Positions 1 to 45,051 of a stretch of 45,051 nucleotides of DNA are shown here, one piece after another. The stretch is from Vectrevirus T145P2: the sequence record OZ035747.1; one strand, 5' to 3'. The notes under the pieces are model-generated. The model saw nothing but the letters and a program-made list of their open reading frames with translations, did no database searches and was not told the origin of the DNA. How positions within the stretch are numbered: position 1 is the first letter of the stretch; every line of letters starts with the position of its first letter. Both the position numbers and the translations under genes were made by a program.

Positions 1-46
1 TAATAAGTTCAAGATTTGGAGGGAGAAGCGTGAGCGTACACAATAA
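1..46 (+). CDS. C-terminal fragment of class II holin (5-prime partial; in-frame continuation of the ORF at 44903..45051 if the sequence is circular)
   Basis: Window end leaves 2 nt (ta) that with nt 1 form TAT; reading on gives YNKFKIWREKRERTQ then TAA at 44-46, a basic tail typical of holins. Confidence 0.45.
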   Translation, partial: NKFKIWREKRERTQ

Positions 47-329
47 ACATGCAGCTACAGAGGACGAGGTTGGCATTCTGCATGGTGCTATTACCAAAAT
101 CTTCAATAAGAAAGCACAGGCAATACTGGACACTATAGAAGAAGACCCTGATGCAGCATTACATTTAGTGTCTGGTAAGGATATTGGTGCGATGTGTAAG
201 TGGGTTCTTGATAACGGCATTACCGCCACACCTGCTGCACAGCAGGAAGAGTCCAAGTTATCTAAGCGCCTCAAGGCTATCCGAGAGGCATCCAGTGGCA
301 AGATTATTCAGTTTACAAAAGAGGAGTGA
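30..329 (+). CDS. terminase small subunit (T7 gp18-like), GTG start
   Basis: GGAGG at 21-25 then GTG at 30; 99 aa; position directly upstream of large terminase; loose resemblance to T7 gp18 as I recall it. Confidence 0.5.
   Translation: MSVHNKHAATEDEVGILHGAITKIFNKKAQAILDTIEEDPDAALHLVSGKDIGAMCKWVLDNGITATPAAQQEESKLSKRLKAIREASSGKIIQFTKEE
122..144 (+). promoter_or_regulatory. phage RNAP promoter-like site inside the small terminase gene
   Basis: AATACTGGACACTATAGAAGAAG; matches the genome consensus except at the upstream AT-rich positions. Confidence 0.5.
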
Positions 330-330
330 T

Positions 331-774
331 ATGCATAGATGGTGTGAATCTCAAGGTTATACCATCTTACCTTCTGGTGTCATCCTTTCAAAGGGTGGCA
401 CCCCTCTCAAACCATTCAAGGCGGGTAGGGGTTATTTAGCAGTTAAAATTAAAAATAAAGAAGGTAAATGGCGTAATGTCTATGTTCATCAATTAGTGGC
501 TTATAAGTATTTACCTAAAACTAATAATGAAGTAAACCACAAAGACGGCGATAAGCACAACAATGATGTTAGCAACTTGGAGTGGGTAACAAGAAGCGAG
601 AATAACTATTTAAAATGCAATGGAAATGATAGGAGTGCCTTAAATAGCTATTTAGCAAGATTAAAAGATTGCTTCTTGCAAGGTAAGGGTGTAGCAGAAA
701 CCGCTAGACTTACTGGTAAAAGTGAACCAAGAGTTTCTTCTCTCTTTAAGGAGTGGCGAAATGGCAAAGGCTAG
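331..774 (+). CDS. HNH homing endonuclease with C-terminal HTH-like region
   Basis: ATG 331 after GAGGAG; motif EVNHKDGDKHNNDVSNLEWVTRSEN typical of HNH_3 nucleases; gene visibly AT-rich relative to neighbours; overlaps large terminase start by 14 nt. Confidence 0.8.
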   Translation: MHRWCESQGYTILPSGVILSKGGTPLKPFKAGRGYLAVKIKNKEGKWRNVYVHQLVAYKYLPKTNNEVNHKDGDKHNNDVSNLEWVTRSENNYLKCNGNDRSALNSYLARLKDCFLQGKGVAETARLTGKSEPRVSSLFKEWRNGKG

Positions 775-2659
775 AGAATCACAGGCAGAGGCATTAAAGC
801 GGTGGGAAAACCTTAAAGAACTACAAGACACTTTTAAATATACAGCGGAAGGTTTGCTTCTCTTTGCAGATACAGTTATTCATAACTTAATTGCAGGCAA
901 CCCTCATCTGATTCGTATGCAGGCGGATATCTTGAAGTTCCTATTTTACGGACACAAGTACCGCCTCATCGAAGCGCCTCGTGGTATCGCTAAGACAACA
1001 CTATCAGCAATCTATACGGTATTCCGTATTATTCATGAACCGCATAAGCGTATCATGGTTGTGTCCCAAAACGCCAAGCGAGCAGAGGAAATCGCAGGTT
1101 GGGTAGTTAAAATCTTCCGTGGCTTAGACTTTCTTGAGTTTATGCTGCCGGATATCTACGCTGGGGACCGTGCATCCGTTAAGGCGTTTGAGATTCATTA
1201 CACCCTACGTGGTAGTGATAAGTCTCCTTCTGTATCCTGTTACTCAATCGAAGCAGGTATGCAGGGTGCTCGTGCTGATATTATTCTAGCGGATGACGTA
1301 GAGTCGATGCAGAATGCTCGTACGGCAGCGGGCCGTGCCTTGCTTGAGGAACTGACTAAGGAGTTTGAATCTATCAACCAGTTTGGGGATATCATTTACC
1401 TTGGTACACCTCAGAACGTAAACTCTATCTACAACAACCTACCTGCTCGTGGTTACTCTGTTCGTATCTGGACTGCGCGTTACCCTTCAGTAGAGCAAGA
1501 GCAATGTTATGGCGACTTCCTTGCACCTATGATTGTGCAGGATATGAAGGACAACCCAGCACTGCGCTCAGGGTACGGGTTGGATGGTAATAGTGGTGCA
1601 CCTTGTGCCCCTGAAATGTATGATGATGAAGTCCTGATTGAGAAGGAAATCTCTCAGGGTGCTGCTAAGTTCCAGCTTCAGTTCATGCTTAACACTCGCA
1701 TGATGGATGCTGACAGATACCCATTACGCCTGAACAATCTAATCTTCACCTCGTTTGGTACAGAGGAAGTCCCTGTGATGCCTACGTGGAGTAATGATTC
1801 CATAAACATCATTGGTGATGCACCTAAGTATGGTAACAAGCCTACGGATTTCATGTACAGACCTGTAGCTCGCCCATACGAATGGGGTGCTGTCTCCCGC
1901 AAGATTATGTATATTGACCCTGCGGGTGGCGGTAAGAATGGGGATGAGACGGGTGTGGCTATCGTATTCCTGCACGGCACATTCATTTACGTGTATCAGT
2001 GCTTCGGTGTGCCGGGTGGATACCGCGAATCGTCCCTGAATCGCATTGTGCAGGCCGCAAAGCAGGCGGGTGTTAAAGAGGTATTCATTGAGAAGAACTT
2101 TGGTCATGGCGCGTTTGAGGCGGTAATTAAGCCGTACTTTGAACGAGAGTGGCCTGTAACGCTGGAAGAGGATTACGCCACCGGACAGAAAGAGTTGCGT
2201 ATCATTGAGACGCTGGAGCCGCTCATGGCAGCTCATAGGCTTATCTTCAATACAGAGATGGTGAAGTCAGACTTTGAGTCGGTACAGCACTACCCGCTTG
2301 AACTACGCATGTCCTACAGTCTTTTCAATCAAATGTCGAACATAACGATTGAGAAGAACAGCCTCCGGCACGATGACCGCCTAGACGCCCTGTATGGCGC
2401 TATACGGCAATTAACTTCTCAGATAGACTATGACGAGGTTACACGGATTAATCGCCTCAGAGCGCAGGAGATGCGCGATTACATCCATGCTATGAACACA
2501 CCTCATCTACGCAGGGCAATGCTATATGGAGATTACGGTACTGAGCGAAGAGTGACCAACACTTCCGTAGCGATGCAGCAGCGAGTTTACGGGCAGAACT
2601 ACCGAAATAAATCGGCAAGCAGAAATACACTTTCTGCAAGGATTTCAAGGACTTATTAA
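761..2659 (+). CDS. terminase large subunit (T7 gp19-like)
   Basis: AAGGAG then ATG 761; 632 aa; ATPase region RGIAKTTL...ILADDVESM and nuclease region DPAGGGKNGDETGVAIV. Confidence 0.93.
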   Translation: MAKARESQAEALKRWENLKELQDTFKYTAEGLLLFADTVIHNLIAGNPHLIRMQADILKFLFYGHKYRLIEAPRGIAKTTLSAIYTVFRIIHEPHKRIMVVSQNAKRAEEIAGWVVKIFRGLDFLEFMLPDIYAGDRASVKAFEIHYTLRGSDKSPSVSCYSIEAGMQGARADIILADDVESMQNARTAAGRALLEELTKEFESINQFGDIIYLGTPQNVNSIYNNLPARGYSVRIWTARYPSVEQEQCYGDFLAPMIVQDMKDNPALRSGYGLDGNSGAPCAPEMYDDEVLIEKEISQGAAKFQLQFMLNTRMMDADRYPLRLNNLIFTSFGTEEVPVMPTWSNDSINIIGDAPKYGNKPTDFMYRPVARPYEWGAVSRKIMYIDPAGGGKNGDETGVAIVFLHGTFIYVYQCFGVPGGYRESSLNRIVQAAKQAGVKEVFIEKNFGHGAFEAVIKPYFEREWPVTLEEDYATGQKELRIIETLEPLMAAHRLIFNTEMVKSDFESVQHYPLELRMSYSLFNQMSNITIEKNSLRHDDRLDALYGAIRQLTSQIDYDEVTRINRLRAQEMRDYIHAMNTPHLRRAMLYGDYGTERRVTNTSVAMQQRVYGQNYRNKSASRNTLSARISRTY

Positions 2660-2680
2660 TTACTGGACACTATAGAAGGA
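2658..2680 (+). promoter_or_regulatory. phage RNAP promoter
   Basis: ATTACTGGACACTATAGAAGG immediately after terminase stop; followed by AT-rich leader with TAGGT repeats. Confidence 0.8.
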
Positions 2681-2819
2681 AAGCCCAGATAATAAGATAA
2701 ATAATAGGTAATATATAGGTTAACCTAGGTTATATAGGTATACCTTAGTATGGGTGTACTCCTGTACACCCTATTCCTTACTACCTTACTATATTTACAT
2801 AATAGGAGAGAGAGAGACA

Positions 2820-3098
2820 ATGGCTAATGATTATAGTAGTCAACCATTAACAGGTAAGTCTAAGCGAAAGCAGGTACAACCTGTAAGTGAAGCACTAATG
2901 CTTCCGGTACTCAAAAAAGAGGAAGTTAGTAAGAAAAGCAATGTTATTAATGATGCCACCAAATCAGGTAAACAGAAAGGGGCCATGGTGTGCCTTGAAG
3001 TGGAAGGTGGTGTATTGAAGATTGCTATCGCGGTTGATGGCAAAGAAGATTCAGAGTGGAAGTTAGTAACAGTGGAACCAGCTGTTAACCCAGTTTAA
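2820..3098 (+). CDS. hypothetical protein, paralog A of a tandem pair
   Basis: ATG 2820; 92 aa; shares SGKQKGAMV.LE...IA.A...W motif with next gene. Confidence 0.6.
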   Translation: MANDYSSQPLTGKSKRKQVQPVSEALMLPVLKKEEVSKKSNVINDATKSGKQKGAMVCLEVEGGVLKIAIAVDGKEDSEWKLVTVEPAVNPV

Positions 3099-3116
3099 GA
3101 TAAGGAGGAAGATTAC

Positions 3117-3410
3117 ATGGCTAAATATGGTACTACAGGTTCTGTTACTGGTCAGGCTTTTCGAGTAAAAGCAGTACAAACTATTGCAACGGCAATCCCG
3201 ATGCCTGTTGTTAAAGAAGCAGACCTTAAGAGTAAAGATCACCCTATCAACATCAAACATTTATCAGGTAAACAGAAAGGTGCAATGGTTGCTCTTGAGA
3301 AAAGTGACACAACCTTACATATTGCTGTTGCACGTGGTAGTGAACCAACAGACCCTTGGGATGTAACTGGCATGGAATCGCTCGCTGTCACTCCAGCAGG
3401 TGGAGAATAA
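3117..3410 (+). CDS. hypothetical protein, paralog B of a tandem pair
   Basis: AAGGAGG then ATG 3117; 97 aa; clear similarity to 2820..3098. Confidence 0.65.
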   Translation: MAKYGTTGSVTGQAFRVKAVQTIATAIPMPVVKEADLKSKDHPINIKHLSGKQKGAMVALEKSDTTLHIAVARGSEPTDPWDVTGMESLAVTPAGGE

Positions 3411-3754
3411 TGCTTAACAAATACTTCAAGCGCCGTGAGTTCGCTTGCCGTTGTGGGTGCGGTACATCCACTGTTGATGCTGAATTACTACAAGTAGTCA
3501 CAGATGTGCGTGAGCACTTTGGTTCTCCTGTAGTTATCACTTCTGGGCACCGCTGTGCTAAGCACAATGCTAATGTAGGAGGAGCTAAGAACTCCATGCA
3601 TCTTACTGGTAAGGCTGCTGACATTAAAGTTACTGGTATTGGGCCAATGGAGGTTCGTGCATACCTGTGCAATAAATACCCAGATAAATATGGTATTGGT
3701 GCTTATCCTACTTTCACTCATATTGATGTGAGGGATAATAAAGCACGATGGTAA
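3410..3754 (+). CDS. peptidase M15-family zinc peptidase, probable endolysin
   Basis: ATG 3410 overlapping previous stop; 114 aa; FACRCGCG, SGHRCAKHN, MHLTGKAADI and THID motifs characteristic of LAS/M15 peptidases. Confidence 0.78.
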   Translation: MLNKYFKRREFACRCGCGTSTVDAELLQVVTDVREHFGSPVVITSGHRCAKHNANVGGAKNSMHLTGKAADIKVTGIGPMEVRAYLCNKYPDKYGIGAYPTFTHIDVRDNKARW

Positions 3755-3879
3755 GATGCATTGAATGGTGTGAGCGCATGGTTGCTCAGGCTGCCGAGGA
3801 CGGCAACTATGATGACTGGAAGAACTACTCGGACTTGTTAGCTCAATGGAAAGGGAGATGTGATGAAAAAACTGTTTAA
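3748..3879 (+). CDS. small hypothetical ORF (43 aa)
   Basis: ATG 3748 overlapping endolysin 3-prime end; weak RBS; may be non-coding. Confidence 0.25.
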   Translation: MVRCIEWCERMVAQAAEDGNYDDWKNYSDLLAQWKGRCDEKTV

Positions 3880-4012
3880 GTCTAAGAAAGTGGTAGGTGC
3901 ACTAGTTGCACTGGTAATTGCCCTTGTTTCTGTAGGTCTTGGCGTAGACCTTGGTGAAGGTACGGAAGGTTCCGTCACTGACGTGGTATGCCAAGTAATC
4001 ACCTGTGAATAA
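3863..4012 (+). CDS. small membrane protein in lysis cassette (49 aa; holin/antiholin or spanin component)
   Basis: GGGAG then ATG 3863; MKKLFKSKK then 19-residue hydrophobic segment VVGALVALVIALVSVGLGV. Confidence 0.45.
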   Translation: MKKLFKSKKVVGALVALVIALVSVGLGVDLGEGTEGSVTDVVCQVITCE

Positions 4013-4089
4013 GGTGCTTGAGGTGGTGGCAGGTCTTATCGGCCTGCTGCTTGCCGCTAAGAAGAAGAAGGAAGACAAGGAGGCACAAA

Positions 4090-4299
4090 GTGAAGCGAAT
4101 CATGTTAGTGACAATCCTGCTGATTGGTTCGCTGATCACTTCCGGGTGTCAGCAGGCGTTACCAGAGAAAGCAATGGTGAAACCTCTGAGGCCGACGCTG
4201 ACGGAAGTTTACGAGGTAGACGATAAGGTCTGCTTTAGTAAGCCTGACGCTACAAAATTAGGTTTGTATATTCTTTCGCTAGAACGCGGATATAATTAA
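4090..4299 (+). CDS. outer-membrane lipoprotein, probable o-spanin (Rz1-like)
   Basis: AAGGAGG at 4077-4083 then GTG 4090 (alternative ATG 4102); MKRIMLVTILLIGSLITSGC lipoprotein signal with Cys; short Pro-containing mature part with second Cys. Confidence 0.55.
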   Translation: MKRIMLVTILLIGSLITSGCQQALPEKAMVKPLRPTLTEVYEVDDKVCFSKPDATKLGLYILSLERGYN

Positions 4300-4328
4300 T
4301 ACATAGCTTTATGTATCAGTGTCTTACG

Positions 4329-4351
4329 ATTTACTGGACACTATAGAAGAG
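4329..4351 (+). promoter_or_regulatory. phage RNAP promoter upstream of tailspike genes
   Basis: ATTTACTGGACACTATAGAAGAGG, exact consensus. Confidence 0.85.
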
Positions 4352-4430
4352 GTAAGATAGCGCCGTTCTTTTGAACGGCCTATTACTAGCCAATCTTCAT
4401 AGGGAGGGTTGGGAAGTAATAGGAGGTTTA

Positions 4431-5870
4431 ATGGCTAATATTACCAAACCTGTCACAACTGGTATTATACATGAAGGAAGGCTGCTATCAGATTATCTAA
4501 AACAAGCATGGGATAACACCTTACACGCTGATAACTACTTTGTTAGTGTTAAAGACTTTGGCGCTAAGGGTGATGGCTCTGCTGATGATACTGCTGCATT
4601 CAAAGCTGCACTTGCTTCTGGTAAGAATGTATATATCCCTGTAGGTATTTATATAATTAGTGAGACTTTGTATTTTAAGAATCAGGTTATAAAAGGGGGC
4701 GGAATAGCACCTATTCCGAGTCTTGGTACAATCCTTGCAATCTCACACAGTGAGCCTGCATTGAAATATGATGTAAGTGCAGGTTACTCTATGGGTGGTT
4801 ATTTAGGTGGGTTCTTCATAGATTATGGAGAGAACAAACCAGATAACTATGCAGGCAGAAAAGGCATAGATCTAGGTGATGCCGACCAACAAGCATGGCC
4901 TTCTCAATTTATCATTGAGAACATCATTGTCCGTGGTGCATACTTTGGTTTGCATGATGAAACAGGAGCATTCCAATACTCAATGCGCAATGTGGTTGCT
5001 ATCAATTGCTGGGAGGGGTTCCGTAAGTTCACTGGAACTACAGTCCTTATGGATACATGCTATGCGCTTAATTGCTATCAAGCATATAGACTGGCTAATG
5101 TTTATAATATGACAATGAATAACTGCGCCATGGATGGATGTAATGATATCCAAGGTTTACAGGCATTTGATATTACAAACTGCAAAGGTCTTGTGATAAA
5201 TGGCATGTATAGTGAGAATTGTGAGATCCATCATAGCGGTAATGCTTCTATATTTATTCATGGAGATTCTACAGTAACAATCAACGGTTATACCTTACAC
5301 TCGCATAATGTCGTTGTTGATCCAGCATCTGGAAGTGAAGAAGCATACTTTCTTAGAGCGCACGACAGCTCTAGGGTCAATGTAGATGGAATCTTCTTCG
5401 GTGAGAACCTTAAATCTACTAGTATCTTCACCTACCCAATTATGGCCTCTGGTGAGTCTAGAATTAAGCTAGGAACTACAGCACTTAAGGCATGGGTCGG
5501 TGCTAAGGGTGGTGCATCTATGGCTGCTGTTGAAGATAGTCTCATTGAATATGACAATACCGTATTTAACCCATCACTTACTGTAGGTTGGTGCAGTAAT
5601 AATGGTGTTGTAGCTAAAGGGACACTAGTTGTAAACACAACATTAGAACCTAATGCAGATTTAAATGCAGGAACTATACAATTAGTTGGTGACTATAAAC
5701 CAAATAAAGGTGATGTTCTTACATATGGTTCTACTTTCGATGTTCAATCATGTGCTATTATTCTGAAGCCACAAGGTGATAATAGTTGTAATGTTTACAT
5801 TAAAAACCTAAGTGCAGGTAGTAGTGTTACACTTAACGGAATATTGCACGTACAGGCAATTCGTAGGTAA
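4431..5870 (+). CDS. tailspike 1: beta-helix polysaccharide depolymerase/lyase-like protein (possibly K5-type lyase)
   Basis: AGGAGG then ATG 4431; 479 aa; KDFGAKGDGSADDTAAFKAALASGKNVYIP start of pectate-lyase-like beta-helix; repeated N-x-C turns; lacks T7 gp17-type N-terminal domain. Confidence 0.75.
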   Translation: MANITKPVTTGIIHEGRLLSDYLKQAWDNTLHADNYFVSVKDFGAKGDGSADDTAAFKAALASGKNVYIPVGIYIISETLYFKNQVIKGGGIAPIPSLGTILAISHSEPALKYDVSAGYSMGGYLGGFFIDYGENKPDNYAGRKGIDLGDADQQAWPSQFIIENIIVRGAYFGLHDETGAFQYSMRNVVAINCWEGFRKFTGTTVLMDTCYALNCYQAYRLANVYNMTMNNCAMDGCNDIQGLQAFDITNCKGLVINGMYSENCEIHHSGNASIFIHGDSTVTINGYTLHSHNVVVDPASGSEEAYFLRAHDSSRVNVDGIFFGENLKSTSIFTYPIMASGESRIKLGTTALKAWVGAKGGASMAAVEDSLIEYDNTVFNPSLTVGWCSNNGVVAKGTLVVNTTLEPNADLNAGTIQLVGDYKPNKGDVLTYGSTFDVQSCAIILKPQGDNSCNVYIKNLSAGSSVTLNGILHVQAIRR

Positions 5871-5875
5871 TCACA

Positions 5876-5899
5876 GGCAGTGCGTAAGCACTGCTTTTC
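5876..5899 (+). terminator. intrinsic terminator-like hairpin between the two tailspike genes
   Basis: GCAGTGC-GTAA-GCACTGC perfect 7-bp stem with tetraloop followed by TTTT. Confidence 0.6.
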
Positions 5900-5953
5900 G
5901 CGCAACTTTTCTTAAAGGTTATCATGATGGTAGCCTTTCAGAAAGGAGGTTAC

Positions 5954-8389
5954 ATGATTCAAAGACTAGGTTCTTCATTAGTTAAATTCAAGAGTAAAAT
6001 AGCAGGTGCAATCTGGCGTAACTTGGATGACAAGCTCACCGAGGTTGTATCGCTTAAAGATTTTGGAGCCAAAGGTGATGGTAAGACAAACGACCAAGAT
6101 GCAGTAAATGCAGCGATGGCTTCAGGTAAGAGAATTGACGGTGCTGGTGCTACTTACAAAGTATCATCTTTACCTGATATGGAGCGATTCTATAACACCC
6201 GCTTCGTATGGGAACGTTTAGCAGGTCAACCTCTTTACTATGTGAGTAAAGGTTTTATCAATGGTGAACTATATAAAATCACGGATAACCCTTATTACAA
6301 TGCTTGGCCTCAAGACAAAGCGTTTGTATATGAGAACGTGATATATGCACCTTACATGGGTAGTGACCGTCATGGTGTTAGTCGTCTGCATGTATCATGG
6401 GTTAAGTCTGGTGACGATGGTCAAACATGGTCTACTCCAGAGTGGTTAACTGATCTGCATCCAGATTACCCTACAGTGAACTATCATTGTATGAGCATGG
6501 GTGTATGTCGCAACCGTCTGTTTGCCATGATTGAAACACGTACTTTAGCCAATAACGCACTAACCAATTGTGCATTGTGGGATCGTCCTATGTCTCGTAG
6601 TCTGCACCTTACTGGTGGTATCACTAAGGCTGCAAATCAGCAATATGCAACAATACATGTACCAGATCACGGATTATTCGTGGGCGATTTTGTTAACTTC
6701 TCTAATTCTGCGGTAACAGGTGTATCAGGTGATATGACTGTTGCAACGGTAATAGATAAGGACAACTTCACGGTTCTTACACCTAACCAGCAGACTTCAG
6801 ATTTGAATAACGCTGGAAAGAGTTGGCACATGGGTACTTCTTTCCATAAGTCTCCATGGCGTAAGACAGATCTTGGTCTAATCCCTAGTGTCACAGAGGT
6901 GCATAGCTTTGCTACTATTGATAACAATGGCTTTGTTATGGGATATCATCAAGGTGATGTAGCTCCACGAGAAGTTGGTCTTTTCTACTTCCCTGATGCT
7001 TTCAATAGCCCATCTAATTATGTTCGTCGTCAGATACCATCTGAGTATGAACCAGATGCGTCAGAGCCATGCATCAAGTACTATGACGGTGTATTATACC
7101 TTATCACTCGTGGCACTCGTGGTGACAGACTTGGAAGCTCTTTGCATCGTAGTAGAGATATAGGTCAGACTTGGGAGTCACTGAGATTTCCACATAATGT
7201 TCATCATACTACCTTACCTTTTGCTAAAGTAGGAGATGACCTTATTATGTTTGGTTCAGAACGTGCAGAAAATGAATGGGAAGCAGGTGCACCAGATGAC
7301 CGTTACAGGGCATCTTATCCTCGTACCTTCTATGCACGATTGAATGTAAACAATTGGAATGCAGATGATATTGAATGGGTTAACATCACAGACCAAATCT
7401 ATCAAGGGGACATTGTGAACTCTAGTGTAGGTGTAGGTTCTGTTGTAGTTAAAGACAGCTACATTTACTATATCTTTGGTGGTGAAAATCATTTCAACCC
7501 AATGACTTATGGTGACAACAAAAATAAAGACCCATTTAAAGGTCATGGACACCCTACTGATATATACTGCTATAAGATGCAGATTGCAAATGACAATCGT
7601 GTATCTCGTAAGTTTACATATGGTGCAACTCCTGGTCAAGCTATACCTACTTTCATGGGTACTGATGGGGTACGAAATATCCCTGCACCTTTGTATTTCT
7701 CAGATAACATTGTTACAGAGGATACTAAAGTTGGACACTTAACAATTAAAGCAAGCACAAGTTCCAATATACGATCTGAAGCGCAGATGGAAGGTGAATA
7801 TGGCTTTATTGGCAAGTCTGTTCCAAAGGATAACCCAACTGGTCAACGTTTGATTATTTGTGGTGGAGAAGAGACTTCGTCCTCTTCAGGTGCACAGATA
7901 ACTTTGCACGGCTCTAATTCAAGTAATGCTAATCGTATCACTTATAACGGAAATGAGCACCTATTCCAAGGTGCACCAATCATGCCTGCTGTAGATAACC
8001 AGTTTGCTGCTGGTGGGCCTAGTAACCGATTCACTACCATCTACCTAGGTAGTGACCCTGTTACAACTTCAGATGCTGAACACAAGTACGGCATCTCTAG
8101 TATTAATACCAAGGTGTTAAAGGCTTGGGGTAGAGTTGGTTTTAAACAGTATGGTTTGAATAGTGAAGCAGAGAGGAATCTTGATAGCATACACTTCGGT
8201 GTCTTGGCTCAGGATATTGTAGCTGCTTTTGAAGCTGAAGGATTGGATGCCATTAAGTATGGAATTGTGTCCTTCGAAGAAGGTAGGTACGGTGTGAGAT
8301 ATAGTGAAGTTCTAATCCTAGAGGCTGCCTACACTCGCCATCGTCTTGATAAATTAGAGGAGATGTACGCCGCTAATAAAATCAGTTAA
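5954..8389 (+). CDS. tailspike 2: endo-N-acetylneuraminidase (endosialidase) with C-terminal intramolecular chaperone domain
   Basis: AAAGGAGG then ATG 5954; 811 aa; C-terminal SDAEHKYGISS...LDSIHFGVLAQD region resembles the self-cleaving chaperone domain of K1-phage endosialidases (from memory). Confidence 0.85.
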   Translation: MIQRLGSSLVKFKSKIAGAIWRNLDDKLTEVVSLKDFGAKGDGKTNDQDAVNAAMASGKRIDGAGATYKVSSLPDMERFYNTRFVWERLAGQPLYYVSKGFINGELYKITDNPYYNAWPQDKAFVYENVIYAPYMGSDRHGVSRLHVSWVKSGDDGQTWSTPEWLTDLHPDYPTVNYHCMSMGVCRNRLFAMIETRTLANNALTNCALWDRPMSRSLHLTGGITKAANQQYATIHVPDHGLFVGDFVNFSNSAVTGVSGDMTVATVIDKDNFTVLTPNQQTSDLNNAGKSWHMGTSFHKSPWRKTDLGLIPSVTEVHSFATIDNNGFVMGYHQGDVAPREVGLFYFPDAFNSPSNYVRRQIPSEYEPDASEPCIKYYDGVLYLITRGTRGDRLGSSLHRSRDIGQTWESLRFPHNVHHTTLPFAKVGDDLIMFGSERAENEWEAGAPDDRYRASYPRTFYARLNVNNWNADDIEWVNITDQIYQGDIVNSSVGVGSVVVKDSYIYYIFGGENHFNPMTYGDNKNKDPFKGHGHPTDIYCYKMQIANDNRVSRKFTYGATPGQAIPTFMGTDGVRNIPAPLYFSDNIVTEDTKVGHLTIKASTSSNIRSEAQMEGEYGFIGKSVPKDNPTGQRLIICGGEETSSSSGAQITLHGSNSSNANRITYNGNEHLFQGAPIMPAVDNQFAAGGPSNRFTTIYLGSDPVTTSDAEHKYGISSINTKVLKAWGRVGFKQYGLNSEAERNLDSIHFGVLAQDIVAAFEAEGLDAIKYGIVSFEEGRYGVRYSEVLILEAAYTRHRLDKLEEMYAANKIS

Positions 8390-8589
8390 GCAAGCTGCTG
8401 TACGCCAGAACGCAGAAGAACTTATTCAATCAGGACGTGACCCTAAGCAGGCATACGCCATTGCCAAGGATGTACAACGTCGTGCCTTGAAGAAATCTTC
8501 TGCATCTTCTGCTTAAGCAGGTTAATATCTTAGTGTACACAAGGGCAGACCTAGGTTTGCTCTTAGTGCCATCAAAGGAGGGTGTAGGT

Positions 8590-8697
8590 ATGTTATCTTT
8601 GTTGTGTATACTCAGTGATGTCCTAGGTCGTAAGAGGTACATTCTTAGTGAAGACCAAATAAGGGACGAGAAGATACGGAGGTCGCTCACAAAGTAA
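8590..8697 (+). CDS. small hypothetical ORF (35 aa) at the extreme right end of the gene map
   Basis: GGAGG then ATG 8590 with 8-nt spacing; basic peptide; no homolog recognised. Confidence 0.3.
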   Translation: MLSLLCILSDVLGRKRYILSEDQIRDEKIRRSLTK

Positions 8698-9055
8698 CCA
8701 AAGTCAAAATTTTGATATAGGCGTGTGTGAGGTGTCTCGCCCTCGCCCTCGCCGGATTTCCCCCATATGGGGCCGCGCTGCGGTTGGCTTGGGAGTTGGG
8801 CTGGGCTGGTCCGTCTTCGACGGGTGGCCTAGGGCTTGCCGAGGTCTGCTCTTAGTGGCTGCACAAGGAGAACGCCTAGGAAGCGCTAGGGCACGCCTTA
8901 GTATTGGACAAGGTGATTGCCTTAGTGCAACCGCTTAGGGCTTACACAGGCCGTTTTAGGGCCATTCATGAGCGTTTGACAGGGTGGGCGTGGGTGGGCT
9001 ATCTGTTCGTTTCGCTCCACTACGTTACGCTACACTCACCGCGCTTGTGTATCCT

Positions 9056-9064
9056 TGGTATAAT
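9056..9064 (+). promoter_or_regulatory. candidate host sigma70 extended -10 element
   Basis: TGGTATAAT (TGnTATAAT) in the non-coding terminal region. Confidence 0.35.
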
Positions 9065-9406
9065 CCTGATGGATGGCTTAGGTTAGACTTAGTGGGCTAC
9101 CTTAGTTAAAGCCTTAGTGCTTAGCTTAGTATCAACTTAGTAGTGTACCTTAGTAAGTCTTAGTGTCTTCTCTTAGTGATTGCATAGCTAAAGCTATAAG
9201 ATGCAATTAGGTCGCGGTCGGTAGACCGCTAATAAGAAGTAATAGTAATAAGATGCAGTAGGAGGAACACCAGAAACCTAGCCAACCTAGTCTATCCTAG
9301 CTCTGTATCTATTGCTTTCCTTAGTCTCACATGTTAGACAACCTAGGTTTATCTTAGTAGTTGTGACATGTATCACATAAATAATCTATCTTAGTGCGAT
9401 TTAGTG

Positions 9407-9435
9407 TTGACATAGGCAGTTAACAGGTATACATT
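9407..9435 (+). promoter_or_regulatory. candidate host sigma70 early promoter
   Basis: TTGACA - 17 nt - TACATT. Confidence 0.55.
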
Positions 9436-9658
9436 AGCAATCAGTCGGGAGCGACATTAAACACTCAGGGTGAATGATAGAGAGCGTCCTTAACTATCCG
9501 GCCTAGCTACTGAAGCCGTTAAACAATGTTAGATAGTGGAAGATGGCGCAAGCATAACCTACCACGATAAACCAAGGTTAGCGCAATGCTCTTTAACAAT
9601 TTGCTTAGTGTAACCTGTGTATGCCGTGGTTAATTACTTATTGAATGAGGGATTAACT

Positions 9659-9775
9659 ATGAATTACGAAGAAATGTATGAAGTCTATTTCGACTCATTA
9701 GATGAAGGAGAAGAAGCATTAACCTTCGCTGAGTTTATGGAGGCTTTATGGAGTTTCTATCATGACTCTAAATAA
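9659..9775 (+). CDS. small acidic early protein (38 aa)
   Basis: ATG 9659; first ORF after the host promoter; not in ORF track (<60 aa). Confidence 0.4.
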   Translation: MNYEEMYEVYFDSLDEGEEALTFAEFMEALWSFYHDSK

Positions 9776-9938
9776 CCGTGAACTATCCGTCCTCTTCACT
9801 CTGTTATGCTACATGATTCGTAACAACGAATTACTTACAGATGACGAGTTGGCACTATATCACCGCTTTCTTAACGAAGGTTGGACAGATACAGTTAACC
9901 ATAAACGTGACTTGATGAAGGAGTTAGGCAATGTATAA
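9762..9938 (+). CDS. small early protein (58 aa)
   Basis: ATG 9762; overlaps neighbours by a few nt as is common in T7-like early regions. Confidence 0.4.
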   Translation: MTLNNRELSVLFTLLCYMIRNNELLTDDELALYHRFLNEGWTDTVNHKRDLMKELGNV

Positions 9939-10140
9939 GCATGAGATTTACACGGCTTGCAATAAATCGGCTAAGGTTATCATTGAGATGTACAAGGCAG
10001 AATGTCAGGCGTACAACCTCAATGATGGTACCGAGATGTTTTATCTTCAGTTTGAAAGCAAGTTATCTCACAAACGAGTGATTAGCAGTCTTAATCAACA
10101 CTCTTTAGATTGGGAAGAAGTGAACAGCAATAAACTTTAA
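9931..10140 (+). CDS. early hypothetical protein (69 aa)
   Basis: ORF track; ATG 9931. Confidence 0.55.
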   Translation: MYKHEIYTACNKSAKVIIEMYKAECQAYNLNDGTEMFYLQFESKLSHKRVISSLNQHSLDWEEVNSNKL

Positions 10141-10148
10141 ATTAACTA

Positions 10149-10177
10149 TTGACAACCACGGCATACAAGGTTACATT
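10149..10177 (+). promoter_or_regulatory. candidate host sigma70 early promoter, twin of 9407
   Basis: TTGACA - 17 nt - TACATT, identical hexamers and AGGT before the -10 as at 9407. Confidence 0.55.
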
Positions 10178-10424
10178 AAGCATCAAGACGGCGACGTCTT
10201 TAAAAATCACGCTCTTTAACAATAGAGATTAGGCCGGGAGTATCGGTGTGAGGGATAAGGAGGCTTTCCCACAATTAAACTGGTGGCAAAAGGATTGCCC
10301 AGCTTTATAGCCCAGTTATGGATAGCAATAGCGTAAGGATGGCAGCACACCCGCGAGTCTAATCTCTAGCTCTTTAACAATCTGGCTAGTGCCTTGGTAG
10401 GCTAACTACTTACTAAGGTGAACT

Positions 10425-10637
10425 ATGAACTACTGCGACATCGCTCACGAATTACGCATGGAACGTGAGAAACAAGAAAGGCGGATTATCAAGAAGATGG
10501 CTGTACTGCTTGCACACTATAAGGCAGACAAACAGCCAACACATGATGAGTTCGTTGACTTCTGTAACATGTATCTTAATGTGAGTAAGGCCACTGGTTA
10601 CAGATGGCTTAAAGCACTGAATGATGGAGAATTGTAG
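10425..10637 (+). CDS. early hypothetical protein (70 aa), possible small DNA-binding protein
   Basis: AAGGTGAACT then ATG; C-terminal SKATGYRWLKAL resembles a helix-turn-helix. Confidence 0.55.
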   Translation: MNYCDIAHELRMEREKQERRIIKKMAVLLAHYKADKQPTHDEFVDFCNMYLNVSKATGYRWLKALNDGEL

Positions 10638-10736
10638 TAATAAGCCAGCTTAATAGCTGGCCTATCAAGGCACTAACCTAGCTCTTTAACAATCTGGTTT
10701 GTGTCTTGATAGGCTTACTAACAAAGGTGAACTATC

Positions 10737-10901
10737 ATGACTAACGCACAACGTAAACGCTATGATGCATTGCAAGAGAAACTTGCTGTTGCTTATGCCG
10801 CTTGGCAAGCTAACACAGACAAGAGCAAACACGATAAACTTTATAGTAAAGTGGTTGCAATTAATGCTAAAATAGATAAACTTGTGAATAGTATCTTATA
10901 A
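10737..10901 (+). CDS. small early protein (54 aa), predicted helical
   Basis: ATG 10737 after AAAGGTGA; followed by hairpin 10909-10924. Confidence 0.45.
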   Translation: MTNAQRKRYDALQEKLAVAYAAWQANTDKSKHDKLYSKVVAINAKIDKLVNSIL

Positions 10902-11050
10902 GATAGTTGCTGGCACTAGCCAGCCTATCAAGGCACAAGCCACGCTCTTTAACAATATGGGTAGTCGCTTCTTAGTCTGGATAGGTTAAACCTAGGGTAT
11001 TCTTTTGAGTGCCCTATAATGTAAACTAACTAACTAATGAGGATTAAATC

Positions 11051-11380
11051 ATGGAACGCAACGCTAACGCTTACTACAACCTTCTGGCTGCAACTGTTGA
11101 AGCATTCAACGAGCGCATCAAGTACGATGAGATTCGTGAAGATGATGATTACTCTGATGCACTGCATGAGGTTGTAGATAGCATGGTGCCAGTTTATTAC
11201 AGCGAAATCTTTACTGTGATGGCTGCTGATGGCATTGATGTTGATTTTGAAGATGCTGGTTTGATTCCTGATACGAAGGATGTAACCAAGATTCTACAAG
11301 CTCGCATCTATGAAGCTCTTTATAATGATGTACCAAATGACAGCGATGTAGTTTGGTATGAAGGCGAAGAAGAGGAATAA
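11051..11380 (+). CDS. ocr: Ocr-like DNA-mimic anti-restriction protein (T7 gp0.3 homolog)
   Basis: 109 aa, very acidic; VPVYYSEIFTVMAADGIDVDFEDAGLIPDTKDVTKILQARIYEAL closely parallels the T7 Ocr core as I recall it. Confidence 0.88.
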   Translation: MERNANAYYNLLAATVEAFNERIKYDEIREDDDYSDALHEVVDSMVPVYYSEIFTVMAADGIDVDFEDAGLIPDTKDVTKILQARIYEALYNDVPNDSDVVWYEGEEEE

Positions 11381-11384
11381 TAAG

Positions 11385-11498
11385 ATGGAAAGGCAATATA
11401 ACTTCATATTTTCAGACGGTGTAACCCTGAAATGTTCCTTACGATTTGCGCAGATTCGTGAGGAAGTGCTAGGTACTACATACAAACTATTTAGCTGA
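11385..11498 (+). CDS. small early protein (37 aa)
   Basis: GAGGA then ATG 11385. Confidence 0.35.
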   Translation: MERQYNFIFSDGVTLKCSLRFAQIREEVLGTTYKLFS

Positions 11499-11512
11499 CA
11501 CTATAAGAGAAG
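11489..11512 (+). promoter_or_regulatory. variant phage RNAP promoter-like site
   Basis: ATTTAGCTGACACTATAAGAGAAG; SP6-like upstream half, altered initiation region. Confidence 0.4.
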
Positions 11513-11574
11513 GCTTAACAAGGCGTTGCTACGGTAGCGCCTGATTAAACTTTCACTTACTAGAGGTTAAGATT

Positions 11575-11700
11575 ATGAAACTATCGCCATCCGCTAAAGG
11601 CCTCATTGCAGAACTTAAAGATTCTTTGAGGAATCCAATCATTTGGGCACTTATCTACATACCTTATGGTATCTACCTATTTCACCTCATCACTGAGTAA
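11575..11700 (+). CDS. small hydrophobic early protein (41 aa)
   Basis: AGAGG then ATG 11575; IIWALIYIPYGIYLFHLI hydrophobic segment. Confidence 0.4.
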   Translation: MKLSPSAKGLIAELKDSLRNPIIWALIYIPYGIYLFHLITE

Positions 11701-11763
11701 CTAGCCTATAGCCTACCTGAGTGGGCTATGTGATACTTACTTACACTATATAAGGTGATTACT

Positions 11764-12648
11764 ATGACTACTGAAAACGTCCTCCTGTCTGTTCGTGAAG
11801 CTGCAACCGCTGAAATCAAGCAGCACTTAGACAATATCGGCACTTCTTACATCAAAGTTGGCGCTTGTCTGAATGAATTACGCGGTGATTTCGAAGGTCA
11901 AAAAGACTTTTTAGCTTATGTAGAATCAGAGTTCGGCATCAAGAAGGCACAATGTTACAAGCTGATGAGTGTAGCCCGTGTCTTTGAAGGAGATGATCGC
12001 TTTAAAGGCGTGGCGATGCGTGTAATGCTGGCGCTTGTTCCTTTCGCTGATGAAAATATAATCATGGAGAAGGCCGCAGAACTCGCCGCAGCTGGCAAGC
12101 TGGACACTAATGCCGTAAACGCCCTGATTGAACCTAAGAAAGAGATAAAGACTGAAACGGTACAATCTAAGGCTGAGGCGGTAAAACCGCAGGAGAACGC
12201 TACTGAGGCCGCAGAATCACAGGAAATGCAAGCGCCGCAGGTAGTGCCACCAGCGAGCGAGCAGGAGGCCGACGAATCAGCACCATGGGAAGAGGAAAGC
12301 AAGCCGGAAGCGCCAAAGGCAGCGCCGCTGGATAACACGGCTAATACAGAAAACGCCGCTATGGCTAGCCTCTTAGCACAAATTAAGGCACTGACTGAGC
12401 AATTACAGGCAGCTAATGACCGCATCGCCTCCTTAAGTAGCGCACGCGAAAGCAAGAAGGCAGCCGCACCTATGCTGCCGCAATTCAAATCTTCCTGCTT
12501 CTATGCTCGCTTAGGTTTAAGCGCTGAGGAGGCAATGAAGAAAACAGCAGTTAACAAGGCACGCCGCGAACTGGTTAAGCTAGGCTACGGTGAAGGCCAT
12601 GAAGCATGGCCCTTAATCTCTGAGGCAGTAGAAGAGTTGACTAAGTAA
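11764..12648 (+). CDS. early protein with DUF3102-like N-terminal domain, acidic Ala/Pro-rich linker and small C-terminal domain
   Basis: TAAGG then ATG 11764; 294 aa; LRGDFEGQKDFLAYVESEFGIKKAQCYKLM motif; low-complexity EAAESQEMQAPQ linker. Confidence 0.7.
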   Translation: MTTENVLLSVREAATAEIKQHLDNIGTSYIKVGACLNELRGDFEGQKDFLAYVESEFGIKKAQCYKLMSVARVFEGDDRFKGVAMRVMLALVPFADENIIMEKAAELAAAGKLDTNAVNALIEPKKEIKTETVQSKAEAVKPQENATEAAESQEMQAPQVVPPASEQEADESAPWEEESKPEAPKAAPLDNTANTENAAMASLLAQIKALTEQLQAANDRIASLSSARESKKAAAPMLPQFKSSCFYARLGLSAEEAMKKTAVNKARRELVKLGYGEGHEAWPLISEAVEELTK

Positions 12649-12711
12649 CCTTATCGGTGGCATCTTCTTAGGTGTCACCTATTAAGGTTTCTTTCACTAG
12701 GAGTAAACAAG

Positions 12712-15339
12712 ATGCAAGACCTACACGCTATTCAACTTCAACTTGAAGAAGAAATGTTTAACGGCGGTATCCGTCGCTTTGAAGCTGACCAACAACGCCA
12801 GATTGCATCCGGTAATGAATCAGACACGGCATGGAATCGACGCTTATTGTCCGAACTAATCGCACCTATGGCGGAAGGTATTCAGGCTTACAAGGAAGAA
12901 TACGAAGGCAAGAGAGGTCGTGCACCCCGTGCATTAGCTTTCATTAACTGCGTAGGAAACGAAGTGGCAGCATATATCACCATGAAAATCGTTATGGATA
13001 TGCTGAATACAGACGTTACCTTACAAGCTATCGCTATGAATGTAGCAGACCGCATCGAGGACCAAGTACGTTTTAGCAAGCTGGAAGGTCACGCAGCTAA
13101 GTATTTTGAGAAAGTGAAGAAGTCGCTTAAGGCTAGCAAGACTAAATCTTATCGTCATGCGCACAACGTAGCGGTAGTAGCTGAGAAATCTGTTGCTGAC
13201 CGTGACGCGGATTTCTCCCGTTGGGAGGCATGGCCTAAAGACACCTTGCTGCAAATCGGTATGACCTTGCTCGAAATATTGGAGAATAGTGTATTCTTCA
13301 ATGGTCAACCTGTCTTCCTTCGTACCTTGCGCACTAACGGCGGAAAGCATGGTGTTTACTATTTACAGACCAGTGAACATGTTGGCGAGTGGATAACTGC
13401 ATTTAAGGAACATGTAGCTCAGCTCAGCCCTGCCTATGCACCTTGCGTTATACCTCCCCGCCCTTGGGTATCACCTTTTAACGGTGGGTTTCATACTGAG
13501 AAAGTAGCAAGCCGTATTCGTCTGGTAAAAGGCAATCGTGAGCACGTCCGCAAGCTGACCAAAAAGCAAATGCCAGCCGTTTATAAGGCTGTTAACGCTT
13601 TGCAGGCAACTAAGTGGCAGGTTAATAAAGAGGTTTTACAGGTTGTGGAGGACGTTATACGTCTAGACCTCGGCTATGGTGTGCCTTCCTTTAAACCACT
13701 CATCGACCGTGAGAACAAGCCAGCTAATCCAGTGCCGTTAGAGTTCCAGCACCTGCGAGGCCGTGAACTTAAAGAGATGCTAACGCCGGAACAATGGCAA
13801 GCCTTCATCAACTGGAAAGGCGAATGTACCAAGCTGTATACCGCTGAAACTAAGCGCGGCAGCAAATCGGCGGCGACCGTCCGCATGGTTGGGCAGGCAC
13901 GTAAATACAGCCAGTTTGACGCCATCTACTTCGTGTATGCACTGGACAGCCGCAGCCGCGTCTACGCGCAATCTAGCACGCTCTCTCCGCAATCAAACGA
14001 CTTAGGCAAGGCATTGCTCCGTTTTACCGAAGGGCAGCGCCTCGATAGCGCTGAGGCGCTTAAATGGTTTTTGGTGAACGGGGCTAATAACTGGGGTTGG
14101 GATAAGAAGACTTTTGACGTGCGCACCGCTAACGTGCTGGATAGTGAATTTCAAGACATGTGCCGCGACATTGCAGCGGATCCGCTTACCTTCACTCAAT
14201 GGGTGAATGCCGACTCCCCTTACGGCTTCCTTGCTTGGTGCTTTGAATATGCGCGTTATCTGGATGCACTGGATGAAGGCACGCAAGACCAATTCATGAC
14301 GCACCTCCCCGTCCATCAAGATGGTAGTTGTTCTGGTATCCAGCACTACAGTGCTATGCTACGCGATGCAGTAGGTGCGAAAGCAGTAAACCTTAAGCCC
14401 TCTGATTCTCCTCAAGATATTTATGGTGCCGTTGCGCAGGTAGTAATTCAGAAGAATTATGCATACATGAATGCAGAGGATGCGGAAACCTTCACTTCTG
14501 GCAGCGTGACTTTAACAGGTGCGGAACTGCGTAGCATGGCTAGTGCGTGGGATATGATAGGAATCACTCGCGGCCTGACCAAAAAGCCCGTAATGACACT
14601 ACCTTACGGCAGCACACGTCTAACCTGCCGTGAGTCAGTGATTGATTATATCGTTGATTTGGAAGAAAAAGAGGCCCAACGGGCTATTGCGGAAGGGCGT
14701 ACCGCCAATCCTGTACATCCTTTTGATAATGACCGCAAAGACAGCCTGACACCTAGCGCAGCTTATAACTATATGACAGCTTTAATCTGGCCTTCTATTT
14801 CGGAAGTGGTTAAAGCTCCTATAGTGGCAATGAAAATGATTCGTCAGCTTGCACGTTTCGCAGCTAAAAGAAACGAAGGCTTAGAATATCCCTTACCAAC
14901 TGGCTTCATCTTGCAACAAAAGATAATGGCTACCGATATGCTCCGCGTATCCACTTGCTTGATGGGTGAAATCAAGATGAGTCTCCAGATTGAAACAGAT
15001 GTAGTTGATGAAACGGCAATGATGGGTGCGGCTGCTCCTAACTTCGTCCATGGTCACGATGCTAGCCACCTGATTCTGACTGTATGTGACCTAGTGGATA
15101 AAGGTATTACATCCATTGCAGTCATCCATGATTCTTTCGGTACTCATGCAGGACGTACCGCAGACCTGCGGGATAGCTTAAGGGAAGAAATGGTTAAGAT
15201 GTATCAAAACCATAATGCCCTGCAAAACCTGCTAGATGTGCACGAAGAGCGTTGGTTAGTAGACACCGGAATCCAAGTACCAGAGCAAGGAGAGTTTGAC
15301 CTTAACGAAATCTTAGTTTCAGACTATTGTTTCGCATAA
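12712..15339 (+). CDS. single-subunit DNA-directed RNA polymerase (T7 gp1-like)
   Basis: 875 aa; collinear with T7 RNAP including PFCFLAFCFEY-like [27 protein letters not shown] and IHDSFGTHA motifs. Confidence 0.97.
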
Positions 15340-15347
15340 TATTAATA

Positions 15348-15378
15348 GGCCATTCCTTAGGGAGTGGCCTTTTTCTTT
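15348..15378 (+). terminator. intrinsic terminator after the RNAP gene (candidate early terminator)
   Basis: GGCCATTCC-TTAG-GGAGTGGCC 9-bp stem followed by TTTTTCTTT. Confidence 0.65.
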
Positions 15379-15413
15379 ACCTACTACCTGTAACATTTCA
15401 TTAACATAAAAGT

Positions 15414-15429
15414 GTCTCACATGTGAGAC
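15414..15429. repeat. 16-bp palindrome GTCTCACATGTGAGAC, copy 1
   Basis: Perfect palindrome 3 nt upstream of promoter 15432. Confidence 0.8.
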
Positions 15430-15431
15430 TT

Positions 15432-15454
15432 ATTTACCGGACACTATAGGATAG
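15432..15454 (+). promoter_or_regulatory. phage RNAP promoter (CCGG subclass)
   Basis: ATTTACCGGACACTATAGGATAG. Confidence 0.7.
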
Positions 15455-15605
15455 CCGTCGGAGACGGGAAAGAAAGGGAAGATAAAGGATATAAAGGAAG
15501 TAATAGGTATTAAAGGTTATATAGGTTATCTAGGAATACCTAGGAATACCTATTACCTTCTGCCCTTCCTCTTATTACCACTTAGAGGAAAGGCAGACCT
15601 AGGTT

Positions 15606-15621
15606 GTCTCACATGTGAGAC
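15606..15621. repeat. 16-bp palindrome GTCTCACATGTGAGAC, copy 2
   Basis: Perfect palindrome, preceded by GGCAGACCTAGGTT also found at 8545. Confidence 0.8.
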
Positions 15622-15626
15622 TTCGT

Positions 15627-15649
15627 ATTTACCGGACAGTATAGATAAG
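15627..15649 (+). promoter_or_regulatory. phage RNAP promoter, variant core
   Basis: ATTTACCGGACAGTATAGATAAG. Confidence 0.55.
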
Positions 15650-15675
15650 ACTAACTCACTTTGGAGATTTTAACC

Positions 15676-15804
15676 ATGCGTAACTTTGAGAAGATGACCC
15701 GTAAAGCTAACCGTTTTGACATGGAAGAAGGGCAGACGAAAGGCAAGAAGCTGAATAAACCTGTCCGTGACCGTGCATCTAAACGCGCTGCGTGGGAGTT
15801 CTAA
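15676..15804 (+). CDS. small basic protein, T7 gp1.1-like (42 aa)
   Basis: GGAGA then ATG 15676; MRNFEKMTRKANR...KLNKPVRDRASKR matches my recollection of T7 gp1.1. Confidence 0.65.
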   Translation: MRNFEKMTRKANRFDMEEGQTKGKKLNKPVRDRASKRAAWEF

Positions 15805-15807
15805 GTT

Positions 15808-17796
15808 ATGGCTATTATTCAGAATGTACCGTGTCCCGCCTGTCAAAAGAATGGACATGATATTACTGGCAACCATCTTATGATATTTGAGGATGGCGCT
15901 GGTTACTGTAACCGTGGTCACTTCCATGATAACGGCAAGCCTTATTACCATAAGCCAGAGGGTGGCATCGAGATAACCGAATTACCTATTACTGGCAATA
16001 TCAAATATACACCTTCTCAGTTTAAAGAGATGGAGAAGGAAGGGAAGATTAGCGACCCTAAGCTACGCGCCATCGCACTTGGTGGTATGCGTATGAAAGA
16101 CCGTTGGGAGGTTATGAATGAGCAAGAAAGGGCAGACCAAGAAGCAGAGTGGAAACTTGATGTTGAATGGTTCCTCACGCTTAAGCGTAAGAATCTTGTT
16201 TCCCGACACATTCGCGGCGACATTTGCGCATTGTATGATGTACGTGTCGGACACGATGAAGATGGTAGAGTCTCACGGCATTACTATCCACGCTTCGAGA
16301 AAGGTGAGCTAGTAGGCGCCAAGTGTCGCACATTACCTAAAGACTTTAAGTTTGGTCATTTAGGTAAACTCTTTGGTATGCAAGATCTTTTCGGTATGAA
16401 TACTTTGTCTCACGTGTTAGACAAGGGAAGACGAAAGGATTGCTTGCTTATTGTGGGCGGCGAACTGGATGCACTAGCAGCACAGCAGATGCTCCTTGAT
16501 TCTGCCAAGGGTACTAAGTGGGAAGGCCAGCCTTACCATGTATGGTCTGTCAATAAAGGTGAGTCTTGCCTTGAAGAGATAGTGCAGAACCGTGAGCATA
16601 TCGCCCAATTCAAGAAGATTATATGGGGTTTTGATGGAGATGAGGTGGGGCAGAAGCAGAATCAGCAAGCGGCTCGCCTGTTTCCTGGCAAATCCTATAT
16701 CCTTGAATACCCTTCTGGTTGCAAAGATGCTAACAAGGCATTGATGGCTGGCAAGGCTAAAGAGTTTGTTGATGCTTGGTTTAATGCCAAGTCATCTGAT
16801 GAAGTCTTTGGTAGCCAGATTAAATCTATCGCATCTCAAAGGGATAAGCTCAAGGCTGCACGTCCAGAGCAAGGGTTATCATGGCCTTGGCCTAAGCTGA
16901 ACAAGGTAACGCTAGGTATTCGTAAGAACCAGCTTATCATTGTAGGTGCAGGCTCTGGTGTAGGTAAGACTGAGTTCCTCCGCGAAGTGGTTAAACATCT
17001 TATTGAAGAACACGGTGAATCTGTAGGCATCATTTCTACAGAAGACCCGATGGTCAAGGTGTCCCGTGCTTTTATCGGCAAGTGGATTGATAAGCGTATT
17101 GAGTTACCGCCAACCAACGACCCGAAAGAAGACGGATACCGTGAGGTGTTCGACTACACCGAGGAAGAAGCTAACGCTGCCATTGATTATGTGGCTGATA
17201 CAGGAAAGCTATTTGTGGCTGACCTAGAAGGCGACTATTCTATGGAGAAGGTAGAGCAAACTTGCCTAGAGTTTGAGGCTATGGGCATTTCTAATATCAT
17301 CATTGATAACTTAACGGGGATTAAATTAGATGAGCGTGCTTTTGGTGGGAAGGTTGGTGCACTTGATGAATGCGTCAAACGAATTGGTACTATCAAAGAC
17401 CGACATGCGGTTACGATTTTCCTTGTCTCTCACCTTACACGTCCTCCGGCAAACCGTACCCAACACGAAGAAGGTGGCGAAGTTATCCTTTCTGACTTCC
17501 GAGGCTCAGGCGCTATCGGATTCTGGGCATCTTACGCCTTGGGGATTGAGCGTAATACAAGAGCTGAAACGCTTGATGAAAGGACTACCACGTACATCTC
17601 TTGTGTCAAAGACCGCGACCAAGGTATCTACACAGGAACCAAAGTCATGCTCAAGGGTGACATTCAGACCGGGCGTTTGAGAGAACCACAAGCTAGAACA
17701 AGGTCGTTTGATACAGGCGAAGCAAGGCAACAAGAAGTACCGGATTTACCGGACACTATAGAAGAGACAACCTTTGACGATGAACAGGAGTTTTAA
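15808..17796 (+). CDS. DNA primase/helicase (T7 gp4-like)
   Basis: 662 aa; N-terminal Cys4 zinc motif CPACQKNGHD...YCNRGH; Walker A GAGSGVGKTEF; acidic C-terminus ending DDEQEF. Confidence 0.95.
   Translation: MAIIQNVPCPACQKNGHDITGNHLMIFEDGAGYCNRGHFHDNGKPYYHKPEGGIEITELPITGNIKYTPSQFKEMEKEGKISDPKLRAIALGGMRMKDRWEVMNEQERADQEAEWKLDVEWFLTLKRKNLVSRHIRGDICALYDVRVGHDEDGRVSRHYYPRFEKGELVGAKCRTLPKDFKFGHLGKLFGMQDLFGMNTLSHVLDKGRRKDCLLIVGGELDALAAQQMLLDSAKGTKWEGQPYHVWSVNKGESCLEEIVQNREHIAQFKKIIWGFDGDEVGQKQNQQAARLFPGKSYILEYPSGCKDANKALMAGKAKEFVDAWFNAKSSDEVFGSQIKSIASQRDKLKAARPEQGLSWPWPKLNKVTLGIRKNQLIIVGAGSGVGKTEFLREVVKHLIEEHGESVGIISTEDPMVKVSRAFIGKWIDKRIELPPTNDPKEDGYREVFDYTEEEANAAIDYVADTGKLFVADLEGDYSMEKVEQTCLEFEAMGISNIIIDNLTGIKLDERAFGGKVGALDECVKRIGTIKDRHAVTIFLVSHLTRPPANRTQHEEGGEVILSDFRGSGAIGFWASYALGIERNTRAETLDERTTTYISCVKDRDQGIYTGTKVMLKGDIQTGRLREPQARTRSFDTGEARQQEVPDLPDTIEETTFDDEQEF
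17744..17766 (+). promoter_or_regulatory. phage RNAP promoter inside 3-prime end of the primase-helicase gene
   Basis: ATTTACCGGACACTATAGAAGAG. Confidence 0.7.
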
Positions 17797-17957
17797 TGGA
17801 AATTATTAAACCAGTATTGAATATCGGTATTGAGATCCTATTCATGCTTGTGATCGCAGATTATGCTGCACGATATGGATTCAAGAAAGCTGTGAAACTT
17901 ATCGTTGCATCTGGTTTTATTATGTCAATGTTCTTTATTGTAACACGCCTTATCTAG
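17796..17957 (+). CDS. small membrane protein (53 aa, two hydrophobic segments)
   Basis: AGGAG then ATG 17796 overlapping helicase stop (TAATG). Confidence 0.5.
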   Translation: MEIIKPVLNIGIEILFMLVIADYAARYGFKKAVKLIVASGFIMSMFFIVTRLI

Positions 17958-17974
17958 TGTATTTATCAGGGCTT

Positions 17975-17990
17975 GTCTCACATGTGAGAC
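17975..17990. repeat. 16-bp palindrome GTCTCACATGTGAGAC, copy 3
   Basis: Embedded in GCTTGTCTCACATGTGAGACAGGC, which can form a ~12-bp stem. Confidence 0.8.
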
Positions 17991-18029
17991 AGGCTCTTAT
18001 TAAGTACATTAAATAACTGGAGGTTGATT

Positions 18030-18752
18030 ATGTATAACTTAGTGTTGAATGTAGGTGACTTTGTACGCAACATCAAGAAAGATTCAAGTCGCTATCTTTG
18101 CCGTGGTGTTGTAACCTTTGTAGGTGAGAACCTGTATCATGTAGAATATCACAGTGGTGTTAAGCAGTATTACCACAAGAGGACAGCACATAAATATCTT
18201 GAAAAGATTGTAGAGGTAAACAATCAATGTAAGTGCATACATGATGAGGTTTGCGATAAGTGCAAACGTCAGGCAATTAAAGTCTTTACCTTTGCTCAAC
18301 GCTATGGTTCTATGTATGGTGCTGGTCACAAGACCGTTGCAGAAGCAGCTTGGAAGACATTGCAGTTTGAGAGTTCAAATGGACGACGCACCACACTCAA
18401 GAAAGAGCGTCGCAATGTAATCACTGGTAAGACTCAAAGTGAGATGATTAAGCAATGTGGCACTGCATTAGGTGTTACACAGTTTAATACTCGTGCATTG
18501 GGTAAATCCACAGGACAAGCTATGGTAAAGATTGGCGAAGCCATGATGCATCCAAATGTACCTGTGCGAATCATGGATGTTGACCATGCAATCACAGAAC
18601 ATGGTACACCACGGCGTGTAGCTAATAATCATTTTGCCGACACTATAGAAGGTATTATCCGTAAGCAAGAGTTGAAAGGTCTTCACATCTTGAATGGTGA
18701 AGAGTTACTGTACCTCCCTATCGTTACTGAAGAAACCTACGTGAATATCTAA
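18030..18752 (+). CDS. hypothetical protein with Cys cluster (240 aa)
   Basis: GGAGG then ATG 18030; CKCIHDEVCDKCKRQ zinc-binding-like cluster; no family recognised. Confidence 0.7.
   Translation: MYNLVLNVGDFVRNIKKDSSRYLCRGVVTFVGENLYHVEYHSGVKQYYHKRTAHKYLEKIVEVNNQCKCIHDEVCDKCKRQAIKVFTFAQRYGSMYGAGHKTVAEAAWKTLQFESSNGRRTTLKKERRNVITGKTQSEMIKQCGTALGVTQFNTRALGKSTGQAMVKIGEAMMHPNVPVRIMDVDHAITEHGTPRRVANNHFADTIEGIIRKQELKGLHILNGEELLYLPIVTEETYVNI
18631..18653 (+). promoter_or_regulatory. variant phage RNAP promoter-like site inside the 18030..18752 gene
   Basis: ATTTTGCCGACACTATAGAAGGT. Confidence 0.45.
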
Positions 18753-18762
18753 GGAGTCAATC

Positions 18763-18981
18763 ATGACTAAGGTATTAATTTATATGCGTGGACCTCATAA
18801 ATGCTATGCAGTTGTAGCACCAGATGGTGTTAAGCCCTATGGTACTTCAAAAGGATTGGCATTAATAGGTGCTAGTCGTAGTGCAAGTTTCCAAATGGAA
18901 CTTTCTGGTCATTGGACTGAATGGCAATTCCGTGAGGATTTTAAAGTCATTGGCAGCTTCATGGTGAAATATGCAGAATAA
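18763..18981 (+). CDS. hypothetical protein (72 aa)
   Basis: ORF track; GGAG upstream. Confidence 0.55.
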   Translation: MTKVLIYMRGPHKCYAVVAPDGVKPYGTSKGLALIGASRSASFQMELSGHWTEWQFREDFKVIGSFMVKYAE

Positions 18982-19180
18982 ACATAGTCTTAGAATGTTC
19001 GATGGTCATGAAGACCTGCAAGCCAAGATTACTAACCAAGCCTTCCTGTTCGCACAGTTAACTATGGCTGAGGCCAAGAAGAATAGTCTCACTCGTGAAC
19101 AGGTTATCAAGGAGGCCACTTGGGAACCACACCAAGGTAAATATATGGGCCACAAATTAACTGTAACACGCAGTCGATAA
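18971..19180 (+). CDS. hypothetical protein (69 aa)
   Basis: ORF track; overlaps previous stop. Confidence 0.55.
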   Translation: MQNKHSLRMFDGHEDLQAKITNQAFLFAQLTMAEAKKNSLTREQVIKEATWEPHQGKYMGHKLTVTRSR

Positions 19181-19238
19181 GTCAAGGGTTGTCCAACGTG
19201 TTGGACAGCCTTTCATCATATTGATTGGGAGGTATTAA

Positions 19239-19391
19239 ATGACTAAGTTTACTATGCAAGACCTCATTAAATTACGTGATGAAATAGAATCACCGGAAGT
19301 TAATACAGAGTTTCACTACATTGATCCACGAGATAAACGAGAGATTCCTGATTATCAGATTGAGACGGAGTTAATGTATGAAGATTATTGA
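19239..19391 (+). CDS. small acidic hypothetical protein (50 aa)
   Basis: GGGAGG then ATG 19239; overlaps DNA polymerase start by 14 nt. Confidence 0.4.
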   Translation: MTKFTMQDLIKLRDEIESPEVNTEFHYIDPRDKREIPDYQIETELMYEDY

Positions 19392-21924
19392 TTGGAAGAA
19401 GGAAGCAGAAGGCCGTATCCTAGTGATGGATGCAGAGGCTAAAGGCCTGCTGAATGCTATCCGCTATGGTCATCGTGAAGATGTGCATATCATTTGCTGC
19501 ATGGACTTGCTTACTACCGAGGAGTTTCTCTTCTTTGACCCGTATGAGATGCGTGACCCTGAAGCAAGAGAACACCTGAAGGAATGGGAAGGTCATCAAG
19601 ATGGTGACTTGGTTGATGGTGTTAACTTCCTGAAGCACTGTGAAGCTATTGTGTCGCAGAACTTCCTAGGGTACGACGGCCTTCTATTTGAGAAAGCATT
19701 CCCTGATATCTGGAAAGGCTTTAACTATACCGAGAGACGCGGCAAGGGCAGACTCCGCGCTGACCTGTGTCCGGTACGCGTCATGGATACGCTGGTCATG
19801 AGTCGCCTGTTAAACCCCGATAGACGCCTCCCTCCGCAAGCATACGCCAAAGGCATGGGTAACGTCGCCCCTCACTCAATTGAGGCGCACGGCATCCGTA
19901 TAGGCCGTTATAAGCCGGAGAACGAGGATTGGTCTAAGCTAACTGACCACATGGTTCACCGTGTACGGGAGGACGTGGCGATAGGCCGTGACTTGTTCCT
20001 CTGGCTCTTTAACGGGGAATGGATGGAGCACAAACGCCGTGGCGTGAATAAACGCACTGGCCTAGGTATTGAGACAGCCTTCCACATGGAGTCCATTGTG
20101 GCGCTGGAGATGAGCCGTCAGGCCGAGCGTGGATTCCGTCTGGATATAGATAAAGCATTAGCACGATGCGAGGAATTGGACGCTAAGATTGATGAGACAG
20201 TCGCAGCGTTCCGTCCGCACATGCCTATGCGTATCAAGTCTAAACCTTTTAAACCGGAAGAAAAGAATGAAGTATGCCAACGCGCAAATGAGTATGGAGC
20301 TAGCAACAATATACCTACTGTCCTTGACCCCTCTCACTTTCTTCACGCAGAGAGACGAGGAGATCGCAAGACAGTATGGAGTGTCACTACTAAGTCTGGT
20401 GATTGGTCGGCTAGCGTCAAGAAAGACTTTCCTCACCTTAGAGGAAACCGTAATGACACGCCAAGCATCAAGTGGATTGGCGCTTACTCGCCTGTTACTT
20501 TCGAAGAGATTCCCTTGGGTAACAGGGATACAGTTAAGCAAGTGCTCTATGATTATGGATGGAAAGGTGTTGAATTTAACGATACCGAGCAAGCGCATCT
20601 CGATGAGCATGGCGTATTACCCAAGCCTTGGAGTGGGAAGATAAATGAAAAGTCCCTTACTTTATGGCAAGAGAGAGCCGCACGTGAAGGTAAAACAGTC
20701 CCTGATTGGTGCTTGGGTATCGCTGCATGGTACATACTCGTATCCCGTCGTGGTCAGATCCTCAACCGTGGTGACGTTGAAGCCTTCGACCAGAAGGGGG
20801 TGTGGCCTTCGCAAGCTGGTATACGAAAGTGTCGCGGCCTTGTACCTGTAGCATTTAACAAGGAGTTAGGAATCAATGCGCAGCAATACTACGAAAGGTA
20901 CGGATGCTGGCCTACGTCAGACAAGGATGACGGAGAATGGCGTGTGCCAGCTATTGCTATTAGTATTGGAACTTCTACGTTCCGTATGCGTCATCGTAAC
21001 GTGGTTAATATTCCTGCCCGTGGTTTGTATCCTTTACGTGATTTATTCATAGCAGGTAAAGGTAAGCTAATCCTTGGTTGTGATGGTGCTGGTCTTGAAC
21101 TACGTGTACTGTCTCACTTCATGAATGATCCTGAATATCAAGATATTGTACTGCATGGTGACATTCACACCCATAATCAAATGAAGGCTGGTCTTCCTAA
21201 GCGTGACATGGCGAAGACATTTATATATGCCTTCCTATATGGGTCTGGTATAGCTAACCTTGCAGCAGTATGTGGTGTTACTGAGGAAGAAATGGAGGAA
21301 GTTGTGGCAAGATTTGAGGTTGAACTACCATCTCTTGCACGTCTTCGTGAGAATGTTATCGCACAAGGTAACAAGTTTGGCTACCTACAAGCACCTGATG
21401 GTCATTGGGGTCGCATCCGTATGTCTGGTGGTGAACTTAAAGAGCACACTATGCTTAACGTACTACTCCAGATGACTGGTTCTCTGTGTATGAAATACGC
21501 ATTGGTCAGAGCGTTTGCAGTGATGCGCAAGGAAGGTGTGGCCTTAGATAGCATGGGAAACCCTTGCGGTATAGCTAACGTGCACGATGAAATCCAGATG
21601 GAAGTCCCTGAAGATGAGGTCTTGTATCTCAACTACGACTTGCCTTTCACCTTAGAAGGGTTCGAAACAGAGAAGGCTGCTGTGAAAGCAGTGTTCGATG
21701 CAGAGGAGAAACGTGTTCATGTGGATTCTGAAGGACGTATGTGGTCTGCTGCAAATCTCGTTAGTGTTGATGCTGATGCTGGTGTACTTCATTGCCAGCG
21801 TCGTTATCACCGTGCAGGGCATATCATTGCCGATGCAATGACTTGGGCTGGTCATTATTTGAAGATGCGTTGTCCGATGGCAGGTGAGTATAAGATTGGT
21901 GCAAGCTGGAAGGAAACACACTGA
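19378..21924 (+). CDS. DNA polymerase, family A (T7 gp5-like)
   Basis: 848 aa; GCDGAGLELRVLSHFM...GDIHTHNQ...KTFIYAFLYGSG parallels the T7 DNAP polymerase motifs; N-terminal exonuclease region. Confidence 0.96.
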   Translation: MKIIDWKKEAEGRILVMDAEAKGLLNAIRYGHREDVHIICCMDLLTTEEFLFFDPYEMRDPEAREHLKEWEGHQDGDLVDGVNFLKHCEAIVSQNFLGYDGLLFEKAFPDIWKGFNYTERRGKGRLRADLCPVRVMDTLVMSRLLNPDRRLPPQAYAKGMGNVAPHSIEAHGIRIGRYKPENEDWSKLTDHMVHRVREDVAIGRDLFLWLFNGEWMEHKRRGVNKRTGLGIETAFHMESIVALEMSRQAERGFRLDIDKALARCEELDAKIDETVAAFRPHMPMRIKSKPFKPEEKNEVCQRANEYGASNNIPTVLDPSHFLHAERRGDRKTVWSVTTKSGDWSASVKKDFPHLRGNRNDTPSIKWIGAYSPVTFEEIPLGNRDTVKQVLYDYGWKGVEFNDTEQAHLDEHGVLPKPWSGKINEKSLTLWQERAAREGKTVPDWCLGIAAWYILVSRRGQILNRGDVEAFDQKGVWPSQAGIRKCRGLVPVAFNKELGINAQQYYERYGCWPTSDKDDGEWRVPAIAISIGTSTFRMRHRNVVNIPARGLYPLRDLFIAGKGKLILGCDGAGLELRVLSHFMNDPEYQDIVLHGDIHTHNQMKAGLPKRDMAKTFIYAFLYGSGIANLAAVCGVTEEEMEEVVARFEVELPSLARLRENVIAQGNKFGYLQAPDGHWGRIRMSGGELKEHTMLNVLLQMTGSLCMKYALVRAFAVMRKEGVALDSMGNPCGIANVHDEIQMEVPEDEVLYLNYDLPFTLEGFETEKAAVKAVFDAEEKRVHVDSEGRMWSAANLVSVDADAGVLHCQRRYHRAGHIIADAMTWAGHYLKMRCPMAGEYKIGASWKETH

Positions 21925-22040
21925 TGGACAGGTTTGATGTTGTTTGCCTATTCTCTATCTTCTTTCTTATATTCCTTATGCTTGCTTGCTATGGAAGTAT
22001 GCGATTAGGTATACCTGATGAAGAGGAGGGTTACGATTGA
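21924..22040 (+). CDS. tiny hydrophobic ORF (38 aa)
   Basis: ATG overlapping DNAP stop; VVCLFSIFFLIFLMLACYG. Confidence 0.35.
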   Translation: MDRFDVVCLFSIFFLIFLMLACYGSMRLGIPDEEEGYD

Positions 22041-22138
22041 TGCAAACTGCTTTTATCATTCTTGGGATCATATTATTTATGGTAGTATTCTGGGCTTTCT
22101 CTGGCATTGACCCAGATTGTGATGGTAACTACGACTGA
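22040..22138 (+). CDS. tiny hydrophobic ORF (32 aa)
   Basis: ATG overlapping previous stop; AFIILGIILFMVVFWAF. Confidence 0.35.
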   Translation: MQTAFIILGIILFMVVFWAFSGIDPDCDGNYD

Positions 22139-22206
22139 GTTATACTCAAGGTCACTTACGAGTGGCCTTTATGAATAACTTATTCCTACTTATTTTGTCT
22201 AACATG

Positions 22207-22228
22207 ATTTACTGGACACTATAGAAGG
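22207..22228 (+). promoter_or_regulatory. phage RNAP promoter
   Basis: ATTTACTGGACACTATAGAAGG followed by AT-rich TAGGT-repeat leader. Confidence 0.85.
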
Positions 22229-22293
22229 AAATCCTAGGTAATCTAGGTTTATAAGGTAGTATAGGTAATTAAGTAAATATAGGAGATATAAAT

Positions 22294-22671
22294 ATGTCTA
22301 TGGTAACTACTCTGGTATTCGTGGCTCAATACTTTCGTGGTCTTGCTAATAAGTTCAAGTCCAAGGCTATCAAAGCTATTGAGGCTCGCATCGAAGCAGT
22401 ACAGGCAGAGCAAGTTAAAGTTGAAGAGCATCGTAGTTCTCAAATGATTGACTGTCATAACCGCTACTATGCATCTCGTGATGAACTAAATGCACGTCAA
22501 GTCAAAGAGGTAGAAGATATGCTGGCACGTCACCAGCAAGAGCGTGACAGCCTGAAAGCTGAATTTGAAGAGAACAAGGCATCAATTGCTCTTGTAAATC
22601 AAGCTGCATCTGACAGCCTGAAGAAAGAGATTGTTATGCTGGAAATAGAACTGGACAACTTGACTAAATAA
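22294..22671 (+). CDS. hypothetical coiled-coil protein (125 aa)
   Basis: TAGGAGA then ATG 22294; hydrophobic N-terminus then heptad-rich sequence. Confidence 0.6.
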   Translation: MSMVTTLVFVAQYFRGLANKFKSKAIKAIEARIEAVQAEQVKVEEHRSSQMIDCHNRYYASRDELNARQVKEVEDMLARHQQERDSLKAEFEENKASIALVNQAASDSLKKEIVMLEIELDNLTK

Positions 22672-22676
22672 GGGTT

Positions 22677-22976
22677 ATGATGGAAGAAGTGATTCAAGCT
22701 AAACATGTAGGTATCATCTTTCGTGATTTAGAGCAGCGTAAAGTTGCAGGTCACACTCGTCTGGCTAAAGAAGACGATACAGCAATCACTACTGTGGAAC
22801 AAGCAGATGCATATCGTGGTCCAGAGTTTACTCAAGGTGAAACTTGTCATCAATTGAGCCTTTCACTTTGTGACACTATGGCTAGTGTAAATGTACAAGA
22901 GGTTGAAGATGGTGAATGTGTTAGTTATGTCTACCCTCTCGATACTATTGCACGTATTAAGGTAGTTCATAAGTAA
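22677..22976 (+). CDS. hypothetical acidic protein (99 aa)
   Basis: ORF track; ATGATG start. Confidence 0.55.
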   Translation: MMEEVIQAKHVGIIFRDLEQRKVAGHTRLAKEDDTAITTVEQADAYRGPEFTQGETCHQLSLSLCDTMASVNVQEVEDGECVSYVYPLDTIARIKVVHK

Positions 22977-22997
22977 TTACTGGACACTATAGAACAA
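22975..22997 (+). promoter_or_regulatory. phage RNAP promoter
   Basis: AATTACTGGACACTATAGAACAA overlapping the preceding stop codon. Confidence 0.7.
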
Positions 22998-23053
22998 TAG
23001 GTCGGCTTAGTTCGGCCTATGATTGTGTAGTGTAACAATAGGAGACTAAATAA

Positions 23054-23860
23054 ATGGCACGTGGTGATTTTGATTTTGGTGCTCAGGTTACTAAAGCTGA
23101 AGGTAAAGTATTTAAGAACCCTGAAGTTGGTGATCATGAAGCAGTAATCTCTGGCATCATTCATGTTGGTTCCTTCCAAGATATCTTTAAGAAAGGTAAT
23201 ACCACTGAAGTTAAGAAGCCAGCAAACTTTGTTCTTGTTAAGATTATCCTGATGGGTGACGACGATAAGAATGAAGATGATTCTCGCATGGAACAATGGA
23301 TGGCTGTGCCTCTGAAGTCTGGTGATAAGGCAACACTGACTAAGTTCCTGAATGCAGTTGACCCTAAAGAGTTGCTGGGTGGCTTCGATGATTTTATCGG
23401 TGAATGTCTGACTGCAACTATGGTTGGTTCTGGCGACAAGAATGATGATGGTACTTTCAAGTATGTTAACTGGAAAGGCTTTGGCGGTATGCCTGATAAG
23501 TTGAAGAAGCTTGTACTGGCTCAGGTAGAGGAGGAAGGTCTGTCTATGACAGGTCATATCACCTTCGACAAGCTGACCAAAGAAATCCTTGATGACATCC
23601 CAGCTAACTTGGTACGTCAATACTTCCTGAACGAGACACCTCGTGGTAAGAACCTGTCTGTTGCTGGCTCTCACGTAGAAGCTATTATCAAAGCTGCTCG
23701 TGAAGAAGACCCTGAATGGAAGAAGGCTAAGAAGAAAGACGAGGAAGATGCTACCCCAGCTAATCGTAAATCTCTGGATACTGGTGAGTCTGTTCCACAG
23801 GAAGTACCTGAAGCAGAAGATACTCCTGCACCGGAGATGGATGAGGACGCGGAATATTAA
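23054..23860 (+). CDS. abundant acidic-tailed protein, candidate ssDNA-binding protein (gp2.5-like role)
   Basis: 268 aa; strong codon bias (the opposite strand is stop-free for 1.1 kb); acidic C-terminal tail ending DEDAEY; function is inference. Confidence 0.45.
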   Translation: MARGDFDFGAQVTKAEGKVFKNPEVGDHEAVISGIIHVGSFQDIFKKGNTTEVKKPANFVLVKIILMGDDDKNEDDSRMEQWMAVPLKSGDKATLTKFLNAVDPKELLGGFDDFIGECLTATMVGSGDKNDDGTFKYVNWKGFGGMPDKLKKLVLAQVEEEGLSMTGHITFDKLTKEILDDIPANLVRQYFLNETPRGKNLSVAGSHVEAIIKAAREEDPEWKKAKKKDEEDATPANRKSLDTGESVPQEVPEAEDTPAPEMDEDAEY

Positions 23861-23866
23861 GGATAA

Positions 23867-24088
23867 ATGATGAAAGTACAAATCGTAACCCTGCACTGCA
23901 AGAAAGGAATTACAACTCTTGGCGGCAACACTTTTCACTCCTTCTCTGAAGGGGATACATATGCTGACCTGCACTACATCTGGCGCGACGGACAGCACGT
24001 GGTGAACTACAGCGACCCAGCTACGGGGAAACGCCACGGCGTATCGCTTCCGGCGCATGACATTGCTCAGGTGAACACAGTTTTATAA
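23867..24088 (+). CDS. hypothetical protein (73 aa)
   Basis: ORF track. Confidence 0.55.
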   Translation: MMKVQIVTLHCKKGITTLGGNTFHSFSEGDTYADLHYIWRDGQHVVNYSDPATGKRHGVSLPAHDIAQVNTVL

Positions 24089-24089
24089 A

Positions 24090-24105
24090 GTCTCACGTGT
24101 GAGAC
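24090..24105. repeat. 16-bp near-palindrome GTCTCACGTGTGAGAC, copy 4
   Basis: One central change relative to the other copies; 15 nt upstream of promoter 24121. Confidence 0.7.
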
Positions 24106-24120
24106 AAATCGGTGTCCGGT

Positions 24121-24143
24121 ATTTACTGGACACTATAGAAGAG
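24121..24143 (+). promoter_or_regulatory. phage RNAP promoter
   Basis: ATTTACTGGACACTATAGAAGAG. Confidence 0.85.
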
Positions 24144-24193
24144 AAGAATTTTAATCGGCGATAATGCCATAACCAACAAAAGGAGAATTTAAT

Positions 24194-24565
24194 ATGTTCA
24201 AGATTGAAACTATCGTAAACCGTGTTGTTAAAGGTGCTGCTCTGGTATCCGTTGAGTCTTTCATTATCGTCGATGAAGCTGATCAACTGGTAGCTGGTAC
24301 TAAGGCTTACGATACCCGTGAAGAAGCTCAGGCTAAGATTGACAGCATGGGTAACTTCGCTGCTGGTCTGGAGTTCGCTCGTGCTTGCTTCCCTGAGCAG
24401 GCTGACAAAGCCCAGATCGGGAAGGCTAACATCGTAGCTGAATATCTGGATTGGATTGCTGCTGGTAAACCAGTGAAAGAAGTTAAAGCTACTGAAGAAG
24501 CTGAAGCTCCTGCAGTAGAAGTGTCTGCACCGGAAGCTCCGGTTAGCGAAGAGGAAGAGTTTTGA
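24194..24565 (+). CDS. small acidic protein with C-terminal acidic tail ending in Phe (123 aa), own promoter and terminator
   Basis: ORF track; tail APEAPVSEEEEF; flanked by promoter 24121 and terminator 24625. Confidence 0.7.
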   Translation: MFKIETIVNRVVKGAALVSVESFIIVDEADQLVAGTKAYDTREEAQAKIDSMGNFAAGLEFARACFPEQADKAQIGKANIVAEYLDWIAAGKPVKEVKATEEAEAPAVEVSAPEAPVSEEEEF

Positions 24566-24624
24566 TAATAGCAGGTGTAGCCTCTGTTAGTCCTAGTTGA
24601 CTATCACGCTCACCTCATCTAATG

Positions 24625-24657
24625 CCCTGTCTGCCTTAGTGTAGGCAGGGTCTTTTG
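24625..24657 (+). terminator. intrinsic terminator
   Basis: CCCTGTCTGC / GTAGGCAGGG 10-bp stem (with G-U pairs) followed by TCTTTTG; sequence-related to terminator at 33679. Confidence 0.7.
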
Positions 24658-24682
24658 CGTAATAGTTATTGGAGAATGAATT

Positions 24683-24973
24683 ATGCCGACTATTGAAGAT
24701 CGTTTCCAGATTCACGCATCTTACTCGCCTATGCTTAGAGGTCATCTTATTACCATTAGATTAGATTATGAGTTGTATCTTGTAGATTATTTATATACAG
24801 ACTATGACTGCCAACGTAACATGGTGGGACCGATGAGGTGGGCGGCTGAGTGGGTGCGCGAGCACGTGCTGAAGGAGTGGCCTACATGCGACCAAACTTC
24901 GACTTCGGAGCTACAGTATCGGAAGACAATAATCTCATCCTGTGGCCGACTGAAGGTAATCGAATCGCTTTAA
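24683..24973 (+). CDS. hypothetical protein (96 aa) overlapping the exonuclease gene start
   Basis: GGAGA then ATG 24683; 3-prime 88 nt overlap exonuclease in another frame. Confidence 0.4.
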   Translation: MPTIEDRFQIHASYSPMLRGHLITIRLDYELYLVDYLYTDYDCQRNMVGPMRWAAEWVREHVLKEWPTCDQTSTSELQYRKTIISSCGRLKVIESL

Positions 24974-25914
24974 TAGATGCCGATATGTTGCCTTACATCG
25001 TCGCGTATACAATCAGCGACATGACTTATGTACGAGCCACAACTCGTGTTAAGTCAGGACAAGTCCCATCAATCAAAGATACGCCTGAGTGTAAGCAAGC
25101 GTGTGACCGTGTGAACTCCTTGCTTAACTCTTGGGTGTATGCAGCAGAATGTGATGCAGCTAAGTTATTCATGACGAAATCAGAAGCTAACTTCCGTGTC
25201 CGCCTAGCATTCACCAAGCCTTATAAAGGTCAACGTAAGACCGAGAAGCCTCCATTCTTCTATGAATTGCGAGAGCATCTCTTAGAGGTTCACGGTGCAA
25301 TCTTGGCAGATGGAGAGGAAGCAGACGACCTCATGAGTATCGCACAATGGGACAGCCACCGCCGCTTCCAGCAAGATACAGGTAACGAGTTCCCTATCGG
25401 TAGTCCAGAGCATAAAGCATTCTCTGATACTTGCATCGTTTCCTTGGATAAGGATTTGATGATTGTTCCCGGTTGGCATCTACAGCCGGGTCAAGAGAAG
25501 AAGTGGGTAGAGCCTATGGGCTGGCTTGAGCTACGCCGTAAGGCTAATGGGCAAGTCAAAGATCTAAAAGGTGCTGGCCTCATGTTCCACTATGCACAGA
25601 TGATTATCGGTGATGATATTGATAACTATGCTGGCATACCAGGTCGTGGTGCTAAATATGCCTATGATCTTCTCAAAGGTTGTAAGACAGAGAAAGAATT
25701 GTACATGGCAGTGCTTGGTGCTTACAAAGCTAAGTTCGGTCATGGACAGGTTAAGATTAAGAATTACCGAGGTGGTTATCGGGTGGGCAAAGCCTTTGAC
25801 CTTATGCTTGAATGCGGTCGCTTAGCTCACATGGCTAGGTTCAAAGGTGATATATGGCGAGCCGATAAGAACCCAATCTTGTGGGGAGATGATGCGGAAT
25901 GGTTAGCAAATTAA
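24886..25914 (+). CDS. 5-prime to 3-prime exonuclease (T7 gp6-like, FEN family)
   Basis: AAGGAG then ATG 24886; 342 aa; ALIDADMLPY, DDLMSIAQ, SLDKDLMIVP, GDDIDNYAGIPG parallel T7 gp6 motifs. Confidence 0.9.
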   Translation: MRPNFDFGATVSEDNNLILWPTEGNRIALIDADMLPYIVAYTISDMTYVRATTRVKSGQVPSIKDTPECKQACDRVNSLLNSWVYAAECDAAKLFMTKSEANFRVRLAFTKPYKGQRKTEKPPFFYELREHLLEVHGAILADGEEADDLMSIAQWDSHRRFQQDTGNEFPIGSPEHKAFSDTCIVSLDKDLMIVPGWHLQPGQEKKWVEPMGWLELRRKANGQVKDLKGAGLMFHYAQMIIGDDIDNYAGIPGRGAKYAYDLLKGCKTEKELYMAVLGAYKAKFGHGQVKIKNYRGGYRVGKAFDLMLECGRLAHMARFKGDIWRADKNPILWGDDAEWLAN

Positions 25915-26312
25915 AAGCATCGGAGGTGGCAGCTTATAAGAAGGAATTGCTAGATAAGCAAGGATGGAAATGCCCTCTGTGTGGTGGCAGTCTCAAAGCT
26001 GTCACACCTGTAAACCGTGTACTTGACCATGACCATGAGACAGGATTCTGCCGTGCTGTTGTATGCCGAGGTTGCAATGGTGCGGAAGGGAAGATTAAGG
26101 GTGTTATCTCTGGTTATGGCAAGGCGGGTAATAACCGTTACTTCCAGCTTCAATGGTTAGAGAGATTGTACGAATACTGGAAGTTACATAGTACGCCTCA
26201 GACAGATAAGTTATATCACAAACATCAAACGGAGGCAGAGAAGCGCGAGGCTAAGAACCGTAAGGCACGCCTTGCTTATGCAAGAAAGAAGAAGGAGGTT
26301 AAAGTTGGGTAA
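25899..26312 (+). CDS. recombination endonuclease VII-like Holliday junction resolvase
   Basis: 137 aa; CPLCGG...DHDHETG...CRGCNGAEG zinc/His-Me motif. Confidence 0.8.
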   Translation: MVSKLKASEVAAYKKELLDKQGWKCPLCGGSLKAVTPVNRVLDHDHETGFCRAVVCRGCNGAEGKIKGVISGYGKAGNNRYFQLQWLERLYEYWKLHSTPQTDKLYHKHQTEAEKREAKNRKARLAYARKKKEVKVG

Positions 26313-27312
26313 GCTTCGCAGCTTGTACAAAGACTCCGAGGTACTTGATGCAATCGAGCAAGCTACCGACGAGAAAGGTAATGTTAACTACAACGAGATG
26401 GCACGGGTATTATCGTGTCACCCTGTGGGTAAGAAGATTACCCGCCAGTTGGCTCGATACTGGCATGGTCAATTCAAGAAGACCAAGAAGAATGGTGATT
26501 ACTACCAGACTCTTCTGCAAGAGGATAAGCGTATCAAAGAAGAGCGTAAGCTCAGGACTCCTGACCGCTACGAGGATTTGGCTATTGTACCACTGCCTGA
26601 CTCGCCTCATCGAAGTGTACTGGTAATCCCTGACACTCATGCACCTTACGAGCACCCAGATACCTTAGAGTTTCTGGCAGCGGTGGCAGCACGTTACCGT
26701 CCAGACACTGTAGTTCATCTGGGTGATGAGGCAGATAAACATGCCTTATCGTTCCACGATTCAGACCCCAATCTGGATAGTGCTGGCATGGAGTTAGAGA
26801 AGGCCCGTGTCTTTATGCATAAATTACACAAGATGTTTCCTGTGATGCGCCTGTGTCATTCTAATCACGGCTCTATGCACTTCCGTAAGGCAAGCGCTAA
26901 GGGTATCCCTGTGCAATACTTGCGTACCTATCGAGAAGTCTTCTTTCCGCATGGGGGTGGCGACCAGTGGGATTGGCAGCATACACACGTTCTTGAGTTG
27001 CCGAATGGTGAACAGGTTGCATTTAAGCATCAACCAGCAGGCTCAGTCTTAGCAGATGCAGCGCATGAGCGCATGAACTTAGTGTGCGGTCACTTGCATG
27101 GTAAGATGTCGGTGGAGTATGCACGTAACACACATGAACAGTATTGGGCTGTGCAGGGCGGCTGTTTGATTGATGAGTCATCTCGTGCATTTGCCTATGG
27201 TCGTGAGTCCAAATACAAGCCAGCATTAGGTTGTGTGGTTATTCTGGAGGGTGTGCCGCACATTGTCCCGATGCAGACCAATAGTGACAATCGCTGGATT
27301 GGTAAGATTTAG
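26272..27312 (+). CDS. calcineurin-like metallophosphoesterase (start uncertain: TTG 26272, ATG 26278 or TTG 26305 with strong SD)
   Basis: VIPDTHAPYEHPD ... HLGDEADKH ... GHLHGK metal-binding motifs. Confidence 0.8.
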   Translation: MLMQERRRRLKLGKLRSLYKDSEVLDAIEQATDEKGNVNYNEMARVLSCHPVGKKITRQLARYWHGQFKKTKKNGDYYQTLLQEDKRIKEERKLRTPDRYEDLAIVPLPDSPHRSVLVIPDTHAPYEHPDTLEFLAAVAARYRPDTVVHLGDEADKHALSFHDSDPNLDSAGMELEKARVFMHKLHKMFPVMRLCHSNHGSMHFRKASAKGIPVQYLRTYREVFFPHGGGDQWDWQHTHVLELPNGEQVAFKHQPAGSVLADAAHERMNLVCGHLHGKMSVEYARNTHEQYWAVQGGCLIDESSRAFAYGRESKYKPALGCVVILEGVPHIVPMQTNSDNRWIGKI

Positions 27313-27329
27313 TTGACACTATAGAACAA
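27307..27329 (+). promoter_or_regulatory. phage RNAP promoter, SP6-like subclass
   Basis: ATTTAGTTGACACTATAGAACAA, one mismatch from the SP6 promoter ATTTAGGTGACACTATAGAA. Confidence 0.75.
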
Positions 27330-27380
27330 AGGGTAGGTATTAGCTTACCCTTGATTGTATAGTGAATGGAGGAATTAATT

Positions 27381-27851
27381 ATGTCAAAGATTTATATTGG
27401 CGAATACGTCGTACGCCGTGCAGCTTACCGAGATGCCATCTGGAATAAACTGTGTGAAAGCCTAGACAAGAAACCAGATGGGGTATTCAAAGTATCCCGT
27501 GCAGAACCTAATTATAACTCTATTATGTTAGAAGGTGTTGAGAAGCGCGAATGGTATGCACCTTACTTCAAGGTTGTTGACTCATTGCAAGATGAAGATC
27601 CTAGCACGTTGGACAACAATATGGTTACTAAGCCTAAGCACTATGAGTTCTTCGATGGGGTAGAGGCAATCACTATCATTGCTCGTAGTATGACCGAGAA
27701 GCAATTTGCTGGATATTGCATGGGTAACGCTTTGAAGTATCGTCTGCGTGCAGGTAAGAAATTCAATACTGAAGAAGACCTGAAGAAAGCAGACTACTAT
27801 AAAGAGTTATTCCAGAAACATCGTCACGAATGTATTGATGAGGATATTTGA
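27381..27851 (+). CDS. DUF3310-like protein (family of T7 gp1.7 nucleotide kinase)
   Basis: AGGAGG then ATG 27381; KPKHYEFFDGVEAITII...QFAGYCMGNALKYRLRAGKK motif. Confidence 0.55.
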   Translation: MSKIYIGEYVVRRAAYRDAIWNKLCESLDKKPDGVFKVSRAEPNYNSIMLEGVEKREWYAPYFKVVDSLQDEDPSTLDNNMVTKPKHYEFFDGVEAITIIARSMTEKQFAGYCMGNALKYRLRAGKKFNTEEDLKKADYYKELFQKHRHECIDEDI

Positions 27852-27852
27852 T

Positions 27853-27969
27853 ATGACTTGTCCTAATTGTGGAAGTGAAGAAACAGAACATGTAGTTATG
27901 TCAGATACTTATCATTTCTATTTCTGTCATAACTGCGACACTACCATTGAAGAGGAAGAAGCTGTATGA
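27853..27969 (+). CDS. small zinc-ribbon protein (38 aa)
   Basis: CPNCG ... CHNCD pair of CxxC; overlaps neighbours. Confidence 0.4.
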   Translation: MTCPNCGSEETEHVVMSDTYHFYFCHNCDTTIEEEEAV

Positions 27970-28913
27970 ATATCTTTGAGTTCCTAGGTCTTCCAGAAGA
28001 TCACCGCAATCACCCATTCATGCTAGTGAAACATCGCGGTGAAGTCCCTGAGAAGAAACTTACTTTTCCATGTTATGGACAGGTGAAACGAGATGGTATC
28101 TTTTCTGCTGTTGTTGTTCGCACTGATGGTGTCGTTGGCGTTTTTGGTCGCACTGGTAAGAAACTGGCAAACACTGAAGTCCTCGAACAAACATTTGCTA
28201 CCTTTCCGGTTGGCATTTATCTTGGTGAGCTTCAGTCTATGGCCGTTGATATCTACCTTGAAGCTCTATCAGGGGTGGTAAATCCTAATCGTACAGAGCC
28301 GCTTGACTTTATAGGCCAGCAGATTAAAGACAACCTGTATATCGACTTCTTCGATATGTTAACCATTAAGGCATTCCATGATGGATTCACTGATGTTTCT
28401 TATCTCAAACGTTACGATGCTTTACATCGTCGCATCGGCGCTCATCTTAGCGGGTACAACGCTATCCTTCCTATTACTCCTTGCCATAATGAGCGAGAAG
28501 TTGAAGCGTTTGCGCAAGAGCAAATAGACGCAGGCCGAGAGGGTGCTGTGTTTAAACTGGACTGTGATTATGAAGCAGGCCACAAAGGTTATCGTCAGAC
28601 TAAAGAAGTCCGTAAGGTAACTTATGACCTTACTTGTATTGGCTTTGAAGAAGGCAAAGGTAAGTACAAAGGTAAGGTAGCTAACCTCATTTTCAAATGG
28701 AAAGGAGGCAAGACAATCAAAGCTATGTTAGGTAAAGGGTGGACTCATGCAGATGCAGAACAGATGTTCCACGATATTAAACATGGTGGACGATTGAATG
28801 TCATTGGTAAAATCTTTGAAGTAAAAGGTCTTCAGGATTCAAGCAAGGGCAACATTCGTCTGCCCAAAGCGGGAGAATTAAGACATGACAAAGATGAACC
28901 AGATTTCTTTTGA
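27966..28913 (+). CDS. ATP-dependent DNA ligase
   Basis: 315 aa; motif I KRDG; C-terminal RLPKAGELRHDKD resembles ligase motif VI. Confidence 0.85.
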   Translation: MNIFEFLGLPEDHRNHPFMLVKHRGEVPEKKLTFPCYGQVKRDGIFSAVVVRTDGVVGVFGRTGKKLANTEVLEQTFATFPVGIYLGELQSMAVDIYLEALSGVVNPNRTEPLDFIGQQIKDNLYIDFFDMLTIKAFHDGFTDVSYLKRYDALHRRIGAHLSGYNAILPITPCHNEREVEAFAQEQIDAGREGAVFKLDCDYEAGHKGYRQTKEVRKVTYDLTCIGFEEGKGKYKGKVANLIFKWKGGKTIKAMLGKGWTHADAEQMFHDIKHGGRLNVIGKIFEVKGLQDSSKGNIRLPKAGELRHDKDEPDFF

Positions 28914-29100
28914 TAGCATGAAGGCGACTCGTGCAGTTGAGGTAGCAGAAGCTATCTTTGAAACTTTATCCTGTGGCATGGAATTGCCGTATACTTTACT
29001 GGCTGATGCAGAAGAGCTTGGTCTTTCTGTAGAAGCTATCCAAGAGAAGGTTGACGAATTATATGGTACAGACGAAGAAGAAACCGACGATTTCATTTGA
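28885..29100 (+). CDS. acidic hypothetical protein (71 aa)
   Basis: GGGAGA then ATG 28885. Confidence 0.5.
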   Translation: MTKMNQISFDSMKATRAVEVAEAIFETLSCGMELPYTLLADAEELGLSVEAIQEKVDELYGTDEEETDDFI

Positions 29101-29233
29101 AGGAATGGAAATGCTTGAGATGATTCTCAAGCCCTCTTCTCCTAAGGTGACTAAGACTCATGAAGAGTTAATCGTTGATGAAGTTAAGCGTTACATCATG
29201 GATTGTGTCAGAGCACAACTGGTGGTCCAATGA
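29063..29233 (+). CDS. hypothetical protein (start uncertain)
   Basis: Track ORF 29051..29233 uses TTG; ATG candidates at 29063 and 29105. Confidence 0.35.
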   Translation: MVQTKKKPTISFEGMEMLEMILKPSSPKVTKTHEELIVDEVKRYIMDCVRAQLVVQ

Positions 29234-29691
29234 TACGTCCAGCTTCCTTCCTAGATATTCCTGAGATTATAAACCTTGGGAATAAATATGTGGAAGAGGA
29301 AGTCAAGGTTGTAGCCCACCACTCAGCCTCATGGAATGCAGAACAAAGTGCACATAACCTTTGTGCATCTCTTAGTAGAGAAGATTTATTCCTATGGGTT
29401 GCTGTAGATGAAGGGCAGATTGTAGGGTTCCTGTGGGCTGGCTATCACGAGTTGGCCCCTTGGACACCTGTAAGAGTTGCCTCTGACATTCTCTTTTATA
29501 TTATACCAGAGAGGCGAGGAACACTACTTGGTATGCGTCTCATCAAAGCCCTAAAGCAATGGGCTAGTGATAATGAATGCTCTGAGGTTCGCCTGTCTAT
29601 CGCCTCTGGTATTAATGAAGAACGTGTCGGACGTATGTATAAGCGACTTGGCTTTGAACCGTTTGGCACTGTGTATAACCTGAAGTTCTAA
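29230..29691 (+). CDS. GNAT-family N-acetyltransferase
   Basis: ATG 29230; IVGFLWAG ... RRGTLLGMRLIKAL ... RMYKRLGFEP acetyl-CoA-binding core. Confidence 0.7.
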   Translation: MIRPASFLDIPEIINLGNKYVEEEVKVVAHHSASWNAEQSAHNLCASLSREDLFLWVAVDEGQIVGFLWAGYHELAPWTPVRVASDILFYIIPERRGTLLGMRLIKALKQWASDNECSEVRLSIASGINEERVGRMYKRLGFEPFGTVYNLKF

Positions 29692-29700
29692 GGAGATAAC

Positions 29701-29910
29701 ATGAGTGTTGTAAAGAAAGCATTTAAGGCTATCGGTCTTGCTCAAGATGCACCACGTATTGAAGCCAAAGTCCCAGCACAGCAGCTTGAGCGTAAGCCTG
29801 AGACTGAAGCTGAAGATATTCAAATTGGTGCAGGTGGTGATGATGCGACTGCATCTGCAAAAGGTAAGCGCGGCCTTGTCCGTCCGGTAGCTTCTAGCTT
29901 GAAGGTGTAA
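29701..29910 (+). CDS. small virion-associated protein, possibly gp6.7-like
   Basis: 69 aa; position immediately before portal. Confidence 0.4.
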   Translation: MSVVKKAFKAIGLAQDAPRIEAKVPAQQLERKPETEAEDIQIGAGGDDATASAKGKRGLVRPVASSLKV

Positions 29911-29911
29911 T

Positions 29912-31462
29912 ATGAAACAGAGCACAGATTTGGAGTATGGAGGTAAGCGGTCTAAGATACCTAAGCTATGGGAGAAGTTCTCCACTAAACGTAGCTCTTT
30001 CCTTGATAGGGCGAAGCATTACTCCAAATTAACCTTGCCCTATCTGATGAATGACAAAGGTGATAACGAGACTTCGCAGAATGGATGGCAAGGTGTAGGT
30101 GCTCAGGCAACTAATCATCTAGCCAACAAGCTAGCGCAAGTACTATTCCCTGCACAGCGTTCCTTCTTCCGTGTAGACTTAACTGCACAAGGTGAGAAGG
30201 TTCTTAATCAGCGTGGCCTGAAGAAGACAGAGCTAGCTACCATCTTCGCTCAAGTGGAAACACGGGCAATGAAAGAGTTAGAGCAACGTCAATTCCGTCC
30301 TGCTGTAGTGGAAGCATTCAAGCATCTTATTGTTGCTGGTAGCTGTATGCTATACAAGCCGAGCAAAGGTGCAATCAGTGCTATCCCAATGCATCACTAT
30401 GTAGTTAACCGTGATACCAATGGCGACCTGTTAGACATTATCTTACTGCAAGAGAAAGCCTTACGCACCTTTGACCCAGCTACACGTGCTGTAGTAGAGG
30501 TTGGCCTGAAAGGTAAGAAGTGCAAGGAAGATGACAGCGTTAAGCTGTACACACATGCTAAGTATCTTGGTGATGGATTTTGGGAACTCAAGCAATCTGC
30601 TGATGATATCCCTGTGGGTAAGGTGAGTAAAATCAAATCAGAAAAGCTACCTTTCATCCCATTAACTTGGAAGCGAAGCTATGGTGAGGATTGGGGTCGC
30701 CCTCTTGCAGAGGATTACTCCGGTGATTTATTCGTTATCCAATTCTTATCTGAAGCGGTTGCCCGTGGTGCTGCGCTGATGGCAGATATCAAGTACCTGA
30801 TTCGTCCGGGTGCTCAAACTGATGTTGACCACTTTGTTAACTCTGGCACTGGTGAGGTTGTCACTGGTGTAGAAGAAGACATCCATATTGTACAGTTAGG
30901 TAAGTACGCAGACCTCACACCTATTAGCGCGGTTCTAGAGGTATACACTCGCCGTATCGGTGTTGTCTTCATGATGGAGACAATGACACGCCGTGACGCC
31001 GAACGTGTTACTGCTGTAGAAATCCAGCGAGATGCGTTAGAGATTGAGCAGAACATGGGTGGGGTATACTCCCTCTTTGCTACTACTATGCAATCGCCAG
31101 TAGCGATGTGGGGTCTGCTGGAGGCAGGGGAGTCCTTCACTAGTGACTTAGTGGACCCTGTGATTATCACAGGTATTGAAGCTTTAGGACGCATGGCTGA
31201 GTTGGATAAACTGGCTAACTTTGCTCAGTATATGTCACTGCCATTACAATGGCCTGAGCCTGTCCTAGCTGCTGTGAAATGGCCTGACTATATGGATTGG
31301 GTGCGTGGTCAAATCTCTGCTGAACTGCCGTTCCTTAAATCAGCGGAAGAGATGGCACAAGAACAGGAAGCACAGATGCAAGCACAGCAAGCACAGATGC
31401 TTGAAGAAGGTGTGGCTAAGGCCGTGCCGGGTGTAATTCAACAAGAACTTAAGGAGGCGTAA
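29912..31462 (+). CDS. portal (head-tail connector, gp8-like)
   Basis: 516 aa; position and size in canonical structural module. Confidence 0.92.
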   Translation: MKQSTDLEYGGKRSKIPKLWEKFSTKRSSFLDRAKHYSKLTLPYLMNDKGDNETSQNGWQGVGAQATNHLANKLAQVLFPAQRSFFRVDLTAQGEKVLNQRGLKKTELATIFAQVETRAMKELEQRQFRPAVVEAFKHLIVAGSCMLYKPSKGAISAIPMHHYVVNRDTNGDLLDIILLQEKALRTFDPATRAVVEVGLKGKKCKEDDSVKLYTHAKYLGDGFWELKQSADDIPVGKVSKIKSEKLPFIPLTWKRSYGEDWGRPLAEDYSGDLFVIQFLSEAVARGAALMADIKYLIRPGAQTDVDHFVNSGTGEVVTGVEEDIHIVQLGKYADLTPISAVLEVYTRRIGVVFMMETMTRRDAERVTAVEIQRDALEIEQNMGGVYSLFATTMQSPVAMWGLLEAGESFTSDLVDPVIITGIEALGRMAELDKLANFAQYMSLPLQWPEPVLAAVKWPDYMDWVRGQISAELPFLKSAEEMAQEQEAQMQAQQAQMLEEGVAKAVPGVIQQELKEA

Positions 31463-32382
31463 TGTCTTTCTCATTTACTGAACCGTCAACCACTCACCCT
31501 ACTGCTGAAGAGGGTACGGTAGAAACCAAGGAGGTAACAACTGATGCTGCTACTACTGATGCTCCTGCTGACGCTGGCACTGCTGTACAAGATGACAATG
31601 CTGGTGCACAACCTACTGAAGACACCGGAGGAGAAGCTTCTGGACAGCCTTCAGAAGAAGGAGACAATGGCGGAGAGAATGGTGAATCTAAGCCAGATGA
31701 TACCGCGACCGACACTGAGGAAGTGCAGTACTTCTTCGGAGAATATGAAGTAACAGTAGATATACCACAGGATGTTACTGATAGCCTTAAAGAGAAAGGT
31801 ATTGATGCTAAGCAGGTTGCCAAGGAACTCTATGCCAAAGATGGCAAGTTTGAATTGTCCGATGCAACCAAGCAGAAGCTGTATGATGCCTTTGGCAAGT
31901 TTGCAGTAGACGCCTACTTGTCTGGCCTGAAAGCGCAGAATGAAGCCTTCTTCCTGAAGGAAGCCAATGCTGCAAAGGAACTTGAAGCAGCTAACACTCA
32001 GCGCTTCTCTGATGTTTCTAAGGAAGTTGGTGGCGAAGAAGGTTGGTCCCGTCTTGAGGCGTGGGCGCTGGAAGCGCTGTCCGATGACGAACTCACGGCA
32101 TTCAATGCGGTGATGGAGTCTGGCAACCAATACCTCCAGCAATATGCTGTGCGTGAACTAGAAAGCCGCCGTAAAGCTGCACAGGGTGATGACAAGCCAA
32201 ACTTGATTGAGCCATCTGCACCTGCTGCCGCATCTGAGGATAATGGACCCCTGTCTCGCGATCAGTATCTCCGTGAGATGATGACGCTGGGTTCCCGCTT
32301 CGGTACAGACAAGAAAGCTGCTGCTGAGTATCAGGCTAAGCTGGATGCTCGCCGCCGTGCTGGCATGGCTCGCGGTATCTAA
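31462..32382 (+). CDS. capsid assembly scaffolding protein (gp9-like)
   Basis: 306 aa; acidic N-terminus; start overlaps portal stop (TAATG). Confidence 0.85.
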   Translation: MSFSFTEPSTTHPTAEEGTVETKEVTTDAATTDAPADAGTAVQDDNAGAQPTEDTGGEASGQPSEEGDNGGENGESKPDDTATDTEEVQYFFGEYEVTVDIPQDVTDSLKEKGIDAKQVAKELYAKDGKFELSDATKQKLYDAFGKFAVDAYLSGLKAQNEAFFLKEANAAKELEAANTQRFSDVSKEVGGEEGWSRLEAWALEALSDDELTAFNAVMESGNQYLQQYAVRELESRRKAAQGDDKPNLIEPSAPAAASEDNGPLSRDQYLREMMTLGSRFGTDKKAAAEYQAKLDARRRAGMARGI

Positions 32383-32388
32383 TTCAGT

Positions 32389-32411
32389 ATTTACTGGACA
32401 CTATAGAAGGG
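32389..32411 (+). promoter_or_regulatory. phage RNAP promoter upstream of the capsid gene
   Basis: ATTTACTGGACACTATAGAAGGG. Confidence 0.85.
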
Positions 32412-32461
32412 AGAAAAGCTCTCCCTAGTTATCAATTTGATTTATAAGGAGATTATAATAC

Positions 32462-33670
32462 ATGTCTACACCGAATACTCTGACTAACGTTGCTGTATCT
32501 GCATCCGGTGAGGTTGACAGCCTTCTCATTGAGAAGTTTAATGGTAAGGTCAATGAGCAGTACCTGAAAGGTGAGAACATTCTGTCCTACTTTGATGTAC
32601 AAACTGTTACTGGCACTAACACAGTGAGCAACAAATATTTGGGCGAAACTGAGTTGCAGGTGCTAGCACCGGGTCAGTCTCCTAATGCCACCCCTACTCA
32701 GGCGGATAAAAACCAGTTGGTAATTGATACCACTGTCATTGCTCGTAACACTGTGGCTCACATCCACGATGTACAAGGTGACATCGATAGCCTGAAACCA
32801 AAACTGGCTATGAACCAAGCCAAGCAACTGAAACGTCTGGAAGACCAGATGGCAATTCAGCAGATGCTGTTAGGCGGTATTGCTAACACCAAGGCCAAAC
32901 GTAACAAGCCGCGTGTTAAAGGGCATGGCTTCTCTATCAACGTTAACGTAACTGAGAGTGAAGCACTGGCTAACCCTCAGTATGTTATGGCTGCGGTAGA
33001 GTATGCTCTGGAGCAACAGCTTGAGCAGGAAGTGGACATCTCTGATGTAGCTATCATGATGCCGTGGAAGTTCTTCAATGCTCTGCGTGATGCAGACCGA
33101 ATTGTAGATAAGACTTACACTATCAGCCAGTCTGGTGCAACCATTAATGGCTTCGTTCTCTCTTCTTATAACTGCCCTGTGATCCCGTCTAACCGATTCC
33201 CTACCTTCGCTCAGAATCAGGCTCACCACCTGTTGTCTAATGAAGATAACGGCTATCGTTATGACCCTATCGCAGAGATGAATGGTGCAGTTGCTGTTCT
33301 GTTCACTGCCGACGCACTGCTGGTGGGTCGTACCATTGAAGTGACTGGTGACATCTTCTATGAGAAGAAAGAGAAGACTTATTACATTGACACCTTCATG
33401 GCTGAGGGTGCAATCCCTGACCGTTGGGAAGCAGTGTCTGTAGTTACCACTAAACGTAATGCAACTACTGGTGCTGCTGAAGGTTCTGGTGATGATCACG
33501 CAACCGTACTGGCTCGTGCACAGCGTAAGGCTGTATATGTCAAAACCGAAGGTGCTGCGGCTGCATTCTCTGCTGCCCCAGCAGGTATCCAAGCGGAAGA
33601 CCTTGTAGCGGCGGTACGTGCTGTAATGGCAAATGACATCAAGCCGACTGCAATGAAACCTACTGAGTAA
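32462..33670 (+). CDS. major capsid protein (gp10-like)
   Basis: 402 aa; strong codon bias; followed by terminator. Confidence 0.93.
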   Translation: MSTPNTLTNVAVSASGEVDSLLIEKFNGKVNEQYLKGENILSYFDVQTVTGTNTVSNKYLGETELQVLAPGQSPNATPTQADKNQLVIDTTVIARNTVAHIHDVQGDIDSLKPKLAMNQAKQLKRLEDQMAIQQMLLGGIANTKAKRNKPRVKGHGFSINVNVTESEALANPQYVMAAVEYALEQQLEQEVDISDVAIMMPWKFFNALRDADRIVDKTYTISQSGATINGFVLSSYNCPVIPSNRFPTFAQNQAHHLLSNEDNGYRYDPIAEMNGAVAVLFTADALLVGRTIEVTGDIFYEKKEKTYYIDTFMAEGAIPDRWEAVSVVTTKRNATTGAAEGSGDDHATVLARAQRKAVYVKTEGAAAAFSAAPAGIQAEDLVAAVRAVMANDIKPTAMKPTE

Positions 33671-33678
33671 TACCTATG

Positions 33679-33711
33679 CCCTATCTACCTTGCGTAGGTA
33701 GGGTTCTTTTT
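33679..33711 (+). terminator. intrinsic terminator after the capsid gene (T-phi-like position)
   Basis: CCCTATCTAC / GTAGGTAGGG 10-bp stem followed by TTCTTTTT. Confidence 0.75.
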
Positions 33712-33724
33712 GTTAGGAGGATTC

Positions 33725-34462
33725 ATGCCTGTAATTAGACAAACCAGTAAAGTAGGACATATGATGGAAGATGTGGCCTTCCAGATTATTGATAGTAAGC
33801 TGGAAGCGGTAAACTTGTGTATGCGAGCTATTGGTCGTGAGGGTGTGGATTCTCTCGACTCAGGTGACTTGGACGCAGAAGATGCAAGCAAGATGATCGA
33901 CATCGTATCCCAGCGATTCCAGTACAACAAAGGAGGTGGCTGGTGGTTCAATCGTGAACCGAACTGGCAACTTGCACCAGACACTAACGGTGAAGTTAAT
34001 TTACCTAACAACTGCCTAGCAGTATTGCAGTGTTATGCTTTAGGTGAAAAGAAAGTACCTATGACTATGCGAGCAGGTAAGCTCTACTCTACATGGAGTC
34101 ATACCTTTGATATGCGTAAGCATGTGAATGCTAATGGTATGATTCGTCTTACCTTACTTACCTTACTTCCATATGAGCATCTACCTACTAGTGTAATGCA
34201 GGCTATTGCCTATCAAGCTGCTGTAGAGTTTATTGTGTCTAAGGATGCAGATCAGACTAAGCTAGCCACTGCGCAGCAGATAGCCACTCAGCTTCTTATG
34301 GATGTACAATCTGAGCAAATGTCACAGAAGCGATTAAACATGCTGGTACATAACCCCACTCAGCGTCAGTTTGGTATCATGGCTGGTGGCTCTCAGAATG
34401 TACCTGCTTACTCTCATTCACCTTATGAGAGTTGGGCGCTCCGTCCGTGGGAGGATCGTTAA
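33725..34462 (+). CDS. tail tubular protein A (gp11-like)
   Basis: AGGAGG then ATG 33725; 245 aa. Confidence 0.9.
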   Translation: MPVIRQTSKVGHMMEDVAFQIIDSKLEAVNLCMRAIGREGVDSLDSGDLDAEDASKMIDIVSQRFQYNKGGGWWFNREPNWQLAPDTNGEVNLPNNCLAVLQCYALGEKKVPMTMRAGKLYSTWSHTFDMRKHVNANGMIRLTLLTLLPYEHLPTSVMQAIAYQAAVEFIVSKDADQTKLATAQQIATQLLMDVQSEQMSQKRLNMLVHNPTQRQFGIMAGGSQNVPAYSHSPYESWALRPWEDR

Positions 34463-36864
34463 TGGAAGTACAAGGTTCATTAGGTAGACAAATCCAAGGG
34501 ATTAGCCAGCAGCCGCCAGCGGTACGCTTGGATGGTCAGTGCACAGCTATGGTTAATATGATACCTGATGTAGTGAATGGTACTCAATCACGCATGGGTA
34601 CAACTCATATTGCAAAGATACTTGATGCGGGGACTGATGACATGGCCACTCATCATTATCGCAGAGGTGATGGTGATGAAGAGTATTTCTTCACGTTGAA
34701 GAAAGGACAAGTTCCTGAGATATTTGATAAGTATGGGCGCAAATGTAATGTGACTTCACAAGATGCACCTATGACCTACCTCTCTGAGGTTGTTAATCCA
34801 AGGGAAGATGTGCAATTCATGACGATAGCTGATGTTACTTTCATGCTTAATCGTAGGAAAGTAGTTAAAGCTAGTAACAGGAAGTCACCTAAAGTTGGAA
34901 ACAAAGCCATTGTGTTTTGTGCGTATGGTCAATATGGTACATCTTATTCCATTGTAATTAATGGGACCAACGCTGCTAGTTTTAAAACACCGGATGGTGG
35001 AAGTGCAGACCATGTTGAACAAATTCGAACTGAACGTATCACTTCTGAATTGTACGCTAAGTTGCAGCAATGGAGCGGTGTGAGTGACTATGAAATACAA
35101 AGAGACGGTACTAGTATATTTATCGAGAGACGGGATGGTGCTAGCTTTACAATAACAACCACCGATGGTGCAAAAGGTAAGGATTTAGTGGCTATCAAGA
35201 ATAAAGTTAGCTCTACTGACCTACTCCCTTCTCGTGCGCCTGCTGGTTATAAAGTGCAAGTGTGGCCTACTGGCAGCAAACCTGAGTCTCGTTACTGGCT
35301 GCAAGCTGAGCCTAAAGAGGGAAACCTTGTGTCTTGGAAAGAAACAATAGCTGCTGATGTATTACTTGGGTTTGATAAAGGCACAATGCCTTACATTATT
35401 GAACGTACAGGTATCATCGACGGCATAGCTCAATTCAAGATAAGACAAGGTGATTGGGAAGATCGTAAAGTAGGTGATGACTTGACTAACCCTATGCCTT
35501 CTTTTATTGATGAGGAAGTACCCCAGACAATAGGTGGAATGTTCATGGTGCAGAACCGCCTATGCTTTACAGCAGGTGAAGCGGTTATTGCTTCTCGTAC
35601 ATCATACTTCTTCGATTTCTTTCGTTATACGGTTATCTCTGCATTGGCAACTGACCCATTTGATATTTTCTCAGATGCTAGTGAAGTCTACCAGCTAAAA
35701 CATGCAGTGACCTTAGATGGCGCTACCGTGTTGTTCTCTGATAAGTCACAATTCATACTGCCAGGCGATAAGCCTTTAGAGAAGTCAAATGCACTGCTTA
35801 AGCCTGTTACAACATTTGAAGTGAACAATAAGGTGAAGCCAGTAGTAACTGGTGAATCGGTAATGTTTGCCACTAATGATGGTTCTTACTCTGGTGTACG
35901 AGAGTTCTATACAGACTCTTATAGTGACACTAAGAAGGCACAAGCAATCACAAGTCATGTGAATAAGCTTATCGAAGGTAACATTATCAACATGGCAGCA
36001 AGTACCAATGTCAACCGATTGCTTGTCACTACCGATAAATATCGTAACATAATTTACTGCTATGATTGGTTATGGCAAGGTACAGACCGTGTACAATCAG
36101 CATGGCATGTATGGGAGTGGCCTATGGGTACAAAGGTGCGAGGTATGTTTTATTCTGGTGAATTACTTTATCTACTCCTTGAGCGAGGCGATGGCGTCTA
36201 TCTGGAGAAGATGGACATGGGTGATGCACTAACCTATGGTTTGAATGACCGCATCAGAATGGATAGGCAAGCAGAGTTGATCTTCAAGCATTTTAAAGCA
36301 GAAGATGAATGGATATCTGAACCACTTCCTTGGACTCCTACTAACCCAGAACTTTTGGATTGCATCTTAATAGAAGGGTGGGATTCATATATTGGAGGTT
36401 CTTTCCTGTTCAAATATAACCCTAGTGATAACACCTTGTCTACAACCTTTGACATGCATGATGATAACCACGTAAAAGCGAAGGTTATTGTTGGTCAGAT
36501 TTACCCTCAAGAGTTTGAACCAACACCTGTAGTTATCAGAGATAGGCAAGACCGTGTATCCTATATTGATGTACCTGTTGTGGGGTTGGTTCACCTTAAT
36601 CTTGATATGTATCCTGATTTCTCCGTGGAAGTTAAGAATGTGAAGAGTGGTAAAGTACGCAGGGTGCTAGCGTCAAACCGTATAGGTGGTGCTCTCAACA
36701 ACACAGTAGGTTATGTTGAACCAAGGGAGGGTGTCTTCAGATTCCCACTGAGGGCTAAGAGCACGGATGCTGTTTATCGTATTATTGTAGAATCACCTCA
36801 TACATTCCAGCTTCGCGATATTGAGTGGGAAGGGAGCTACAATCCAACCAAAAGGAGGGTCTAA
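34462..36864 (+). CDS. tail tubular protein B (gp12-like)
   Basis: GGGAGGA then ATG 34462; 800 aa; N-terminal GISQQPP as in T7 gp12. Confidence 0.93.
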   Translation: MEVQGSLGRQIQGISQQPPAVRLDGQCTAMVNMIPDVVNGTQSRMGTTHIAKILDAGTDDMATHHYRRGDGDEEYFFTLKKGQVPEIFDKYGRKCNVTSQDAPMTYLSEVVNPREDVQFMTIADVTFMLNRRKVVKASNRKSPKVGNKAIVFCAYGQYGTSYSIVINGTNAASFKTPDGGSADHVEQIRTERITSELYAKLQQWSGVSDYEIQRDGTSIFIERRDGASFTITTTDGAKGKDLVAIKNKVSSTDLLPSRAPAGYKVQVWPTGSKPESRYWLQAEPKEGNLVSWKETIAADVLLGFDKGTMPYIIERTGIIDGIAQFKIRQGDWEDRKVGDDLTNPMPSFIDEEVPQTIGGMFMVQNRLCFTAGEAVIASRTSYFFDFFRYTVISALATDPFDIFSDASEVYQLKHAVTLDGATVLFSDKSQFILPGDKPLEKSNALLKPVTTFEVNNKVKPVVTGESVMFATNDGSYSGVREFYTDSYSDTKKAQAITSHVNKLIEGNIINMAASTNVNRLLVTTDKYRNIIYCYDWLWQGTDRVQSAWHVWEWPMGTKVRGMFYSGELLYLLLERGDGVYLEKMDMGDALTYGLNDRIRMDRQAELIFKHFKAEDEWISEPLPWTPTNPELLDCILIEGWDSYIGGSFLFKYNPSDNTLSTTFDMHDDNHVKAKVIVGQIYPQEFEPTPVVIRDRQDRVSYIDVPVVGLVHLNLDMYPDFSVEVKNVKSGKVRRVLASNRIGGALNNTVGYVEPREGVFRFPLRAKSTDAVYRIIVESPHTFQLRDIEWEGSYNPTKRRV

Positions 36865-37610
36865 TGGCTATAGGTTCAGCCGTTATGGCTGGTATGTCTT
36901 CTATTGGTAGTATGTTTGCAGGTAGCGGTGCAGCAGCCGCTGCTGGTGGTACTGCCGCAGCAGCAGGAGGGACAGCCGCCGCAGGTGGCGGAGGTTTGCT
37001 TGGCTCCCTTGGTAGTTTCTTAGGAGGTTCTTCTGCTGGCTTCTCTAATGCAGGACTGCTTAGTGCAGGTATGCAAGGTCTTGGTCTTCTAGGCAATCTT
37101 TTTGGTGGAAGTGATGAAGCCAAAGCTATGAAGAAAGCTCAGGAGGAGCAATGGCGGCAGCAGTTAATTGCTACACAAGAAGCATATAAGACAGTGGCAG
37201 ATGCAGAACGCTCTGCTGCTAAACAGTATCATGCGGATGCAATAAGCAATCAGGCTTCACTACTGCAGCAGAGAGCACAGGTTGCATTGCTTGCTGGTGC
37301 TACTGGTACTGGTGGTAGCTCTGTGTCTTCTATGCTGAATGACTTAGCAGCAGAAGGCGGAAGGAACCAGAGTACAATTATCGATAACTATGAGAATCAG
37401 AAGATTAACTTCACAAACCAGCTTAAGTCCATCCAACGTGGTGGTCAGATGCAGATGCGTGAGTTTAAGAAACCTTCTGCCGTGAGCACCTTGGTGCAAG
37501 GTATACCGAGTCTGGCATCTGCCTATGTAACAGGTAGTAAGTCCGGCATGGCTTTAGGTAAAGCTTTAACTGATTCTCGTACCTATTCATCTGGAACAAG
37601 AGGTATTTAA
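36864..37610 (+). CDS. internal virion protein A (Gly/Ala-rich N-terminus)
   Basis: AAAGGAGGG then ATG 36864; 248 aa. Confidence 0.75.
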   Translation: MAIGSAVMAGMSSIGSMFAGSGAAAAAGGTAAAAGGTAAAGGGGLLGSLGSFLGGSSAGFSNAGLLSAGMQGLGLLGNLFGGSDEAKAMKKAQEEQWRQQLIATQEAYKTVADAERSAAKQYHADAISNQASLLQQRAQVALLAGATGTGGSSVSSMLNDLAAEGGRNQSTIIDNYENQKINFTNQLKSIQRGGQMQMREFKKPSAVSTLVQGIPSLASAYVTGSKSGMALGKALTDSRTYSSGTRGI

Positions 37611-40558
37611 TGGCAATTGAGCGACAAGCAGTACAAGGTCTGCCACAAGTGCAGGCCACTTCTCCTAATGTCATGACCTTTGCACCTCAGCGAGTTGGAG
37701 GTGTGGAGGCTGGCGTAGCTTCTACCTCCGGTAGTCGATTTATCGAAGACCTTATTCGAGCAGCCAGTAGTGTAGCTGATGTAACCACTGGTATCCTTAA
37801 TCAAAAGATTGAGGAAGATAAGGTTGTTCAAATGGAACGGGCATATAACGGATTAATGCCTTCTGAGGATGCAACTCGTGGTGGCGCTCGTGCTAACATG
37901 CTTGTCAAAGCTCAACTGCTAGCTAATGATGAAGCAGCACGAATGAAAGACATGGCTACTCGTTTCCAAGGAACGGATGACGAGTGGACACAGCTTATGG
38001 TTGACTCTCGTAATGAGATGCAGAATAAGCTGTTCCAGCAATACCCTGAGTTGCAAGGTGACAAAGATACTATGCGTATGGTCACTAATGTCTTCCAAGA
38101 ACAGCAGCCTCAGATTTGGGCTACACGAACCCAGCATAAACTTGACCGTGAACAAGCAGACCGTGAGGATACCTTTGACGGGCGAGTGGCTTCTACTTGG
38201 GATTCTAATATTGACCCTGAAGCCTCTGGATATGCTTTACAGGAACGGATCCGCGAAGGTCTTACTCAAGGATTACTACCTGAACAGATGCACAAGAAGT
38301 TAGTCCAGCGAGCAATTTCACTTGCACAAGGCGGTGATGTTAGCATGGCTGAAGCCCTGAAGTATGTGAAGGACGATAAGGGTGTTTCTGTTTATGCTAA
38401 GAATCCACAGCTTATCACAGCCATCACTAGTGGTAATGCAGTTTGGGCTAGGAATAATGTAGCTGATGTAACTCGTATGTCTTTCGAAGTTAAAGAATCA
38501 TACCTTGCAGGCGATTTAACTGATGAAGAATTGTTGGAACGAGCACAGCACATTAATAATCTGACAGGTAACTCTGTCTTCTCTAACCCAGAACTAGAGG
38601 CACTGATGCGCCAACGAGCTAAGCAGAATGCAGAGCTAGGTGCAATGCAGGATATGCGCCGTGAGCTTTACTCCGACCGCCTGACTGGCTTCCAAGGTAA
38701 GACTGATAAAGAGAAGAAGGCTTACATTGATGTTATCAAACAAGATAGCCAACTTTATGCAGACCAGCAAATCAAACAACGTGGCTTGGACCCTTACAGT
38801 CAAGAGGCTGAAGCTATTCGTGGTGCAGTGGAAGTGCAGCGCCTACAATTCATGAACTCCAAAGGCTTAGTGGATGATACCTTTGAGTCTCGTATCAAAG
38901 CCATGGAATCTATGCTATCGCCTGAGCACTTTGCCAAGGGCGAACCACAAGAGTTGATGACTATTCGCCAGTTGTGGGAACAGTTGCCAGAAGAGAGCCG
39001 AGGTGTCTTTGGTGACACGGTGAATGGCTACATGGATAACTACAACACTGCACTACAAATGGGGGAGACACCTTTGCAGGCTGCAAGGTTTGCGCGTAAA
39101 GCACAGCAGAAATTCTCTCGTACTGAGAAGGAAACCAAGAAGTTCAACTCAGCTATTGGAGATGCACTGGATGAGGTATCTGGTGCTGGCTGGTTTGATG
39201 GTAAAACCGAAGTGTCAGACTTAGGTAAAGCTATTGCGGAAGAAGAGTTACGAGCTAAGGCCAATATGTTGTGGTCTAGTGGTATGCGTAACATGGATTC
39301 CATCAAGAAGGCTTTAATTACTTGGGGCAATAAACGCTACACTCAATCAGAGGATGCAAAGACTTCCGGTGGCTATTTCATTAAAGGTGATTACACTTCT
39401 GCATCTGATATGCTTATGTCAGTTGGGAAAGGCGTAAACCCTACCGATGTACCTCTGGCGCTTGGTAGGTATGTAGAAACACAGATGCCAGAATTGAAGA
39501 AGGAGCTTCAAGAGGGGGAAACTAAAGATGATATATACATTGATTACAATGAACAGAAAGGTACTTTCGTGATTCGTGCTGGTGCAGCAGGTCGCCCTCT
39601 TTCTGGGGTAATCCCTGTAACCTCTTTAGATACCACTTCACTACTAGATTCTGCCTACCAGAAGAAAGTAGAGGAACGAGATAAAGGCGAGTATGTTCAC
39701 CCGTATCGTACAGGTATTGGTGCACAAGAGCCTATGCCAGCTAAACCAACTGCCAAAGATATTGGTAAATTTGGACTAGCTAACTTCCTCATGTCTTCTG
39801 CTTTTGCTTCTGGTGAGAATCTGCCTTCTAACTTCGAGATTAACTATCGAGGTAATATGCAACAATTCTATGACAAGCTAGCTATGGATGAGAATAAAGA
39901 TAAAGTTGGCTTTAATAAGGCAACTGGAACCTTTACTCCATATAAAGACGCTCACGGTGAGTCTATCGGTTACGGTCATTTCTTAACGGAAGAAGAGAAG
40001 CGAAACGGGTATATTAAGATTGGCGATGAACTAGTTCCCTATCGAGGGTCTATGTCTCAGCTTACAGAGAGCAAGGCTCGCGCTCTTATGGAGCAAGATG
40101 CTAAGAAGCATGTGCCTCCTACTCGTGACTGGAAGATTCCGTTTGACCAGATGCATCCTGCACAGCAACGTGGCTTAATGGATTTAACCTACAATTTAGG
40201 TAAAGGTGGAATCCAGAACTCACCGCGTGCTCTTGCTGCATTCAAAGCTGGTAAGCTTACGGAGGGTTTTATCGAAATGCTGGGCACTGCATCAAGTGAA
40301 GGTAAGCGTATTCCTGGCCTACTGAAGCGACGCGCTGAGGCATACAATATGGCATCTGCTGGTGGTGTGCCTAAGATTACCGAAGTGGAGACTCGTGAAG
40401 ATGGCTCCATGTGGGTTAGGTTTGGTGGACCTATGCCAGCAGGTTCTGTCTCGGCATGGACTCATAAACGTATTGGCGCGGATGGCTGGTATCAGGTTTA
40501 TGAGGCTGCACCTACAAAGTTAGCTAAAGGTTCTAAGGTAGGTAAAGTTAAGTTGTAG
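37610..40558 (+). CDS. internal virion protein B with C-terminal lysozyme-like (GH24-type) domain
   Basis: 982 aa; HGESIGYGHF ... LMDLTYNLGKGG near 39900-40380 resembles phage lysozyme motifs. Confidence 0.85.
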   Translation: MAIERQAVQGLPQVQATSPNVMTFAPQRVGGVEAGVASTSGSRFIEDLIRAASSVADVTTGILNQKIEEDKVVQMERAYNGLMPSEDATRGGARANMLVKAQLLANDEAARMKDMATRFQGTDDEWTQLMVDSRNEMQNKLFQQYPELQGDKDTMRMVTNVFQEQQPQIWATRTQHKLDREQADREDTFDGRVASTWDSNIDPEASGYALQERIREGLTQGLLPEQMHKKLVQRAISLAQGGDVSMAEALKYVKDDKGVSVYAKNPQLITAITSGNAVWARNNVADVTRMSFEVKESYLAGDLTDEELLERAQHINNLTGNSVFSNPELEALMRQRAKQNAELGAMQDMRRELYSDRLTGFQGKTDKEKKAYIDVIKQDSQLYADQQIKQRGLDPYSQEAEAIRGAVEVQRLQFMNSKGLVDDTFESRIKAMESMLSPEHFAKGEPQELMTIRQLWEQLPEESRGVFGDTVNGYMDNYNTALQMGETPLQAARFARKAQQKFSRTEKETKKFNSAIGDALDEVSGAGWFDGKTEVSDLGKAIAEEELRAKANMLWSSGMRNMDSIKKALITWGNKRYTQSEDAKTSGGYFIKGDYTSASDMLMSVGKGVNPTDVPLALGRYVETQMPELKKELQEGETKDDIYIDYNEQKGTFVIRAGAAGRPLSGVIPVTSLDTTSLLDSAYQKKVEERDKGEYVHPYRTGIGAQEPMPAKPTAKDIGKFGLANFLMSSAFASGENLPSNFEINYRGNMQQFYDKLAMDENKDKVGFNKATGTFTPYKDAHGESIGYGHFLTEEEKRNGYIKIGDELVPYRGSMSQLTESKARALMEQDAKKHVPPTRDWKIPFDQMHPAQQRGLMDLTYNLGKGGIQNSPRALAAFKAGKLTEGFIEMLGTASSEGKRIPGLLKRRAEAYNMASAGGVPKITEVETREDGSMWVRFGGPMPAGSVSAWTHKRIGADGWYQVYEAAPTKLAKGSKVGKVKL

Positions 40559-40575
40559 TACCTAACTCAAGGCTT

Positions 40576-40591
40576 GTCTCACATGTGAGAC
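40576..40591. repeat. 16-bp palindrome GTCTCACATGTGAGAC, copy 5
   Basis: Same extended context GCTTGTCTCACATGTGAGACAGG as copy 3. Confidence 0.8.
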
Positions 40592-40622
40592 AGGTCTTTA
40601 TGATAGGCACTATGGAGGAATT

Positions 40623-43600
40623 ATGGAACAAGACATTAAGACGAATTGGGCTGGATATGTCCAGTCTACTCCTGAGCCGTTTTCTATTGAGGCGGCTCCG
40701 GTATCGGCTCCTACGATACGCCAGCGTAATGAGTTACAAGAGCAAGTTCTTGAAGCTAAAGCTGACGCTGATATTTTAGGTGCTGTAGGTGCTGCCTTCC
40801 AGAATGAGTGGTTGGCATTCGGAGGCAAGCGGTGGTATGACCGTGCCACTGCTGATTTCACACCTCAACCAGACTTTGAGATACAACCTGAGCAACGTGA
40901 AGCACTACGTTTCAAATATGGTACGGATATGATGCAGACAATCACTGAGGGTGTTCGTTCTGAGGATGAATTGAACTTCCGTATTCAGAATGCTGATGAA
41001 GACCTTGAGCGCAATAAGCGCATTGCTCAGGCTGGCTGGGTTGGCTCTGTGGCGACGATTGGCGCTGCTGTGCTTGACCCTGTGGGATGGGTTGCCTCTA
41101 TTCCAACCGGTGGTGCCGCTAAAGTTGGGCTCGTAGGCCGTGCTGTGCGTGGCGCTATCGCCGCTGGCGTGAGTAATGCCGCTATTGAATCCGTATTGGT
41201 CCAAGGTGACATGACTCGTGATTTGGATGACATTATGGTAGCACTAGGTTCCGGTATGGCGATGGGTGGCGTTATTGGCGCTGTAGCGCGTGGTAGGGCC
41301 ACTAAGCTCAGTGAGCAAGGGGATGACAGGGCTGCGAGCATTGTGCGCAGTGCAGACGCAGGGGACCGCTATGTGCGTGCTGTTGCTGATGATAGTATCG
41401 GTGCGATGCGTGTTAAGGGTGAAGAGGTACTCACGGAGGGTGCATTTGATGTCTCTAGCAAAGGTGAAGATTTGCTGAAAACCCTACAGCGGGAAGGTAA
41501 TGCAATTGATATGACCCCTCGCCGCTGGGCCGGAACTCTGTCTGCCCTTGGTACTGTCGTACATTCCTCTCAGGATGCAAGTGTACGCGGCCTTGGTGCT
41601 CGCCTGTTTGAGTCCCCCCAAGGCTTAGGTATGCAGAAGGCATCTGCTAGTCTCATGCAGAATACTAACTTGAACCGTCTGAAATCTGCTGATATGAACC
41701 GTTTCAATGACGGGTTTGACTTATGGCTCAAAGAAAATAATATCAATCCAGTTTCAGGCCATACTAACTCTCACTATGTGCAGCAATATAATGAGAAGGT
41801 ATGGGAAGCTGTACGCATCGGTATGGATGAGTCTACGCCTAAGTCTATCCGTATGGCAGCAGAGGGGCAGCAAGCTATGTATCGTGAAGCATTAGCATTA
41901 CGTCAACGCTCTGGTGAAGCTGGGTTTGAAAAGGTTAAAGCAGATGATAAGTACATGCCTGATATTTTTGACAGTATGAAGGCTCGTCGTCAATTCAGTA
42001 TGCACGATAAAGAGGACATCATTGAGTTATTCTCTCGTGCATACCAGAATGGTTCTCGTAAGGTTCCAAAGGAAGTGGCTGATGATATTGCACGAGCACA
42101 AGTAAACCGCGTTGCTGATGCCACCTTGACCGGACAGCTTAGCTTTGAAAAGGCTATGTCTGGTCAAACCAAAGCAGAATATGAAGCACTCATGCGCAAA
42201 GCAGGCTTTAGTGATGAAGAGATTGAAAAGATGGTAGAAGCTCTGGATAATAAAGAAACCAGAGATAATATCTCTAACCGAGCTAAGATGAGTTTAGGCT
42301 TAGATGTTACTCAAGAGTACAATGGTATTCGTATTCGTGACTTTATGAACACTAACGTGGAAGAGTTAACAGATAACTACATGAAGGAAGCGGCAGGTGG
42401 TGCTGCCTTGGCTCGTCAAGGTTTCTCTACCTATCAGGCTGCACTTAATGCAATTGATCTTGTAGAGCGAAATGCACGAAATGCAGCTAAAGATACAAAA
42501 GCACACGCACAATTTGAAGCGGAGTCGGCTAAGATCCGTCAATCAGAGCCTGATTACAAGAAGGCACAAGAGAAGATTGAAGAGTTAAAGAAGCGACTTA
42601 AATTGAAAGAGAAAGATGAAGCAGCAGGTCTGGCTATTGATGAAGAAATCCGTCAGATGCGAGAGGGGCTTCGCTTGATTATGGGTAAATCTATCGATTC
42701 AAACCCACAAGATTTGTCTACTAAAATGCTGCGTCGTGGGCGTGACATTACAGGCGTACTTCGCTTAGGTCAGATGGGCTTCGCACAGCTAGGTGAACTT
42801 GCTAACTTCATGGGTGAGTTTGGTATTGCTGCCACCACTATGGCTTTAGGTAAGCAATTCCGCTTCACCTCTAAGGCGTTGCGTAATGGCGATGGCTTCT
42901 TTCGAGATAAGAATTTAGCTGAGGTTGAGCGAATGGTAGGTTACATTGGTGAAGACAACTGGCTAACAACTAAGGGTGCGCGTCCAGATGAGTTTGGTGA
43001 TGTAACCACAGTGCGAGGTATGATGGCCCATTTTGACCAGTCCATGAACTCTATACGACGTGCTCAGACAAACCTATCCCTCTTCCGCATGGCACAGGGT
43101 TCTCTGGAGCGAATGACCAATAGGCAAATAGCTTTGTCTTTCATTGACCACCTTGAAGGCAAGAAGATTATTCCTCAGAAGAAACTGGAGGAACTTGGTC
43201 TTACTCAGGAGTTCATGACTAACCTACAGAAGCACTATGATGCTAACTCTAAAGGTTCTGGCTTGCTTGGCTTTGATACAATGCCTTATGACATGGGTGA
43301 AACTTTAGCTAATGCTATTCGTCGTAAGTCAGGTCTAATTATCCAACGTAACTTCATTGGTGATGAAGGTATCTGGATGAACAAAGCACTAGGTAAGACA
43401 TTTGCACAGCTTAAGTCGTTCTCTCTTGTATCTGGTGAGAAGCAATTTGGTCGAGGGATTCGCCACGATAAAATTGGTCTTGCTAAGAAGACAGCTTACG
43501 GTTTTGCTTTGGGTTCAATAGTGTATGCGGCAAAAGCCTATGTGAACTCTATTGGTCGAGAAGACCAAGATGAATATTTGGAAGAGAAGTTATCGCCTAA

Positions 43601-43931
43601 AGGGTTGGCCTTTGGTGCAATGGGTATGATGAGTACAACTGCTGTATTTAGTCTAGGTGGAGATTTCTTAGGTGGCCTAGGTGTTCTACCTTCTGAGTTA
43701 GTACAATCCCGTTATGAGGCTGGCTTTCAGACTAAGGGTTTGATAGACCAAATACCACTAGTAGGTGTTGGTCAAGATGCATATCGTTTAGCAGATTCTA
43801 TAACTAGATACGCAGAGGGTGATACAGAAGGTGTAGATGTGGCACGTAGGGCTTTACGCTTAGTGCCTCTAGCTAATGTAATAGGAATCCAGAACGCATT
43901 GCGTTATGGCTTAGATGAACTGGAGGATTAA
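40623..43931 (+). CDS. internal virion protein C (gp16-like, 1102 aa)
   Basis: Size and position; GGAGG upstream. Confidence 0.85.
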   Translation: MEQDIKTNWAGYVQSTPEPFSIEAAPVSAPTIRQRNELQEQVLEAKADADILGAVGAAFQNEWLAFGGKRWYDRATADFTPQPDFEIQPEQREALRFKYGTDMMQTITEGVRSEDELNFRIQNADEDLERNKRIAQAGWVGSVATIGAAVLDPVGWVASIPTGGAAKVGLVGRAVRGAIAAGVSNAAIESVLVQGDMTRDLDDIMVALGSGMAMGGVIGAVARGRATKLSEQGDDRAASIVRSADAGDRYVRAVADDSIGAMRVKGEEVLTEGAFDVSSKGEDLLKTLQREGNAIDMTPRRWAGTLSALGTVVHSSQDASVRGLGARLFESPQGLGMQKASASLMQNTNLNRLKSADMNRFNDGFDLWLKENNINPVSGHTNSHYVQQYNEKVWEAVRIGMDESTPKSIRMAAEGQQAMYREALALRQRSGEAGFEKVKADDKYMPDIFDSMKARRQFSMHDKEDIIELFSRAYQNGSRKVPKEVADDIARAQVNRVADATLTGQLSFEKAMSGQTKAEYEALMRKAGFSDEEIEKMVEALDNKETRDNISNRAKMSLGLDVTQEYNGIRIRDFMNTNVEELTDNYMKEAAGGAALARQGFSTYQAALNAIDLVERNARNAAKDTKAHAQFEAESAKIRQSEPDYKKAQEKIEELKKRLKLKEKDEAAGLAIDEEIRQMREGLRLIMGKSIDSNPQDLSTKMLRRGRDITGVLRLGQMGFAQLGELANFMGEFGIAATTMALGKQFRFTSKALRNGDGFFRDKNLAEVERMVGYIGEDNWLTTKGARPDEFGDVTTVRGMMAHFDQSMNSIRRAQTNLSLFRMAQGSLERMTNRQIALSFIDHLEGKKIIPQKKLEELGLTQEFMTNLQKHYDANSKGSGLLGFDTMPYDMGETLANAIRRKSGLIIQRNFIGDEGIWMNKALGKTFAQLKSFSLVSGEKQFGRGIRHDKIGLAKKTAYGFALGSIVYAAKAYVNSIGREDQDEYLEEKLSPKGLAFGAMGMMSTTAVFSLGGDFLGGLGVLPSELVQSRYEAGFQTKGLIDQIPLVGVGQDAYRLADSITRYAEGDTEGVDVARRALRLVPLANVIGIQNALRYGLDELED

Positions 43932-44893
43932 TGAGTTATACTTTCACAGAACATATAGCCAACGGTACGCAAGTAACCTATCCCTTTAGCTTTGCTGGTA
44001 GGGATAAAGGTTATCTTCGTGCCTCAGATGTGATAGTGGAGTCTCTTCAAGGTAACACTTGGATTGAGGTTACATCTGGCTGGCAACTAACTGGCACGCA
44101 CCAGATTACTTTTGATGTAGCACCAGTTGCAGGTTTGAAGTTCCGTATTCGAAGGGAAGTACAAAAGGAGTATCCATACGCTGAGTTTGACCGTGGTGTT
44201 ACCTTGGATATGAAGTCTTTAAATGGTTCTTTCATTCATATACTGGAGATTACACAGGAGTTACTTGACGGGTTTTATCCAGAAGGATACTTCATTAAAC
44301 AGAATGTAAGCTGGGGCGGCAATAAGATTACTGATTTGGCTGATGGCACAAATCCTGGAGATGCAGTAAATAAAGGGCAGCTTGATGCCATCGACAAGAA
44401 GCATACAGATTGGAACGCCAAACAGGACATTGAGATTGCTGGCCTTAAGGCTGGTATGACCTCTGGTATTGCGCACAGAACTGTTCCTTGGTACACGATA
44501 GCCCAAGGTGGTGAGATTTCCGTAAAACCACCTTATGAATTTCAAGATGCACTAGTTTTCCTTAATGGGGTATTGCAGCACCAAATTGTAGGCGCATACT
44601 CTATAAGCAACAACACTATCACTTTCGCAGAGCCGCTTGTGGCGGGTACAGAGGTGTATGTGCTGATTGGTAGTCGTGTGGCTACATCTGAACCTAATAT
44701 TCAGTTAGAGTTGAACTTTGACTTAGTAGAAGGACAACAAGTAGTACAGATTGGCTCTGCATTTAAGTACATTGAGGTCTACCTTGATGGATTATTACAA
44801 CCTAAACTTGCTTATCAGGTAGACGGTGACATTGTTACTTTCTCAGAAAGAGTACCAGAATGCCGGATGACTGCTAAGATTATCACAGCATAA
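43931..44893 (+). CDS. tail fibre adaptor protein (T7 gp17 N-terminal domain-like, no receptor-binding domain)
   Basis: 320 aa; resembles the N-terminal tail-attachment part of T7 gp17 only. Confidence 0.85.
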   Translation: MSYTFTEHIANGTQVTYPFSFAGRDKGYLRASDVIVESLQGNTWIEVTSGWQLTGTHQITFDVAPVAGLKFRIRREVQKEYPYAEFDRGVTLDMKSLNGSFIHILEITQELLDGFYPEGYFIKQNVSWGGNKITDLADGTNPGDAVNKGQLDAIDKKHTDWNAKQDIEIAGLKAGMTSGIAHRTVPWYTIAQGGEISVKPPYEFQDALVFLNGVLQHQIVGAYSISNNTITFAEPLVAGTEVYVLIGSRVATSEPNIQLELNFDLVEGQQVVQIGSAFKYIEVYLDGLLQPKLAYQVDGDIVTFSERVPECRMTAKIITA

Positions 44894-44902
44894 GGGGGTG
44901 GG

Positions 44903-45051
44903 ATGATTAACTCCGAACTGGTAGATAGTGGTGTGAAGCTTGCGCCACCTGCACTCGTATCAGGTGGGTACTTCCTCGGTATCAGTTGGGATAATTGGGT
45001 GTTAATAGCAACATTCATTTATACCGTGTTGCAAATTGGGGACTGGTTTTA
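44903..45051 (+). CDS. class II holin (T7 gp17.5-like), 3-prime partial at window end
   Basis: AAGGGGG then ATG 44903; GYFLGISWDNWVLIATFIYTVLQIGDWF parallels T7 gp17.5; ORF runs off the window. Confidence 0.7.
   Translation, partial: MINSELVDSGVKLAPPALVSGGYFLGISWDNWVLIATFIYTVLQIGDWF

Follow-up and report, generated by a model that had tools for sequence, protein, structure and literature searches.

The stretch of DNA analyzed here (the window; 45,051 nucleotides) is a circularly permuted Vectrevirus genome whose DNA is 94-98% identical to that of K1E, K1-5, ULINTec4 and T145P2. It encodes a single-subunit RNA polymerase, three strong hairpins resembling terminators, and thirteen copies of a 23-bp unit spanning -17 to +6, with the consensus ATTTACTGGACACTATAGAAGAG (Table 1). 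All thirteen units lie on the plus strand, as do all long ORFs. Three units (121, 17744 and 18631) lie within genes and six between genes; the other four overlap the preceding gene at its end or stop codon.

Table 1. Promoters, terminators and related features of the window, in genome order from the promoter upstream of the RNA polymerase gene
Feature	Coordinates	Strand	Sequence	Core start	-13 to -9	Context and remarks
Promoter 1	11489..11511	+	ATTTAGCTGACACTATAAGAGAA	11497 (one mismatch)	AGCTG	-12 G, -11 C, -10 T, A at +1; 26.8 bits; overlaps end of gp4 homologue; upstream of gp5, gp6 and RNA polymerase gene
RNA polymerase gene	12712..15339	+				Single-subunit; 875 aa
Specificity loop codons	14911..15015	+				Residues 734-768
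Terminator	15347..15370	+	Tail TTTTTCTTT			Strong hairpin (10 pairs, 6 G-C) and T-run; directly after RNA polymerase gene
Palindrome	15414-15429					Precedes promoter 2
Promoter 2	15432..15454	+	ATTTACCGGACACTATAGGATAG	15440	ACCGG	Start GGA; first of tandem pair
Promoter 3	15627..15649	+	ATTTACCGGACAGTATAGATAAG	15635 (one mismatch)	ACCGG	G at -5, start GAT; second of tandem pair; upstream of gp8 and primase/helicase gene
Promoter 4	17744..17766	+	ATTTACCGGACACTATAGAAGAG	17752	ACCGG	Rest consensus; inside 3' end of primase/helicase gene (15808..17796)
Promoter 5	18631..18653	+	ATTTTGCCGACACTATAGAAGGT	18639	TGCCG	25.9 bits, lowest of 13; most deviant upstream half; inside 3' part of gp10 homologue (ORF end 18752)
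Promoter 6	22207..22229	+	ATTTACTGGACACTATAGAAGGA	22215	ACTGG	Consensus class; after DNA polymerase region, upstream of gp15 (22294..22671)
Promoter 7	22975..22997	+	AATTACTGGACACTATAGAACAA	22983	ACTGG	Overlaps gp15.5 stop codon (end 22976); upstream of gp16
Hairpin	24090-24105					Ends 15 nt upstream of promoter 8
Promoter 8	24121..24143	+	ATTTACTGGACACTATAGAAGAG	24129	ACTGG	Full consensus, 36.5 bits; upstream of gp18 (24194..24565)
Terminator-like hairpin	24624..24651	+				11 pairs; after gp18
Promoter 9	27307..27329	+	ATTTAGTTGACACTATAGAACAA	27315	AGTTG	Overlaps gp22 stop codon (end 27312); upstream of nucleotide kinase and ligase genes
Promoter 10	32389..32411	+	ATTTACTGGACACTATAGAAGGG	32397	ACTGG	Upstream of major capsid gene (32462..33670)
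Terminator-like hairpin	33678..33704	+				11 pairs; directly after major capsid gene
Promoter 11	121..143	+	CAATACTGGACACTATAGAAGAA	129	ACTGG	29.0 bits; inside small-terminase gene (30..329)
Promoter 12	2658..2680	+	AATTACTGGACACTATAGAAGGA	2666	ACTGG	Overlaps large-terminase stop codon (end 2659); upstream of gp41-45 lysis-region genes
Promoter 13	4329..4351	+	ATTTACTGGACACTATAGAAGAG	4337	ACTGG	Full consensus, 36.5 bits; upstream of two tail-spike ORFs (4371..5870, 5924..8389)

The string GACACTATAGR was found exactly 11 times in the whole window, on the plus strand only, against 0.04 copies expected by chance, and no shuffle reached 11. A preliminary description of this DNA had thirteen sites sharing GACACTATAG(A/G); this stands for the 11 exact copies and is slightly overstated for the set, since the cores at 11497 (GACACTATAAG, A at +1) and 15635 (GACAGTATAGA, G at -5) carry one mismatch each. 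The shared core CACTATAG, at -7 to +1, is likewise exact in 11 of the 13 units, with one mismatch in the same two. The 13 sites were used to derive a weight matrix over -17 to +6, with which both strands were scanned. Every site scored at least 25.9 bits and the next best match on either strand 10.1 bits; from this gap we conclude that no member of the set is missing and that the 13 stand clearly apart from all other matches. A motif repeated by chance, or a repeat family unconnected to transcription, was rejected as exceedingly improbable in view of the excess of exact copies, the strict strand bias, the placement at gene boundaries, the orthology to characterized SP6 promoters and the cognate polymerase gene inside the window.

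Sorted by the bases at -13 to -9, the promoters comprise seven with ACTGG, three with ACCGG and one each with AGCTG, AGTTG and TGCCG; the base at -11 is T in eight and C in five. The span given previously (122-32411) agrees with our outermost sites, 121-143 and 32389-32411, and its three ACCGG sites and single AGCTG and AGTTG sites were recovered. Its count of six ACTGG sites becomes seven in register, and its TTGCC class is off by one base, as 18631 reads ATTTTGCCGACAC and hence TGCCG. The characterization of ACTGG sites as mostly late is loose, with three of the seven lying in the DNA-metabolism region.

Phage SP6 has 12 promoters (PMC11880802), and 12 of the window's 13 sites occupy their positions (nine aligned by BLAST and three placed by shared gene order). 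The SP6 consensus, ATTTAGGTGACACTATAGAAGAG, has the same 23-bp layout and orientation and is identical at -17 to -13 and -9 to +6, so that the two sets differ only at -12, -11 and -10, where SP6 has GGT and the window CTG. This bears out the earlier proposal that the family departs from SP6 at the specificity positions. The remaining site, 121, is an extra promoter relative to SP6, and no counterpart was found at the aligned position in SP6 or PM93. At 27307, the counterpart reads ATTTAAGTG in SP6 and ATTTAGGTG in NTNC80A and in the genome of enzyme 'No. 2049'. Six window promoters align directly to promoters of PM93, a Proteus phage (Acadevirus), and the capsid promoter at 32389 is orthologous to those of SP6 (22413) and PM93 (24004). 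The PM93 set, AATTA(A/G)AGACCACTATAGAAG, has the -6 to +6 core in common with the window; its specificity segment at -12 to -7 is AAGACC or GAGACC, a third type besides those of SP6 and the window. Within Vectrevirus, all 13 sites recur in K1E and K1-5, each with its variant at the orthologous position, apart from strain-level differences.

The motif is thus the already known promoter set of a K1E/K1-5-like coliphage, a pattern that is real but ordinary. A natural promoter list nearly identical to the window's is printed in the supplement of PMC13029058, the 'K1E cluster' of polymerase-promoter pairs has been catalogued (PMC11880802), and the K1E promoter and polymerase already serve as an expression tool in the C3P3 system, where the enzyme is paired with the capsid-gene promoter (PMC6412113). 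We consider it very probable that the 13 elements together make up the complete set of promoters for the phage's single-subunit RNA polymerase. By homology with T7, the AT-rich recognition loop of the polymerase would bind ATTTA at -17 to -13, the specificity loop would read roughly -12 to -7, TATA at -4 to -1 would be melted, and RNA would start at the G of TATAG.

Promoter sequences are conserved relative to their surroundings. Among nine Vectrevirus genomes, 21 of 299 columns (7%) vary inside promoters versus 326 of 1383 (24%) in the flanks (p = 3e-12); these genomes are close relatives, and part of the site-by-site constancy reflects shared descent. The variant at each site is fixed or nearly so. 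None of the 23 columns varies at 22207, and none at 11489, where 23 of 106 flanking columns do. Site 121 was found in all nine genomes; its -17 to -14 box is poor, yet 19 consensus bases in a row are retained within coding sequence, and only one of six third codon positions varies within -13 to +3 compared to 48 of 92 elsewhere in the small-terminase gene.

The variants are unevenly distributed. In genome order, promoters 1-5 all lack CTGG, which is present in seven of the remaining eight, and these leftmost five include the only three sites of the 13 without the optimal GAA start (11489, 15432 and 15627). SP6 polymerase works best with GAA at +1 to +3 (PMC7429497), and changes in the initially transcribed bases at +2 and +5 alter output about five-fold (PMC13029058). 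Judged from sequence, a grading of promoter strength is plausible: we infer that the non-consensus forms may be conserved weaker promoters, clustered in the early and replication part and often with poorer starting bases. The classes at -13 to -9 alone are not strength classes, given the effect of the initial bases and the exchange of ACTGG and ACCGG between strains at 2658, which reads ACTGG in the window and ACCGG in K1E and ACG-C91.

This exchange also fits a reading in which the subclasses are neutral variation and shared ancestry, a tolerant polymerase allowing each site to keep its inherited form. The ACCGG sites at 15432 and 15627, two of the three in that class, lie in a palindrome-plus-promoter unit that is duplicated in tandem, with a spacing of 192-195 nt; site 22975 is CTAG in K1-5 and the SP6-type AATTAGGTG (GGTG) in NTNC80A; and a K1E-like enzyme, discussed below, is about equally active on the SP6 promoter and on its own consensus. 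Nevertheless, we regard neutrality as rather unlikely, because deviant sites such as 11489 are less variable than their flanks, upstream deviation coincides with a non-optimal start at 11489, 15432 and 15627, and six of the orthologous SP6 sites also depart from the consensus of that phage (SP6 coordinates 2104, 6118, 6287, 9112, 17428 and 37773).

Graded strength would give the window a likeness to T7, in which weaker class II and stronger class III promoters are distinguished: promoters of early and DNA-metabolism genes tend to deviate in the window, and those of structural genes tend to match the consensus. In both phages, tandem promoters immediately follow the polymerase gene, and a terminator lies behind the capsid gene. 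The window differs from T7 in its other specificity segment, in a polymerase only ~32% identical, in having three consensus-type promoters (22207, 22975 and 24121) in the DNA-metabolism region followed by the deviant 27307, and in having a phage promoter upstream of the polymerase gene, for which we know of no T7 counterpart. In T7, the gp3.5 lysozyme binds the polymerase, and weak promoters are shut off late. The endolysin of the window's relatives is annotated as an M15 peptidase, not as a T7-type amidase.

Timing and level of expression might instead be set mainly by promoter position, terminators and RNA processing, with sequence classes playing a minor part. The promoters all face the same way and are ordered along the genome; the polymerase gene, gp18 and the capsid gene are each followed by a strong terminator; and transcription-coupled left-to-right genome entry is established for T7. 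The terminator at 15347..15370 stands between the early unit and the tandem promoters, and in KAW1A4500 terminators are annotated at its place and at that of 33678..33704. A conserved hairpin family located between genes and beside promoters also fits this reading. We think it not very likely that this is the main explanation, as it leaves the conserved non-consensus forms at given sites in both lineages unaccounted for; it is also compatible with graded strength and does not exclude it. In our main reading, too, the 13 rightward promoters at gene-cluster boundaries act in concert with the three strong terminators.

It is also conceivable that some of the variant sites serve mainly in other roles, the tandem pair priming DNA replication and 11489 or 121 being barely active relics. 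The pair comes immediately after the polymerase gene, as phi1.1A and phi1.1B do in T7, where the annotation puts phi1.1A 26 nt beyond gene 1; these T7 promoters lie at the primary replication origin. The 178-nt interval between 15432 and 15627 is unusually structured (z = -3.0) and repeat-rich, 11489 has no G at +1, and 121 has a poor AT box. A literature search found no mapped replication origin for this phage group. We consider these roles improbable as the main explanation: the invariance of 11489 in nine genomes, together with the same A at +1 in its SP6 counterpart at 2104, argues for function, and so does the retention of 19 consensus bases at 121 despite high synonymous variation.

The polymerase encoded in the window matches T7 RNA polymerase structures (E ~1e-110), is 99.9% identical to K1E gp7 (I802V is the sole difference) and is 85% identical to SP6 polymerase. 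The presence of this K1E-type gene and the SP6-orthologous sites support the earlier assignment of the promoters to the phage's own enzyme. In the specificity loop, R745, S747, K755 and S757 align with T7 R746, N748, R756 and Q758. The only non-conservative loop change from SP6 is S747, which is Arg in SP6 and PM93. Ser747, Lys755 and Ser757 are common to the window, K1E, K1-5, ACG-C91, NTNC80A and Mt1B1_P10, and the SP6 residues are Arg, Lys and Ser. N748 of T7 is among the four residues of the specificity loop that form hydrogen bonds with promoter bases, and K1E and SP6 fall into separate clusters set by T7 positions 748, 756 and 758 and five promoter positions (PMC11880802). By its sequence, the window polymerase has the K1E-cluster combination at those three residues. 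Ser747 in place of Arg fits the promoter difference at -12 to -10, and we infer that residue-to-base contacts at these positions underlie it. A simple rule that Arg reads G at -11 fails across the subfamily: PM93 has Arg at the 747 equivalent (with Met at 749 and Arg at 755) but A at -11.

G at -11 was found in all 26 promoters of SP6 and five SP6-like contigs, and is replaced by T or C in the window; from this invariance, SP6 polymerase is predicted to fail on ACTGG. The preliminary description had proposed that the window's enzyme recognizes ACTGG rather than AGGTG, which is too strong. NTNC80A, with a specificity loop identical to the window's, carries three AGGTG promoters. Furthermore, a published K1E-like enzyme, from a genome with a near-identical promoter list, initiates in vitro from TATTTACTGGACACTATAG... 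and transcribes the SP6 promoter and its own consensus to a similar extent (PMC13029058). Relative to T7, this enzyme, 'No. 2049', gave a signal of 3.5% with the SP6 promoter, 2% with its ACTGG consensus and 0.18% with a PM93-type promoter; all of these are low, and the promoters compared have a further difference at +6 (GAAGAG versus GAAGAA) (PMC13029058). The likeness of No. 2049 to the window polymerase is judged only from its genome's promoter list and its stated identity of >84% to SP6. The NTNC80A promoters and these signals suggest that the enzyme family accepts both forms. It is therefore a serious, if tentative, possibility that the K1E-type (Ser) polymerase is a generalist at -12 to -10, reading these positions loosely and using both ACTGG and the SP6-type AGGTG. 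If confirmed, such promiscuity would account for a change of consensus across an entire promoter set, and for the survival of mosaic phages such as NTNC80A, with promoters of mixed type, after recombination with SP6-like phages.

The window DNA is 94-98% identical to the coliphages T145P2, ULINTec4, K1E and K1-5, which belong to the genus Vectrevirus, subfamily Molineuxvirinae. The record is a circularly permuted assembly whose start falls within the holin gene (1 / 45051 junction). Homology with the ends of K1E and Mt1B1_P10 places the physical genome ends at ~8736 and ~9001, with the direct terminal repeat of ~266 bp (8736-9001) present as a single copy in the window. A promoter core, GACACTATAG(A/G), occurs in 11 exact copies on the + strand only, compared with 0.04 expected from dinucleotide-preserving shuffles, and a chance origin of the repeats was thereby ruled out. 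The preliminary description had 13 sites sharing this core, which holds for the 11 exact copies, while the other two carry one mismatch each (11497, GACACTATAAG; 15635, GACAGTATAGA). A weight matrix was trained on the 13 sites over positions -17 to +6, numbered as in SP6 with +1 at the G of TATAG, and both strands of the window were scored. All 13 sites scored 25.9-36.5 bits and the best other position on either strand 10.1 bits; this gap (25.9 vs 10.1 bits) indicates a family of exactly 13 members in the window. Near-matches on the minus strand, such as 14836(-) within the polymerase gene (8.6 bits), were discarded as promoters.

The promoter family is real, and the sites had rightly been called phage promoters. 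They are the already known K1E/K1-5 promoter set, and the K1E polymerase-promoter pair is in practical use as a biotechnology tool (PMC6412113). No phage promoter is annotated in the GenBank records of K1E, K1-5, SP6 (two records), KAW1A4500, ULINTec4, ACG-C91, NTNC80A or Mt1B1_P10. For this well-studied group of phages, the 13 sites are ordinary transcription signals whose value lies mainly in correct annotation. All 13 are co-directional with the genes, and most are located at gene-cluster boundaries (see table).

Positions of promoters (window starts of the 23-bp sites, in order along the true genome), terminators and hairpin copies in the window, and of non-consensus orthologous promoters in SP6
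Feature	Position	Strand	Context or sequence
Promoter	11489	+	overlaps gp4 homologue end; gp5, gp6 and polymerase gene downstream
Promoter	15432	+	tandem with 15627; shortly 3' of terminator 15347-15370
Promoter	15627	+	tandem with 15432
Promoter	17744	+	within primase/helicase gene, 3' end
Promoter	18631	+	within gp10, 3' part
Promoter	22207	+	ahead of gp15
Promoter	22975	+	ahead of gp16
Promoter	24121	+	ahead of gp18
Promoter	27307	+	overlaps gp22 stop codon
Promoter	32389	+	ahead of major capsid gene
Promoter	121	+	within small-terminase gene
Promoter	2658	+	overlaps large-terminase gene stop codon
Promoter	4329	+	ahead of tail-spike genes
Terminator	15347-15370		strong; directly after polymerase gene
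Terminator	33678-33704		after major capsid gene
Hairpin GTCTCACATGTGAGAC	9324-9339	+	
Hairpin GTCTCACATGTGAGAC	15414-15429	+	
Hairpin GTCTCACATGTGAGAC	15606-15621	+	
Hairpin GTCTCACATGTGAGAC	16407-16422	+	
Hairpin GTCTCACATGTGAGAC	17975-17990	+	
Hairpin GTCTCACATGTGAGAC	24090-24105	+	
Hairpin GTCTCACATGTGAGAC	40576-40591	+	
SP6 site	2104		TGTG, also A at +1
SP6 site	6118		AGGG
SP6 site	6287		CGTG and core mismatch
SP6 site	9112		CGTG
SP6 site	17428		AGTG
SP6 site	37773		GGGG

Pattern scans for sigma-70 promoters and terminators were overall not above chance over 1-20000 and gave an excess for terminator-like sites only over 20001-40000; only the strongest individual hairpins were taken as terminators. 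Two sigma-70-like sites near the left genome end, 9407-9435 and 10149-10177 (+), have identical hexamers (TTGACA, 17 nt, TACATT) and are likely early promoters for the host polymerase, from a scan that overall did not exceed chance. An additional gene of ~147 codons (331-774) was observed between the small-terminase (30..329) and large-terminase (~764..2659) genes. It is absent from K1-5, Mt1B1_P10 has a 444-nt hypothetical gene there, and in K1E a homing endonuclease splits the large-terminase gene instead.

The window promoter consensus, ATTTACTGGACACTATAGAAGAG, is mismatched to that of SP6, ATTTAGGTGACACTATAGAAGAG, at -12, -11 and -10 only, in agreement with the proposal that the family departs from SP6 at the specificity positions. 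At -13 to -9, the 13 sites comprise ACTGG (seven, rather than the six first counted), ACCGG (three) and AGCTG, AGTTG and TGCCG (one each). The ACCGG, AGCTG and AGTTG counts are as originally described, and the segment given as TTGCC was out of register by one base, reading TGCCG in register.

The 13 sites, each in the same variant, also occur in K1E, K1-5, KAW1A4500, T145P2, ULINTec4, ACG-C91 and Mt1B1_P10, save for an ACTGG/ACCGG swap between strains at 2658; NTNC80A has all 13, some of them changed. Across nine Vectrevirus genomes, 21/299 promoter columns vary vs 326/1383 in flanks sampled at 105 columns per site (p = 3e-12). Site 11489 (AGCTG, A at +1), which looks the most deviant, shows no variation between flanks in which 22% of columns vary. 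Twelve of the 13 sites are counterparts of the 12 SP6 promoters, nine by BLAST alignment and three (11489, 18631, 22975) by place in the common gene order, and SP6 is itself non-consensus at six orthologous sites. Six sites align directly to promoters of the Proteus phage PM93, whose specificity segment (AAGACC or GAGACC) is unlike both that of the window and that of SP6. Site 121 is kept in 9/9 Vectrevirus genomes, and the aligned codons there are DTI in the window, AAV in SP6 and DVI in PM93. Small-terminase third-codon positions vary at 1/6 within -13 to +3 of this site vs 48/92 elsewhere, a modest sign that selection acts on the DNA sequence itself. At promoter 11489, which precedes the polymerase gene, +1 (11506 in the window) is A, not G (TATAAGAG), in 9/9 Vectrevirus genomes and in SP6 (2121); the unusual A start is both ancient and conserved. 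Predicted promoter 11489 would enable the phage polymerase to transcribe its own gene, and T7 is not known to have a phage promoter placed in that way.

A second repeat family consists of a 16-nt hairpin or palindrome, GTCTCACATGTGAGAC, with seven copies (+) at <=2 mismatches (0.17 expected). All but 16407, which lies within the primase/helicase gene, are intergenic, and three end 2, 5 and 15 nt 5' of promoters 15432, 15627 and 24121, respectively. At 17975 and 40576 the hairpin has an extended stem of 13 bp (-19.7 and -17.6 kcal/mol, respectively) with a U-rich tail behind it. Six Vectrevirus relatives carry exact copies; the SP6 counterpart, GTCTAACATGTTGGAC (three copies), pairs as + strand RNA only, via a G-U pair, and that of Erwinia phage S2 is GTCTCACACGTGAGAC. 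Because the stem is conserved and the loop variable, the family suggests an RNA hairpin, with processing, pausing, termination and stability as candidate roles. Rfam returned no known RNA family. The 178 nt between the tandem promoters (15449-15626) are purine-rich, then pyrimidine-rich, contain several inverted and direct repeats, and fold better than shuffles (z = -3.0). This interval sits where T7 has the phi1.1A/B primary origin and the R1.1 RNase III site, and could be a replication origin or processing site. Ahead of gp41, ~77 nt 3' of the promoter 2658 start, lies a stable hairpin (2752-2771) with an 8-bp, G+C-rich stem (GGGTGTAC...GTACACCC, z = -3.6). In KAW1A4500 it is labelled a putative terminator. 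So close to a promoter, that role would be odd, and the hairpin may instead be a processing or stability element.

Promoter strength graded by class had also been proposed. In genome order, none of the first five promoters is of consensus type and, of the eight that follow, seven are; this exact split has a chance of 6/1287, although it was picked after seeing the data. Grading is favored by this distribution, by the retention of deviant forms site by site, and by a similar tendency of SP6 at orthologous sites. It is further favored because SP6 polymerase prefers GAA at +1 to +3 as its optimum (PMC7429497), which is missing only at 11489, 15432 and 15627. The deviant and consensus forms may be likened to T7 class II promoters, which are weaker than class III (PMC11617373). 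A scheme based on the five-base segment is disfavored by the swap at 2658, by the origin of two of the three ACCGG sites as a tandem duplication, and by the five-fold effect of bases at +2 and +5 in published assays (PMC13029058). If graded, strength would be set by the whole 23 bp, not the five-base class.

The polymerase (875 residues, 12712..15339) is 99.9% identical to K1E gp7, from which it differs solely by I802V, 85% identical to that of SP6 and ~32% to T7 RNA polymerase. The T7 specificity loop forms base-specific hydrogen bonds via R746, N748, R756 and Q758 (PMC11880802), with which R745, S747, K755 and S757 of the window loop (residues 734-768) align. From window to SP6 the loop changes are Q735E, D742E, S747R, E753D, I760V, V764I and T768A, with S747R the sole non-conservative one. 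The AT-rich recognition loop hardly differs from that of SP6, which fits the ATTTA common to both promoters, and by alignment the specificity-loop difference appears to map onto the promoter difference at -12 to -10. Since the Protein Data Bank holds no structure of an SP6-type polymerase, residue-base contacts rest on the T7 alignment; K1E and SP6 form separate clusters, neither of which obeys the rules for other T7-like enzymes (PMC11880802).

The exclusivity in the further suggestion that the polymerase recognizes ACTGG rather than AGGTG is argued against by the mixed promoters of NTNC80A and by the signal of a metagenomic enzyme, No. 2049, on the SP6 promoter. NTNC80A (OP018999) has three SP6-type AGGTG promoters, at 14869, 20145 and 32196, alongside ACTGG promoters. 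Its specificity loop is identical to that of the window, and it carries AATTAGGTG at the 22975 orthologue, ATTTAGGTG at the 27307 orthologue and an additional CATTAGGTG site. The 22975-orthologue segment is closer to SP6 than to the window; these SP6-like flanks suggest that the AGGTG site was acquired by recombination, and the genome looks mosaic. The source genome of No. 2049 has almost exactly the window's promoter set, including the AGCTG/TATAA site, ACCGG sites, a TTTTGCCG site and a GCAATACTGG site, and also two AGGTG sites (PMC13029058); we infer that the enzyme shares the window's specificity loop. In vitro, it gave 3.5% of the T7 signal on the SP6 promoter, 2% on its own ACTGG consensus, 10.6% on ACTGG changed at +2 and +5, and 0.18% on a PM93-type promoter; these signals are uniformly low, and the SP6 and consensus ACTGG constructs differ also at +6 (PMC13029058).

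Position -11 is G in 26/26 promoters of SP6 and five SP6-like IMG/VR fragments, in which -12 and -10 vary; in the window it is T at eight sites and C at five. The IMG/VR scan with TANNNGACACTATAGAA returned, among the matches listed, mostly unrelated single ones, with only a few SP6-like or K1E-like fragments usable. In our reading, the arginine enzyme would require G at -11 and the serine enzyme would read the segment loosely, although PM93, with Arg at the 747 equivalent but A at -11, cautions against a one-residue, one-base rule. The one mildly new angle is the evidence for tolerance of SP6-type promoters by K1E-type enzymes and for natural genomes in which both types are mixed. A single Arg-to-Ser change in the specificity loop may have made a strict enzyme tolerant. 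If true, this shift would bear on how truly orthogonal the K1E and SP6 expression systems are, and on how promoter sets and polymerases co-evolve in phages.

Follow-up and report, generated by a model that had tools for sequence, protein, structure and literature searches.

The region at about positions 310-843 of the window, i.e., of the complete 45,051-nt stretch of DNA analysed here, is with high probability a free-standing I-HmuI-like homing-endonuclease cassette, which combines an HNH endonuclease gene with a rewritten version of the first ~83 nt of the large terminase gene (terL). The HNH gene is inserted exactly at the junction between the stop codon of the small terminase gene (terS) and the start codon of terL. 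Going by the sequence comparisons, the cassette probably targets the terL 5' end of HNH-less phages, and the rewritten terL start probably shields the carrier from its own enzyme.

The initial annotation had offered two readings of the HNH gene, i.e., a homing endonuclease that invaded the terminase operon or an HNH partner that assists terminase. The former is strongly supported by a count of 17 carriers and 58 non-carriers with precise borders, and it gains a feature that the annotation did not contain, namely the rewritten first 83 nt of terL, which always go along with the HNH gene. The latter is not supported, since most relatives (K1-5 included) do without the gene and since the protein is of the I-HmuI/HNH_3 type.

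Results

Source phage and packaging genes

The first 3 kb of the window match 109 phage records, nearly all of them Vectrevirus, and the top matches among the GenBank phage records show 98.7% identity. By sequence, we assign the source phage to Vectrevirus, i.e., to the K1-5/SP6-like podophages (K1-5-like Autographiviridae, subfamily Molineuxvirinae). The 45-kb window represents such a genome in circularly permuted form; apart from a few swapped modules, it is collinear with K1-5. In a whole-genome blastn comparison, positions 4451-5864 and 9358-10909 have no K1-5 counterpart, and smaller gaps are found at 17792-17955, 24697-24869 and 27339-27608. The first of the two long segments takes the place of most of the K5-lyase tailspike gene (gp46), i.e., the receptor-binding module is swapped, and the second falls in the early region.

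On the plus strand, terS (30-329) encodes the 99-aa small terminase subunit (Pfam DNA_Packaging_2, E 3.6e-16; phrog_891, E 9.5e-26), and its homologue is labelled terminase small subunit in the VEc3, AAPEc6 and K1-5 records. It is the left neighbour of the HNH gene, and only its last ~20 nt count as part of the mobile element. The right neighbour is terL (761-2659, plus strand), which encodes the 632-aa large subunit (Pfam Terminase-T7_RNaseH-like, E 1.5e-35; phrog_17672, E 2e-238) and is intact and without an intron. We reject an intron-encoded endonuclease: the Rfam search of positions 1-3000 of the window gave no match, hence no intron was found there, and the HNH ORF is located between two genes.

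Downstream of terL we find two small adjacent ORFs (2820-3098 and 3117-3410) that have the motif ...SGKQKGAMV...L.IA.A... in common and resemble a tandem duplication; the record of phage LL11 calls this pair 'most likely a duplication region'. Their RefSeq name, acetyl-CoA acetyltransferase, seems doubtful.

The HNH gene and its junctions

The HNH gene (331-774, plus strand) is recognised by its Pfam HNH_3 and I-HmuI matches and by its AlphaFold2 model. Its reading frame is open throughout, from the ATG at 331 to the TAG at 772-774, and encodes 147 aa. It has a GC content of 38.1%, compared to 45.3% for terS, 47.6% for terL and 44.9% for the whole window, and only 2.6% of all 444-nt windows show a GC content as low. 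The terL ATG at 761 precedes the end of the HNH stop codon at 774, such that both genes overlap by 14 nt. That is, the intact ORF with its HNH motif (HNH_3, E 2.6e-11), its higher AT content relative to both neighbours and its 14-nt overlap with the terL start, all reported in the initial annotation, are borne out. Several GenBank records already name the gene "HNH homing endonuclease" or HNH endonuclease; our literature search on VEc3, AAPEc6 and Vectrevirus combined with homing endonuclease found no study of it. A tblastn search of the HNH protein against the window returned the gene itself only, i.e., no further HNH copy.

At the left junction (310-330, plus strand), the terS 3' end is recoded, with 19% divergence between HNH-carrying and HNH-less genomes. 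This short stretch holds the GAGGAG Shine-Dalgarno sequence of the HNH gene (321-326), the terS stop codon TGA (327-329) and one spacer base. It is altered in most HNH-carrying genomes; phage PhiNW-E1 retains the sequence of the HNH-less type, which tells us that the left flank can recombine away. At the right end, the Shine-Dalgarno sequence AAGGAG of terL (748-753, plus strand), as read from the sequence, is provided by the 3' end of the HNH gene and ends 7 nt ahead of the ATG at 761.

A promoter inside terS

A match to phage-RNA-polymerase promoters of the SP6/K1-5 type is located inside terS (122-144, plus strand), and its core is repeated in the window. Allowing for at most two mismatches, we count 11 plus-strand copies of the core GGACACTATAGAAG, where 0.24 are expected by chance. 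The copy inside terS is exact (128-141), so that the promoter previously reported at 122-144 holds as a sequence match. Its upstream part reads CAATACT, compared to ATTTACT in the other copies. By analogy to the SP6 promoter, transcription is predicted to start at G138 (+1), and the transcript would cover the HNH gene as well as terL.

Of the 19 Vectrevirus loci that we compared, both with and without the HNH gene, 18 share an identical 29-nt promoter sequence, and the remaining one (Mt1B1_P10) differs solely downstream of the core. From the Klebsiella-lineage contigs (see below), the promoter is absent. Since it is identical in Vectrevirus relatives with or without HNH, we reject the promoter as a part of the mobile element; it rather is a resident late promoter of the phage and unrelated to the insertion.

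A second exact copy begins at the terL stop codon (region 2658-2820, core at 2665-2678). Downstream of this copy, the sequence is very rich in AT (GC ~34%); it repeats TATAGGT/TAGGTTA motifs and contains a hairpin at 2752-2771 that resembles a terminator.

Family and fold of the HNH protein

The Pfam family HNH_3 covers residues 50-92 (E 2.6e-11, 43.4 bits for a cut-off of 24.8), and PHROG HNH families match with E-values down to 1e-29. Among Pfam matches with E<=0.1, there is beside HNH_3 only a weak one to HTH_23; PF01844 is not matched. No NUMOD motif is detected by Pfam, and an NCBIfam search with the protein gave no match.

In an alignment of 53 homologues, every sequence has H70 (codon at nt 538-540), D72, N77 and N82, and at least 90% have N69, N78 and N91. 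The AlphaFold2 model built from these homologues has a mean pLDDT of 93.4. It shows a modular fold, i.e., an N-terminal beta-strand region (residues ~10-51), the beta-beta-alpha-metal core of HNH_3 with H70, N82 and N91 (residues 50-92) and a helical, HTH-like tail (residues 101-143).

The I-HmuI likeness is observed in sequence as well as in structure. A sequence search of the PDB has I-HmuI (1u3e) as its sole significant match (E 5.4e-6), and the respective alignment pairs the DH...N...N core of I-HmuI with NH70...N82...N91 of the HNH protein. Likewise, 1u3e is the sole significant match (E<=0.001) of the Foldseek search against the PDB (E 8.3e-7, TM 0.56, 30% identity over 115 columns). N69 occupies the position of the I-HmuI metal ligand D74. 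As Asn is found there in at least 90% of the 53 homologues, it looks like a family trait rather than decay.

For the C-terminal tail by itself, support is weak. The HTH-like tail reported previously is present in the model as three helices (101-116, 121-128 and 132-143), but its matches to HTH families are weak. Pfam HTH_23 is found with E 0.045 (below threshold), Foldseek yields partial matches to HTH domains with probabilities of 0.6-0.87 and E > 0.5, and for a 59%-identical homologue, the matches to three HTH families (E about 1e-3) likewise stay below threshold. Based on the model, a C-terminal HTH is plausible.

Presence and absence among relatives

A comparison of presence and absence at this exact site had been suggested along with the initial annotation. 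A 116-nt query across the HNH/terL junction identified 75 related GenBank records. The HNH gene is carried by 17 of them and is missing from the other 58, including K1-5. A DNA search with the HNH gene returned 17 records only, all Vectrevirus-like, with identities of 91-100%. Records without HNH, such as K1-5, LL11 and many more, align to just 83-85% of the 3-kb query, in two pieces. In K1-5, LL11 and others, the terS stop codon TGA overlaps the terL ATG (GATTGATGG) with nothing in between, while the carriers have the 444-nt ORF exactly at this junction, with identical borders.

All 147 residues of the HNH protein are aligned by tblastn in each of the 17 carrier records, and the ORF is intact in all ten HNH-carrying GenBank loci that we examined. 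A Logan contig (ERR4564195) that is 98.7% identical to the window also carries the gene, with single-A deletions in two A-runs (equivalent to window positions 317 and 451). As a result, terS runs into the beginning of the HNH ORF, and an HNH fragment of 92 aa remains. This reflects either decay of the endonuclease gene or an assembly error.

The rewritten start of terL

We aligned 10 carriers and 9 non-carriers in order to locate the differences between both groups. From 24 fixed differences, 23 are found at positions 766-841, i.e., within nt 6-81 of terL. Between-group divergence is 33.6% for 761-843, compared to 3.2% for terS, 2.1% for 844-1000 and 3.8% further on. The first 28 codons of terL (761-843, plus strand) thus form a rewritten block that is inherited together with the HNH gene in the same split of 17 vs. 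58 records. Its right edge at 843/844 is sharp and the same in every carrier aligned. With regard to base composition, the block of the carriers (39.8% GC) is similar to the HNH gene, while the HNH-less allele shows 50.6%; gene and block are foreign in composition. On protein level, it introduces the changes A13K, M17N, Q19K, Q23D and P26K into TerL.

The linkage of gene and block is complete. The junction query is at least 95.7% identical to 17 records and 70-74% identical to the other 58, with no intermediates. That is, no phage record among these 75 has the rewritten block without the HNH gene, and no recombinant parts the two on the right side, in contrast to the left flank, which does recombine. 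We propose that 761-843 is an immunity allele or a co-conversion tract, and that the homologous terL 5' stretch of HNH-less phages would be the target region. Free-standing endonucleases can cut some distance from their own gene. The block could also be a hitch-hiking remnant of a donor terL and not the counterpart of the target itself.

Spread across diverged backgrounds

The cassette (331-843) shows no difference in 513 positions between the window and Mt1B1_P10, PDP21P6 or T147P9, while the terL bodies of these three phages are 5-8% different from that of the window (54 to 85 of 1057 positions). Mt1B1_P10 differs at 85/1057 positions of the terL body and, in addition, at 15/270 of terS. The terL body closest to that of the window is found in an HNH-less phage, KMB14 (3/1057). 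The region is clearly mosaic, i.e., terS and terL bodies reassort among Vectrevirus genomes. Identical cassettes in diverged terL backgrounds are the signature expected from recent horizontal movement rather than from vertical descent.

No donor of the cassette was found; the nearest proteins, from Klebsiella-lineage contigs, are 59% identical. The next nearest reach at most ~45% over comparable lengths and come from Klebsiella podophages, T5-like phages and metagenomes. A scan of IMG/VR adds AAPEc6 itself and three distant homologues, but nothing else. Proteus phage PM 93 (KM819696.1), also SP6-like, encodes an HNH_3 homologue at 4001-4414 (47% identity over 62% of the query). This homologue is encoded elsewhere in the genome, directly behind the RNA polymerase gene, such that this HNH family uses several insertion sites in SP6-like phages.

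An independent case in a Klebsiella lineage

The full-length homologue with 59% identity obtained from the database search (P0002) is found in two Logan contigs (L019 and L020), where its gene separates terS from terL. These contigs belong to a lineage of SP6-like Klebsiella phages (K1-ULIP33, VR702, cp4 and others), whose GenBank members all are without HNH. Here, the 3' end of the HNH gene (TTTAAGAGGTGGAGAAATGG) provides the Shine-Dalgarno sequence of terL in the same way as in the window.

The rewriting of terL recurs as well. In these carriers, nt 1-100 of terL are 68-76% identical to the relatives, compared to 94-100% in the next 650 nt; that is, about the first 93 nt are rewritten, while terS is unchanged up to its stop codon. 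The resulting TerL changes are M17A, S26P and Q30P. When comparing alleles between both lineages, the HNH-less ones are the most alike pair (78%, and 84% in nt 1-45), whereas the HNH-carrying ones are only 58% alike, i.e., less than each is to its own empty allele. Common ancestry of the two rewritten blocks is therefore not supported, and the block was rewritten independently in each lineage.

Nine terL positions are changed in both lineages (nt 12, 24, 27, 34, 36, 39, 50, 66 and 69). Furthermore, Met17, an amino acid with a single codon, is replaced in both, by Asn in Vectrevirus and by Ala in the Klebsiella lineage. We regard the positions changed twice as the best pointer at hand to the recognition site.

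Some HNH-carrying relatives have an additional insertion in terL. In PhiNW-E1 (PQ476011.1) and L020, the gene is split after ...YIDPAG by ~0.7 kb that hold a group I intron (Rfam RF00028; 61 and 65 bits for a threshold of 50) at 1826-2074 and 2664-2873, respectively. The insertion also contains a 177-aa ORF (2119-2652 in PhiNW-E1, 2918-3451 in L020) with weak GIY-YIG and NUMOD-like (I-HmuI) matches, both below threshold. The terL gene of SP6-like phages is thus invaded by at least two different mobile elements.

Discussion

Relation to known systems

I-HmuI from Bacillus phage SPO1 (PDB 1U3E) has the same HNH_3 core, where H75, N87 and N96 correspond to H70, N82 and N91 of the protein studied here. 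Both have an N-terminal beta region in front of the core and a helical, HTH-like tail behind it. In contrast, I-HmuI is encoded inside a group I intron and has 174 aa and Asp74 as metal ligand, while the Vectrevirus gene is free-standing between two ORFs and encodes 147 aa with an Asn at the respective position. Characterised I-HmuI-type enzymes, e.g., I-PfoP3I, are strand-specific nickases. Nicking, not double-strand cutting, would thus be the default expectation for the Vectrevirus enzyme.

In terms of genomic organisation, comparable cases are free-standing homing endonucleases of phages such as T4 MobE and Seg, as well as I-HmuI-like HNH genes from lactococcal Skunavirus. They are likewise intergenic and next to an essential gene, some close relatives have them and others do not, the DNA at their flanks moves along with them (co-conversion tract), and differences in the target region of the carrier are the expected source of immunity (PMC2790892, PMC12724721). 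The Vectrevirus case differs in its host group (SP6/K1-5-like podophages), in its proposed target (the very start of terL) and in its rewritten tract, which is unusually short and sharp (83 nt) and comes with amino-acid changes. More generally, homing endonuclease genes are concentrated near terminase and other essential genes (Barth et al., PMC10448857). A mobile HNH gene next to an essential gene of a T7-supergroup phage is also known from the 'collaborative homing' pair of HNH gene and intron in T3-like phages (cited in PMC10448857). The window, however, has no intron, and that of the relatives is located ~1.2 kb downstream and has its own ORF, such that nothing points to a collaborative arrangement.

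Proposed mechanism

We expect the HNH gene to be transcribed together with terS and terL late in infection, and its translation to be coupled to theirs. Transcription would start from upstream late promoters, the resident one in terS among them. On co-infection with an HNH-less relative, the enzyme would bind the conserved 5' end of that phage's terL, by means of its N-terminal beta region and the C-terminal HTH, and would then nick or cut it there. Repair by recombination with the carrier genome would then transfer the HNH gene, along with the rewritten terL segment next to it, to the cut genome. In the carrier itself, roughly every third base of the terL start is different, with an amino-acid change at the single-codon Met17, such that this sequence would not be recognised. 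Within this scheme, we infer the nuclease activity, the position of the target and the choice between nicking and double-strand cutting from the sequence. Barth et al. (PMC10448857) caution that active homing cannot be proven by sequence data alone, which applies to the Vectrevirus cassette, too.

Alternative explanations

The strongest competitor is an inactive passenger, which we nevertheless consider unlikely. Here, a single illegitimate recombination event would have brought in the gene along with part of a foreign terL; the gene would now spread or persist among Vectrevirus only by ordinary homologous recombination, without any endonuclease activity. The mosaic nature of the region, with its reassorting terS and terL bodies, is consistent with that, as are the Asn in place of the I-HmuI metal ligand Asp and the general point that sequence cannot show activity. 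On the other hand, the ORF is maintained throughout (intact in 10/10 loci, full length in 17/17 records) with conserved catalytic positions, and a 100% identical cassette across backgrounds that are up to 8% diverged needs recent and fast spread. The lack of recombinants that separate HNH and block on the right side, though the left flank recombines, is expected for an active enzyme, since an HNH gene next to a cleavable site would self-destruct. Finally, a second lineage developed this pattern on its own, with a differently rewritten block.

Less credible still is a role in packaging, where the HNH protein would assist terminase in cutting concatemers, as do HK97 gp74 or the GVE2-like HNH proteins of cos-type siphophages, and where A13K, M17N, Q19K, Q23D and P26K would form a co-adapted TerL interface. 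The location inside the packaging operon with translational coupling to terS and terL suits this reading, the linked block alters five amino acids and not silent sites alone, and an HNH gene beside terminase can in principle have a homing and a packaging role at once (PMC10448857). HK97 gp74 and the GVE2-like 'HrdP' of Skunavirus are indeed small HNH proteins in or by the terminase genes as well; yet each member of the respective phage groups has them, always at one site, and they work together with terminase in cos phages, while the HNH_3-type gene studied here belongs to a T7-supergroup phage. A packaging-type HNH is universal at its fixed site, i.e., the GVE2-like type is found in 89/89 Skunavirus genomes, whereas I-HmuI-like HNH genes of Skunavirus vary in number and position, cause marker exclusion and are assigned to the homing class (Yu et al., PMC12724721). 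By comparison, the Vectrevirus gene is missing from 58/75 related records, the type phage K1-5 among them, which have terS joined directly to terL, i.e., packaging does not need it. The matches obtained are to HNH_3/I-HmuI only, with no packaging-type HNH among the Foldseek matches listed and none to PF01844, and the Klebsiella carriers alter other TerL residues (M17A, S26P, Q30P), which argues against a specific interface. In addition, T7/SP6-like phages package via terminal repeats rather than cos sites. Given that most relatives lack the gene and that family and fold are of I-HmuI type, we reject the role as terminase cofactor.

We grant similarly little weight to a nuclease for competition or defence, which would damage co-infecting relatives (by marker exclusion or interference with terL) and for which gene conversion would be a by-product. 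The proposed target in an essential gene of competitors would suit such a function, and Skunavirus I-HmuI-like HNH genes give marker exclusion when expressed (PMC12724721). Its predicted sequence signatures are the same as for homing, such that the data cannot separate both, but a gene found in just 17 of 75 sampled records gives no hint of a strong general advantage.

Building on the homing cassette as the preferred reading, we consider a wider one tenable, though somewhat short of probable. According to this, the conserved ~90-nt start of terL is the target of an HNH family in at least two SP6-like genera, each lineage of carriers escaped on its own by rewriting this stretch, with a forced amino-acid change at the single-codon Met17 in both escapes, and the mobile unit, consisting of the nuclease and a recoded start of an essential gene, would be a weapon directed at relatives in the same cell. 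Functional coupling of the altered TerL N-terminus to the HNH protein would extend this reading further and is less likely.

Implications

It is well documented that free-standing HNH homing endonucleases reside beside essential genes of phages. The cassette reported here is an uncharacterised member of this well-known type of mobile element and an unusually clean example of it. The split of 17 vs. 58 among near-identical phages, together with the replicate in the Klebsiella lineage, provides a natural experiment. The short and sharp block narrows the likely recognition site to ~80 nt (761-843 in the carriers, nt 1-83 of terL in K1-5). For this lineage of the T7 supergroup, the HNH gene is not needed for packaging.

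If the wider reading is true, the cassette would disable or convert the terminase gene of rivals late in infection and would shape which Vectrevirus phages coexist or recombine. This would also bear on phage-therapy cocktails, which often contain K1-5-like phages. The cassette as such already suggests that mixing HNH-carrying and HNH-less Vectrevirus in therapeutic cocktails could cause gene conversion or exclusion.

Follow-up and report, generated by a model that had tools for sequence, protein, structure and literature searches.

What do two short, adjacent genes behind the large terminase gene contribute to a phage of the K1-5 type? We examined this locus in Vectrevirus T145P2 (OZ035747.1), taking as the window the whole stretch of 45,051 nucleotides, which is a complete K1-5-like genome of ∼45 kb in rotated form. 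In a megablast search, positions 2600 to 3800 matched 110 phage records, the best being Escherichia phages of the genus Vectrevirus with 90 to 95% identity; the identity to K1-5 was 92.3%. An earlier note on this DNA had described the two genes as a duplication and had named minor virion or decoration proteins and a late-expressed host-interaction factor as possibilities.

Gene neighborhood

Both open reading frames (ORFs) are present at the coordinates listed in that note (Table 1) and correspond to genes 41 and 42 of the K1-5 records (AY370674). We refer to their products as gp41 and gp42; gp41 has 97% amino acid identity to its K1-5 counterpart. The pair does lie between packaging and lysis genes, as had been proposed, with the terminase upstream and the M15 endolysin, a holin, and then Rz-like spanins downstream. 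The module in the window is found directly 3′ of a T7-type large terminase gene and behind a phage promoter, and the same gene position is occupied in K1-5, Kp7, SP6, Pm5460, PP99, Vp670, Reminis, L005, and L007.

The surrounding genes have some features of their own. The two terminase genes, which directly abut in K1-5, are separated here by an HNH_3 ORF, which overlaps the 3′ part of the small terminase ORF and resembles a homing-endonuclease insertion. In the lysis cassette, the phrog_9219 ORF overlaps an Rz-like spanin ORF (4018-4299) in a different frame, in the manner of an embedded i-spanin/o-spanin pair.

Table 1. Features of the gp41/gp42 locus and its surroundings, in window coordinates
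Feature	Coordinates	Strand	Evidence or remark
Small terminase	30-329		PF11123
HNH_3 endonuclease ORF	184-774	+	PF13392, E = 4.4e-11
Large terminase	722-2659		PF22530
SP6/K1-5-type phage RNA polymerase promoter, 21-mer AATTACTGGACACTATAGAAG	2658..2678	+	Core 14-mer and conservation
TAGGT-type short-repeat array in 5′ leader	2704..2745	+	One of few TAGGT clusters in the window
GC-rich leader hairpin, 8 bp, then pyrimidine tract	2752..2771	+	GGGTGTAC/TCCT/GTACACCC; dG −13.1 kcal/mol
Shine-Dalgarno sequence for gp41, AGGAG	2804..2808	+	Sequence reading
gp41 ortholog, 92 aa, first copy of ∼85-aa module	2820..3098	+	phrog_2725, E = 4.5e-38
Shine-Dalgarno sequence for gp42, AAGGAGG	3102..3108	+	Sequence reading; 8 nt 5′ of ATG 3117
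gp42 ortholog, 97 aa, second copy of module	3117..3410	+	phrog_2725, E = 1.9e-45
Peptidase M15_3 endolysin	3410..3754	+	PF08291, E = 6.5e-33; outside the gp41/gp42 module
phrog_1312 ORF, 43 aa, conserved, uncharacterized	3748-3879		In lysis cassette
phrog_9219 ORF, 73 aa, conserved, uncharacterized	4005-4226		In lysis cassette
Two large ORFs	4371-5870 and 5924-8389		Same slot as the two K1-5 tail spike genes

Paralogy and conservation of gp41 and gp42

The duplication was borne out. A full-length BLASTP comparison of gp41 and gp42 gave 35 identities in 93 positions (38%) and a significant E value of 8e-16, and both products have the core SGKQKGAMV and the spacing P-V-(V/L)-K. In a 31-sequence alignment that includes gp41, gp42, and 29 further sequences from both paralog groups, the invariant positions are T11, G12, P30, N45, S50-G51-K52-Q53, A56, A72, and W81, and the near-invariant ones are R16, K18, G55, M57, V58, and a C-terminal P. 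Both proteins carry the resulting family motifs (the TG arm, P30, N45, SGKQ.GA, A72, W81, and the C-terminal [V/I]TP), and an HMM built from the alignment matches gp41 at an E value of 7.8e-41 and gp42 at 1.4e-43. A profile search of the whole window found no family copies beyond these two.

We found 104 homolog clusters for gp41 and 109 for gp42, with representatives that are 49 to 95% identical and located nearly all on phage contigs of ∼44 kb. Comparisons with the orthologs of K1-5, SP6, and Proteus phage Pm5460 yielded dN/dS values of 0.1 to 0.4 for both genes, which indicates that they are real genes under purifying selection. As the orthologs of gp41 begin with MAN(D/S)YS throughout, its start is the ATG at 2820 and not the upstream GTG at 2754. 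The gp42 stop codon overlaps the endolysin start (TAATG at 3408-3412), and the endolysin is translationally coupled to gp42.

The two genes share a reading frame, separated by TAA and five codons, and have in common an identical stretch of 17 nt, TCAGGTAAACAGAAAGG, in the part coding for the SGKQKG core. A hybrid joining the N-terminal part of gp41 to the C-terminal part of gp42 (P0206) was seen on two short metagenomic contigs of low coverage (L014 and L015), in both at the very edge. The recombinant may be genuine, or the assembly may have collapsed at the SGKQKGAM-coding core that both genes contain.

Promoter and 5′ leader

The earlier note gave the pair a promoter of its own at position 2658, and a conserved 21-mer of the SP6/K1-5 type indeed begins there. 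Its core 14-mer, GGACACTATAGAAG (here at 2665-2678), occurs eight times in the window without a mismatch, each time on the plus strand; allowing up to three mismatches, there are 16 sites compared with 4.5 expected. By analogy with the SP6 promoter, transcription is predicted to start at G2675. The promoter is conserved in K1-5, Kp7 has a divergent promoter at the same place, and a promoter is annotated at the equivalent position in Pm5460. This late phage promoter and the strong Shine-Dalgarno sites suggest that gp41 and gp42 are expressed late.

A leader hairpin had also been described, and it is real, but it had been placed one base off and given one pair too few. At the same position, stems are formed by GGGTACTC/GAGTACCC in Kp7, GGGAGGTA/TACCTCCC in SP6, GGGTAC/GTACCC in Pm5460, and GAGGGACTC/GAGTCCCTC in Vibrio phage Vp670. 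Because these stems vary in sequence yet stay paired, the hairpin is a conserved element. The view of the leader as structured applies to this local hairpin only, as the whole leader folds no better than shuffled sequences (z = −0.63). Short GC-rich hairpins also occur within ∼10 to 30 nt 3′ of the promoters at 4336, 22982, 27314, and 32396 (e.g., GGGAGAAAAGCTCTCCC after 32396), and 5′ hairpins therefore seem to be general to late transcripts here and not specific to gp41.

Just 5′ of the hairpin, TAGGT-type repeats recur with a spacing of roughly 10 nt. Arrays of the same kind, built from motifs that differ between clades, lie 5′ of the hairpin in SP6, Kp7, Pm5460, PP99, Reminis, and Vp670, the motif being GTAAGT/GTAAGC in PP99 and Reminis and AGAGC in Vp670. 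The array may be a set of sites bound by a phage protein or a translational element. The order of array, hairpin, and pyrimidine tract is kept in the leaders of relatives (L004, L009, L010, L011, L012, and L013), and the window has a second TAGGT-type array at 22235-22270, after the promoter at 22214 and ahead of the ORF at 22294-22671.

Domain searches and the acetyl-CoA acetyltransferase label

No Pfam or NCBIfam domain scored above threshold in gp41 or gp42, and PDB searches by sequence (with either protein or the family profile) and by fold gave no meaningful relative, which means that the binding mode cannot be modeled by homology. The earlier note had recognized no family; this holds for Pfam, NCBIfam, and the PDB but not for the catalogs, in which the proteins were already listed as K1-5 gp41/gp42 and as phrog_2725. 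None of the known decoration folds (the beta-tulip of gpD, the OB-fold of Dec, the Ig fold of Hoc and pb10, and the jellyroll of cement proteins) is shared by gp41 or gp42. A Foldseek search of BFVD returned uncharacterized family members and weak N-terminal matches only, and PADLOC gave no match that would indicate a defense or antidefense role. A similarity to Plexin/Sema (E of ∼0.1 with phmmer against the PDB and a "Sema domain" label in VEc3) was judged to be due to chance.

Thiolases are proteins of ∼390 aa that need a catalytic Cys. At 92 to 97 aa, gp41 and gp42 have a quarter of this length, and neither Pfam nor NCBIfam assigns them a domain, thiolase or other, at E values up to 0.1 to 1. 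Moreover, gp42 has no cysteine, the 31-sequence alignment has no conserved Cys or His column, and no thiolase came up in the PDB sequence search. The name "acetyl-CoA acetyltransferase" is nevertheless borne by phrog_2725, RefSeq NC_008152 (YP_654142/3), the SP6 record AY288927, and Table 2 of the UAB_Phi78 paper. Beyond this inherited label there is no likeness: the proteins differ from thiolases in size, in domain content, and in catalytic residues. With Pfam, NCBIfam, the PDB sequence search, and the residue check all contrary, we reject the acetyltransferase identity, which has practically no chance of being correct.

Homologs in Kp7 virions

Klebsiella phage Kp7 (Molineuxvirinae, ON148527) was matched when a distant family member served as the tblastn query against GenBank phages. 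The slot between its large terminase and endolysin genes holds gp45, gp46, and gp47, annotated as "minor capsid protein" and, for gp47, "with Ig-domain." Each of the three can be aligned with gp41 and gp42 and keeps all family invariants, and their identity to gp41 is 30 to 44% (44% for the virion protein gp45). In purified Kp7 virions, mass spectrometry (MS) of SDS-PAGE bands identified the minor capsid proteins gp32, gp45, gp46, and gp47, which the T7-like phages Kp9 and Kp11 lack (bioRxiv 10.1101/2024.05.19.594906). The wording "capsid" rather than "virion" is the authors' label from MS and BLAST, with no density shown (bioRxiv 10.1101/2024.05.19.594906). The family is thus virion associated in at least one SP6-like phage, which lends support to the minor virion or decoration possibility raised in the earlier note.

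Kp7 gp45 to gp47 share with gp41 and gp42 the sequence family, the gene slot, and the leader architecture with its covarying hairpin. Kp7 differs in having three genes, the third with a C-terminal Ig domain, whereas the window has two genes without a display domain; Pfam detects no Ig domain in gp41 or gp42. In the literature searched, we found no cryo-electron microscopy (cryo-EM) or proteomics for gp41/gp42 of K1-5, K1E, or SP6 (Vectrevirus included), and the papers on PP99, KBNP1315, and phiA318 contain nothing on these genes.

Copy number and domain architecture

An exhaustive HMM search with the combined alignment against 1.84 billion representatives returned 242 proteins at an E value of ≤1e-3. 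Among the best 144 of these, 88 are single domains of ∼90 aa, and about 40 consist of three tandem copies (260 to 300 aa; in some, the third has diverged beyond scoring). In about 15, a single N-terminal copy precedes a different domain, and 3 combine three copies with a C-terminal domain. By tblastn, the module is present in about 180 GenBank phage genomes.

The three-repeat proteins belong to uncultured Autographiviridae-like podoviruses known from metagenomes only and are unannotated. Each repeat of P0215, P0358, P0359, and others contains the gp41/gp42 motifs (a GD.K.K arm, N...SGK..GA, A.G, W, and ITP). Two traceable three-repeat genes lie immediately 3′ of a T7-type large terminase gene in contigs or fragments of ∼45 kb, which makes them positional orthologs of the gp41-gp42 pair, although they encode one three-domain polypeptide where the window has two separate genes. 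One of these genes is on the full-length contig L005, which also encodes a T7-like RNA polymerase. A search for related loci gave no match for P0215 and, for P0281, matches to its knob alone.

Cultured phages carry one or two copies (Vp670, Reminis, and PP99), two (the window, K1-5, and Pm5460), or three (Kp7 and SP6). The third SP6 member, gene 42.3 (L010, 2735-2980), is shortened to 81 aa and covers profile positions 8 to 62 only, and Zindervirus therefore carries 2.5 copies. In L005, a metagenomic podovirus of 44.8 kb, an apparent fourth copy follows the three-repeat gene (10855-11453); it is split over two frames, has a C-terminal extension of ∼110 aa, and could be frameshifted, in decay, or affected by a sequencing error.

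In the fusion proteins, the ∼85-aa domain is always N-terminal and the partner always C-terminal. The partners are knobs, head fibers, and Ig domains, all surface-exposed virion parts, and the first two are trimeric. The Sf6-type knob (PF16532) was matched at an E value of 1.7e-30 in P0281 and 5e-43 in P0343 and Reminis Rem54, and the phi29 head-fiber C terminus (PF11133) was matched in P0325 with 26.5 bits (gathering cutoff, 24.6). An Ig I-set domain is the partner in P0290 and Kp7 gp47, with the T5 pb10 Ig domain among the best PDB sequence matches (8zvi and 5lxk). In PP99, a knob protein lacking the anchor is encoded adjacent to a single-domain family member.

Predicted structure

With the 31-sequence alignment as input, the AlphaFold2 (AF2) model of gp42 has a core (residues 30 to 85) of moderate confidence, with pLDDT values of 80 to 87. 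The N-terminal arm (residues 1 to 17) is conserved yet disordered in the monomer model, as would be expected of a segment that becomes ordered only on binding. The model of the three-repeat protein P0215 reached a pLDDT of 88.5 and a pTM of 0.84, and a beta-alpha-alpha-beta-beta-beta arrangement recurs in its repeats. The pTM value points to a fixed mutual arrangement of the three domains, which may be related by pseudo-3-fold symmetry.

Proposed role and alternatives

The late promoter and ribosome-binding sites, the presence of homologs in Kp7 virions, the three-domain unit, the N-terminal placement of the domain, and the arm all fit an anchor or cement on the capsid surface. We consider gp41 and gp42 to be probably capsid proteins of the virion surface, of the minor capsid or decoration type. 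The Kp7 annotation and the nature of the fusion partners point to the capsid rather than the tail as the location in K1-5-like phages. The repeat number, the trimeric fusion partners, and the pTM value argue for a trimer; we hold the trimeric state and the binding site with less confidence than the capsid role.

In the mechanism that we propose, gp41 and gp42 would be late, strongly expressed proteins on the outside of the T7-supergroup head, each combining an extended conserved arm at the N terminus (TG..R.K) with a small alpha/beta barrel, in which the N....SGKQ.GAM loop is invariant and a Trp is buried. Three domains would make up the functional unit, as a trimer or pseudotrimer, supplied by one gene (as a homotrimer), by two (the window), by three (Kp7 and SP6), or as a three-repeat polypeptide. 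The unit may bind the mature HK97-type T=7 lattice, for which 3-fold or quasi-3-fold positions and the space over a hexamer center are the likeliest sites, and may stabilize the capsid there as a cement. In relatives, it would also anchor, from the N-terminal side, Ig, knob, or fiber domains that face outward. In K1-5-like phages, the two paralogs would either coassemble or take different quasi-equivalent sites.

A broader version of this proposal is tentative, and we would not yet bet on it: the ∼85-aa domain could be a capsid-anchoring fold, not described before, that functions solely in units of three and acts as a plug-in socket for head-displayed Ig domains, knobs, fibers, and possibly enzymes across many Autographiviridae, with gp41 and gp42 forming an obligate mixed trimer or dividing the sites between them. 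If true, it would define a new class of decoration proteins and give therapeutic K1/K5 and Klebsiella phages a ready platform for display.

The module could instead be an anchor of the tail or neck, by which small accessory proteins (in relatives, knobs, fibers, or enzymes) are attached at the tail, adaptor, or portal. The knob partner and weak similarities to tailspikes speak for such a location, but the Kp7 labeling and the head-type partners run against it, and we regard it as unlikely. Still less probable is that gp41 and gp42 are nonstructural late proteins, such as regulators of lysis timing or assembly chaperones, and that the detection in Kp7 virions was adventitious. The overlap of the gp42 and endolysin genes and the position of the pair at the head of the lysis cassette would suit a lysis-related function, and gp41 has a weak GroES-like NCBIfam match that falls under the cutoff (E = 0.01, 15.9 bits); the Kp7 proteomics and the fusions to display domains contradict this reading. 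As for the late-expressed host-interaction factor of the earlier note, such a role is possible for the Ig- or knob-bearing relatives, solely as a virion-borne function.

Implications

The K1-5 genes were already cataloged, and the Kp7 homologs have been listed as minor capsid proteins in a preprint. Within the literature searched, the series of one, two, and three genes and three-repeat proteins, the anchor-plus-display architecture, and the absence of a solved structural relative appear to be undescribed. Phages of the SP6/K1-5 type are therapeutic candidates against encapsulated E. coli, Klebsiella, and Salmonella, and two to three of their virion genes carry a false metabolic-enzyme name in RefSeq and PHROGs. 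Recognizing these products as probable head-surface proteins would correct how the module is annotated in about 180 GenBank phage genomes and define a decoration or anchor family that has no solved structure. The natural Ig, knob, and fiber fusions suggest that foreign domains might be displayed via the C terminus of gp41 or gp42, and the gene-number and three-repeat series provides a natural experiment in splitting and fusing an oligomeric capsid accessory.

Comparison with known decoration systems

Lambda gpD is a small trimeric cement protein whose N-terminal segment is disordered off the capsid. The gp41/gp42 family resembles cements of this type in its small size (∼10 kDa), in the disorder predicted for its N-terminal arm, in the trimer proposed as its unit on an HK97-fold T=7 shell, and in its dispensable-looking accessory status. 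With the phi29 gp8.5 head fiber, T5 pb10, and T4 Hoc, the relatives of gp41 and gp42 share the architecture of an anchor with an outward display domain. [quoted passage not shown] The PhiM1 proteins are helical and sit as dimers on 2-fold sites, in contrast to the beta-rich gp41/gp42 family with its proposed three-domain unit, and the two pairs have no homology.

Follow-up and report, generated by a model that had tools for sequence, protein, structure and literature searches.

An overlapping reading frame in the lysis cassette of a K1-5-like Vectrevirus is very probably a gene and a candidate partner of the neighbouring predicted o-spanin-type lipoprotein

In the lysis cassette of a K1-5-like Vectrevirus a 73-aa reading frame (A) overlaps both the gene of a 49-aa membrane protein (T) and that of a lipoprotein (B). 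Judging from its substitution pattern, A is almost certainly a real, functional gene under purifying selection. Its start coincides, to within a few bases, with the stop of T, and the lipoprotein gene lies in its +1 frame. Neither A nor T has all the properties of an i-spanin; with moderate confidence, we propose that A would be the partner of B. The arrangement of the cassette was already known: what is new is the selection on A, its start at the T stop, the broad A/B family and a likely link between T and T7 gp19.5.

The window, i.e. the whole stretch of DNA analysed (45,051 nucleotides, Vectrevirus T145P2, record OZ035747.1), contains the following features.

44903..45051, + strand: predicted holin, N-terminal part (49 and two-thirds codons), T7 gp17.5 family, running on at window position 1
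1..46, + strand: predicted holin, C-terminal part including the stop codon, overlapping the start of terS (30..329)
2660..2680, + strand: phage-RNA-polymerase promoter directly 3' of terL, opening the late transcription unit with the lysis cassette
3410..3754, + strand: predicted endolysin, soluble zinc peptidase of family M15, 114 aa (Pfam PF08291, phrog_894)
3748..3879, + strand: X, 43-aa acidic protein with a CxxxC motif, its first bases shared with the 3' end of the endolysin gene and its last with the 5' end of T
3863..4012, + strand: T, predicted 49-aa type II (N-in/C-out) inner-membrane protein (from hydrophobicity, pN/pS and a profile-profile match)
4005..4226, + strand: A, 73 aa, phrog_9219 member; its GTG start overlaps the last T codons and it contains the 5' part of the B gene, B being in the +1 frame
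4090..4299, + strand: B, predicted o-spanin-type outer-membrane lipoprotein, 69 aa (mature 50 aa from Cys20; phrog_8971, lipobox)
4331..4351, + strand: next phage promoter, exact consensus, opening the tailspike unit and bounding the lysis cassette

The window is a rotated K1-5-like Vectrevirus genome (~90% identity to VEc3, K1-5 and K1E), the circular assembly behind it having been cut within the holin gene. The genes follow each other as they do in K1-5 and LL11: tail fibre, holin, terS, terL, two small paralogues, endolysin, small ORFs, tailspikes. By DNA comparison the 1.15 kb round the lysis cassette matches 121 phage records. The nearest are VEc3, KMB14, AAPEc6, K1-5, K1E and many "Vectrevirus" genomes (88-95% identity), and Mt1B1_P10, with the gene order of the window, falls in the same group; Salmonella SP6-type, Klebsiella and Proteus relatives are at 67-77%. 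The promoter motif TTACTGGACACTATAGAAGAG gives 9 matches at up to 3 mismatches in the window vs 0 expected by chance, and the phage promoters at 2660..2680 and 4331..4351 flank the cassette on both sides. All four small ORFs (X, T, A and B) display coding-type substitution patterns, thus none of them is a chance ORF. On its sequence the region is an ordinary and already catalogued late lysis cassette of a K1-5/SP6-type podophage, and we hold its identity, with the roles assigned here to the endolysin, the holin and B, to be highly probable. The ORF coordinates of the initial annotation were all correct on recheck. Its report that no gp3.5-type amidase is present also holds: tblastn against the window found no homologue of T7 gp3.5, nor of gp18.5 or gp18.7. 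The same is true of its remark that no i-spanin of normal length is evident, since a scan of the other ORFs of the whole window for an N-terminal membrane segment followed by a long tail revealed none.

The product of 3410..3754, previously described as an M15 peptidase endolysin, matches the full Pfam profile Peptidase_M15_3 (PF08291; E 6.5e-33, 113.6 bits vs a cut-off of 23.2) as well as phrog_894 (endolysin; 1.7e-45), in agreement with public annotation. The H-x6-D...H zinc ligands are present (SMHLTGKAAD, THID), and the nearest solved relative, the Zn D-Ala-D-Ala carboxypeptidase of S. albus (1LBU), is alike over the zinc site. We therefore retain the description of an M15 endolysin, predicted to be muralytic. 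It has no signal sequence and would thus need the holin to reach the cell wall. X, the small ORF that follows, matches phrog_1312 (E 1.5e-18) and is also found in SP6, Klebsiella, Proteus and MR4-type relatives; its pN/pS is 0.31 in frame vs 1.2-1.5 out of frame.

Read across the junction (44903..45051 + 1..46) the holin has 64 aa. It matches Phage_holin_2_2 (PF10746) over its full length (E 1.5e-27, 95.5 bits vs a cut-off of 25.4), and T7 gp17.5 matches it at 4.6e-6. The gene overlaps terS by 17 nt, as in K1-5, and LL11 has the same layout. The holin had been placed, rightly, beside terS at the window junction and also "40 kb away by window coordinates". The latter is correct as window numbering only: the true distance to the endolysin is 3.4 kb, the holin being upstream with terS and terL between, and the apparent separation results from the place where the circular assembly was cut. 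Nor does the layout deserve to be called a "split lysis system", since the T7 holin too adjoins terS. Both gp17.5 and the window holin lie between the tail-fibre gene and terS, their profile match is full-length, and we noted no difference between them.

B starts at GTG 4090, six bases past AAGGAGG, a strong Shine-Dalgarno sequence. No other ORF of the window has a lipobox. The signal of B, MKRIMLVTILLIGSLITSG, ends in the lipobox LITSG and is followed by C, with Gln at +2. The SGC of the lipobox is kept across 41 homologues; at +2 the homologues shown have Q, G, S, A, N, V, K or L, and never Asp. A residue other than Asp at this position is the sorting rule that directs lipoproteins to the outer membrane. 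Lipoprotein signal and non-Asp +2 residue are thus together the signature of an outer-membrane lipoprotein of the o-spanin type, and this is what we predict B to be. Consistent with this, the mature part is a short periplasmic domain bearing a cysteine, Cys48, which is invariant, and its gene belongs to a lysis cassette. B also matches phrog_8971 "Rz-like spanin" (2.3e-39), its pN/pS is 0.25, and SpaninDB enters the corresponding proteins of K1-5, K1E and SP6 as o-spanins. The earlier reading of 4090..4299 as a lipoprotein with a LITSGC lipobox and probable o-spanin is therefore retained. The protein is composed, after its signal, of a Pro-rich linker, a beta-hairpin with the conserved Cys and the C-terminal helix LGLYILSLERGY. 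In the AF2 model the signal is a helix, the Pro-rich linker is disordered, and hairpin and helix are compact (pLDDT >90 for residues 40-65); a fold search with this model against the PDB gave no match below E = 4. Two other identities were rejected for B. The alignment to gp18.7 is confined to the signal peptide, which does not make B its homologue. A u-spanin has a C-terminal membrane segment and B is without one: the hydrophobic stretch LGLYILSL in its C-terminal helix is only ~8 residues long.

The evidence for A as a gene comes from the comparison of related loci. Frame A is open, with the same GTG, in 34/34 close and moderately distant loci. Over codons 4-25 of A, 66 nt that are free of T and B, column entropy is 1.09 at codon position 3, 0.70 at position 1 and 0.31 at position 2. 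Counted along a spanning tree, pN/pS in these 66 nt is 0.33 in frame, and counted pairwise it is 0.46; the other frames give 1.1-2.6. The values for X, T and B come from the same method. Where A overlaps the B signal peptide, substitutions silent in A and changing B amount to 0.87 per possible change, those silent in B and changing A to 0.36, and those changing both to 0.18. All these counts are approximate, being taken along the edges of a spanning tree from sequences that share ancestry. The most variable class of sites in the overlap is B codon position 2, i.e. A codon position 3. In the core of the overlap, A is thus more constrained than B.

In every lineage A starts at the T stop or no more than a few bases from it. 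The junction reads GTGAATAA in this phage, ATGA in Erwinia phage VL73, where the start codon is ATG, and GTGA in the contig L037. Such a start-at-stop arrangement is the signature of termination-reinitiation, by which translation of A would be coupled to that of T. The initial annotation had called this frame "start-poor"; with a start on the T stop in every lineage, and an ATG in VL73, translational coupling is the better description. We also considered that T and A could be fused by programmed frameshifting at GAA-TAA-G. This was rejected: relative to T, A is read in +1 in the window and in -1 in VL73, L037, MR4 and L041, and since the frame of A relative to T varies while the start-at-stop position is constant, a frameshift fusion is not the mechanism.

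An exhaustive profile search returned 152 representatives of the A family, nearly all of 58-95 aa, and all the members tested belong to phrog_9219 ("unknown function"). Their N-terminal helix is rich in Leu; after it come a charged stretch, then the motif [DN]P-x-x-W[FWM]-x-x-HF-x-G, which is kept down to ~20-30% identity, and finally a polar tail. The AF2 model of A has a helix at 2-36 (pLDDT ~90), a short helix at 38-45 with DNPADWFADHF, and a tail that is acidic and disordered. Some 50 residues lie C-terminal to the hydrophobic stretch, the C-terminal tail is poorly conserved and the protein is cysteine-free; one of its tryptic peptides is EAQSEANHVSDNPADWFADHFR.

A "short hydrophobic N-terminus" had been noted when this frame was named as an i-spanin candidate. 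We find here, and in most relatives, no predicted membrane span that could act as an N-terminal N-in/C-out anchor. On simple hydrophobicity scales, which are the basis of this call rather than a trained predictor, the best 19-residue window of A scores 1.46 (Kyte-Doolittle) and +4.5 kcal/mol (Wimley-White octanol), vs -3.9 to -9.2 kcal/mol on the latter scale for the controls T, T7 gp18.5, both holins and the B signal peptide. In 65/110 motif-bearing members of the family the longest uncharged run of the N-terminal helix is shorter than 10 residues. Moreover KKKK comes after the hydrophobic segment of A, which would disfavour export of its C-terminal domain. The gene architecture, for its part, is that of an i-spanin, with the o-spanin-type gene overlapping in the +1 frame (starts at 4005 vs 4090). 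A diverged or truncated Rz was rejected as the identity of A, which is without similarity to T7 gp18.5 and without a Pfam or NCBIfam match. So was a "disruptin", on charge: disruptin is a cationic peptide, unlike A, which is net acidic (11 K+R, 13 D+E).

T, noted from the start as a 49-aa membrane protein at 3863..4012, contains the strongest hydrophobic (membrane) segment within the window. It consists of five lysines, a 19-residue hydrophobic core and a 21-aa acidic tail ending in C-x4-C, whose cysteines (Cys43/Cys48) are conserved and predicted to be periplasmic; its pN/pS is 0.21. T thus has the N-terminal, N-in/C-out membrane segment of an i-spanin but not its reach, 21 residues standing against the ~100 helical periplasmic residues that are typical. 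Where two-segment proteins stand upstream of A in distant loci, their first segment shows a weak alignment to T. In profile-profile comparison (hhalign) T matches the T7 gp19.5 family with modest statistics: probability 72.5%, P 3.2e-5, 31 columns with both cysteines aligned. Both proteins are 49 aa long and encoded after terL; each has a basic N-terminus and a single membrane segment, and in each a C-x4-C motif stops one residue short of the C-terminus. We consider their homology likely. In T7 the gp19.5 substitutions A24D and E38G arose repeatedly on deletion of the gp17.5 holin; these changes compensate for the loss of gp17.5, and the authors proposed a secondary holin-like role for gp19.5 (PMC2680503, PMC8365609). 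By analogy T is probably a holin-like lysis-timing factor acting on the inner membrane. The gene contexts differ: gp19.5 is the last gene in T7, A and B are not downstream of it, and T7 has gp19.5 together with a complete Rz/Rz1 pair but neither A nor B.

Published annotations do not agree on this cassette. The survey of Kongari et al. 2018 (PMC6139136; SpaninDB) classes the spanins of K1-5, K1E and SP6 as "separated", T being the i-spanin and B the o-spanin, and its curators flagged T as "Too small?" and the T+B pair as "Too short" (71 combined periplasmic residues). For UAB_Phi78, which has the same cassette, SpaninDB records an "overlapped" pair in which the i-spanin coordinates are exactly those of the A homologue after correction for a 119-nt shift from one version of the record to the other. 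T is also the i-spanin in the LL11 and Premi annotations, and the LL11 announcement describes "a separated spanin pair". The overlapping frame is therefore not the only i-spanin candidate, as the initial annotation had it: T is the published one. The labels given to T disagree, "holin" in PHROGs/RefSeq vs "i-spanin" in CPT/SpaninDB. The K1-5 record annotates T and B and, as in many other records, A is left unannotated there; SP6 RefSeq annotates T and A (gp48) and leaves B out, and one SP6 entry names the product of frame A "o-spanin". We found no experimental work on T, A or B of K1-5 or SP6 in the literature.

The association of A with B extends well beyond this group. In 8/8 distant loci with enough sequence (L036-L038, L040-L044) a B-family lipoprotein (phrog_8971) is encoded in the +1 frame of an A-family gene. 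The distant contigs with the pair include Mu-like, integrase-bearing and marine ones, and four different endolysin families are found among them. Erwinia VL73, Pseudomonas MR4 and one related contig have a different, larger endolysin and keep T, A and B. Further afield A follows endolysins of other families (Amidase_3, SLT or M15_3), and between endolysin and A comes a small membrane protein, a two-segment "holin" (phrog_34682) or a 77-aa protein. One more contig (L045), with lambdoid-type neighbour genes (YbcO, RusA) and an M15_4 endolysin, ends before the position of B. In L040-L044 B-family lipoproteins occur without any T-type protein, and none occurs without A. To judge from these loci, A and B move together, as one overlapping module, among phages of unrelated types. 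The marine contig L040 encodes a 95-aa protein, overlapped by the B homologue, in which a membrane segment resembling that of T is joined to the A domain. This fusion looks like a canonical small i-spanin; L040 is a single short metagenomic contig, and the fusion could be an artefact of assembly or gene calling. A metagenomic protein (P0232) also joins a membrane protein of the upstream type to A.

Because the tail of T is too short and A is without a convincing transmembrane segment, neither corresponds to the definition of an i-spanin. We favour A over T as the partner of B and functional i-spanin equivalent because the A/B linkage is universal while the T/B linkage is not, and we regard this choice as evenly balanced. 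SpaninDB itself uses an A homologue as the i-spanin of UAB_Phi78. Against A are its want of a convincing anchor, its KKKK, its poorly conserved C-terminal tail and its lack of cysteine, while T is oriented as an i-spanin should be and carries two conserved cysteines to the one of B. With A as partner, lysis could proceed as follows. The late unit carrying the cassette would be transcribed from the phage promoter at 2660. The holin would permeabilise the inner membrane, on which T would act as a holin-like timing factor of the gp19.5 type, and the soluble M15 peptidase would then degrade the cell wall. B would already be lipid-anchored in the outer membrane, and A and B together would breach it after removal of the wall, A possibly entering the periplasm only after holin triggering.

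The published view is that T is a minimal i-spanin, forming a "separated" spanin with B via periplasmic cysteines, and A would then be an accessory protein of unrelated function. It has behind it the SpaninDB listing of K1-5, K1E and SP6, the annotations of LL11 and Premi together with the LL11 announcement, and T does offer a strong N-in/C-out anchor and a conserved C-x4-C tail that could meet the conserved Cys of B. This tail nevertheless measures only 21 aa, and the 71 periplasmic residues of the pair were flagged by the curators themselves. Furthermore gp19.5, the probable T homologue, coexists in T7 with a complete Rz/Rz1 and its genetics point to a link with the holin, the "77-nt gap" said to separate T from B is A coding sequence, and the lipoproteins of L040-L044 do without T-type proteins and never without A. 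We thus find a T+B spanin rather unlikely.

In another reading, to which we give a similarly low probability, A would be a cytoplasmic or peripheral-membrane regulator, antiholin-like, of the holin-like protein encoded upstream; the A/B overlap would reflect compaction, and B would pair with T or an unidentified partner. The absence of a predicted membrane segment and the basic cluster after the A helix fit a protein of this kind, as does the fact that A is always coupled in translation to a small membrane protein resembling a holin, which is T in this phage and a two-segment protein in others. The two fusions point in opposite directions: on visual inspection, the charge pattern of P0232 would keep the A domain cytoplasmic, whereas the L040 fusion would put it in the periplasm. 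Compaction does not readily account for the same +1 overlap with the same lipoprotein family in Mu-like, lambdoid-type, T7-like and marine phages, in spite of exchanged endolysins and upstream membrane proteins.

The partnership of A with B can be taken further, at the cost of a still lower probability than either of these two alternatives. A and B may represent a third, widespread type of spanin system whose inner partner is not inserted in the membrane beforehand; A would instead be soluble or form an amphipathic helix. Made by coupling to a holin-like gene, A would meet B only on permeabilisation of the inner membrane, and disruption of the outer membrane would be licensed by holin triggering and not by removal of peptidoglycan. 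Finally, that frame A is untranslated and open as a by-product of constraint on the T cysteine codon and on the B gene is hardly credible: its GTG is forced by the TGT-GAx codons of T, no Shine-Dalgarno sequence precedes it, and K1-5 and many other records do not annotate it, but the third-position-dominated pattern within the 66 nt that overlap neither T nor B, the peak of variation at B position 2 (A position 3), the 152 family representatives with their conserved motif and the ATG start in VL73 all argue for translation.

The window itself is another K1-5-like phage with the usual lysis genes of its group, and there is little new in that. The i-spanin of the SP6/K1-5 type, however, has never been convincingly identified, and SpaninDB gives this role to two different genes of one homologous cassette. 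A is a selected gene always found beside this lipoprotein family, and yet it is anchorless, which raises a testable question on how the outer membrane is breached. Recognising A would also correct the annotation of >100 phage records.

The closest known systems are the cassettes of the Molineuxvirinae K1-5 (gp43-gp45), K1E and SP6 (gp46-gp48), which carry this gene set in this order, their DNA being 76-93% identical, with nothing material that differs. The shared set is made of an M15 endolysin, a 43-aa ORF, a 49-aa membrane protein, a 72-73-aa overlapping ORF, a 69-aa lipoprotein and a gp17.5-type holin adjoining terS. The pairs Rz/Rz1 of lambda and gp18.5/gp18.7 of T7 resemble A/B in that the lipoprotein gene lies in the +1 frame of the gene of a helical protein, in a lysis cassette; like B, their lipoproteins have a Pro-rich linker and a periplasmic Cys. 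They differ from A/B by the absence of sequence similarity, and A has half the usual length and is missing a predicted anchor: canonical i-spanins combine an N-terminal membrane segment with ~100 periplasmic coiled-coil residues. Other phages have solutions without a canonical partner of the Rz type: the phiKT gp28 "disruptin" (bioRxiv 10.1101/515445) and the T1 gp11 u-spanin (PMC6139136) are small cassette proteins that act on the outer membrane.

In three relatives, Erwinia VL73 (L036), a Logan contig (L037) and Pseudomonas MR4 (L038), the inner-membrane protein T, the overlapping-frame protein A and the outer-membrane lipoprotein B are in place, while an unrelated 150-185-aa protein is found instead of the M15 endolysin. 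Thus the muralytic enzyme of these three relatives is swapped as a module and the rest of the cassette is fixed. A further small protein, X, is encoded between the endolysin and T genes and its gene overlaps each of them:

window 3748..3879: X, 43 aa, acidic, conserved, with a CxxxC motif (phrog_1312)

Purifying selection acts on X (pN/pS 0.31), and MR4-type relatives, in which the endolysin is of a different family, have kept it.

The interval between the promoter and the endolysin gene holds two tandem paralogues, 38% identical to each other:

window 2817..3098: first paralogue, 93 aa
window 3117..3410: second paralogue, 97 aa

Public records label both as “acetyl-CoA acetyltransferase”, a name taken from phrog_2725, and neither has a match in Pfam. 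Given the small size of these proteins, the label looks like a propagated misnomer.

The assembly is circular and its cut point falls within the holin gene. Since the holin ORF runs unbroken through the 45051/1 junction, any distance taken from one end of the window to the other is artefactual. K1-5/SP6-type phage promoters occur nine times in the window (0 expected by chance), one copy lying within the terS coding sequence:

window 123..143, 2660, 4331, 15434, 17746, 22209, 22977, 24123 and 32391: K1-5/SP6-type promoters

In the replication-gene region, a 53-aa ORF (window 17796..17957) has a hydrophobic C-terminal half.

The annotation of the small lysis ORFs (T, A and B) differs between records. 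In the SP6 RefSeq A is annotated as gp48 (4587..4805) and B is left out; for K1-5 it is B that is annotated and A that is left out. The SP6 protein P0051 corresponds to the A frame and is named “o-spanin”, and in the UAB_Phi78 record T is annotated in truncated form.

In two metagenomic proteins, P0195 and P0232, the A domain is joined to a membrane protein of the upstream type:

L040 (marine metagenomic contig) 329..616: P0195, membrane protein-A domain fusion

Their charge patterns, read by eye, would imply that A lies on opposite sides of the membrane in the two fusions. Either fusion could be an artefact of assembly or gene calling.

Directly upstream of the endolysin gene, three distant contigs bearing A and B encode proteins that have both a membrane segment and a coiled coil:

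L041 1546..1884: coiled coil and membrane segment, the latter N-terminal
L042 1050..1379: coiled coil and membrane segment
L045 1493..1882: coiled coil and membrane segment

The L041 protein may be an i-spanin of the conventional kind; if so, this would have consequences for the role of A.

Follow-up and report, generated by a model that had tools for sequence, protein, structure and literature searches.

A tailspike cassette in a K1-5-like Vectrevirus genome pairing a K1 endosialidase with a probable O2 O-antigen spike

Layout of the receptor-recognition cassette

The window analyzed here, the whole 45 051-nucleotide stretch of record OZ035747.1, is a circularly permuted Vectrevirus genome of the K1-5/K1E/SP6 type, and positions 4329-8389 form the receptor-recognition cassette of this K1-5/K1E-like podophage. 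ORF calls place two adjacent spike genes, referred to as ORF A and ORF B, on the + strand behind a single phage promoter, in agreement with a preliminary description of this DNA as a dual tailspike module with a promoter of its own. The features are as follows.

4329..4351, + strand: promoter of the spike operon for a phage RNA polymerase, SP6/K1-5 type (exact consensus match)
4346..4430, + strand: conserved, structured 5' leader (RNA fold and comparison with K1-5)
4431..5870, + strand: ORF A, first tailspike in the gp46 slot, 479 aa (ORF call, Pfam PF12708)
4431..4535, + strand: N-terminus of ORF A (aa 1-35), predicted to dock on the adaptor, beginning MANITKPVTTGIIHEGRLLSDYL (alignment with K1-5 gp46)
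4536..5600, + strand: body of ORF A (aa 36-390), a right-handed parallel beta-helix presumed to bind the glycan and to be catalytic
5601..5867, + strand: C-terminal domain of ORF A (aa 391-479), conserved (family alignment)
5875..5898, + strand: intergenic stem-loop (9 bp, GUAA loop) followed by UUUU (fold energy, conservation in K1-5)
5954..8389, + strand: ORF B, endosialidase tailspike, gp47 homologue, 811 aa (Pfam, K1-5 and PDB matches)
8069..8386, + strand: intramolecular chaperone domain (Peptidase_S74) at the C-terminus of ORF B, aa 706-811 (Pfam, PDB)
43931..44893, + strand: adaptor protein, gp37 homologue, 320 aa, carrier of both spikes (Pfam, PDB)

The promoter sequence ATTTACTGGACACTATAGAAGAG (4329-4351; predicted +1 at G4346) is the same in K1-5 and Mt1B1_P10, and its 21-nt core, matched exactly here, occurs nine times in the window, always on the + strand, where the chance expectation is 0. 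RNA from 4346-4445 folds at -41 kcal/mol (z = -6.6), and none of 200 shuffled sequences was equally stable. The ATG of ORF A follows the Shine-Dalgarno sequence AGGAGG at 4418-4423, and that of ORF B follows AAGGAGG.

From the leader to roughly the seventh codon of ORF A the sequence hardly differs from K1-5, and similarity to K1-5 returns about 5 nt past the ORF A stop codon; by these boundaries, ORF A is a replacement for the K1-5 K5 lyase between conserved flanks. The leader is at the same time the homology arm on the left side of the cassette, and the right arm begins with the intergenic hairpin. This hairpin (GGCAGUGC-GUAA-GCACUGCU, 5875-5896; ΔG = -14.8 kcal/mol, z = -2.8) is base-for-base the same in K1-5 and is followed by just four U residues, owing to which it is absent from the list of a generic terminator scan. 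It had been described as a terminator. The hairpin itself is real and conserved; however, no phage promoter was found within 5871-5953, between the two genes, so that expression of ORF B depends on read-through and termination cannot be complete. The element is therefore a partial terminator at best, or an RNA-stabilizing element. The G+C content is 39.2% in ORF A and 41.6% in ORF B versus 44.9% in the genome; ORF A lies below all 1440-nt windows of the genome (50-nt steps) and ORF B within the lowest 7.6% of equal-sized windows, as expected of the AT-rich exchangeable cassette that had been suggested.

The two spike proteins and their attachment

ORF B carries the full set of endosialidase domains in Pfam, namely End_N_terminal (aa 39-102), End_beta_propel (aa 103-545, E = 2e-223), End_beta_barrel (aa 214-296) and End_tail_spike (aa 546-705), followed by Peptidase_S74 (PF13884; aa 706-763, E = 9.8e-10, from nt 8069). 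It is identical to K1-5 gp47 at 796 of 811 residues (98%) and matches the K1F endosialidase (PDB 3gvl/1v0e) with E = 0, while PDB 3gw6, a 275-residue endo-N-acetylneuraminidase fragment, matches aa 588-764 (E = 9.5e-60). Judged by these homologies, ORF B is a K1 endosialidase with specificity for the K1 polysialic acid capsule, and the earlier assignment of this specificity and of a C-terminal chaperone domain is upheld.

ORF A matches PF12708; its identity is 97.9% with the Mt1B1_P10 spike, 98.1% with the OZ035802.1 spike and about 80% with Kayfunavirus tail fibres. Its alignment with K1-5 gp46, the K5 lyase, is confined to aa 1-74 (39% identity, closest over aa 1-23), the presumed adaptor-docking end; no similarity to this lyase was found past aa 74, and the remainder belongs to a small uncharacterized family. 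In a monomer model aa 1-35 are disordered, and an FGAxGD motif follows directly. Both spikes had been said to start near KDFGAKGDG, and this motif is located at aa 41-49 of ORF A and aa 35-43 of ORF B; the two proteins are alike solely over about 40 aa around it. The C-terminal domain of ORF A (aa 391-479) is well conserved in the family alignment, with pLDDT < 50 in the monomer model and no Peptidase_S74 match in Pfam; it is possibly a trimerization domain or a second binding domain. The acidic residues Asp176, Asp235 and Glu262 are invariant in the family. The catalytic site is not assignable from sequence or fold: a fold search gave identities of 12-18%, with lyases, epimerases and hydrolases scoring alike, no similarity to P22-type spikes was found, and Sf6 and other tailspikes were generic fold matches only. 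The dN/dS of ORF A is 0.18 versus Mt1B1_P10 and 0.05 versus pO2, which indicates a functional gene.

Neither spike contains a Phage_T7_tail domain in Pfam, whereas the 43931-44893 protein does (aa 3-153, 27.2 bits, cut-off 25.2). The latter also matches PDB 7y22 chain e, `tail adaptor protein', over aa 1-317 (E = 1e-81), and its best PHROG match is phrog_2710, a tail fibre family. That the spikes are held by an adaptor of their own, rather than by a T7 gp17-like anchor within them, thus agrees with what had been proposed. The N-terminus of ORF A would dock on this adaptor, by analogy with the K1-5/K1E structures summarized in PMC6966330.

Evidence on the second receptor

The receptors of the near-identical phage Mt1B1_P10, the cassette DNA of which is 97.6% identical to the window, have been studied genetically in its host Mt1B1 (O2:H6:K1). 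A K1-deficient emrR mutant was still sensitive, as was an O-antigen-ligase mutant, and resistance was found only in a double mutant in which both the K1 capsule and O-antigen attachment were lost; selection in vivo also gave neuB and wzy mutants (PMC12361893). For the endosialidase-only phage P3, loss of emrR alone blocks infection (PMC12361893). Two capsule specificities had been predicted from the cassette; this genetics instead identifies the second receptor of P10 as the LPS-bound O-antigen. Mucoid lon mutants that overproduce colanic acid are partially resistant to P10 (PMC12361893), which speaks against colanic acid as a substrate of ORF A.

Host counts for T145_P2 were taken from a published host-range matrix (preprint), the tested phages being 98-99% identical to the window but not identical. 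T145_P2 lyses 32 of 38 K1 strains (own count), with O types O1, O2, O7, O15, O45, O46 and O75, and according to the preprint K1 alone predicts most of the host range (73% precision, 72% recall). Among strains not typed K1, it lyses seven of 11 O2 strains versus about six of 316 others (Fisher OR 90, p = 7e-9; OR 39, p = 5e-4 without four strains of doubtful capsule call), where in silico O2 typing does not separate O2 from O50. Among these lysed O2 strains of the `non-K1' set, IAI38, NILS61 and NILS62 belong to ST79/ST141, as do typed O2:K1 strains in the table, so that their capsule may simply be uncalled. Weak lysis was recorded for T205 (O2:K7), and four O2:H1 strains (three K7, one without a capsule call) were unlysed. 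Siphoviruses isolated on T145 contain a beta-helix 28% identical to ORF A and no endosialidase; the strains they lyse are likewise mostly O2 (10/17), and the non-O2 K1 strains ECOR-24, -35, -36 and -39 are unlysed. A phage whose isolation host was ATCC 11775, an O1:K1:H7 strain, has as its sole fibre a domain 80% identical to ORF A, and the specificity of ORF A may therefore be broader than, or other than, O2.

A second capsule depolymerase, either K5 heparosan lyase-like, as had been guessed, or directed at another K type, would repeat the K1-5 arrangement. ORF A occupies exactly the position that the K5 lyase has in K1-5 and shares the first 23-74 residues of that lyase, and ECOR-49 and ECOR-50, the cleanest two non-K1 hosts of T145_P2, are K5. 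However, T145_P2 lyses both O2:K5 strains but none of 14 non-O2 K5 strains, and of three K5 isolation hosts two escape lysis and one scores 1. These counts, together with a body unlike the K5 lyase past aa 74 and without its C-terminal chaperone domain, largely refute a K5 enzyme. O2 strains without an ABC capsule call are lysed, and the loss of O-antigen ligase needed for P10 resistance and the selected wzy mutations both lie outside any non-K1 capsule locus. A second capsule of any type is thus very improbable.

It is also conceivable, if unlikely, that ORF A targets another surface glycan, such as enterobacterial common antigen, or the LPS core, such as an epitope there, or that it binds without cutting, the O-antigen dependence of P10 being indirect, for instance through LPS packing in ligase mutants. 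T145_P2 also lyses BL21, ECOR-13 and Escherichia fergusonii ATCC 35469, which are rough or O-negative, so that in some backgrounds the phage may enter by way of neither glycan, and such a target would fit both the unlysed O2 strains and the unassignable catalytic site. However, the capsule-less, ligase-less Mt1B1 double mutant is resistant, so exposed core is insufficient in Mt1B1; mutants in wzy, the O-antigen polymerase gene, were selected independently, O2 is strongly enriched among the non-K1 hosts and colanic acid overproduction protects cells rather than sensitizing them. It is hardly credible that infection does not involve ORF A at all, the spike being a passenger or in decay and non-K1 lysis resulting from causes such as lysis from without, uncalled K1 or rough variants. 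The truncated gp46 of K1E is a non-functional remnant in the same slot (PMC6966330), and K1 alone accounts for most of the host range; however, ORF A is of full length, lies behind a good Shine-Dalgarno sequence and is under purifying selection, its type is conserved as the sole fibre of Kayfunaviruses and the sole spike of a 44-kb adaptor-type podovirus, and P10 infects K1-deficient mutants that P3 does not.

The O2 O-antigen of LPS, rather than a second capsule, is therefore the most likely target of ORF A. The O2 unit consists of three L-Rha and GlcNAc with a D-Fuc3NAc branch and is without uronic acid (PMC7685785), which favours hydrolysis over beta-elimination; ORF A probably hydrolyzes this rhamnose-rich polymer. 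Its earlier designation as lyase-like holds at the level of the fold only, lyase chemistry being improbable. From the published receptor use and host range of near-identical phages, we infer that the O-antigen route is served by ORF A, and that this spike is O2-specific and a hydrolase. Dual use of K1 or O-antigen by P10 has already been published; neither the P10 paper nor the T145_P2 preprint discusses the ORF A gene or assigns the O-antigen route to it.

Proposed mechanism and comparison with known systems

The phage RNA polymerase would start late in infection at the 4329-4351 promoter, giving a transcript with the structured leader, ORF A, the stem-loop and ORF B in this order. Both proteins would be trimeric tailspikes without a tail-binding domain, the short N-termini of which would dock onto the gp37-like adaptor; the T7 gp17-like N-domain of the adaptor would plug into the tail, and the six tail positions would each hold two spikes, one ORF A and one ORF B. 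ORF B cuts the alpha-2,8-polysialic acid capsule, its chaperone domain coming off once folding is complete, and ORF A would bind the O2 O-antigen. The whole account, in which a K1 endosialidase and an O2 O-antigen spike provide two routes into O2:K1 hosts, is given a probability of roughly 0.7. If so, O2:K1 extraintestinal E. coli would present two independent phage routes to the outer membrane, escape would need the loss of both capsule and O-antigen, and some K1-negative O2 strains would also be infectable.

The cassette of K1-5 (gp46 K5 lyase and gp47 endosialidase on adaptor gp37) shares its genus, promoter, leader, hairpin and gene order with the window, as well as a 98% identical gp47, the first 23 residues of gp46 and an adaptor with a T7 gp17-like N-domain. 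Unlike in K1-5, the gp46 body is an unrelated 479-aa beta-helix without a chaperone domain, and whereas the second target of K1-5 is the K5 capsule of a different host, that of the window is most likely the O2 O-antigen of the same host. The 4.06-kb cassette is 97.6% identical to that of Mt1B1_P10 (MT496971) and 98.2% identical to that of `Vectrevirus T145P2' (OZ035802.1), the latter showing 99.0% identity over 25 kb outside the cassette; the three are effectively one phage type, although the window is identical to neither record. Both spikes are annotated as `hypothetical protein' in MT496971, and OZ035802.1 carries no annotation.

The related Salmonella phage SP6 has the same adaptor-based (gp37) two-spike design, with gp46 and gp47 as two O-antigen tailspikes on a V-shaped unit that rotates to present either; its gp46 slot holds an O-antigen endoglycosidase, an endorhamnosidase (PMC6966330). 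The SP6 spikes serve two Salmonella serogroups, whereas those of the window would serve capsule and O-antigen together on one host. The Kayfunavirus fibres of pO2, Vec13 and UFJF_EcSW4 match aa 40-479 of ORF A with their C-terminal 440 residues, at about 80% identity, which points to a receptor-binding module common to both. There, the module is fused to a gp17 N-domain and a Tail_spike_N domain and is the only fibre of the phage; synonymous sites are saturated between the two versions, so the transfer was not recent.

Genome layout and expression of the spike cassette

The window represents the entire genome of a podophage of the K1-5/K1E kind (Autographiviridae, Molineuxvirinae, Vectrevirus), in circularly permuted form. 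The 267-bp direct terminal repeat annotated in Escherichia phage Mt1B1_P10 (MT496971; P10 below) maps once in the window, at 8736-9001 with 97.8% identity, so that the physical ends lie near 8736 and 9001 and not at positions 1 and 45,051. With the right end near 9001, the two-spike cassette comes last among the gene modules, a position and gene order that it shares with K1-5. This 4.06-kb cassette, which runs from the spike promoter to the end of the second spike gene, is 98.2% identical to OZ035802.1, a public record labelled 'Vectrevirus T145P2', and 97.6% identical to P10; over a further 25 kb, the window and OZ035802.1 agree at 99.0%. The matches of K1-5, K1E and numerous further K1 phages cover only ~65% of the cassette, namely the flanks and the second gene.

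Features of the spike region and the adaptor
4102-4299, small ORF directly upstream of the spike promoter
4329-4351, + strand, spike promoter (ATTTACTGGACACTATAGAAGAG)
4346-4445, structured 5' leader
4431-5870, ORF A, first spike gene, 479 aa, in the gp46 slot
5875-5896, intergenic hairpin
5954-8389, ORF B, second spike gene, 811 aa, homologue of gp47
43931-44893, gp37-like adaptor protein, 320 aa

The small upstream ORF (MLVTILLIGSLITSGC...) carries a lipoprotein signal and a lipobox cysteine, and is the counterpart of K1-5 gene 45 and of a P10 hypothetical protein; it resembles an outer-membrane spanin closing the lysis cassette.

As stated in the preliminary description, two consecutive spike genes lie behind their own promoter. 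The 21-nt core of this promoter is matched exactly, and the window contains nine related copies of the core, every one on the + strand, where none is expected by chance; their positions amount to a transcription map of the genome.

Starts of the promoter core (+ strand, up to three mismatches allowed)
123, 2660, 4331, 15434, 17746, 22209, 22977, 24123, 32391

A strong Shine-Dalgarno sequence precedes each spike gene. The 5' leader of the spike transcript folds with -41 kcal/mol (z -6.6; 0/200 shuffles fold as well), and a helix in which CCUAUUAC (4379-4386) is paired with GUAAUAGG (4412-4419) reaches into the 5' side of the Shine-Dalgarno sequence AGGAGG (4418-4423). Almost unchanged in K1-5 and P10, this leader may shield the mRNA, regulate how well the first spike is translated, or have no role beyond that of a recombination arm. 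The intergenic hairpin consists of a 9-bp stem with a GUAA loop (-14.8 kcal/mol, z -2.8) and is conserved base for base in K1-5. It was identified by folding and is unlisted in a generic terminator scan because only four U follow the stem. As ORF B lacks a separate promoter, this structure could terminate transcription only in part, or else stabilise the RNA; the hairpin proposed earlier is confirmed, but as a terminator it would be incomplete at best.

The two spike proteins and their attachment

The second spike had been described as an 811-aa endosialidase with a C-terminal chaperone-like domain, which is borne out by its full domain set. All five endosialidase Pfam families score above their cut-offs and in the expected order, giving an N-terminal extension, a six-bladed beta-propeller with a nested beta-barrel, a stalk domain and a C-terminal S74 chaperone domain that starts at aa 706 (nt 8069). 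Compared with K1-5 gp47, a characterised enzyme, 796/811 residues are identical (98%), and the N-terminus is the same. The crystal structures of the K1F endosialidase (3gvl/1v0e) match from end to end, and PDB entry 3gw6, an endo-N-acetylneuraminidase fragment, matches aa 588-764. Dependence of infection on K1 polysialic acid is supported indirectly, by this homology, by the lysis of K1 strains by the Vectrevirus phage T145_P2 and by the neuB and emrR effects on P10.

Both spikes had also been proposed to lack a particle-binding domain and to attach through a separate adaptor. In agreement with this, the T7 gp17-like N-terminal tail-binding domain (PF03906) is absent from ORF A and ORF B in Pfam searches and is found at aa 3-153 of the adaptor, which matches PDB entry 7y22 ('tail adaptor protein') with an E value of 1e-81. 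The KDFGAKGDG motif, correctly noted as common to both spikes, marks their sole shared stretch of ~40 residues, ahead of which the two N-termini are unlike each other. Residues 1-23 of ORF A (MANITKPVTTGIIHEGRLLSDYL) are identical to those of K1-5 gp46 at 14 of the 23 positions and, judged from the sequence, look like a slot-specific docking peptide. Both spikes are present in the K1-5 virion, in six copies each (PMC6966330). The cassette of the window is a member of the K1-5/SP6 dual-spike system, every testable defining feature of which it displays.

Identity to K1-5 is near-complete in the promoter, across the leader and up to codon 7 of ORF A (MAxxTKP), then collapses, and returns about five bases past the ORF A stop codon, at the hairpin. 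With identity on the two flanks only, ORF A has cleanly taken the place of the K5 lyase body between conserved arms. Modular exchange of this kind has long been proposed for the K1-5-type phage group (cf. review PMC6966330). The AT-richness reported for the spike genes was reproduced: the G+C content of ORF A (39.2%) is the minimum among windows of its size, and that of ORF B is 41.6%, compared with 44.9% for the genome. The dN/dS values of ORF A (0.18 against P10 and 0.05 against the Kayfunavirus pO2) place it under purifying selection. A search for internal repeats in the cassette returned short chance matches only.

Named families say little about the function of ORF A: Pfam recognises nothing beyond the PF12708 motif at the N-terminus and a Beta_helix match below threshold, the best PHROG (phrog_8649) is labelled 'unknown function' and NCBIfam gives no matches. 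ORF A belongs to a small family without an assigned function, the members of which occupy different positions in their phages.

Relatives of ORF A
pO2, Vec13, UFJF_EcSW4 (Kayfunavirus); ~80% to aa 40-479; C-terminal part of the sole tail fibre, fused to a gp17 N-domain
P0005; 52%; the sole spike of a podovirus (44 kb) that has a separate adaptor
P0004; 53%; a 71-kb contig with two neighbouring spikes, of which it is the second
T145 siphoviruses (Drexlerviridae); 28%, beta-helix only; tail spike

The body of ORF A is a right-handed parallel beta-helix, as in the O-antigen tailspike endoglycosidases of the P22, Sf6, HK620 and CBA120 TSP2 type, and its FGAxGDxxxDDT motif is common to many beta-helix proteins. 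Residues D176, D235 and E262 are invariant across the family, a pattern that makes them candidate catalytic carboxylates.

Evidence on the target of the first spike

Since fold comparison is blind to substrate and chemistry, function was argued from published experiments on near-identical phages. The host of P10, Mt1B1, is K1-positive and types as O2:H6. A K1-deficient emrR mutant of Mt1B1 resists the endosialidase-only phage P3 but not P10; an O-antigen ligase mutant stays sensitive to P10, and resistance arises only in the double mutant (PMC12361893). In mice, P10 also selected neuB and wzy mutants (PMC12361893). The authors of that study concluded that P10 uses K1 or O-antigen, and the spikes are nowhere mentioned (PMC12361893). 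As there are only two spikes and ORF B explains K1, ORF A is the obvious candidate for the O-antigen route, with O2 as the likely serogroup. The same work found the loss of LPS structure to be costly in the gut, and P10 to be the sole persister in mice among three phages (PMC12361893).

Host range was taken from the matrix and strain table of the preprint of Gaborieau et al. (10.1101/2023.11.22.567924), both used in full, in which the isolation host of T145_P2, strain T145, is O2:H6:K1.

Strains lysed by T145_P2, counted from the preprint matrix
Typed K1, seven O types; 32/38
O2, not typed K1; 7/11
Neither O2 nor K1; ~6/316
K5, not O2; 0/14
K5 and O2; 2/2

Among strains not typed K1, O2 strains are lysed much more often than non-O2 strains (Fisher OR 90, p 7e-9), and the difference persists after removal of four strains with doubtful capsule calls (OR 39, p 5e-4). 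Three of the lysed 'non-K1' O2 strains belong to sequence types ST79 and ST141, as do typed O2:K1 strains. T145_P2 fails to lyse four O2:H1 strains and has only a weak effect on T205 (O2:K7), which masking by K7, O50 status or defence systems might explain.

The rough or O-negative, capsule-less strains BL21, ECOR-13 and E. fergusonii ATCC 35469 are lysed by T145_P2, whereas the capsule-less, ligase-less double mutant of Mt1B1 resists P10 (PMC12361893). If the window and OZ035802.1 are T145_P2 and a second Vectrevirus phage of the matrix, AL505_P3, these two appear 98-99% identical, yet they differ sharply on some strains. Their respective scores are 3 and 0 on T145, ECOR-40 and ECOR-41, 5 and 1 on IAI39, and 1 and 5 on IAI58; about nine amino-acid changes in ORF A could underlie such differences, as could changes elsewhere, for example in anti-defence genes.

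Siphoviruses that were likewise isolated on the O2:K1 strain T145 (OZ035767.1 and related records of Veterinaerplatzvirus T145P1) have a spike, at ~24636-25454, whose beta-helix is 28% identical to ORF A aa 63-319. These phages have no endosialidase; O2 strains of whatever K type make up 10 of their 17 hits, and non-O2 K1 strains such as ECOR-24, -35, -36 and -39 are not lysed. The homology of the spike and the O2 bias of the hits together suggest a wider O2-associated spike family.

Three other substrates were considered for ORF A. K5 heparosan, the target guessed in the preliminary description, would make it a K5 lyase, but the alignment to such lyases covers only aa 1-74 (BLASTP, 39% identity) or aa 1-78 (phmmer match to PDB 2x3h), ORF A lacks the C-terminal Peptidase_S74 chaperone domain, and the only K5 strains lysed by T145_P2 are the two that are also O2; this assignment was abandoned. 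The O1 antigen was raised as a co-target because strain AL505 is O1:K1 and because a Kayfunavirus carrying an ORF A homologue was isolated on ATCC 11775, which we take to be O1:K1:H7. O1 strains not typed K1 score only 0-1 with T145_P2, which gives it no support. Colanic acid is disfavoured by the partial resistance of mucoid lon mutants to P10 (PMC12361893). The O2 antigen is the preferred target. A Virology Journal survey of O-antigen receptor-binding proteins (PMC10408124) covers neither the ORF A protein nor O2. Public databases already contain near-identical genomes, and the dual-receptor phenotype has been published; new here is only that we infer the assignment of this phenotype to ORF A and serogroup O2.

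Proposed mechanism and relation to known systems

The O2 repeat unit comprises three L-rhamnose residues and GlcNAc and bears a D-Fuc3NAc branch, which is missing from the otherwise identical O50 chain (PMC7685785). As the unit contains no uronic acid (PMC7685785), beta-elimination is unavailable, and ORF A is likelier to be a glycoside hydrolase. In the proposed sequence of events, phage RNA polymerase would initiate at G4346 and produce a transcript of the structured leader, ORF A, the hairpin and ORF B. ORF B would trimerise with the aid of its releasable C-terminal chaperone domain, and ORF A probably through its conserved C-terminal 90 residues. Both would attach by their N-termini to the gp37-like adaptor, six per tail, as is known for K1-5 and K1E. 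The endosialidase would then tunnel through polysialic acid while ORF A acts on the O2 O-antigen, and either glycan route alone would be enough to reach the outer membrane.

Taken together, we consider it somewhat more probable than its opposite (about 0.55) that the two spikes act on two polysaccharide layers of a single kind of pathogen, O2:K1 ExPEC/APEC, and not on alternative hosts, and that in ORF A an O2 (possibly O2/O50-backbone) O-antigen depolymerase has been identified for the first time. ORF A would then stand at the head of an uncharacterised enzyme family that has spread as a module into several phage architectures. At 50-80% identity these would be the gp46 slot of Vectrevirus, fusions to gp17 in Kayfunavirus, a podovirus of 44 kb with one spike and an adaptor, and a phage of 71 kb in which two spikes are adjacent; a more distant form (28%) would be that of Drexlerviridae siphoviruses.

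Diseases due to E. coli of the types O2:K1, O1:K1 and O18:K1 include neonatal meningitis, sepsis, urinary infections and avian colibacillosis. Phages and endosialidases specific for K1 are candidates for therapy, the main weakness of which is escape through capsule loss; against a spike pair directed at the capsule and the O-antigen of the same cell, escape needs a double loss. If the O-antigen route is assigned to the 479-aa module, this becomes a candidate O2-specific depolymerase of use in typing or therapy, a transferable cassette, its recombination flanks known, with which to engineer K1-5-type phages, and a better feature for host-range prediction, because K1 alone explained only ~73% of T145_P2 interactions (10.1101/2023.11.22.567924). 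The understanding of how such cassettes work is unchanged by the finding. As known from SP6, the gp46-type slot is able to carry O-antigen spikes (PMC6966330). The difference from K1-5 lies in the pairing: K1-5 combines two capsule enzymes for two hosts, whereas the phage of the window combines a capsule enzyme with a likely O-antigen spike for the same host.

Follow-up and report, generated by a model that had tools for sequence, protein, structure and literature searches.

A probable concatemer junction with strand-specific CTTAGT repeats in the genome of a K1E-like Vectrevirus

The stretch of DNA analysed here, which is referred to in its full length of 45,051 nucleotides as the window (OZ035747.1), contains a region that is very probably the concatemer junction of a K1E-like Vectrevirus, where the assembly has fused the two ends of the genome and reduced the terminal repeat to a single copy. 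The virion DNA was inferred to be 45,318 bp long, starting at window position 8735 and ending at position 9001, with the segment 8735-9001 at both ends and a leeway of about 2-16 nt. The junction carries many copies of the word CTTAGT in one orientation which, judged by their layout, are the SP6-group counterpart of the CCTAAAG repeats of T7.

The assignment of the window to this group followed from several comparisons. The 1.3 kb around the junction was 99.0% identical to Vectrevirus T145P2 and 98.7% identical to Escherichia phage K1E (KY435490), and the same 1.3 kb matched 122 phage records, nearly all of them from the SP6 group (Autographiviridae, Molineuxvirinae). The closest records to the window had nucleotide identities of 91-99%. 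When the last 300 and the first 300 bases of the window were joined, they gave one unbroken match of 99.7-99.8% inside linear reference genomes; in K1-5, for example, this match covers 35068-35665, a location flanked by the tail-fibre/holin genes on one side and the small terminase gene on the other. Since the joined ends are contiguous in the linear references, the window represents an entire genome whose opening point is arbitrary and, consequently, the true ends must fall inside it. On these alignments, the window holds the genome of a K1E-like Vectrevirus in complete and circularly permuted form; the phage belongs to the SP6 group of the T7 supergroup. The two features by which the genus Vectrevirus is recognised, high nucleotide identity and a K1-specific endosialidase tailspike, were both found.

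The genes that define the setting of the junction could be identified. The terminase is of the T7 type, with the small subunit encoded at 30-329 (PF11123, E 3.6e-16) and the large subunit at 722-2659 (PF22530, E 1.6e-35). The K1 endosialidase tailspike (PF12217, PF12219, PF12195 and PF12218) extends from 5924 to 8389, a small gp48-like ORF occupies 8367-8516, the first early ORF begins with the ATG at 9660, and the single-subunit RNA polymerase is encoded at 12712-15339. A tRNA scan found none. The sequence-only reading had located the region between the last late gene and the first early gene, and this was borne out, with the tailspike and the gp48-like ORF on one side and the ATG at 9660 on the other; a host promoter lies just inside the left end.

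The position of the ends was deduced from relatives that carry the repeat twice. Exact repeats were found at both record ends of KAW1A4500 (267 bp), K1E AM084415 (288 bp), K1-5 (234 bp) and SP6 (174 bp), all of which start with (TC)TCGCCCTCGCC or TCTCTCGGCC and end with GGGCTA, and all of their boundaries aligned to window positions 8735 and 9001. The window thus has the same repeat boundaries as K1E, K1-5 and KAW1A4500 (Vectrevirus) and SP6 (Zindervirus), and its length of 267 bp, equal to that of KAW1A4500, differs from the other lengths through internal indels. The flanking sequences matched as well, on the left GTGTGAGGTG/TCTCGCC and on the right GGGTGGGCTA/TCTGTTCG, where the slash marks the boundary. 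Moreover, the records of fTuEco01 and ACG-C91 start at window 8735, and those of Mt1B1_P10, EC120, mutPK1A2, AAPEc6, R4596 and vB_Ro_P3a end at window 9001, with annotations of a 'direct terminal repeat' in Mt1B1_P10 and a 'redundant repeat' in mutPK1A2; the ends of some deposited relatives were perhaps set by homology and not by experiment. The published length of the short terminal repeats of KAW1A4500 is 266 bp (PMC6563267), and for UAB_Phi78, a relative of SP6, Bal31 digestion together with run-off sequencing located a repeat of 179 bp (PMC4837284). The start of K1-5 is 2 nt further in than that of K1E, and the repeat annotated in the current UAB_Phi78 record lies to the left of that of SP6 by 16 nt at the left boundary and by 10 nt at the right boundary.

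The direct terminal repeat of the window (8735-9001, + strand, 267 bp, single collapsed copy) extends from TCTCGCCCTCGCC to GGGTGGGCTA. Its GC content was 61.4%, rising to 69% in its left part, compared to 44.9% for the window, so that the GC-rich block described previously is real and corresponds to the terminal repeat. The repeat contains CTCGCC three times (8736-8753), CTTAGT at 8851, 8897 and 8921, and several C(C/T)TAGG variants. Because the repeat occurs just once in the window, the length of the virion DNA would be 45,051 + 267 = 45,318 bp. The earlier statement that the exact ends cannot be read from a single copy was too pessimistic, since homology predicts them at 8735 and 9001 within about 2-16 nt.

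The single copy can also be read in another way, since it carries no direct information about the ends: the termini might lie elsewhere, or the DNA might be packaged by a headful mechanism, and the region would then be a mere regulatory intergenic stretch. Several observations make this reading extremely improbable, 1) the exact repeats of many relatives have these two positions as their boundaries, 2) the terminase is T7-type, and 3) the contexts of both cut sites are homologous to those of T7. The original proposal that the region contains the genome termini was sustained by the exact repeats of the relatives, bounded at 8735 and 9001, together with the T7-type terminase and the T7-homologous cut contexts.

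The homology of the two cut-site contexts to T7 is apparent from the alignments. The 90 bp around the predicted left cut aligned to the left cut of T7 with a score of 35, compared to a mean of 8.3 for shuffled sequences, and none of 500 shuffles reached this score. The elements in common with T7 were a stretch of AAAAT(A/T)T, the sequence TGAG(G)TG immediately preceding the cut, and TCTC as the first four bases, and in both genomes TTCCCCCATA(T)GGGG starts at nt 24-26. A palindrome, CCCCATATGGGG, is located at 8761-8772 within the element CCCCCATATGGGG (8760-8772, no strand assigned), which starts 26 nt from the inferred left end. The likeness of this palindrome to an element in the T7 terminal repeat, which the sequence-only reading had suggested, holds, as the T7 counterpart CCCCCATAGGGGG starts at T7 nt 26; the window resembles T7 in having TCTC at the left end and CCCCCATA(T)GGGG 26 nt in. 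Related CCCC(A/G)TAGG elements were found at about +25 in T3, K1F, phiKMV, SP6 and K1-5. Just outside the left cut, a 45-bp block (8690-8734, + strand) was nearly invariant from SP6 to K1E in the alignment and includes a perfect palindrome, TCAAAATTTTGA, at 8704-8715. This block is a candidate for the terminase recognition or cleavage context of the left end.

The right boundary is marked by a class II pause/termination signal of T7-type RNA polymerases, TATCTGTT (9000-9007, + strand), which straddles it (TA/TCTGTT) and is the only + strand copy in the 45-kb window. The signal occupies the same place in T7, where it constitutes the class II pause site CJ (nt 161, with a repeat of 160 bp), and in T3 (nt 232, with a repeat of 231 bp). 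It was present on the boundary in 10 of the 11 Molineuxvirinae checked (KAW1A4500, K1E, K1-5, SP6, UAB_Phi78, CrRp3, GRNsp03, IME184, PM116 and PM93), and the remaining phage, ULIP33, has ATCTATT. The context of the right cut includes CTATCTGTT, common to the window and T7 (4/500 shuffles). The signal is present here, and by analogy it is expected to work as it does in T7.

A perfect TTGACA (8976-8981) is situated 18 nt upstream of the boundary signal. A promoter spanning the boundary, TTGACA-18-TATCTG, was considered; this arrangement is conserved but lacks the critical last T and is at best a possible promoter. The promoter mechanism described for T7 CJ in a 2026 preprint, in which the TGn is provided by ATCTGTT in combination with a downstream TA, was not transferable, as TCGTTT is found where the -10 element would be needed.

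The window and T7 have T7-type terminase subunits and downstream host promoters in common, but appear to differ in two respects. First, T7 has the phage promoters phiOL and phiOR by the junction and no equivalents were found at this place in the window: a search of 8517-9659 that allowed up to 3 mismatches gave no phage-type promoter, although a very divergent one is possible, and the nearest upstream of the 12 in the window is at 4330. Consequently, the polymerase would arrive at the junction on long late transcripts. Second, no homologue of T7 lysozyme (gp3.5, Amidase_2), which in T7 partners the polymerase and strengthens its pausing, was found among the ten ORFs of 97-162 aa that were scanned, and the endolysin belongs to Peptidase_M15_3.

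The main early host promoter is of the sigma-70 type, TTGACA-17-TACATT (9407-9435, + strand), with 10 of 12 consensus matches, and is located 673 nt from the inferred left end. By analogy with T7, the genomes would be replicated into head-to-tail concatemers, each junction of which has the repeat once. In the course of late transcription, the phage RNA polymerase would cross the junction and pause where TATCTGTT marks the right boundary of the repeat, and the paused polymerase would, as in T7, engage the small and large terminase subunits so that maturation begins. The terminase would cut at both boundaries, with the repeat duplicated during packaging, and at the next infection the left end would enter the cell first, carrying the early host promoter. 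T7 internalises roughly the first 850 bp of its genome without transcription, so a promoter at 673 nt would fit the same scheme of entry.

The word CTTAGT occurs 18 times at 8529-9609, always on the + strand and never on the - strand. The copies begin at 8529, 8562, 8644, 8851, 8897, 8921, 9088, 9101, 9113, 9125, 9136, 9149, 9159, 9172, 9320, 9353, 9390 and 9604 (all + strand). In comparison, the rest of the window, 44 kb, has 13 copies on the + strand and 19 on the - strand. The number expected per strand in the region is about 0.4 (Poisson P about 1e-23), or 0.35 when calculated from the base composition of the region itself, so the count of at least 18 copies that had been described as far above chance was confirmed. 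The extended word is mostly YCTTAGTR, and 11 of the 18 copies read CTTAGTG.

The copies are distributed on both sides of the repeat and within it. Three are upstream of the repeat, at -205, -172 and -90 relative to its start, three are inside, at 117, 163 and 187, and 12 are downstream, eight of them at +87 to +171 and the others at +319, +352, +389 and +603. The upstream copies (8529, 8562 and 8644) are in the unique right-end segment between the last conserved CDS and the repeat (8517-8734, + strand), where the first two form a conserved CTTAGT-N27-CTTAGT box (8529-8568); similarly paired copies 33-34 bp apart were found in KAW1A4500, K1E, K1-5, SP6 and GRNsp03. The third right-end copy, at 8644, is present in the window but not in K1E, K1-5 or SP6. 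The eight-copy array (9088-9177, + strand) lies in the left unique end and starts 87 bp beyond the repeat; its spacings are 13, 12, 12, 11, 13, 10 and 13 bp (mean 12.0). It is followed by three copies at 9320, 9353 and 9390 (9320-9395, + strand), whose 33- and 37-bp spacings are conserved from SP6 to K1E, and by a last copy (9604-9609, + strand) situated 51 nt before the ATG at 9660 of the first early ORF. The box at 9320-9360 resembles the right-end box at 8529-8568.

The comparison with other phages indicated that the word belongs to the phage lineage. K1E, K1-5, KAW1A4500 and SP6 resemble the window in the CTTAGT word, the positions of the copies and the eight-copy array. The layout including the 33- and 37-bp spacings is common to KAW1A4500, K1E and SP6, and K1-5 keeps the 33-bp pair and then differs. 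At the genome ends of phages that infect E. coli, Citrobacter, Salmonella, Klebsiella and Proteus, no hexamer was more frequent than CTTAGT, which had no or almost no copies on the reverse strand. Other phages have other words, C(C/T)TAAAG in T7 and T3, CCTACAG in K1F and CCTGGC in phiKMV, and K1F has a K1 host, as does K1E, yet has no CTTAGT. The word thus tracks the phage lineage and not the host, which points to a phage-encoded reader.

The resemblance to T7 extends to the arrangement. The sequence-only reading had likened the region to the T7 left end with its CCTAAAG repeats, and the junction rebuilt from the ends of the T7 record did contain 13 copies of CCTAAAG, all on one strand. Both phages have strand-specific short repeats on both sides of and inside the terminal repeat, with an array phased at 12-13 bp inside the left end. 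The T7 array consists of CCTAAAG at a spacing of about 13 bp and starts 15 bp after the repeat, whereas that of the window consists of CTTAGT at 12 bp and starts 87 bp after it.

The conservation of the array was determined from 24 distinct sequences taken from GenBank and IMG/VR; the IMG/VR pattern scan returned 112 loci, of which only 18 were true relatives. The majority frequency was 0.93 in the motif columns compared to 0.69 in the spacer columns (Mann-Whitney P about 1e-11, for columns that are not phylogenetically independent). At the level of sequence conservation, this shows that selection acts on the CTTAGT word and its phasing, each phage lineage having its own word. Alternatively, the repeats could have arisen neutrally, through local duplication or slippage in non-coding DNA, and serve no function. 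Tandem Repeats Finder (TRF) described the array with a period of 48 repeated 1.9 times, that is, as two blocks of four words, and the two-copy 48-bp unit indicates that duplication did contribute to the array. A neutral origin is nevertheless very improbable, considering that several genera have kept the word while their spacers have diverged, that the strand bias is 18 to 0, that from SP6 to K1E the copies hold conserved places with respect to the repeat, and that T7 has the same architecture with a different word.

The function of the words was considered in the light of their location. Tentatively, and as a possibility that falls short of being probable, the CTTAGT copies are putative cooperative binding sites for a phage-encoded maturation or packaging protein, most simply the small terminase, and the eight-copy array phased at 12 bp would mark the approach to the left-end cut. 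A role in packaging or maturation is favoured because the copies flank both cut sites at conserved distances and in a uniform orientation. In lambda cos (cosQ-cosN-cosB) and SPP1 pac, the cleavage sites are flanked by short repeats that are bound by the small terminase. These systems provide a working analogy for how the putative CTTAGT array might act, one of arrangement and not of sequence or protein homology; moreover, they have cohesive ends or headful packaging, in contrast to the direct terminal repeats described here.

A serious rival, although a rather unlikely one, is that CTTAGT acts at the start of infection, the left-end sites controlling how the genome enters or how the host polymerase carries out early transcription; a phage or host protein might, for example, bind them and modulate the early promoter or later shut it off. 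It is to be taken seriously because most of the copies are on the end that enters first and some abut the early promoter or lie inside it. Twelve of the 18 copies are in the left unique end, the first to enter by analogy with T7, one is 51 nt before the first early gene, and the -35 hexamer of the main early promoter is immediately preceded, on its 5' side, by a (C/T)TTAGTG word. The promoter of K1-5, PM93 and IME184 is TTGACA-17-TACTAT or TTGACA-17-TAAGAT and has a CTTAGT in its spacer. However, the repeat itself and the right unique end also have copies, whose positions are conserved and distant from any host promoter, the eight-copy array is more than 230 bp upstream of the promoter, and the association of the word with phage lineage instead of host argues against a host reader. 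The overlap or abutment of copies with the early promoter fits a role in transcription or entry as well as one in packaging.

Between the array and the early promoter is a conserved twin-hairpin block (9184-9272, + strand), which is shared, like the early promoter, with K1E, K1-5, KAW1A4500 and SP6 and has no evident counterpart in T7. It consists of two 6-bp hairpins, ATAGCT-AA-AGCTAT (hairpin 1, 9184-9197, + strand) and GCGGTC-GGTA-GACCGC (hairpin 2, 9214-9229, + strand), each followed by TAAGATGCA (at 9197 and 9249), and then the invariant GTAGGAGGAACACC. Scattered matches to TAAGATGCA occur elsewhere in the window. In hairpin 1, 98.8% of the cells were paired and four of the six pairs had changed on both sides, compared to 13-39% paired in slid controls. 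The arms of hairpin 2, which were tabulated directly since the MAFFT alignment had misplaced them, were GCGGTC/GACCGC or GCTTGC/GCAAGC and always paired at six of six positions; the evidence is weaker for this hairpin, as it amounts to essentially one split between clades. An Rfam scan of 8400-9800 gave no match at E values up to 1, single-sequence folding of 9170-9290 on both strands was unremarkable (z about -1.3), and no T-run follows the hairpins. No conserved host promoter was found for the block, the scan detecting only the promoter at 9407 and a weak one at 9363. TAAGAT was rejected as a -10 element for the block, as it has no usable -35 or TGn.

The hairpins raise the question of whether they and the CTTAGT words serve replication or recombination of the ends, by acting as a secondary origin, by signalling priming or by promoting the formation of concatemers. 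In T7, phiOL, which has an equivalent position, is the site of a secondary origin; this counts in favour of such a role, as does the A-rich stretch between hairpin 2 and the second TAAGATGCA; the pairing maintained through compensatory changes would suit a structure in single-stranded DNA or in RNA. Against this, T7 origins are promoter-dependent whereas no phage promoter was found here, the hairpins have neither an Rfam match nor exceptional folding energy, and CTTAGT has no link to a primase or an initiator. A role in replication is accordingly considered improbable. Also doubtful is the suggestion that the phased CTTAGT array and the adjacent covarying hairpins form one cis-acting left-end module across genera of Molineuxvirinae. 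In one version of such a module, a ring of the small terminase would wrap around the array and so signal that packaging is to end, and the adjacent structured DNA or RNA element would act in end replication or early regulation.

The region of about 1 kb had been described as non-coding, and for the most part this stands. The exception is a possible small ORF of 35 aa (8590-8697, + strand) behind a conserved ribosome-binding site, AAAGGAGG, with AGGAGG at 8576-8581 and with both the ribosome-binding site and the ATG conserved at 8576-8592; the conservation of this site suggests that part of the region may be coding. The peptide itself lacks conservation and is unrelated to those encoded at the same place in relatives. 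The counterparts are K1-5 gene 49 and, at the same place, SP6 gp52, and in K1E AM084415 only 8 codons are present. Two further local features were noted. The sequence TGGTATAAT at 9056-9064 was found in the window alone among ten aligned sequences, and a 21-nt inverted repeat (9340-9360 and 9559-9579) was not conserved in five relatives and was therefore taken to be due to chance.

The terminal region is of a kind already known for K1E, K1-5 and SP6 and ordinary in this phage group; since it is known in these phages and homologous to the T7 concatemer junction, the feature is not novel. What is added here is the predicted position of both ends, the presence of a class II pause signal at the right boundary, the evidence for selection on CTTAGT and the covarying pair of hairpins. 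In practical terms, the analysis provides the predicted start (8735), end (9001), length (45,318 bp) and 267-bp repeat of this genome, and it suggests that the ends of SP6-group genomes can be set from a permuted assembly by means of TCTC, CCCCATA-GGGG at +26 and TATCTGTT on the right boundary. To our knowledge, no function has been assigned, from the publication of the T7 sequence onwards, to the short repeats beside the T7-type terminal repeat. The selection on the word and its phasing, with a word proper to each lineage, would point to a reader encoded by the phage.

The eight-copy array of CTTAGT words (9087-9177) was resolved by Tandem Repeats Finder into 1.9 copies of a 48-bp unit with 80% matches and four words per unit, which suggests that the array was enlarged by duplication of a four-word block. 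Immediately downstream, a block at 9184-9272 contained two hairpins, each with a 6-bp stem (9184-9197 and 9214-9229). A copy of TAAGATGCA lay 3' of each hairpin, and an invariant GTAGGAGGAACACC came next. The block was retained in Vectrevirus, Zindervirus, Acadevirus and the Klebsiella Molineuxvirinae, with compensatory changes in the stems. No Rfam match, T-run or conserved upstream promoter was found for it. Between the hairpin block and the following CTTAGT copies, the word CCTAG occurred three times (9277-9300) at a spacing of 9-10 bp (CCTAGCCAACCTAGTCTATCCTAG), an arrangement kept in most relatives.

Two promoter-like sites were located near the right boundary of the inferred terminal repeat. 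The first, a perfect TTGACA 18 nt 5' of TATCTG, spanned the boundary itself (8976-9005); a promoter-like site would result only at the left end of the genome or in concatemers. The arrangement was retained in almost all relatives; its promoter activity is doubtful because the -10 hexamer lacks the critical final T. The second, TGGTATAAT at 9056-9064, was a perfect extended -10 element; the equivalent position in the other nine aligned sequences, including KAW1A4500, K1E (AM084415), K1-5 and SP6, was occupied by a TTAGGTTATTCC-like sequence. TGGTATAAT may represent an additional, lineage-specific early promoter.

Upstream of the repeat, an open reading frame at 8367-8516, a homologue of K1-5 gene 48 and KAW1A4500_00057, shared 23 nt with the 3' end of the tailspike gene and was well conserved, with 42 of 49 residues identical to the KAW1A4500 protein. 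The start position was ACG in the window and ATG in the relatives, and there was no alternative in-frame start nearby. Possible explanations for the ACG are that translation starts at a non-canonical codon, that the base was misread in sequencing, or that the gene has been lost. In the adjoining region (8576-8697), AAAGGAGG followed by ATG was kept in five phages, while the peptides encoded downstream were unrelated, extending to 35 residues in the window and to only 8 codons in K1E (AM084415). K1-5 gene 49 and SP6 gp52 appeared to encode small hydrophobic peptides; in T7, the equivalent position is occupied by gene 19.5.

Elsewhere in the window were an endolysin of the Peptidase_M15_3 family (3356-3754), an early-region homologue of the DNA mimic Ocr (11051-11380), an endonuclease VII-type protein (25899-26312) and a GNAT acetyltransferase (29203-29691). 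None of the ten window ORFs scanned was a T7-type amidase lysozyme.

The record of the SP6 relative UAB_Phi78 (GU595417.2) started 16 nt upstream of the equivalent of the SP6 left end, its annotated direct terminal repeat (1-180) stopped 10 nt short of the SP6-equivalent right boundary, and a second copy of the repeat was absent from the record. Therefore, the genome ends as deposited in the SP6 group are not fully consistent.
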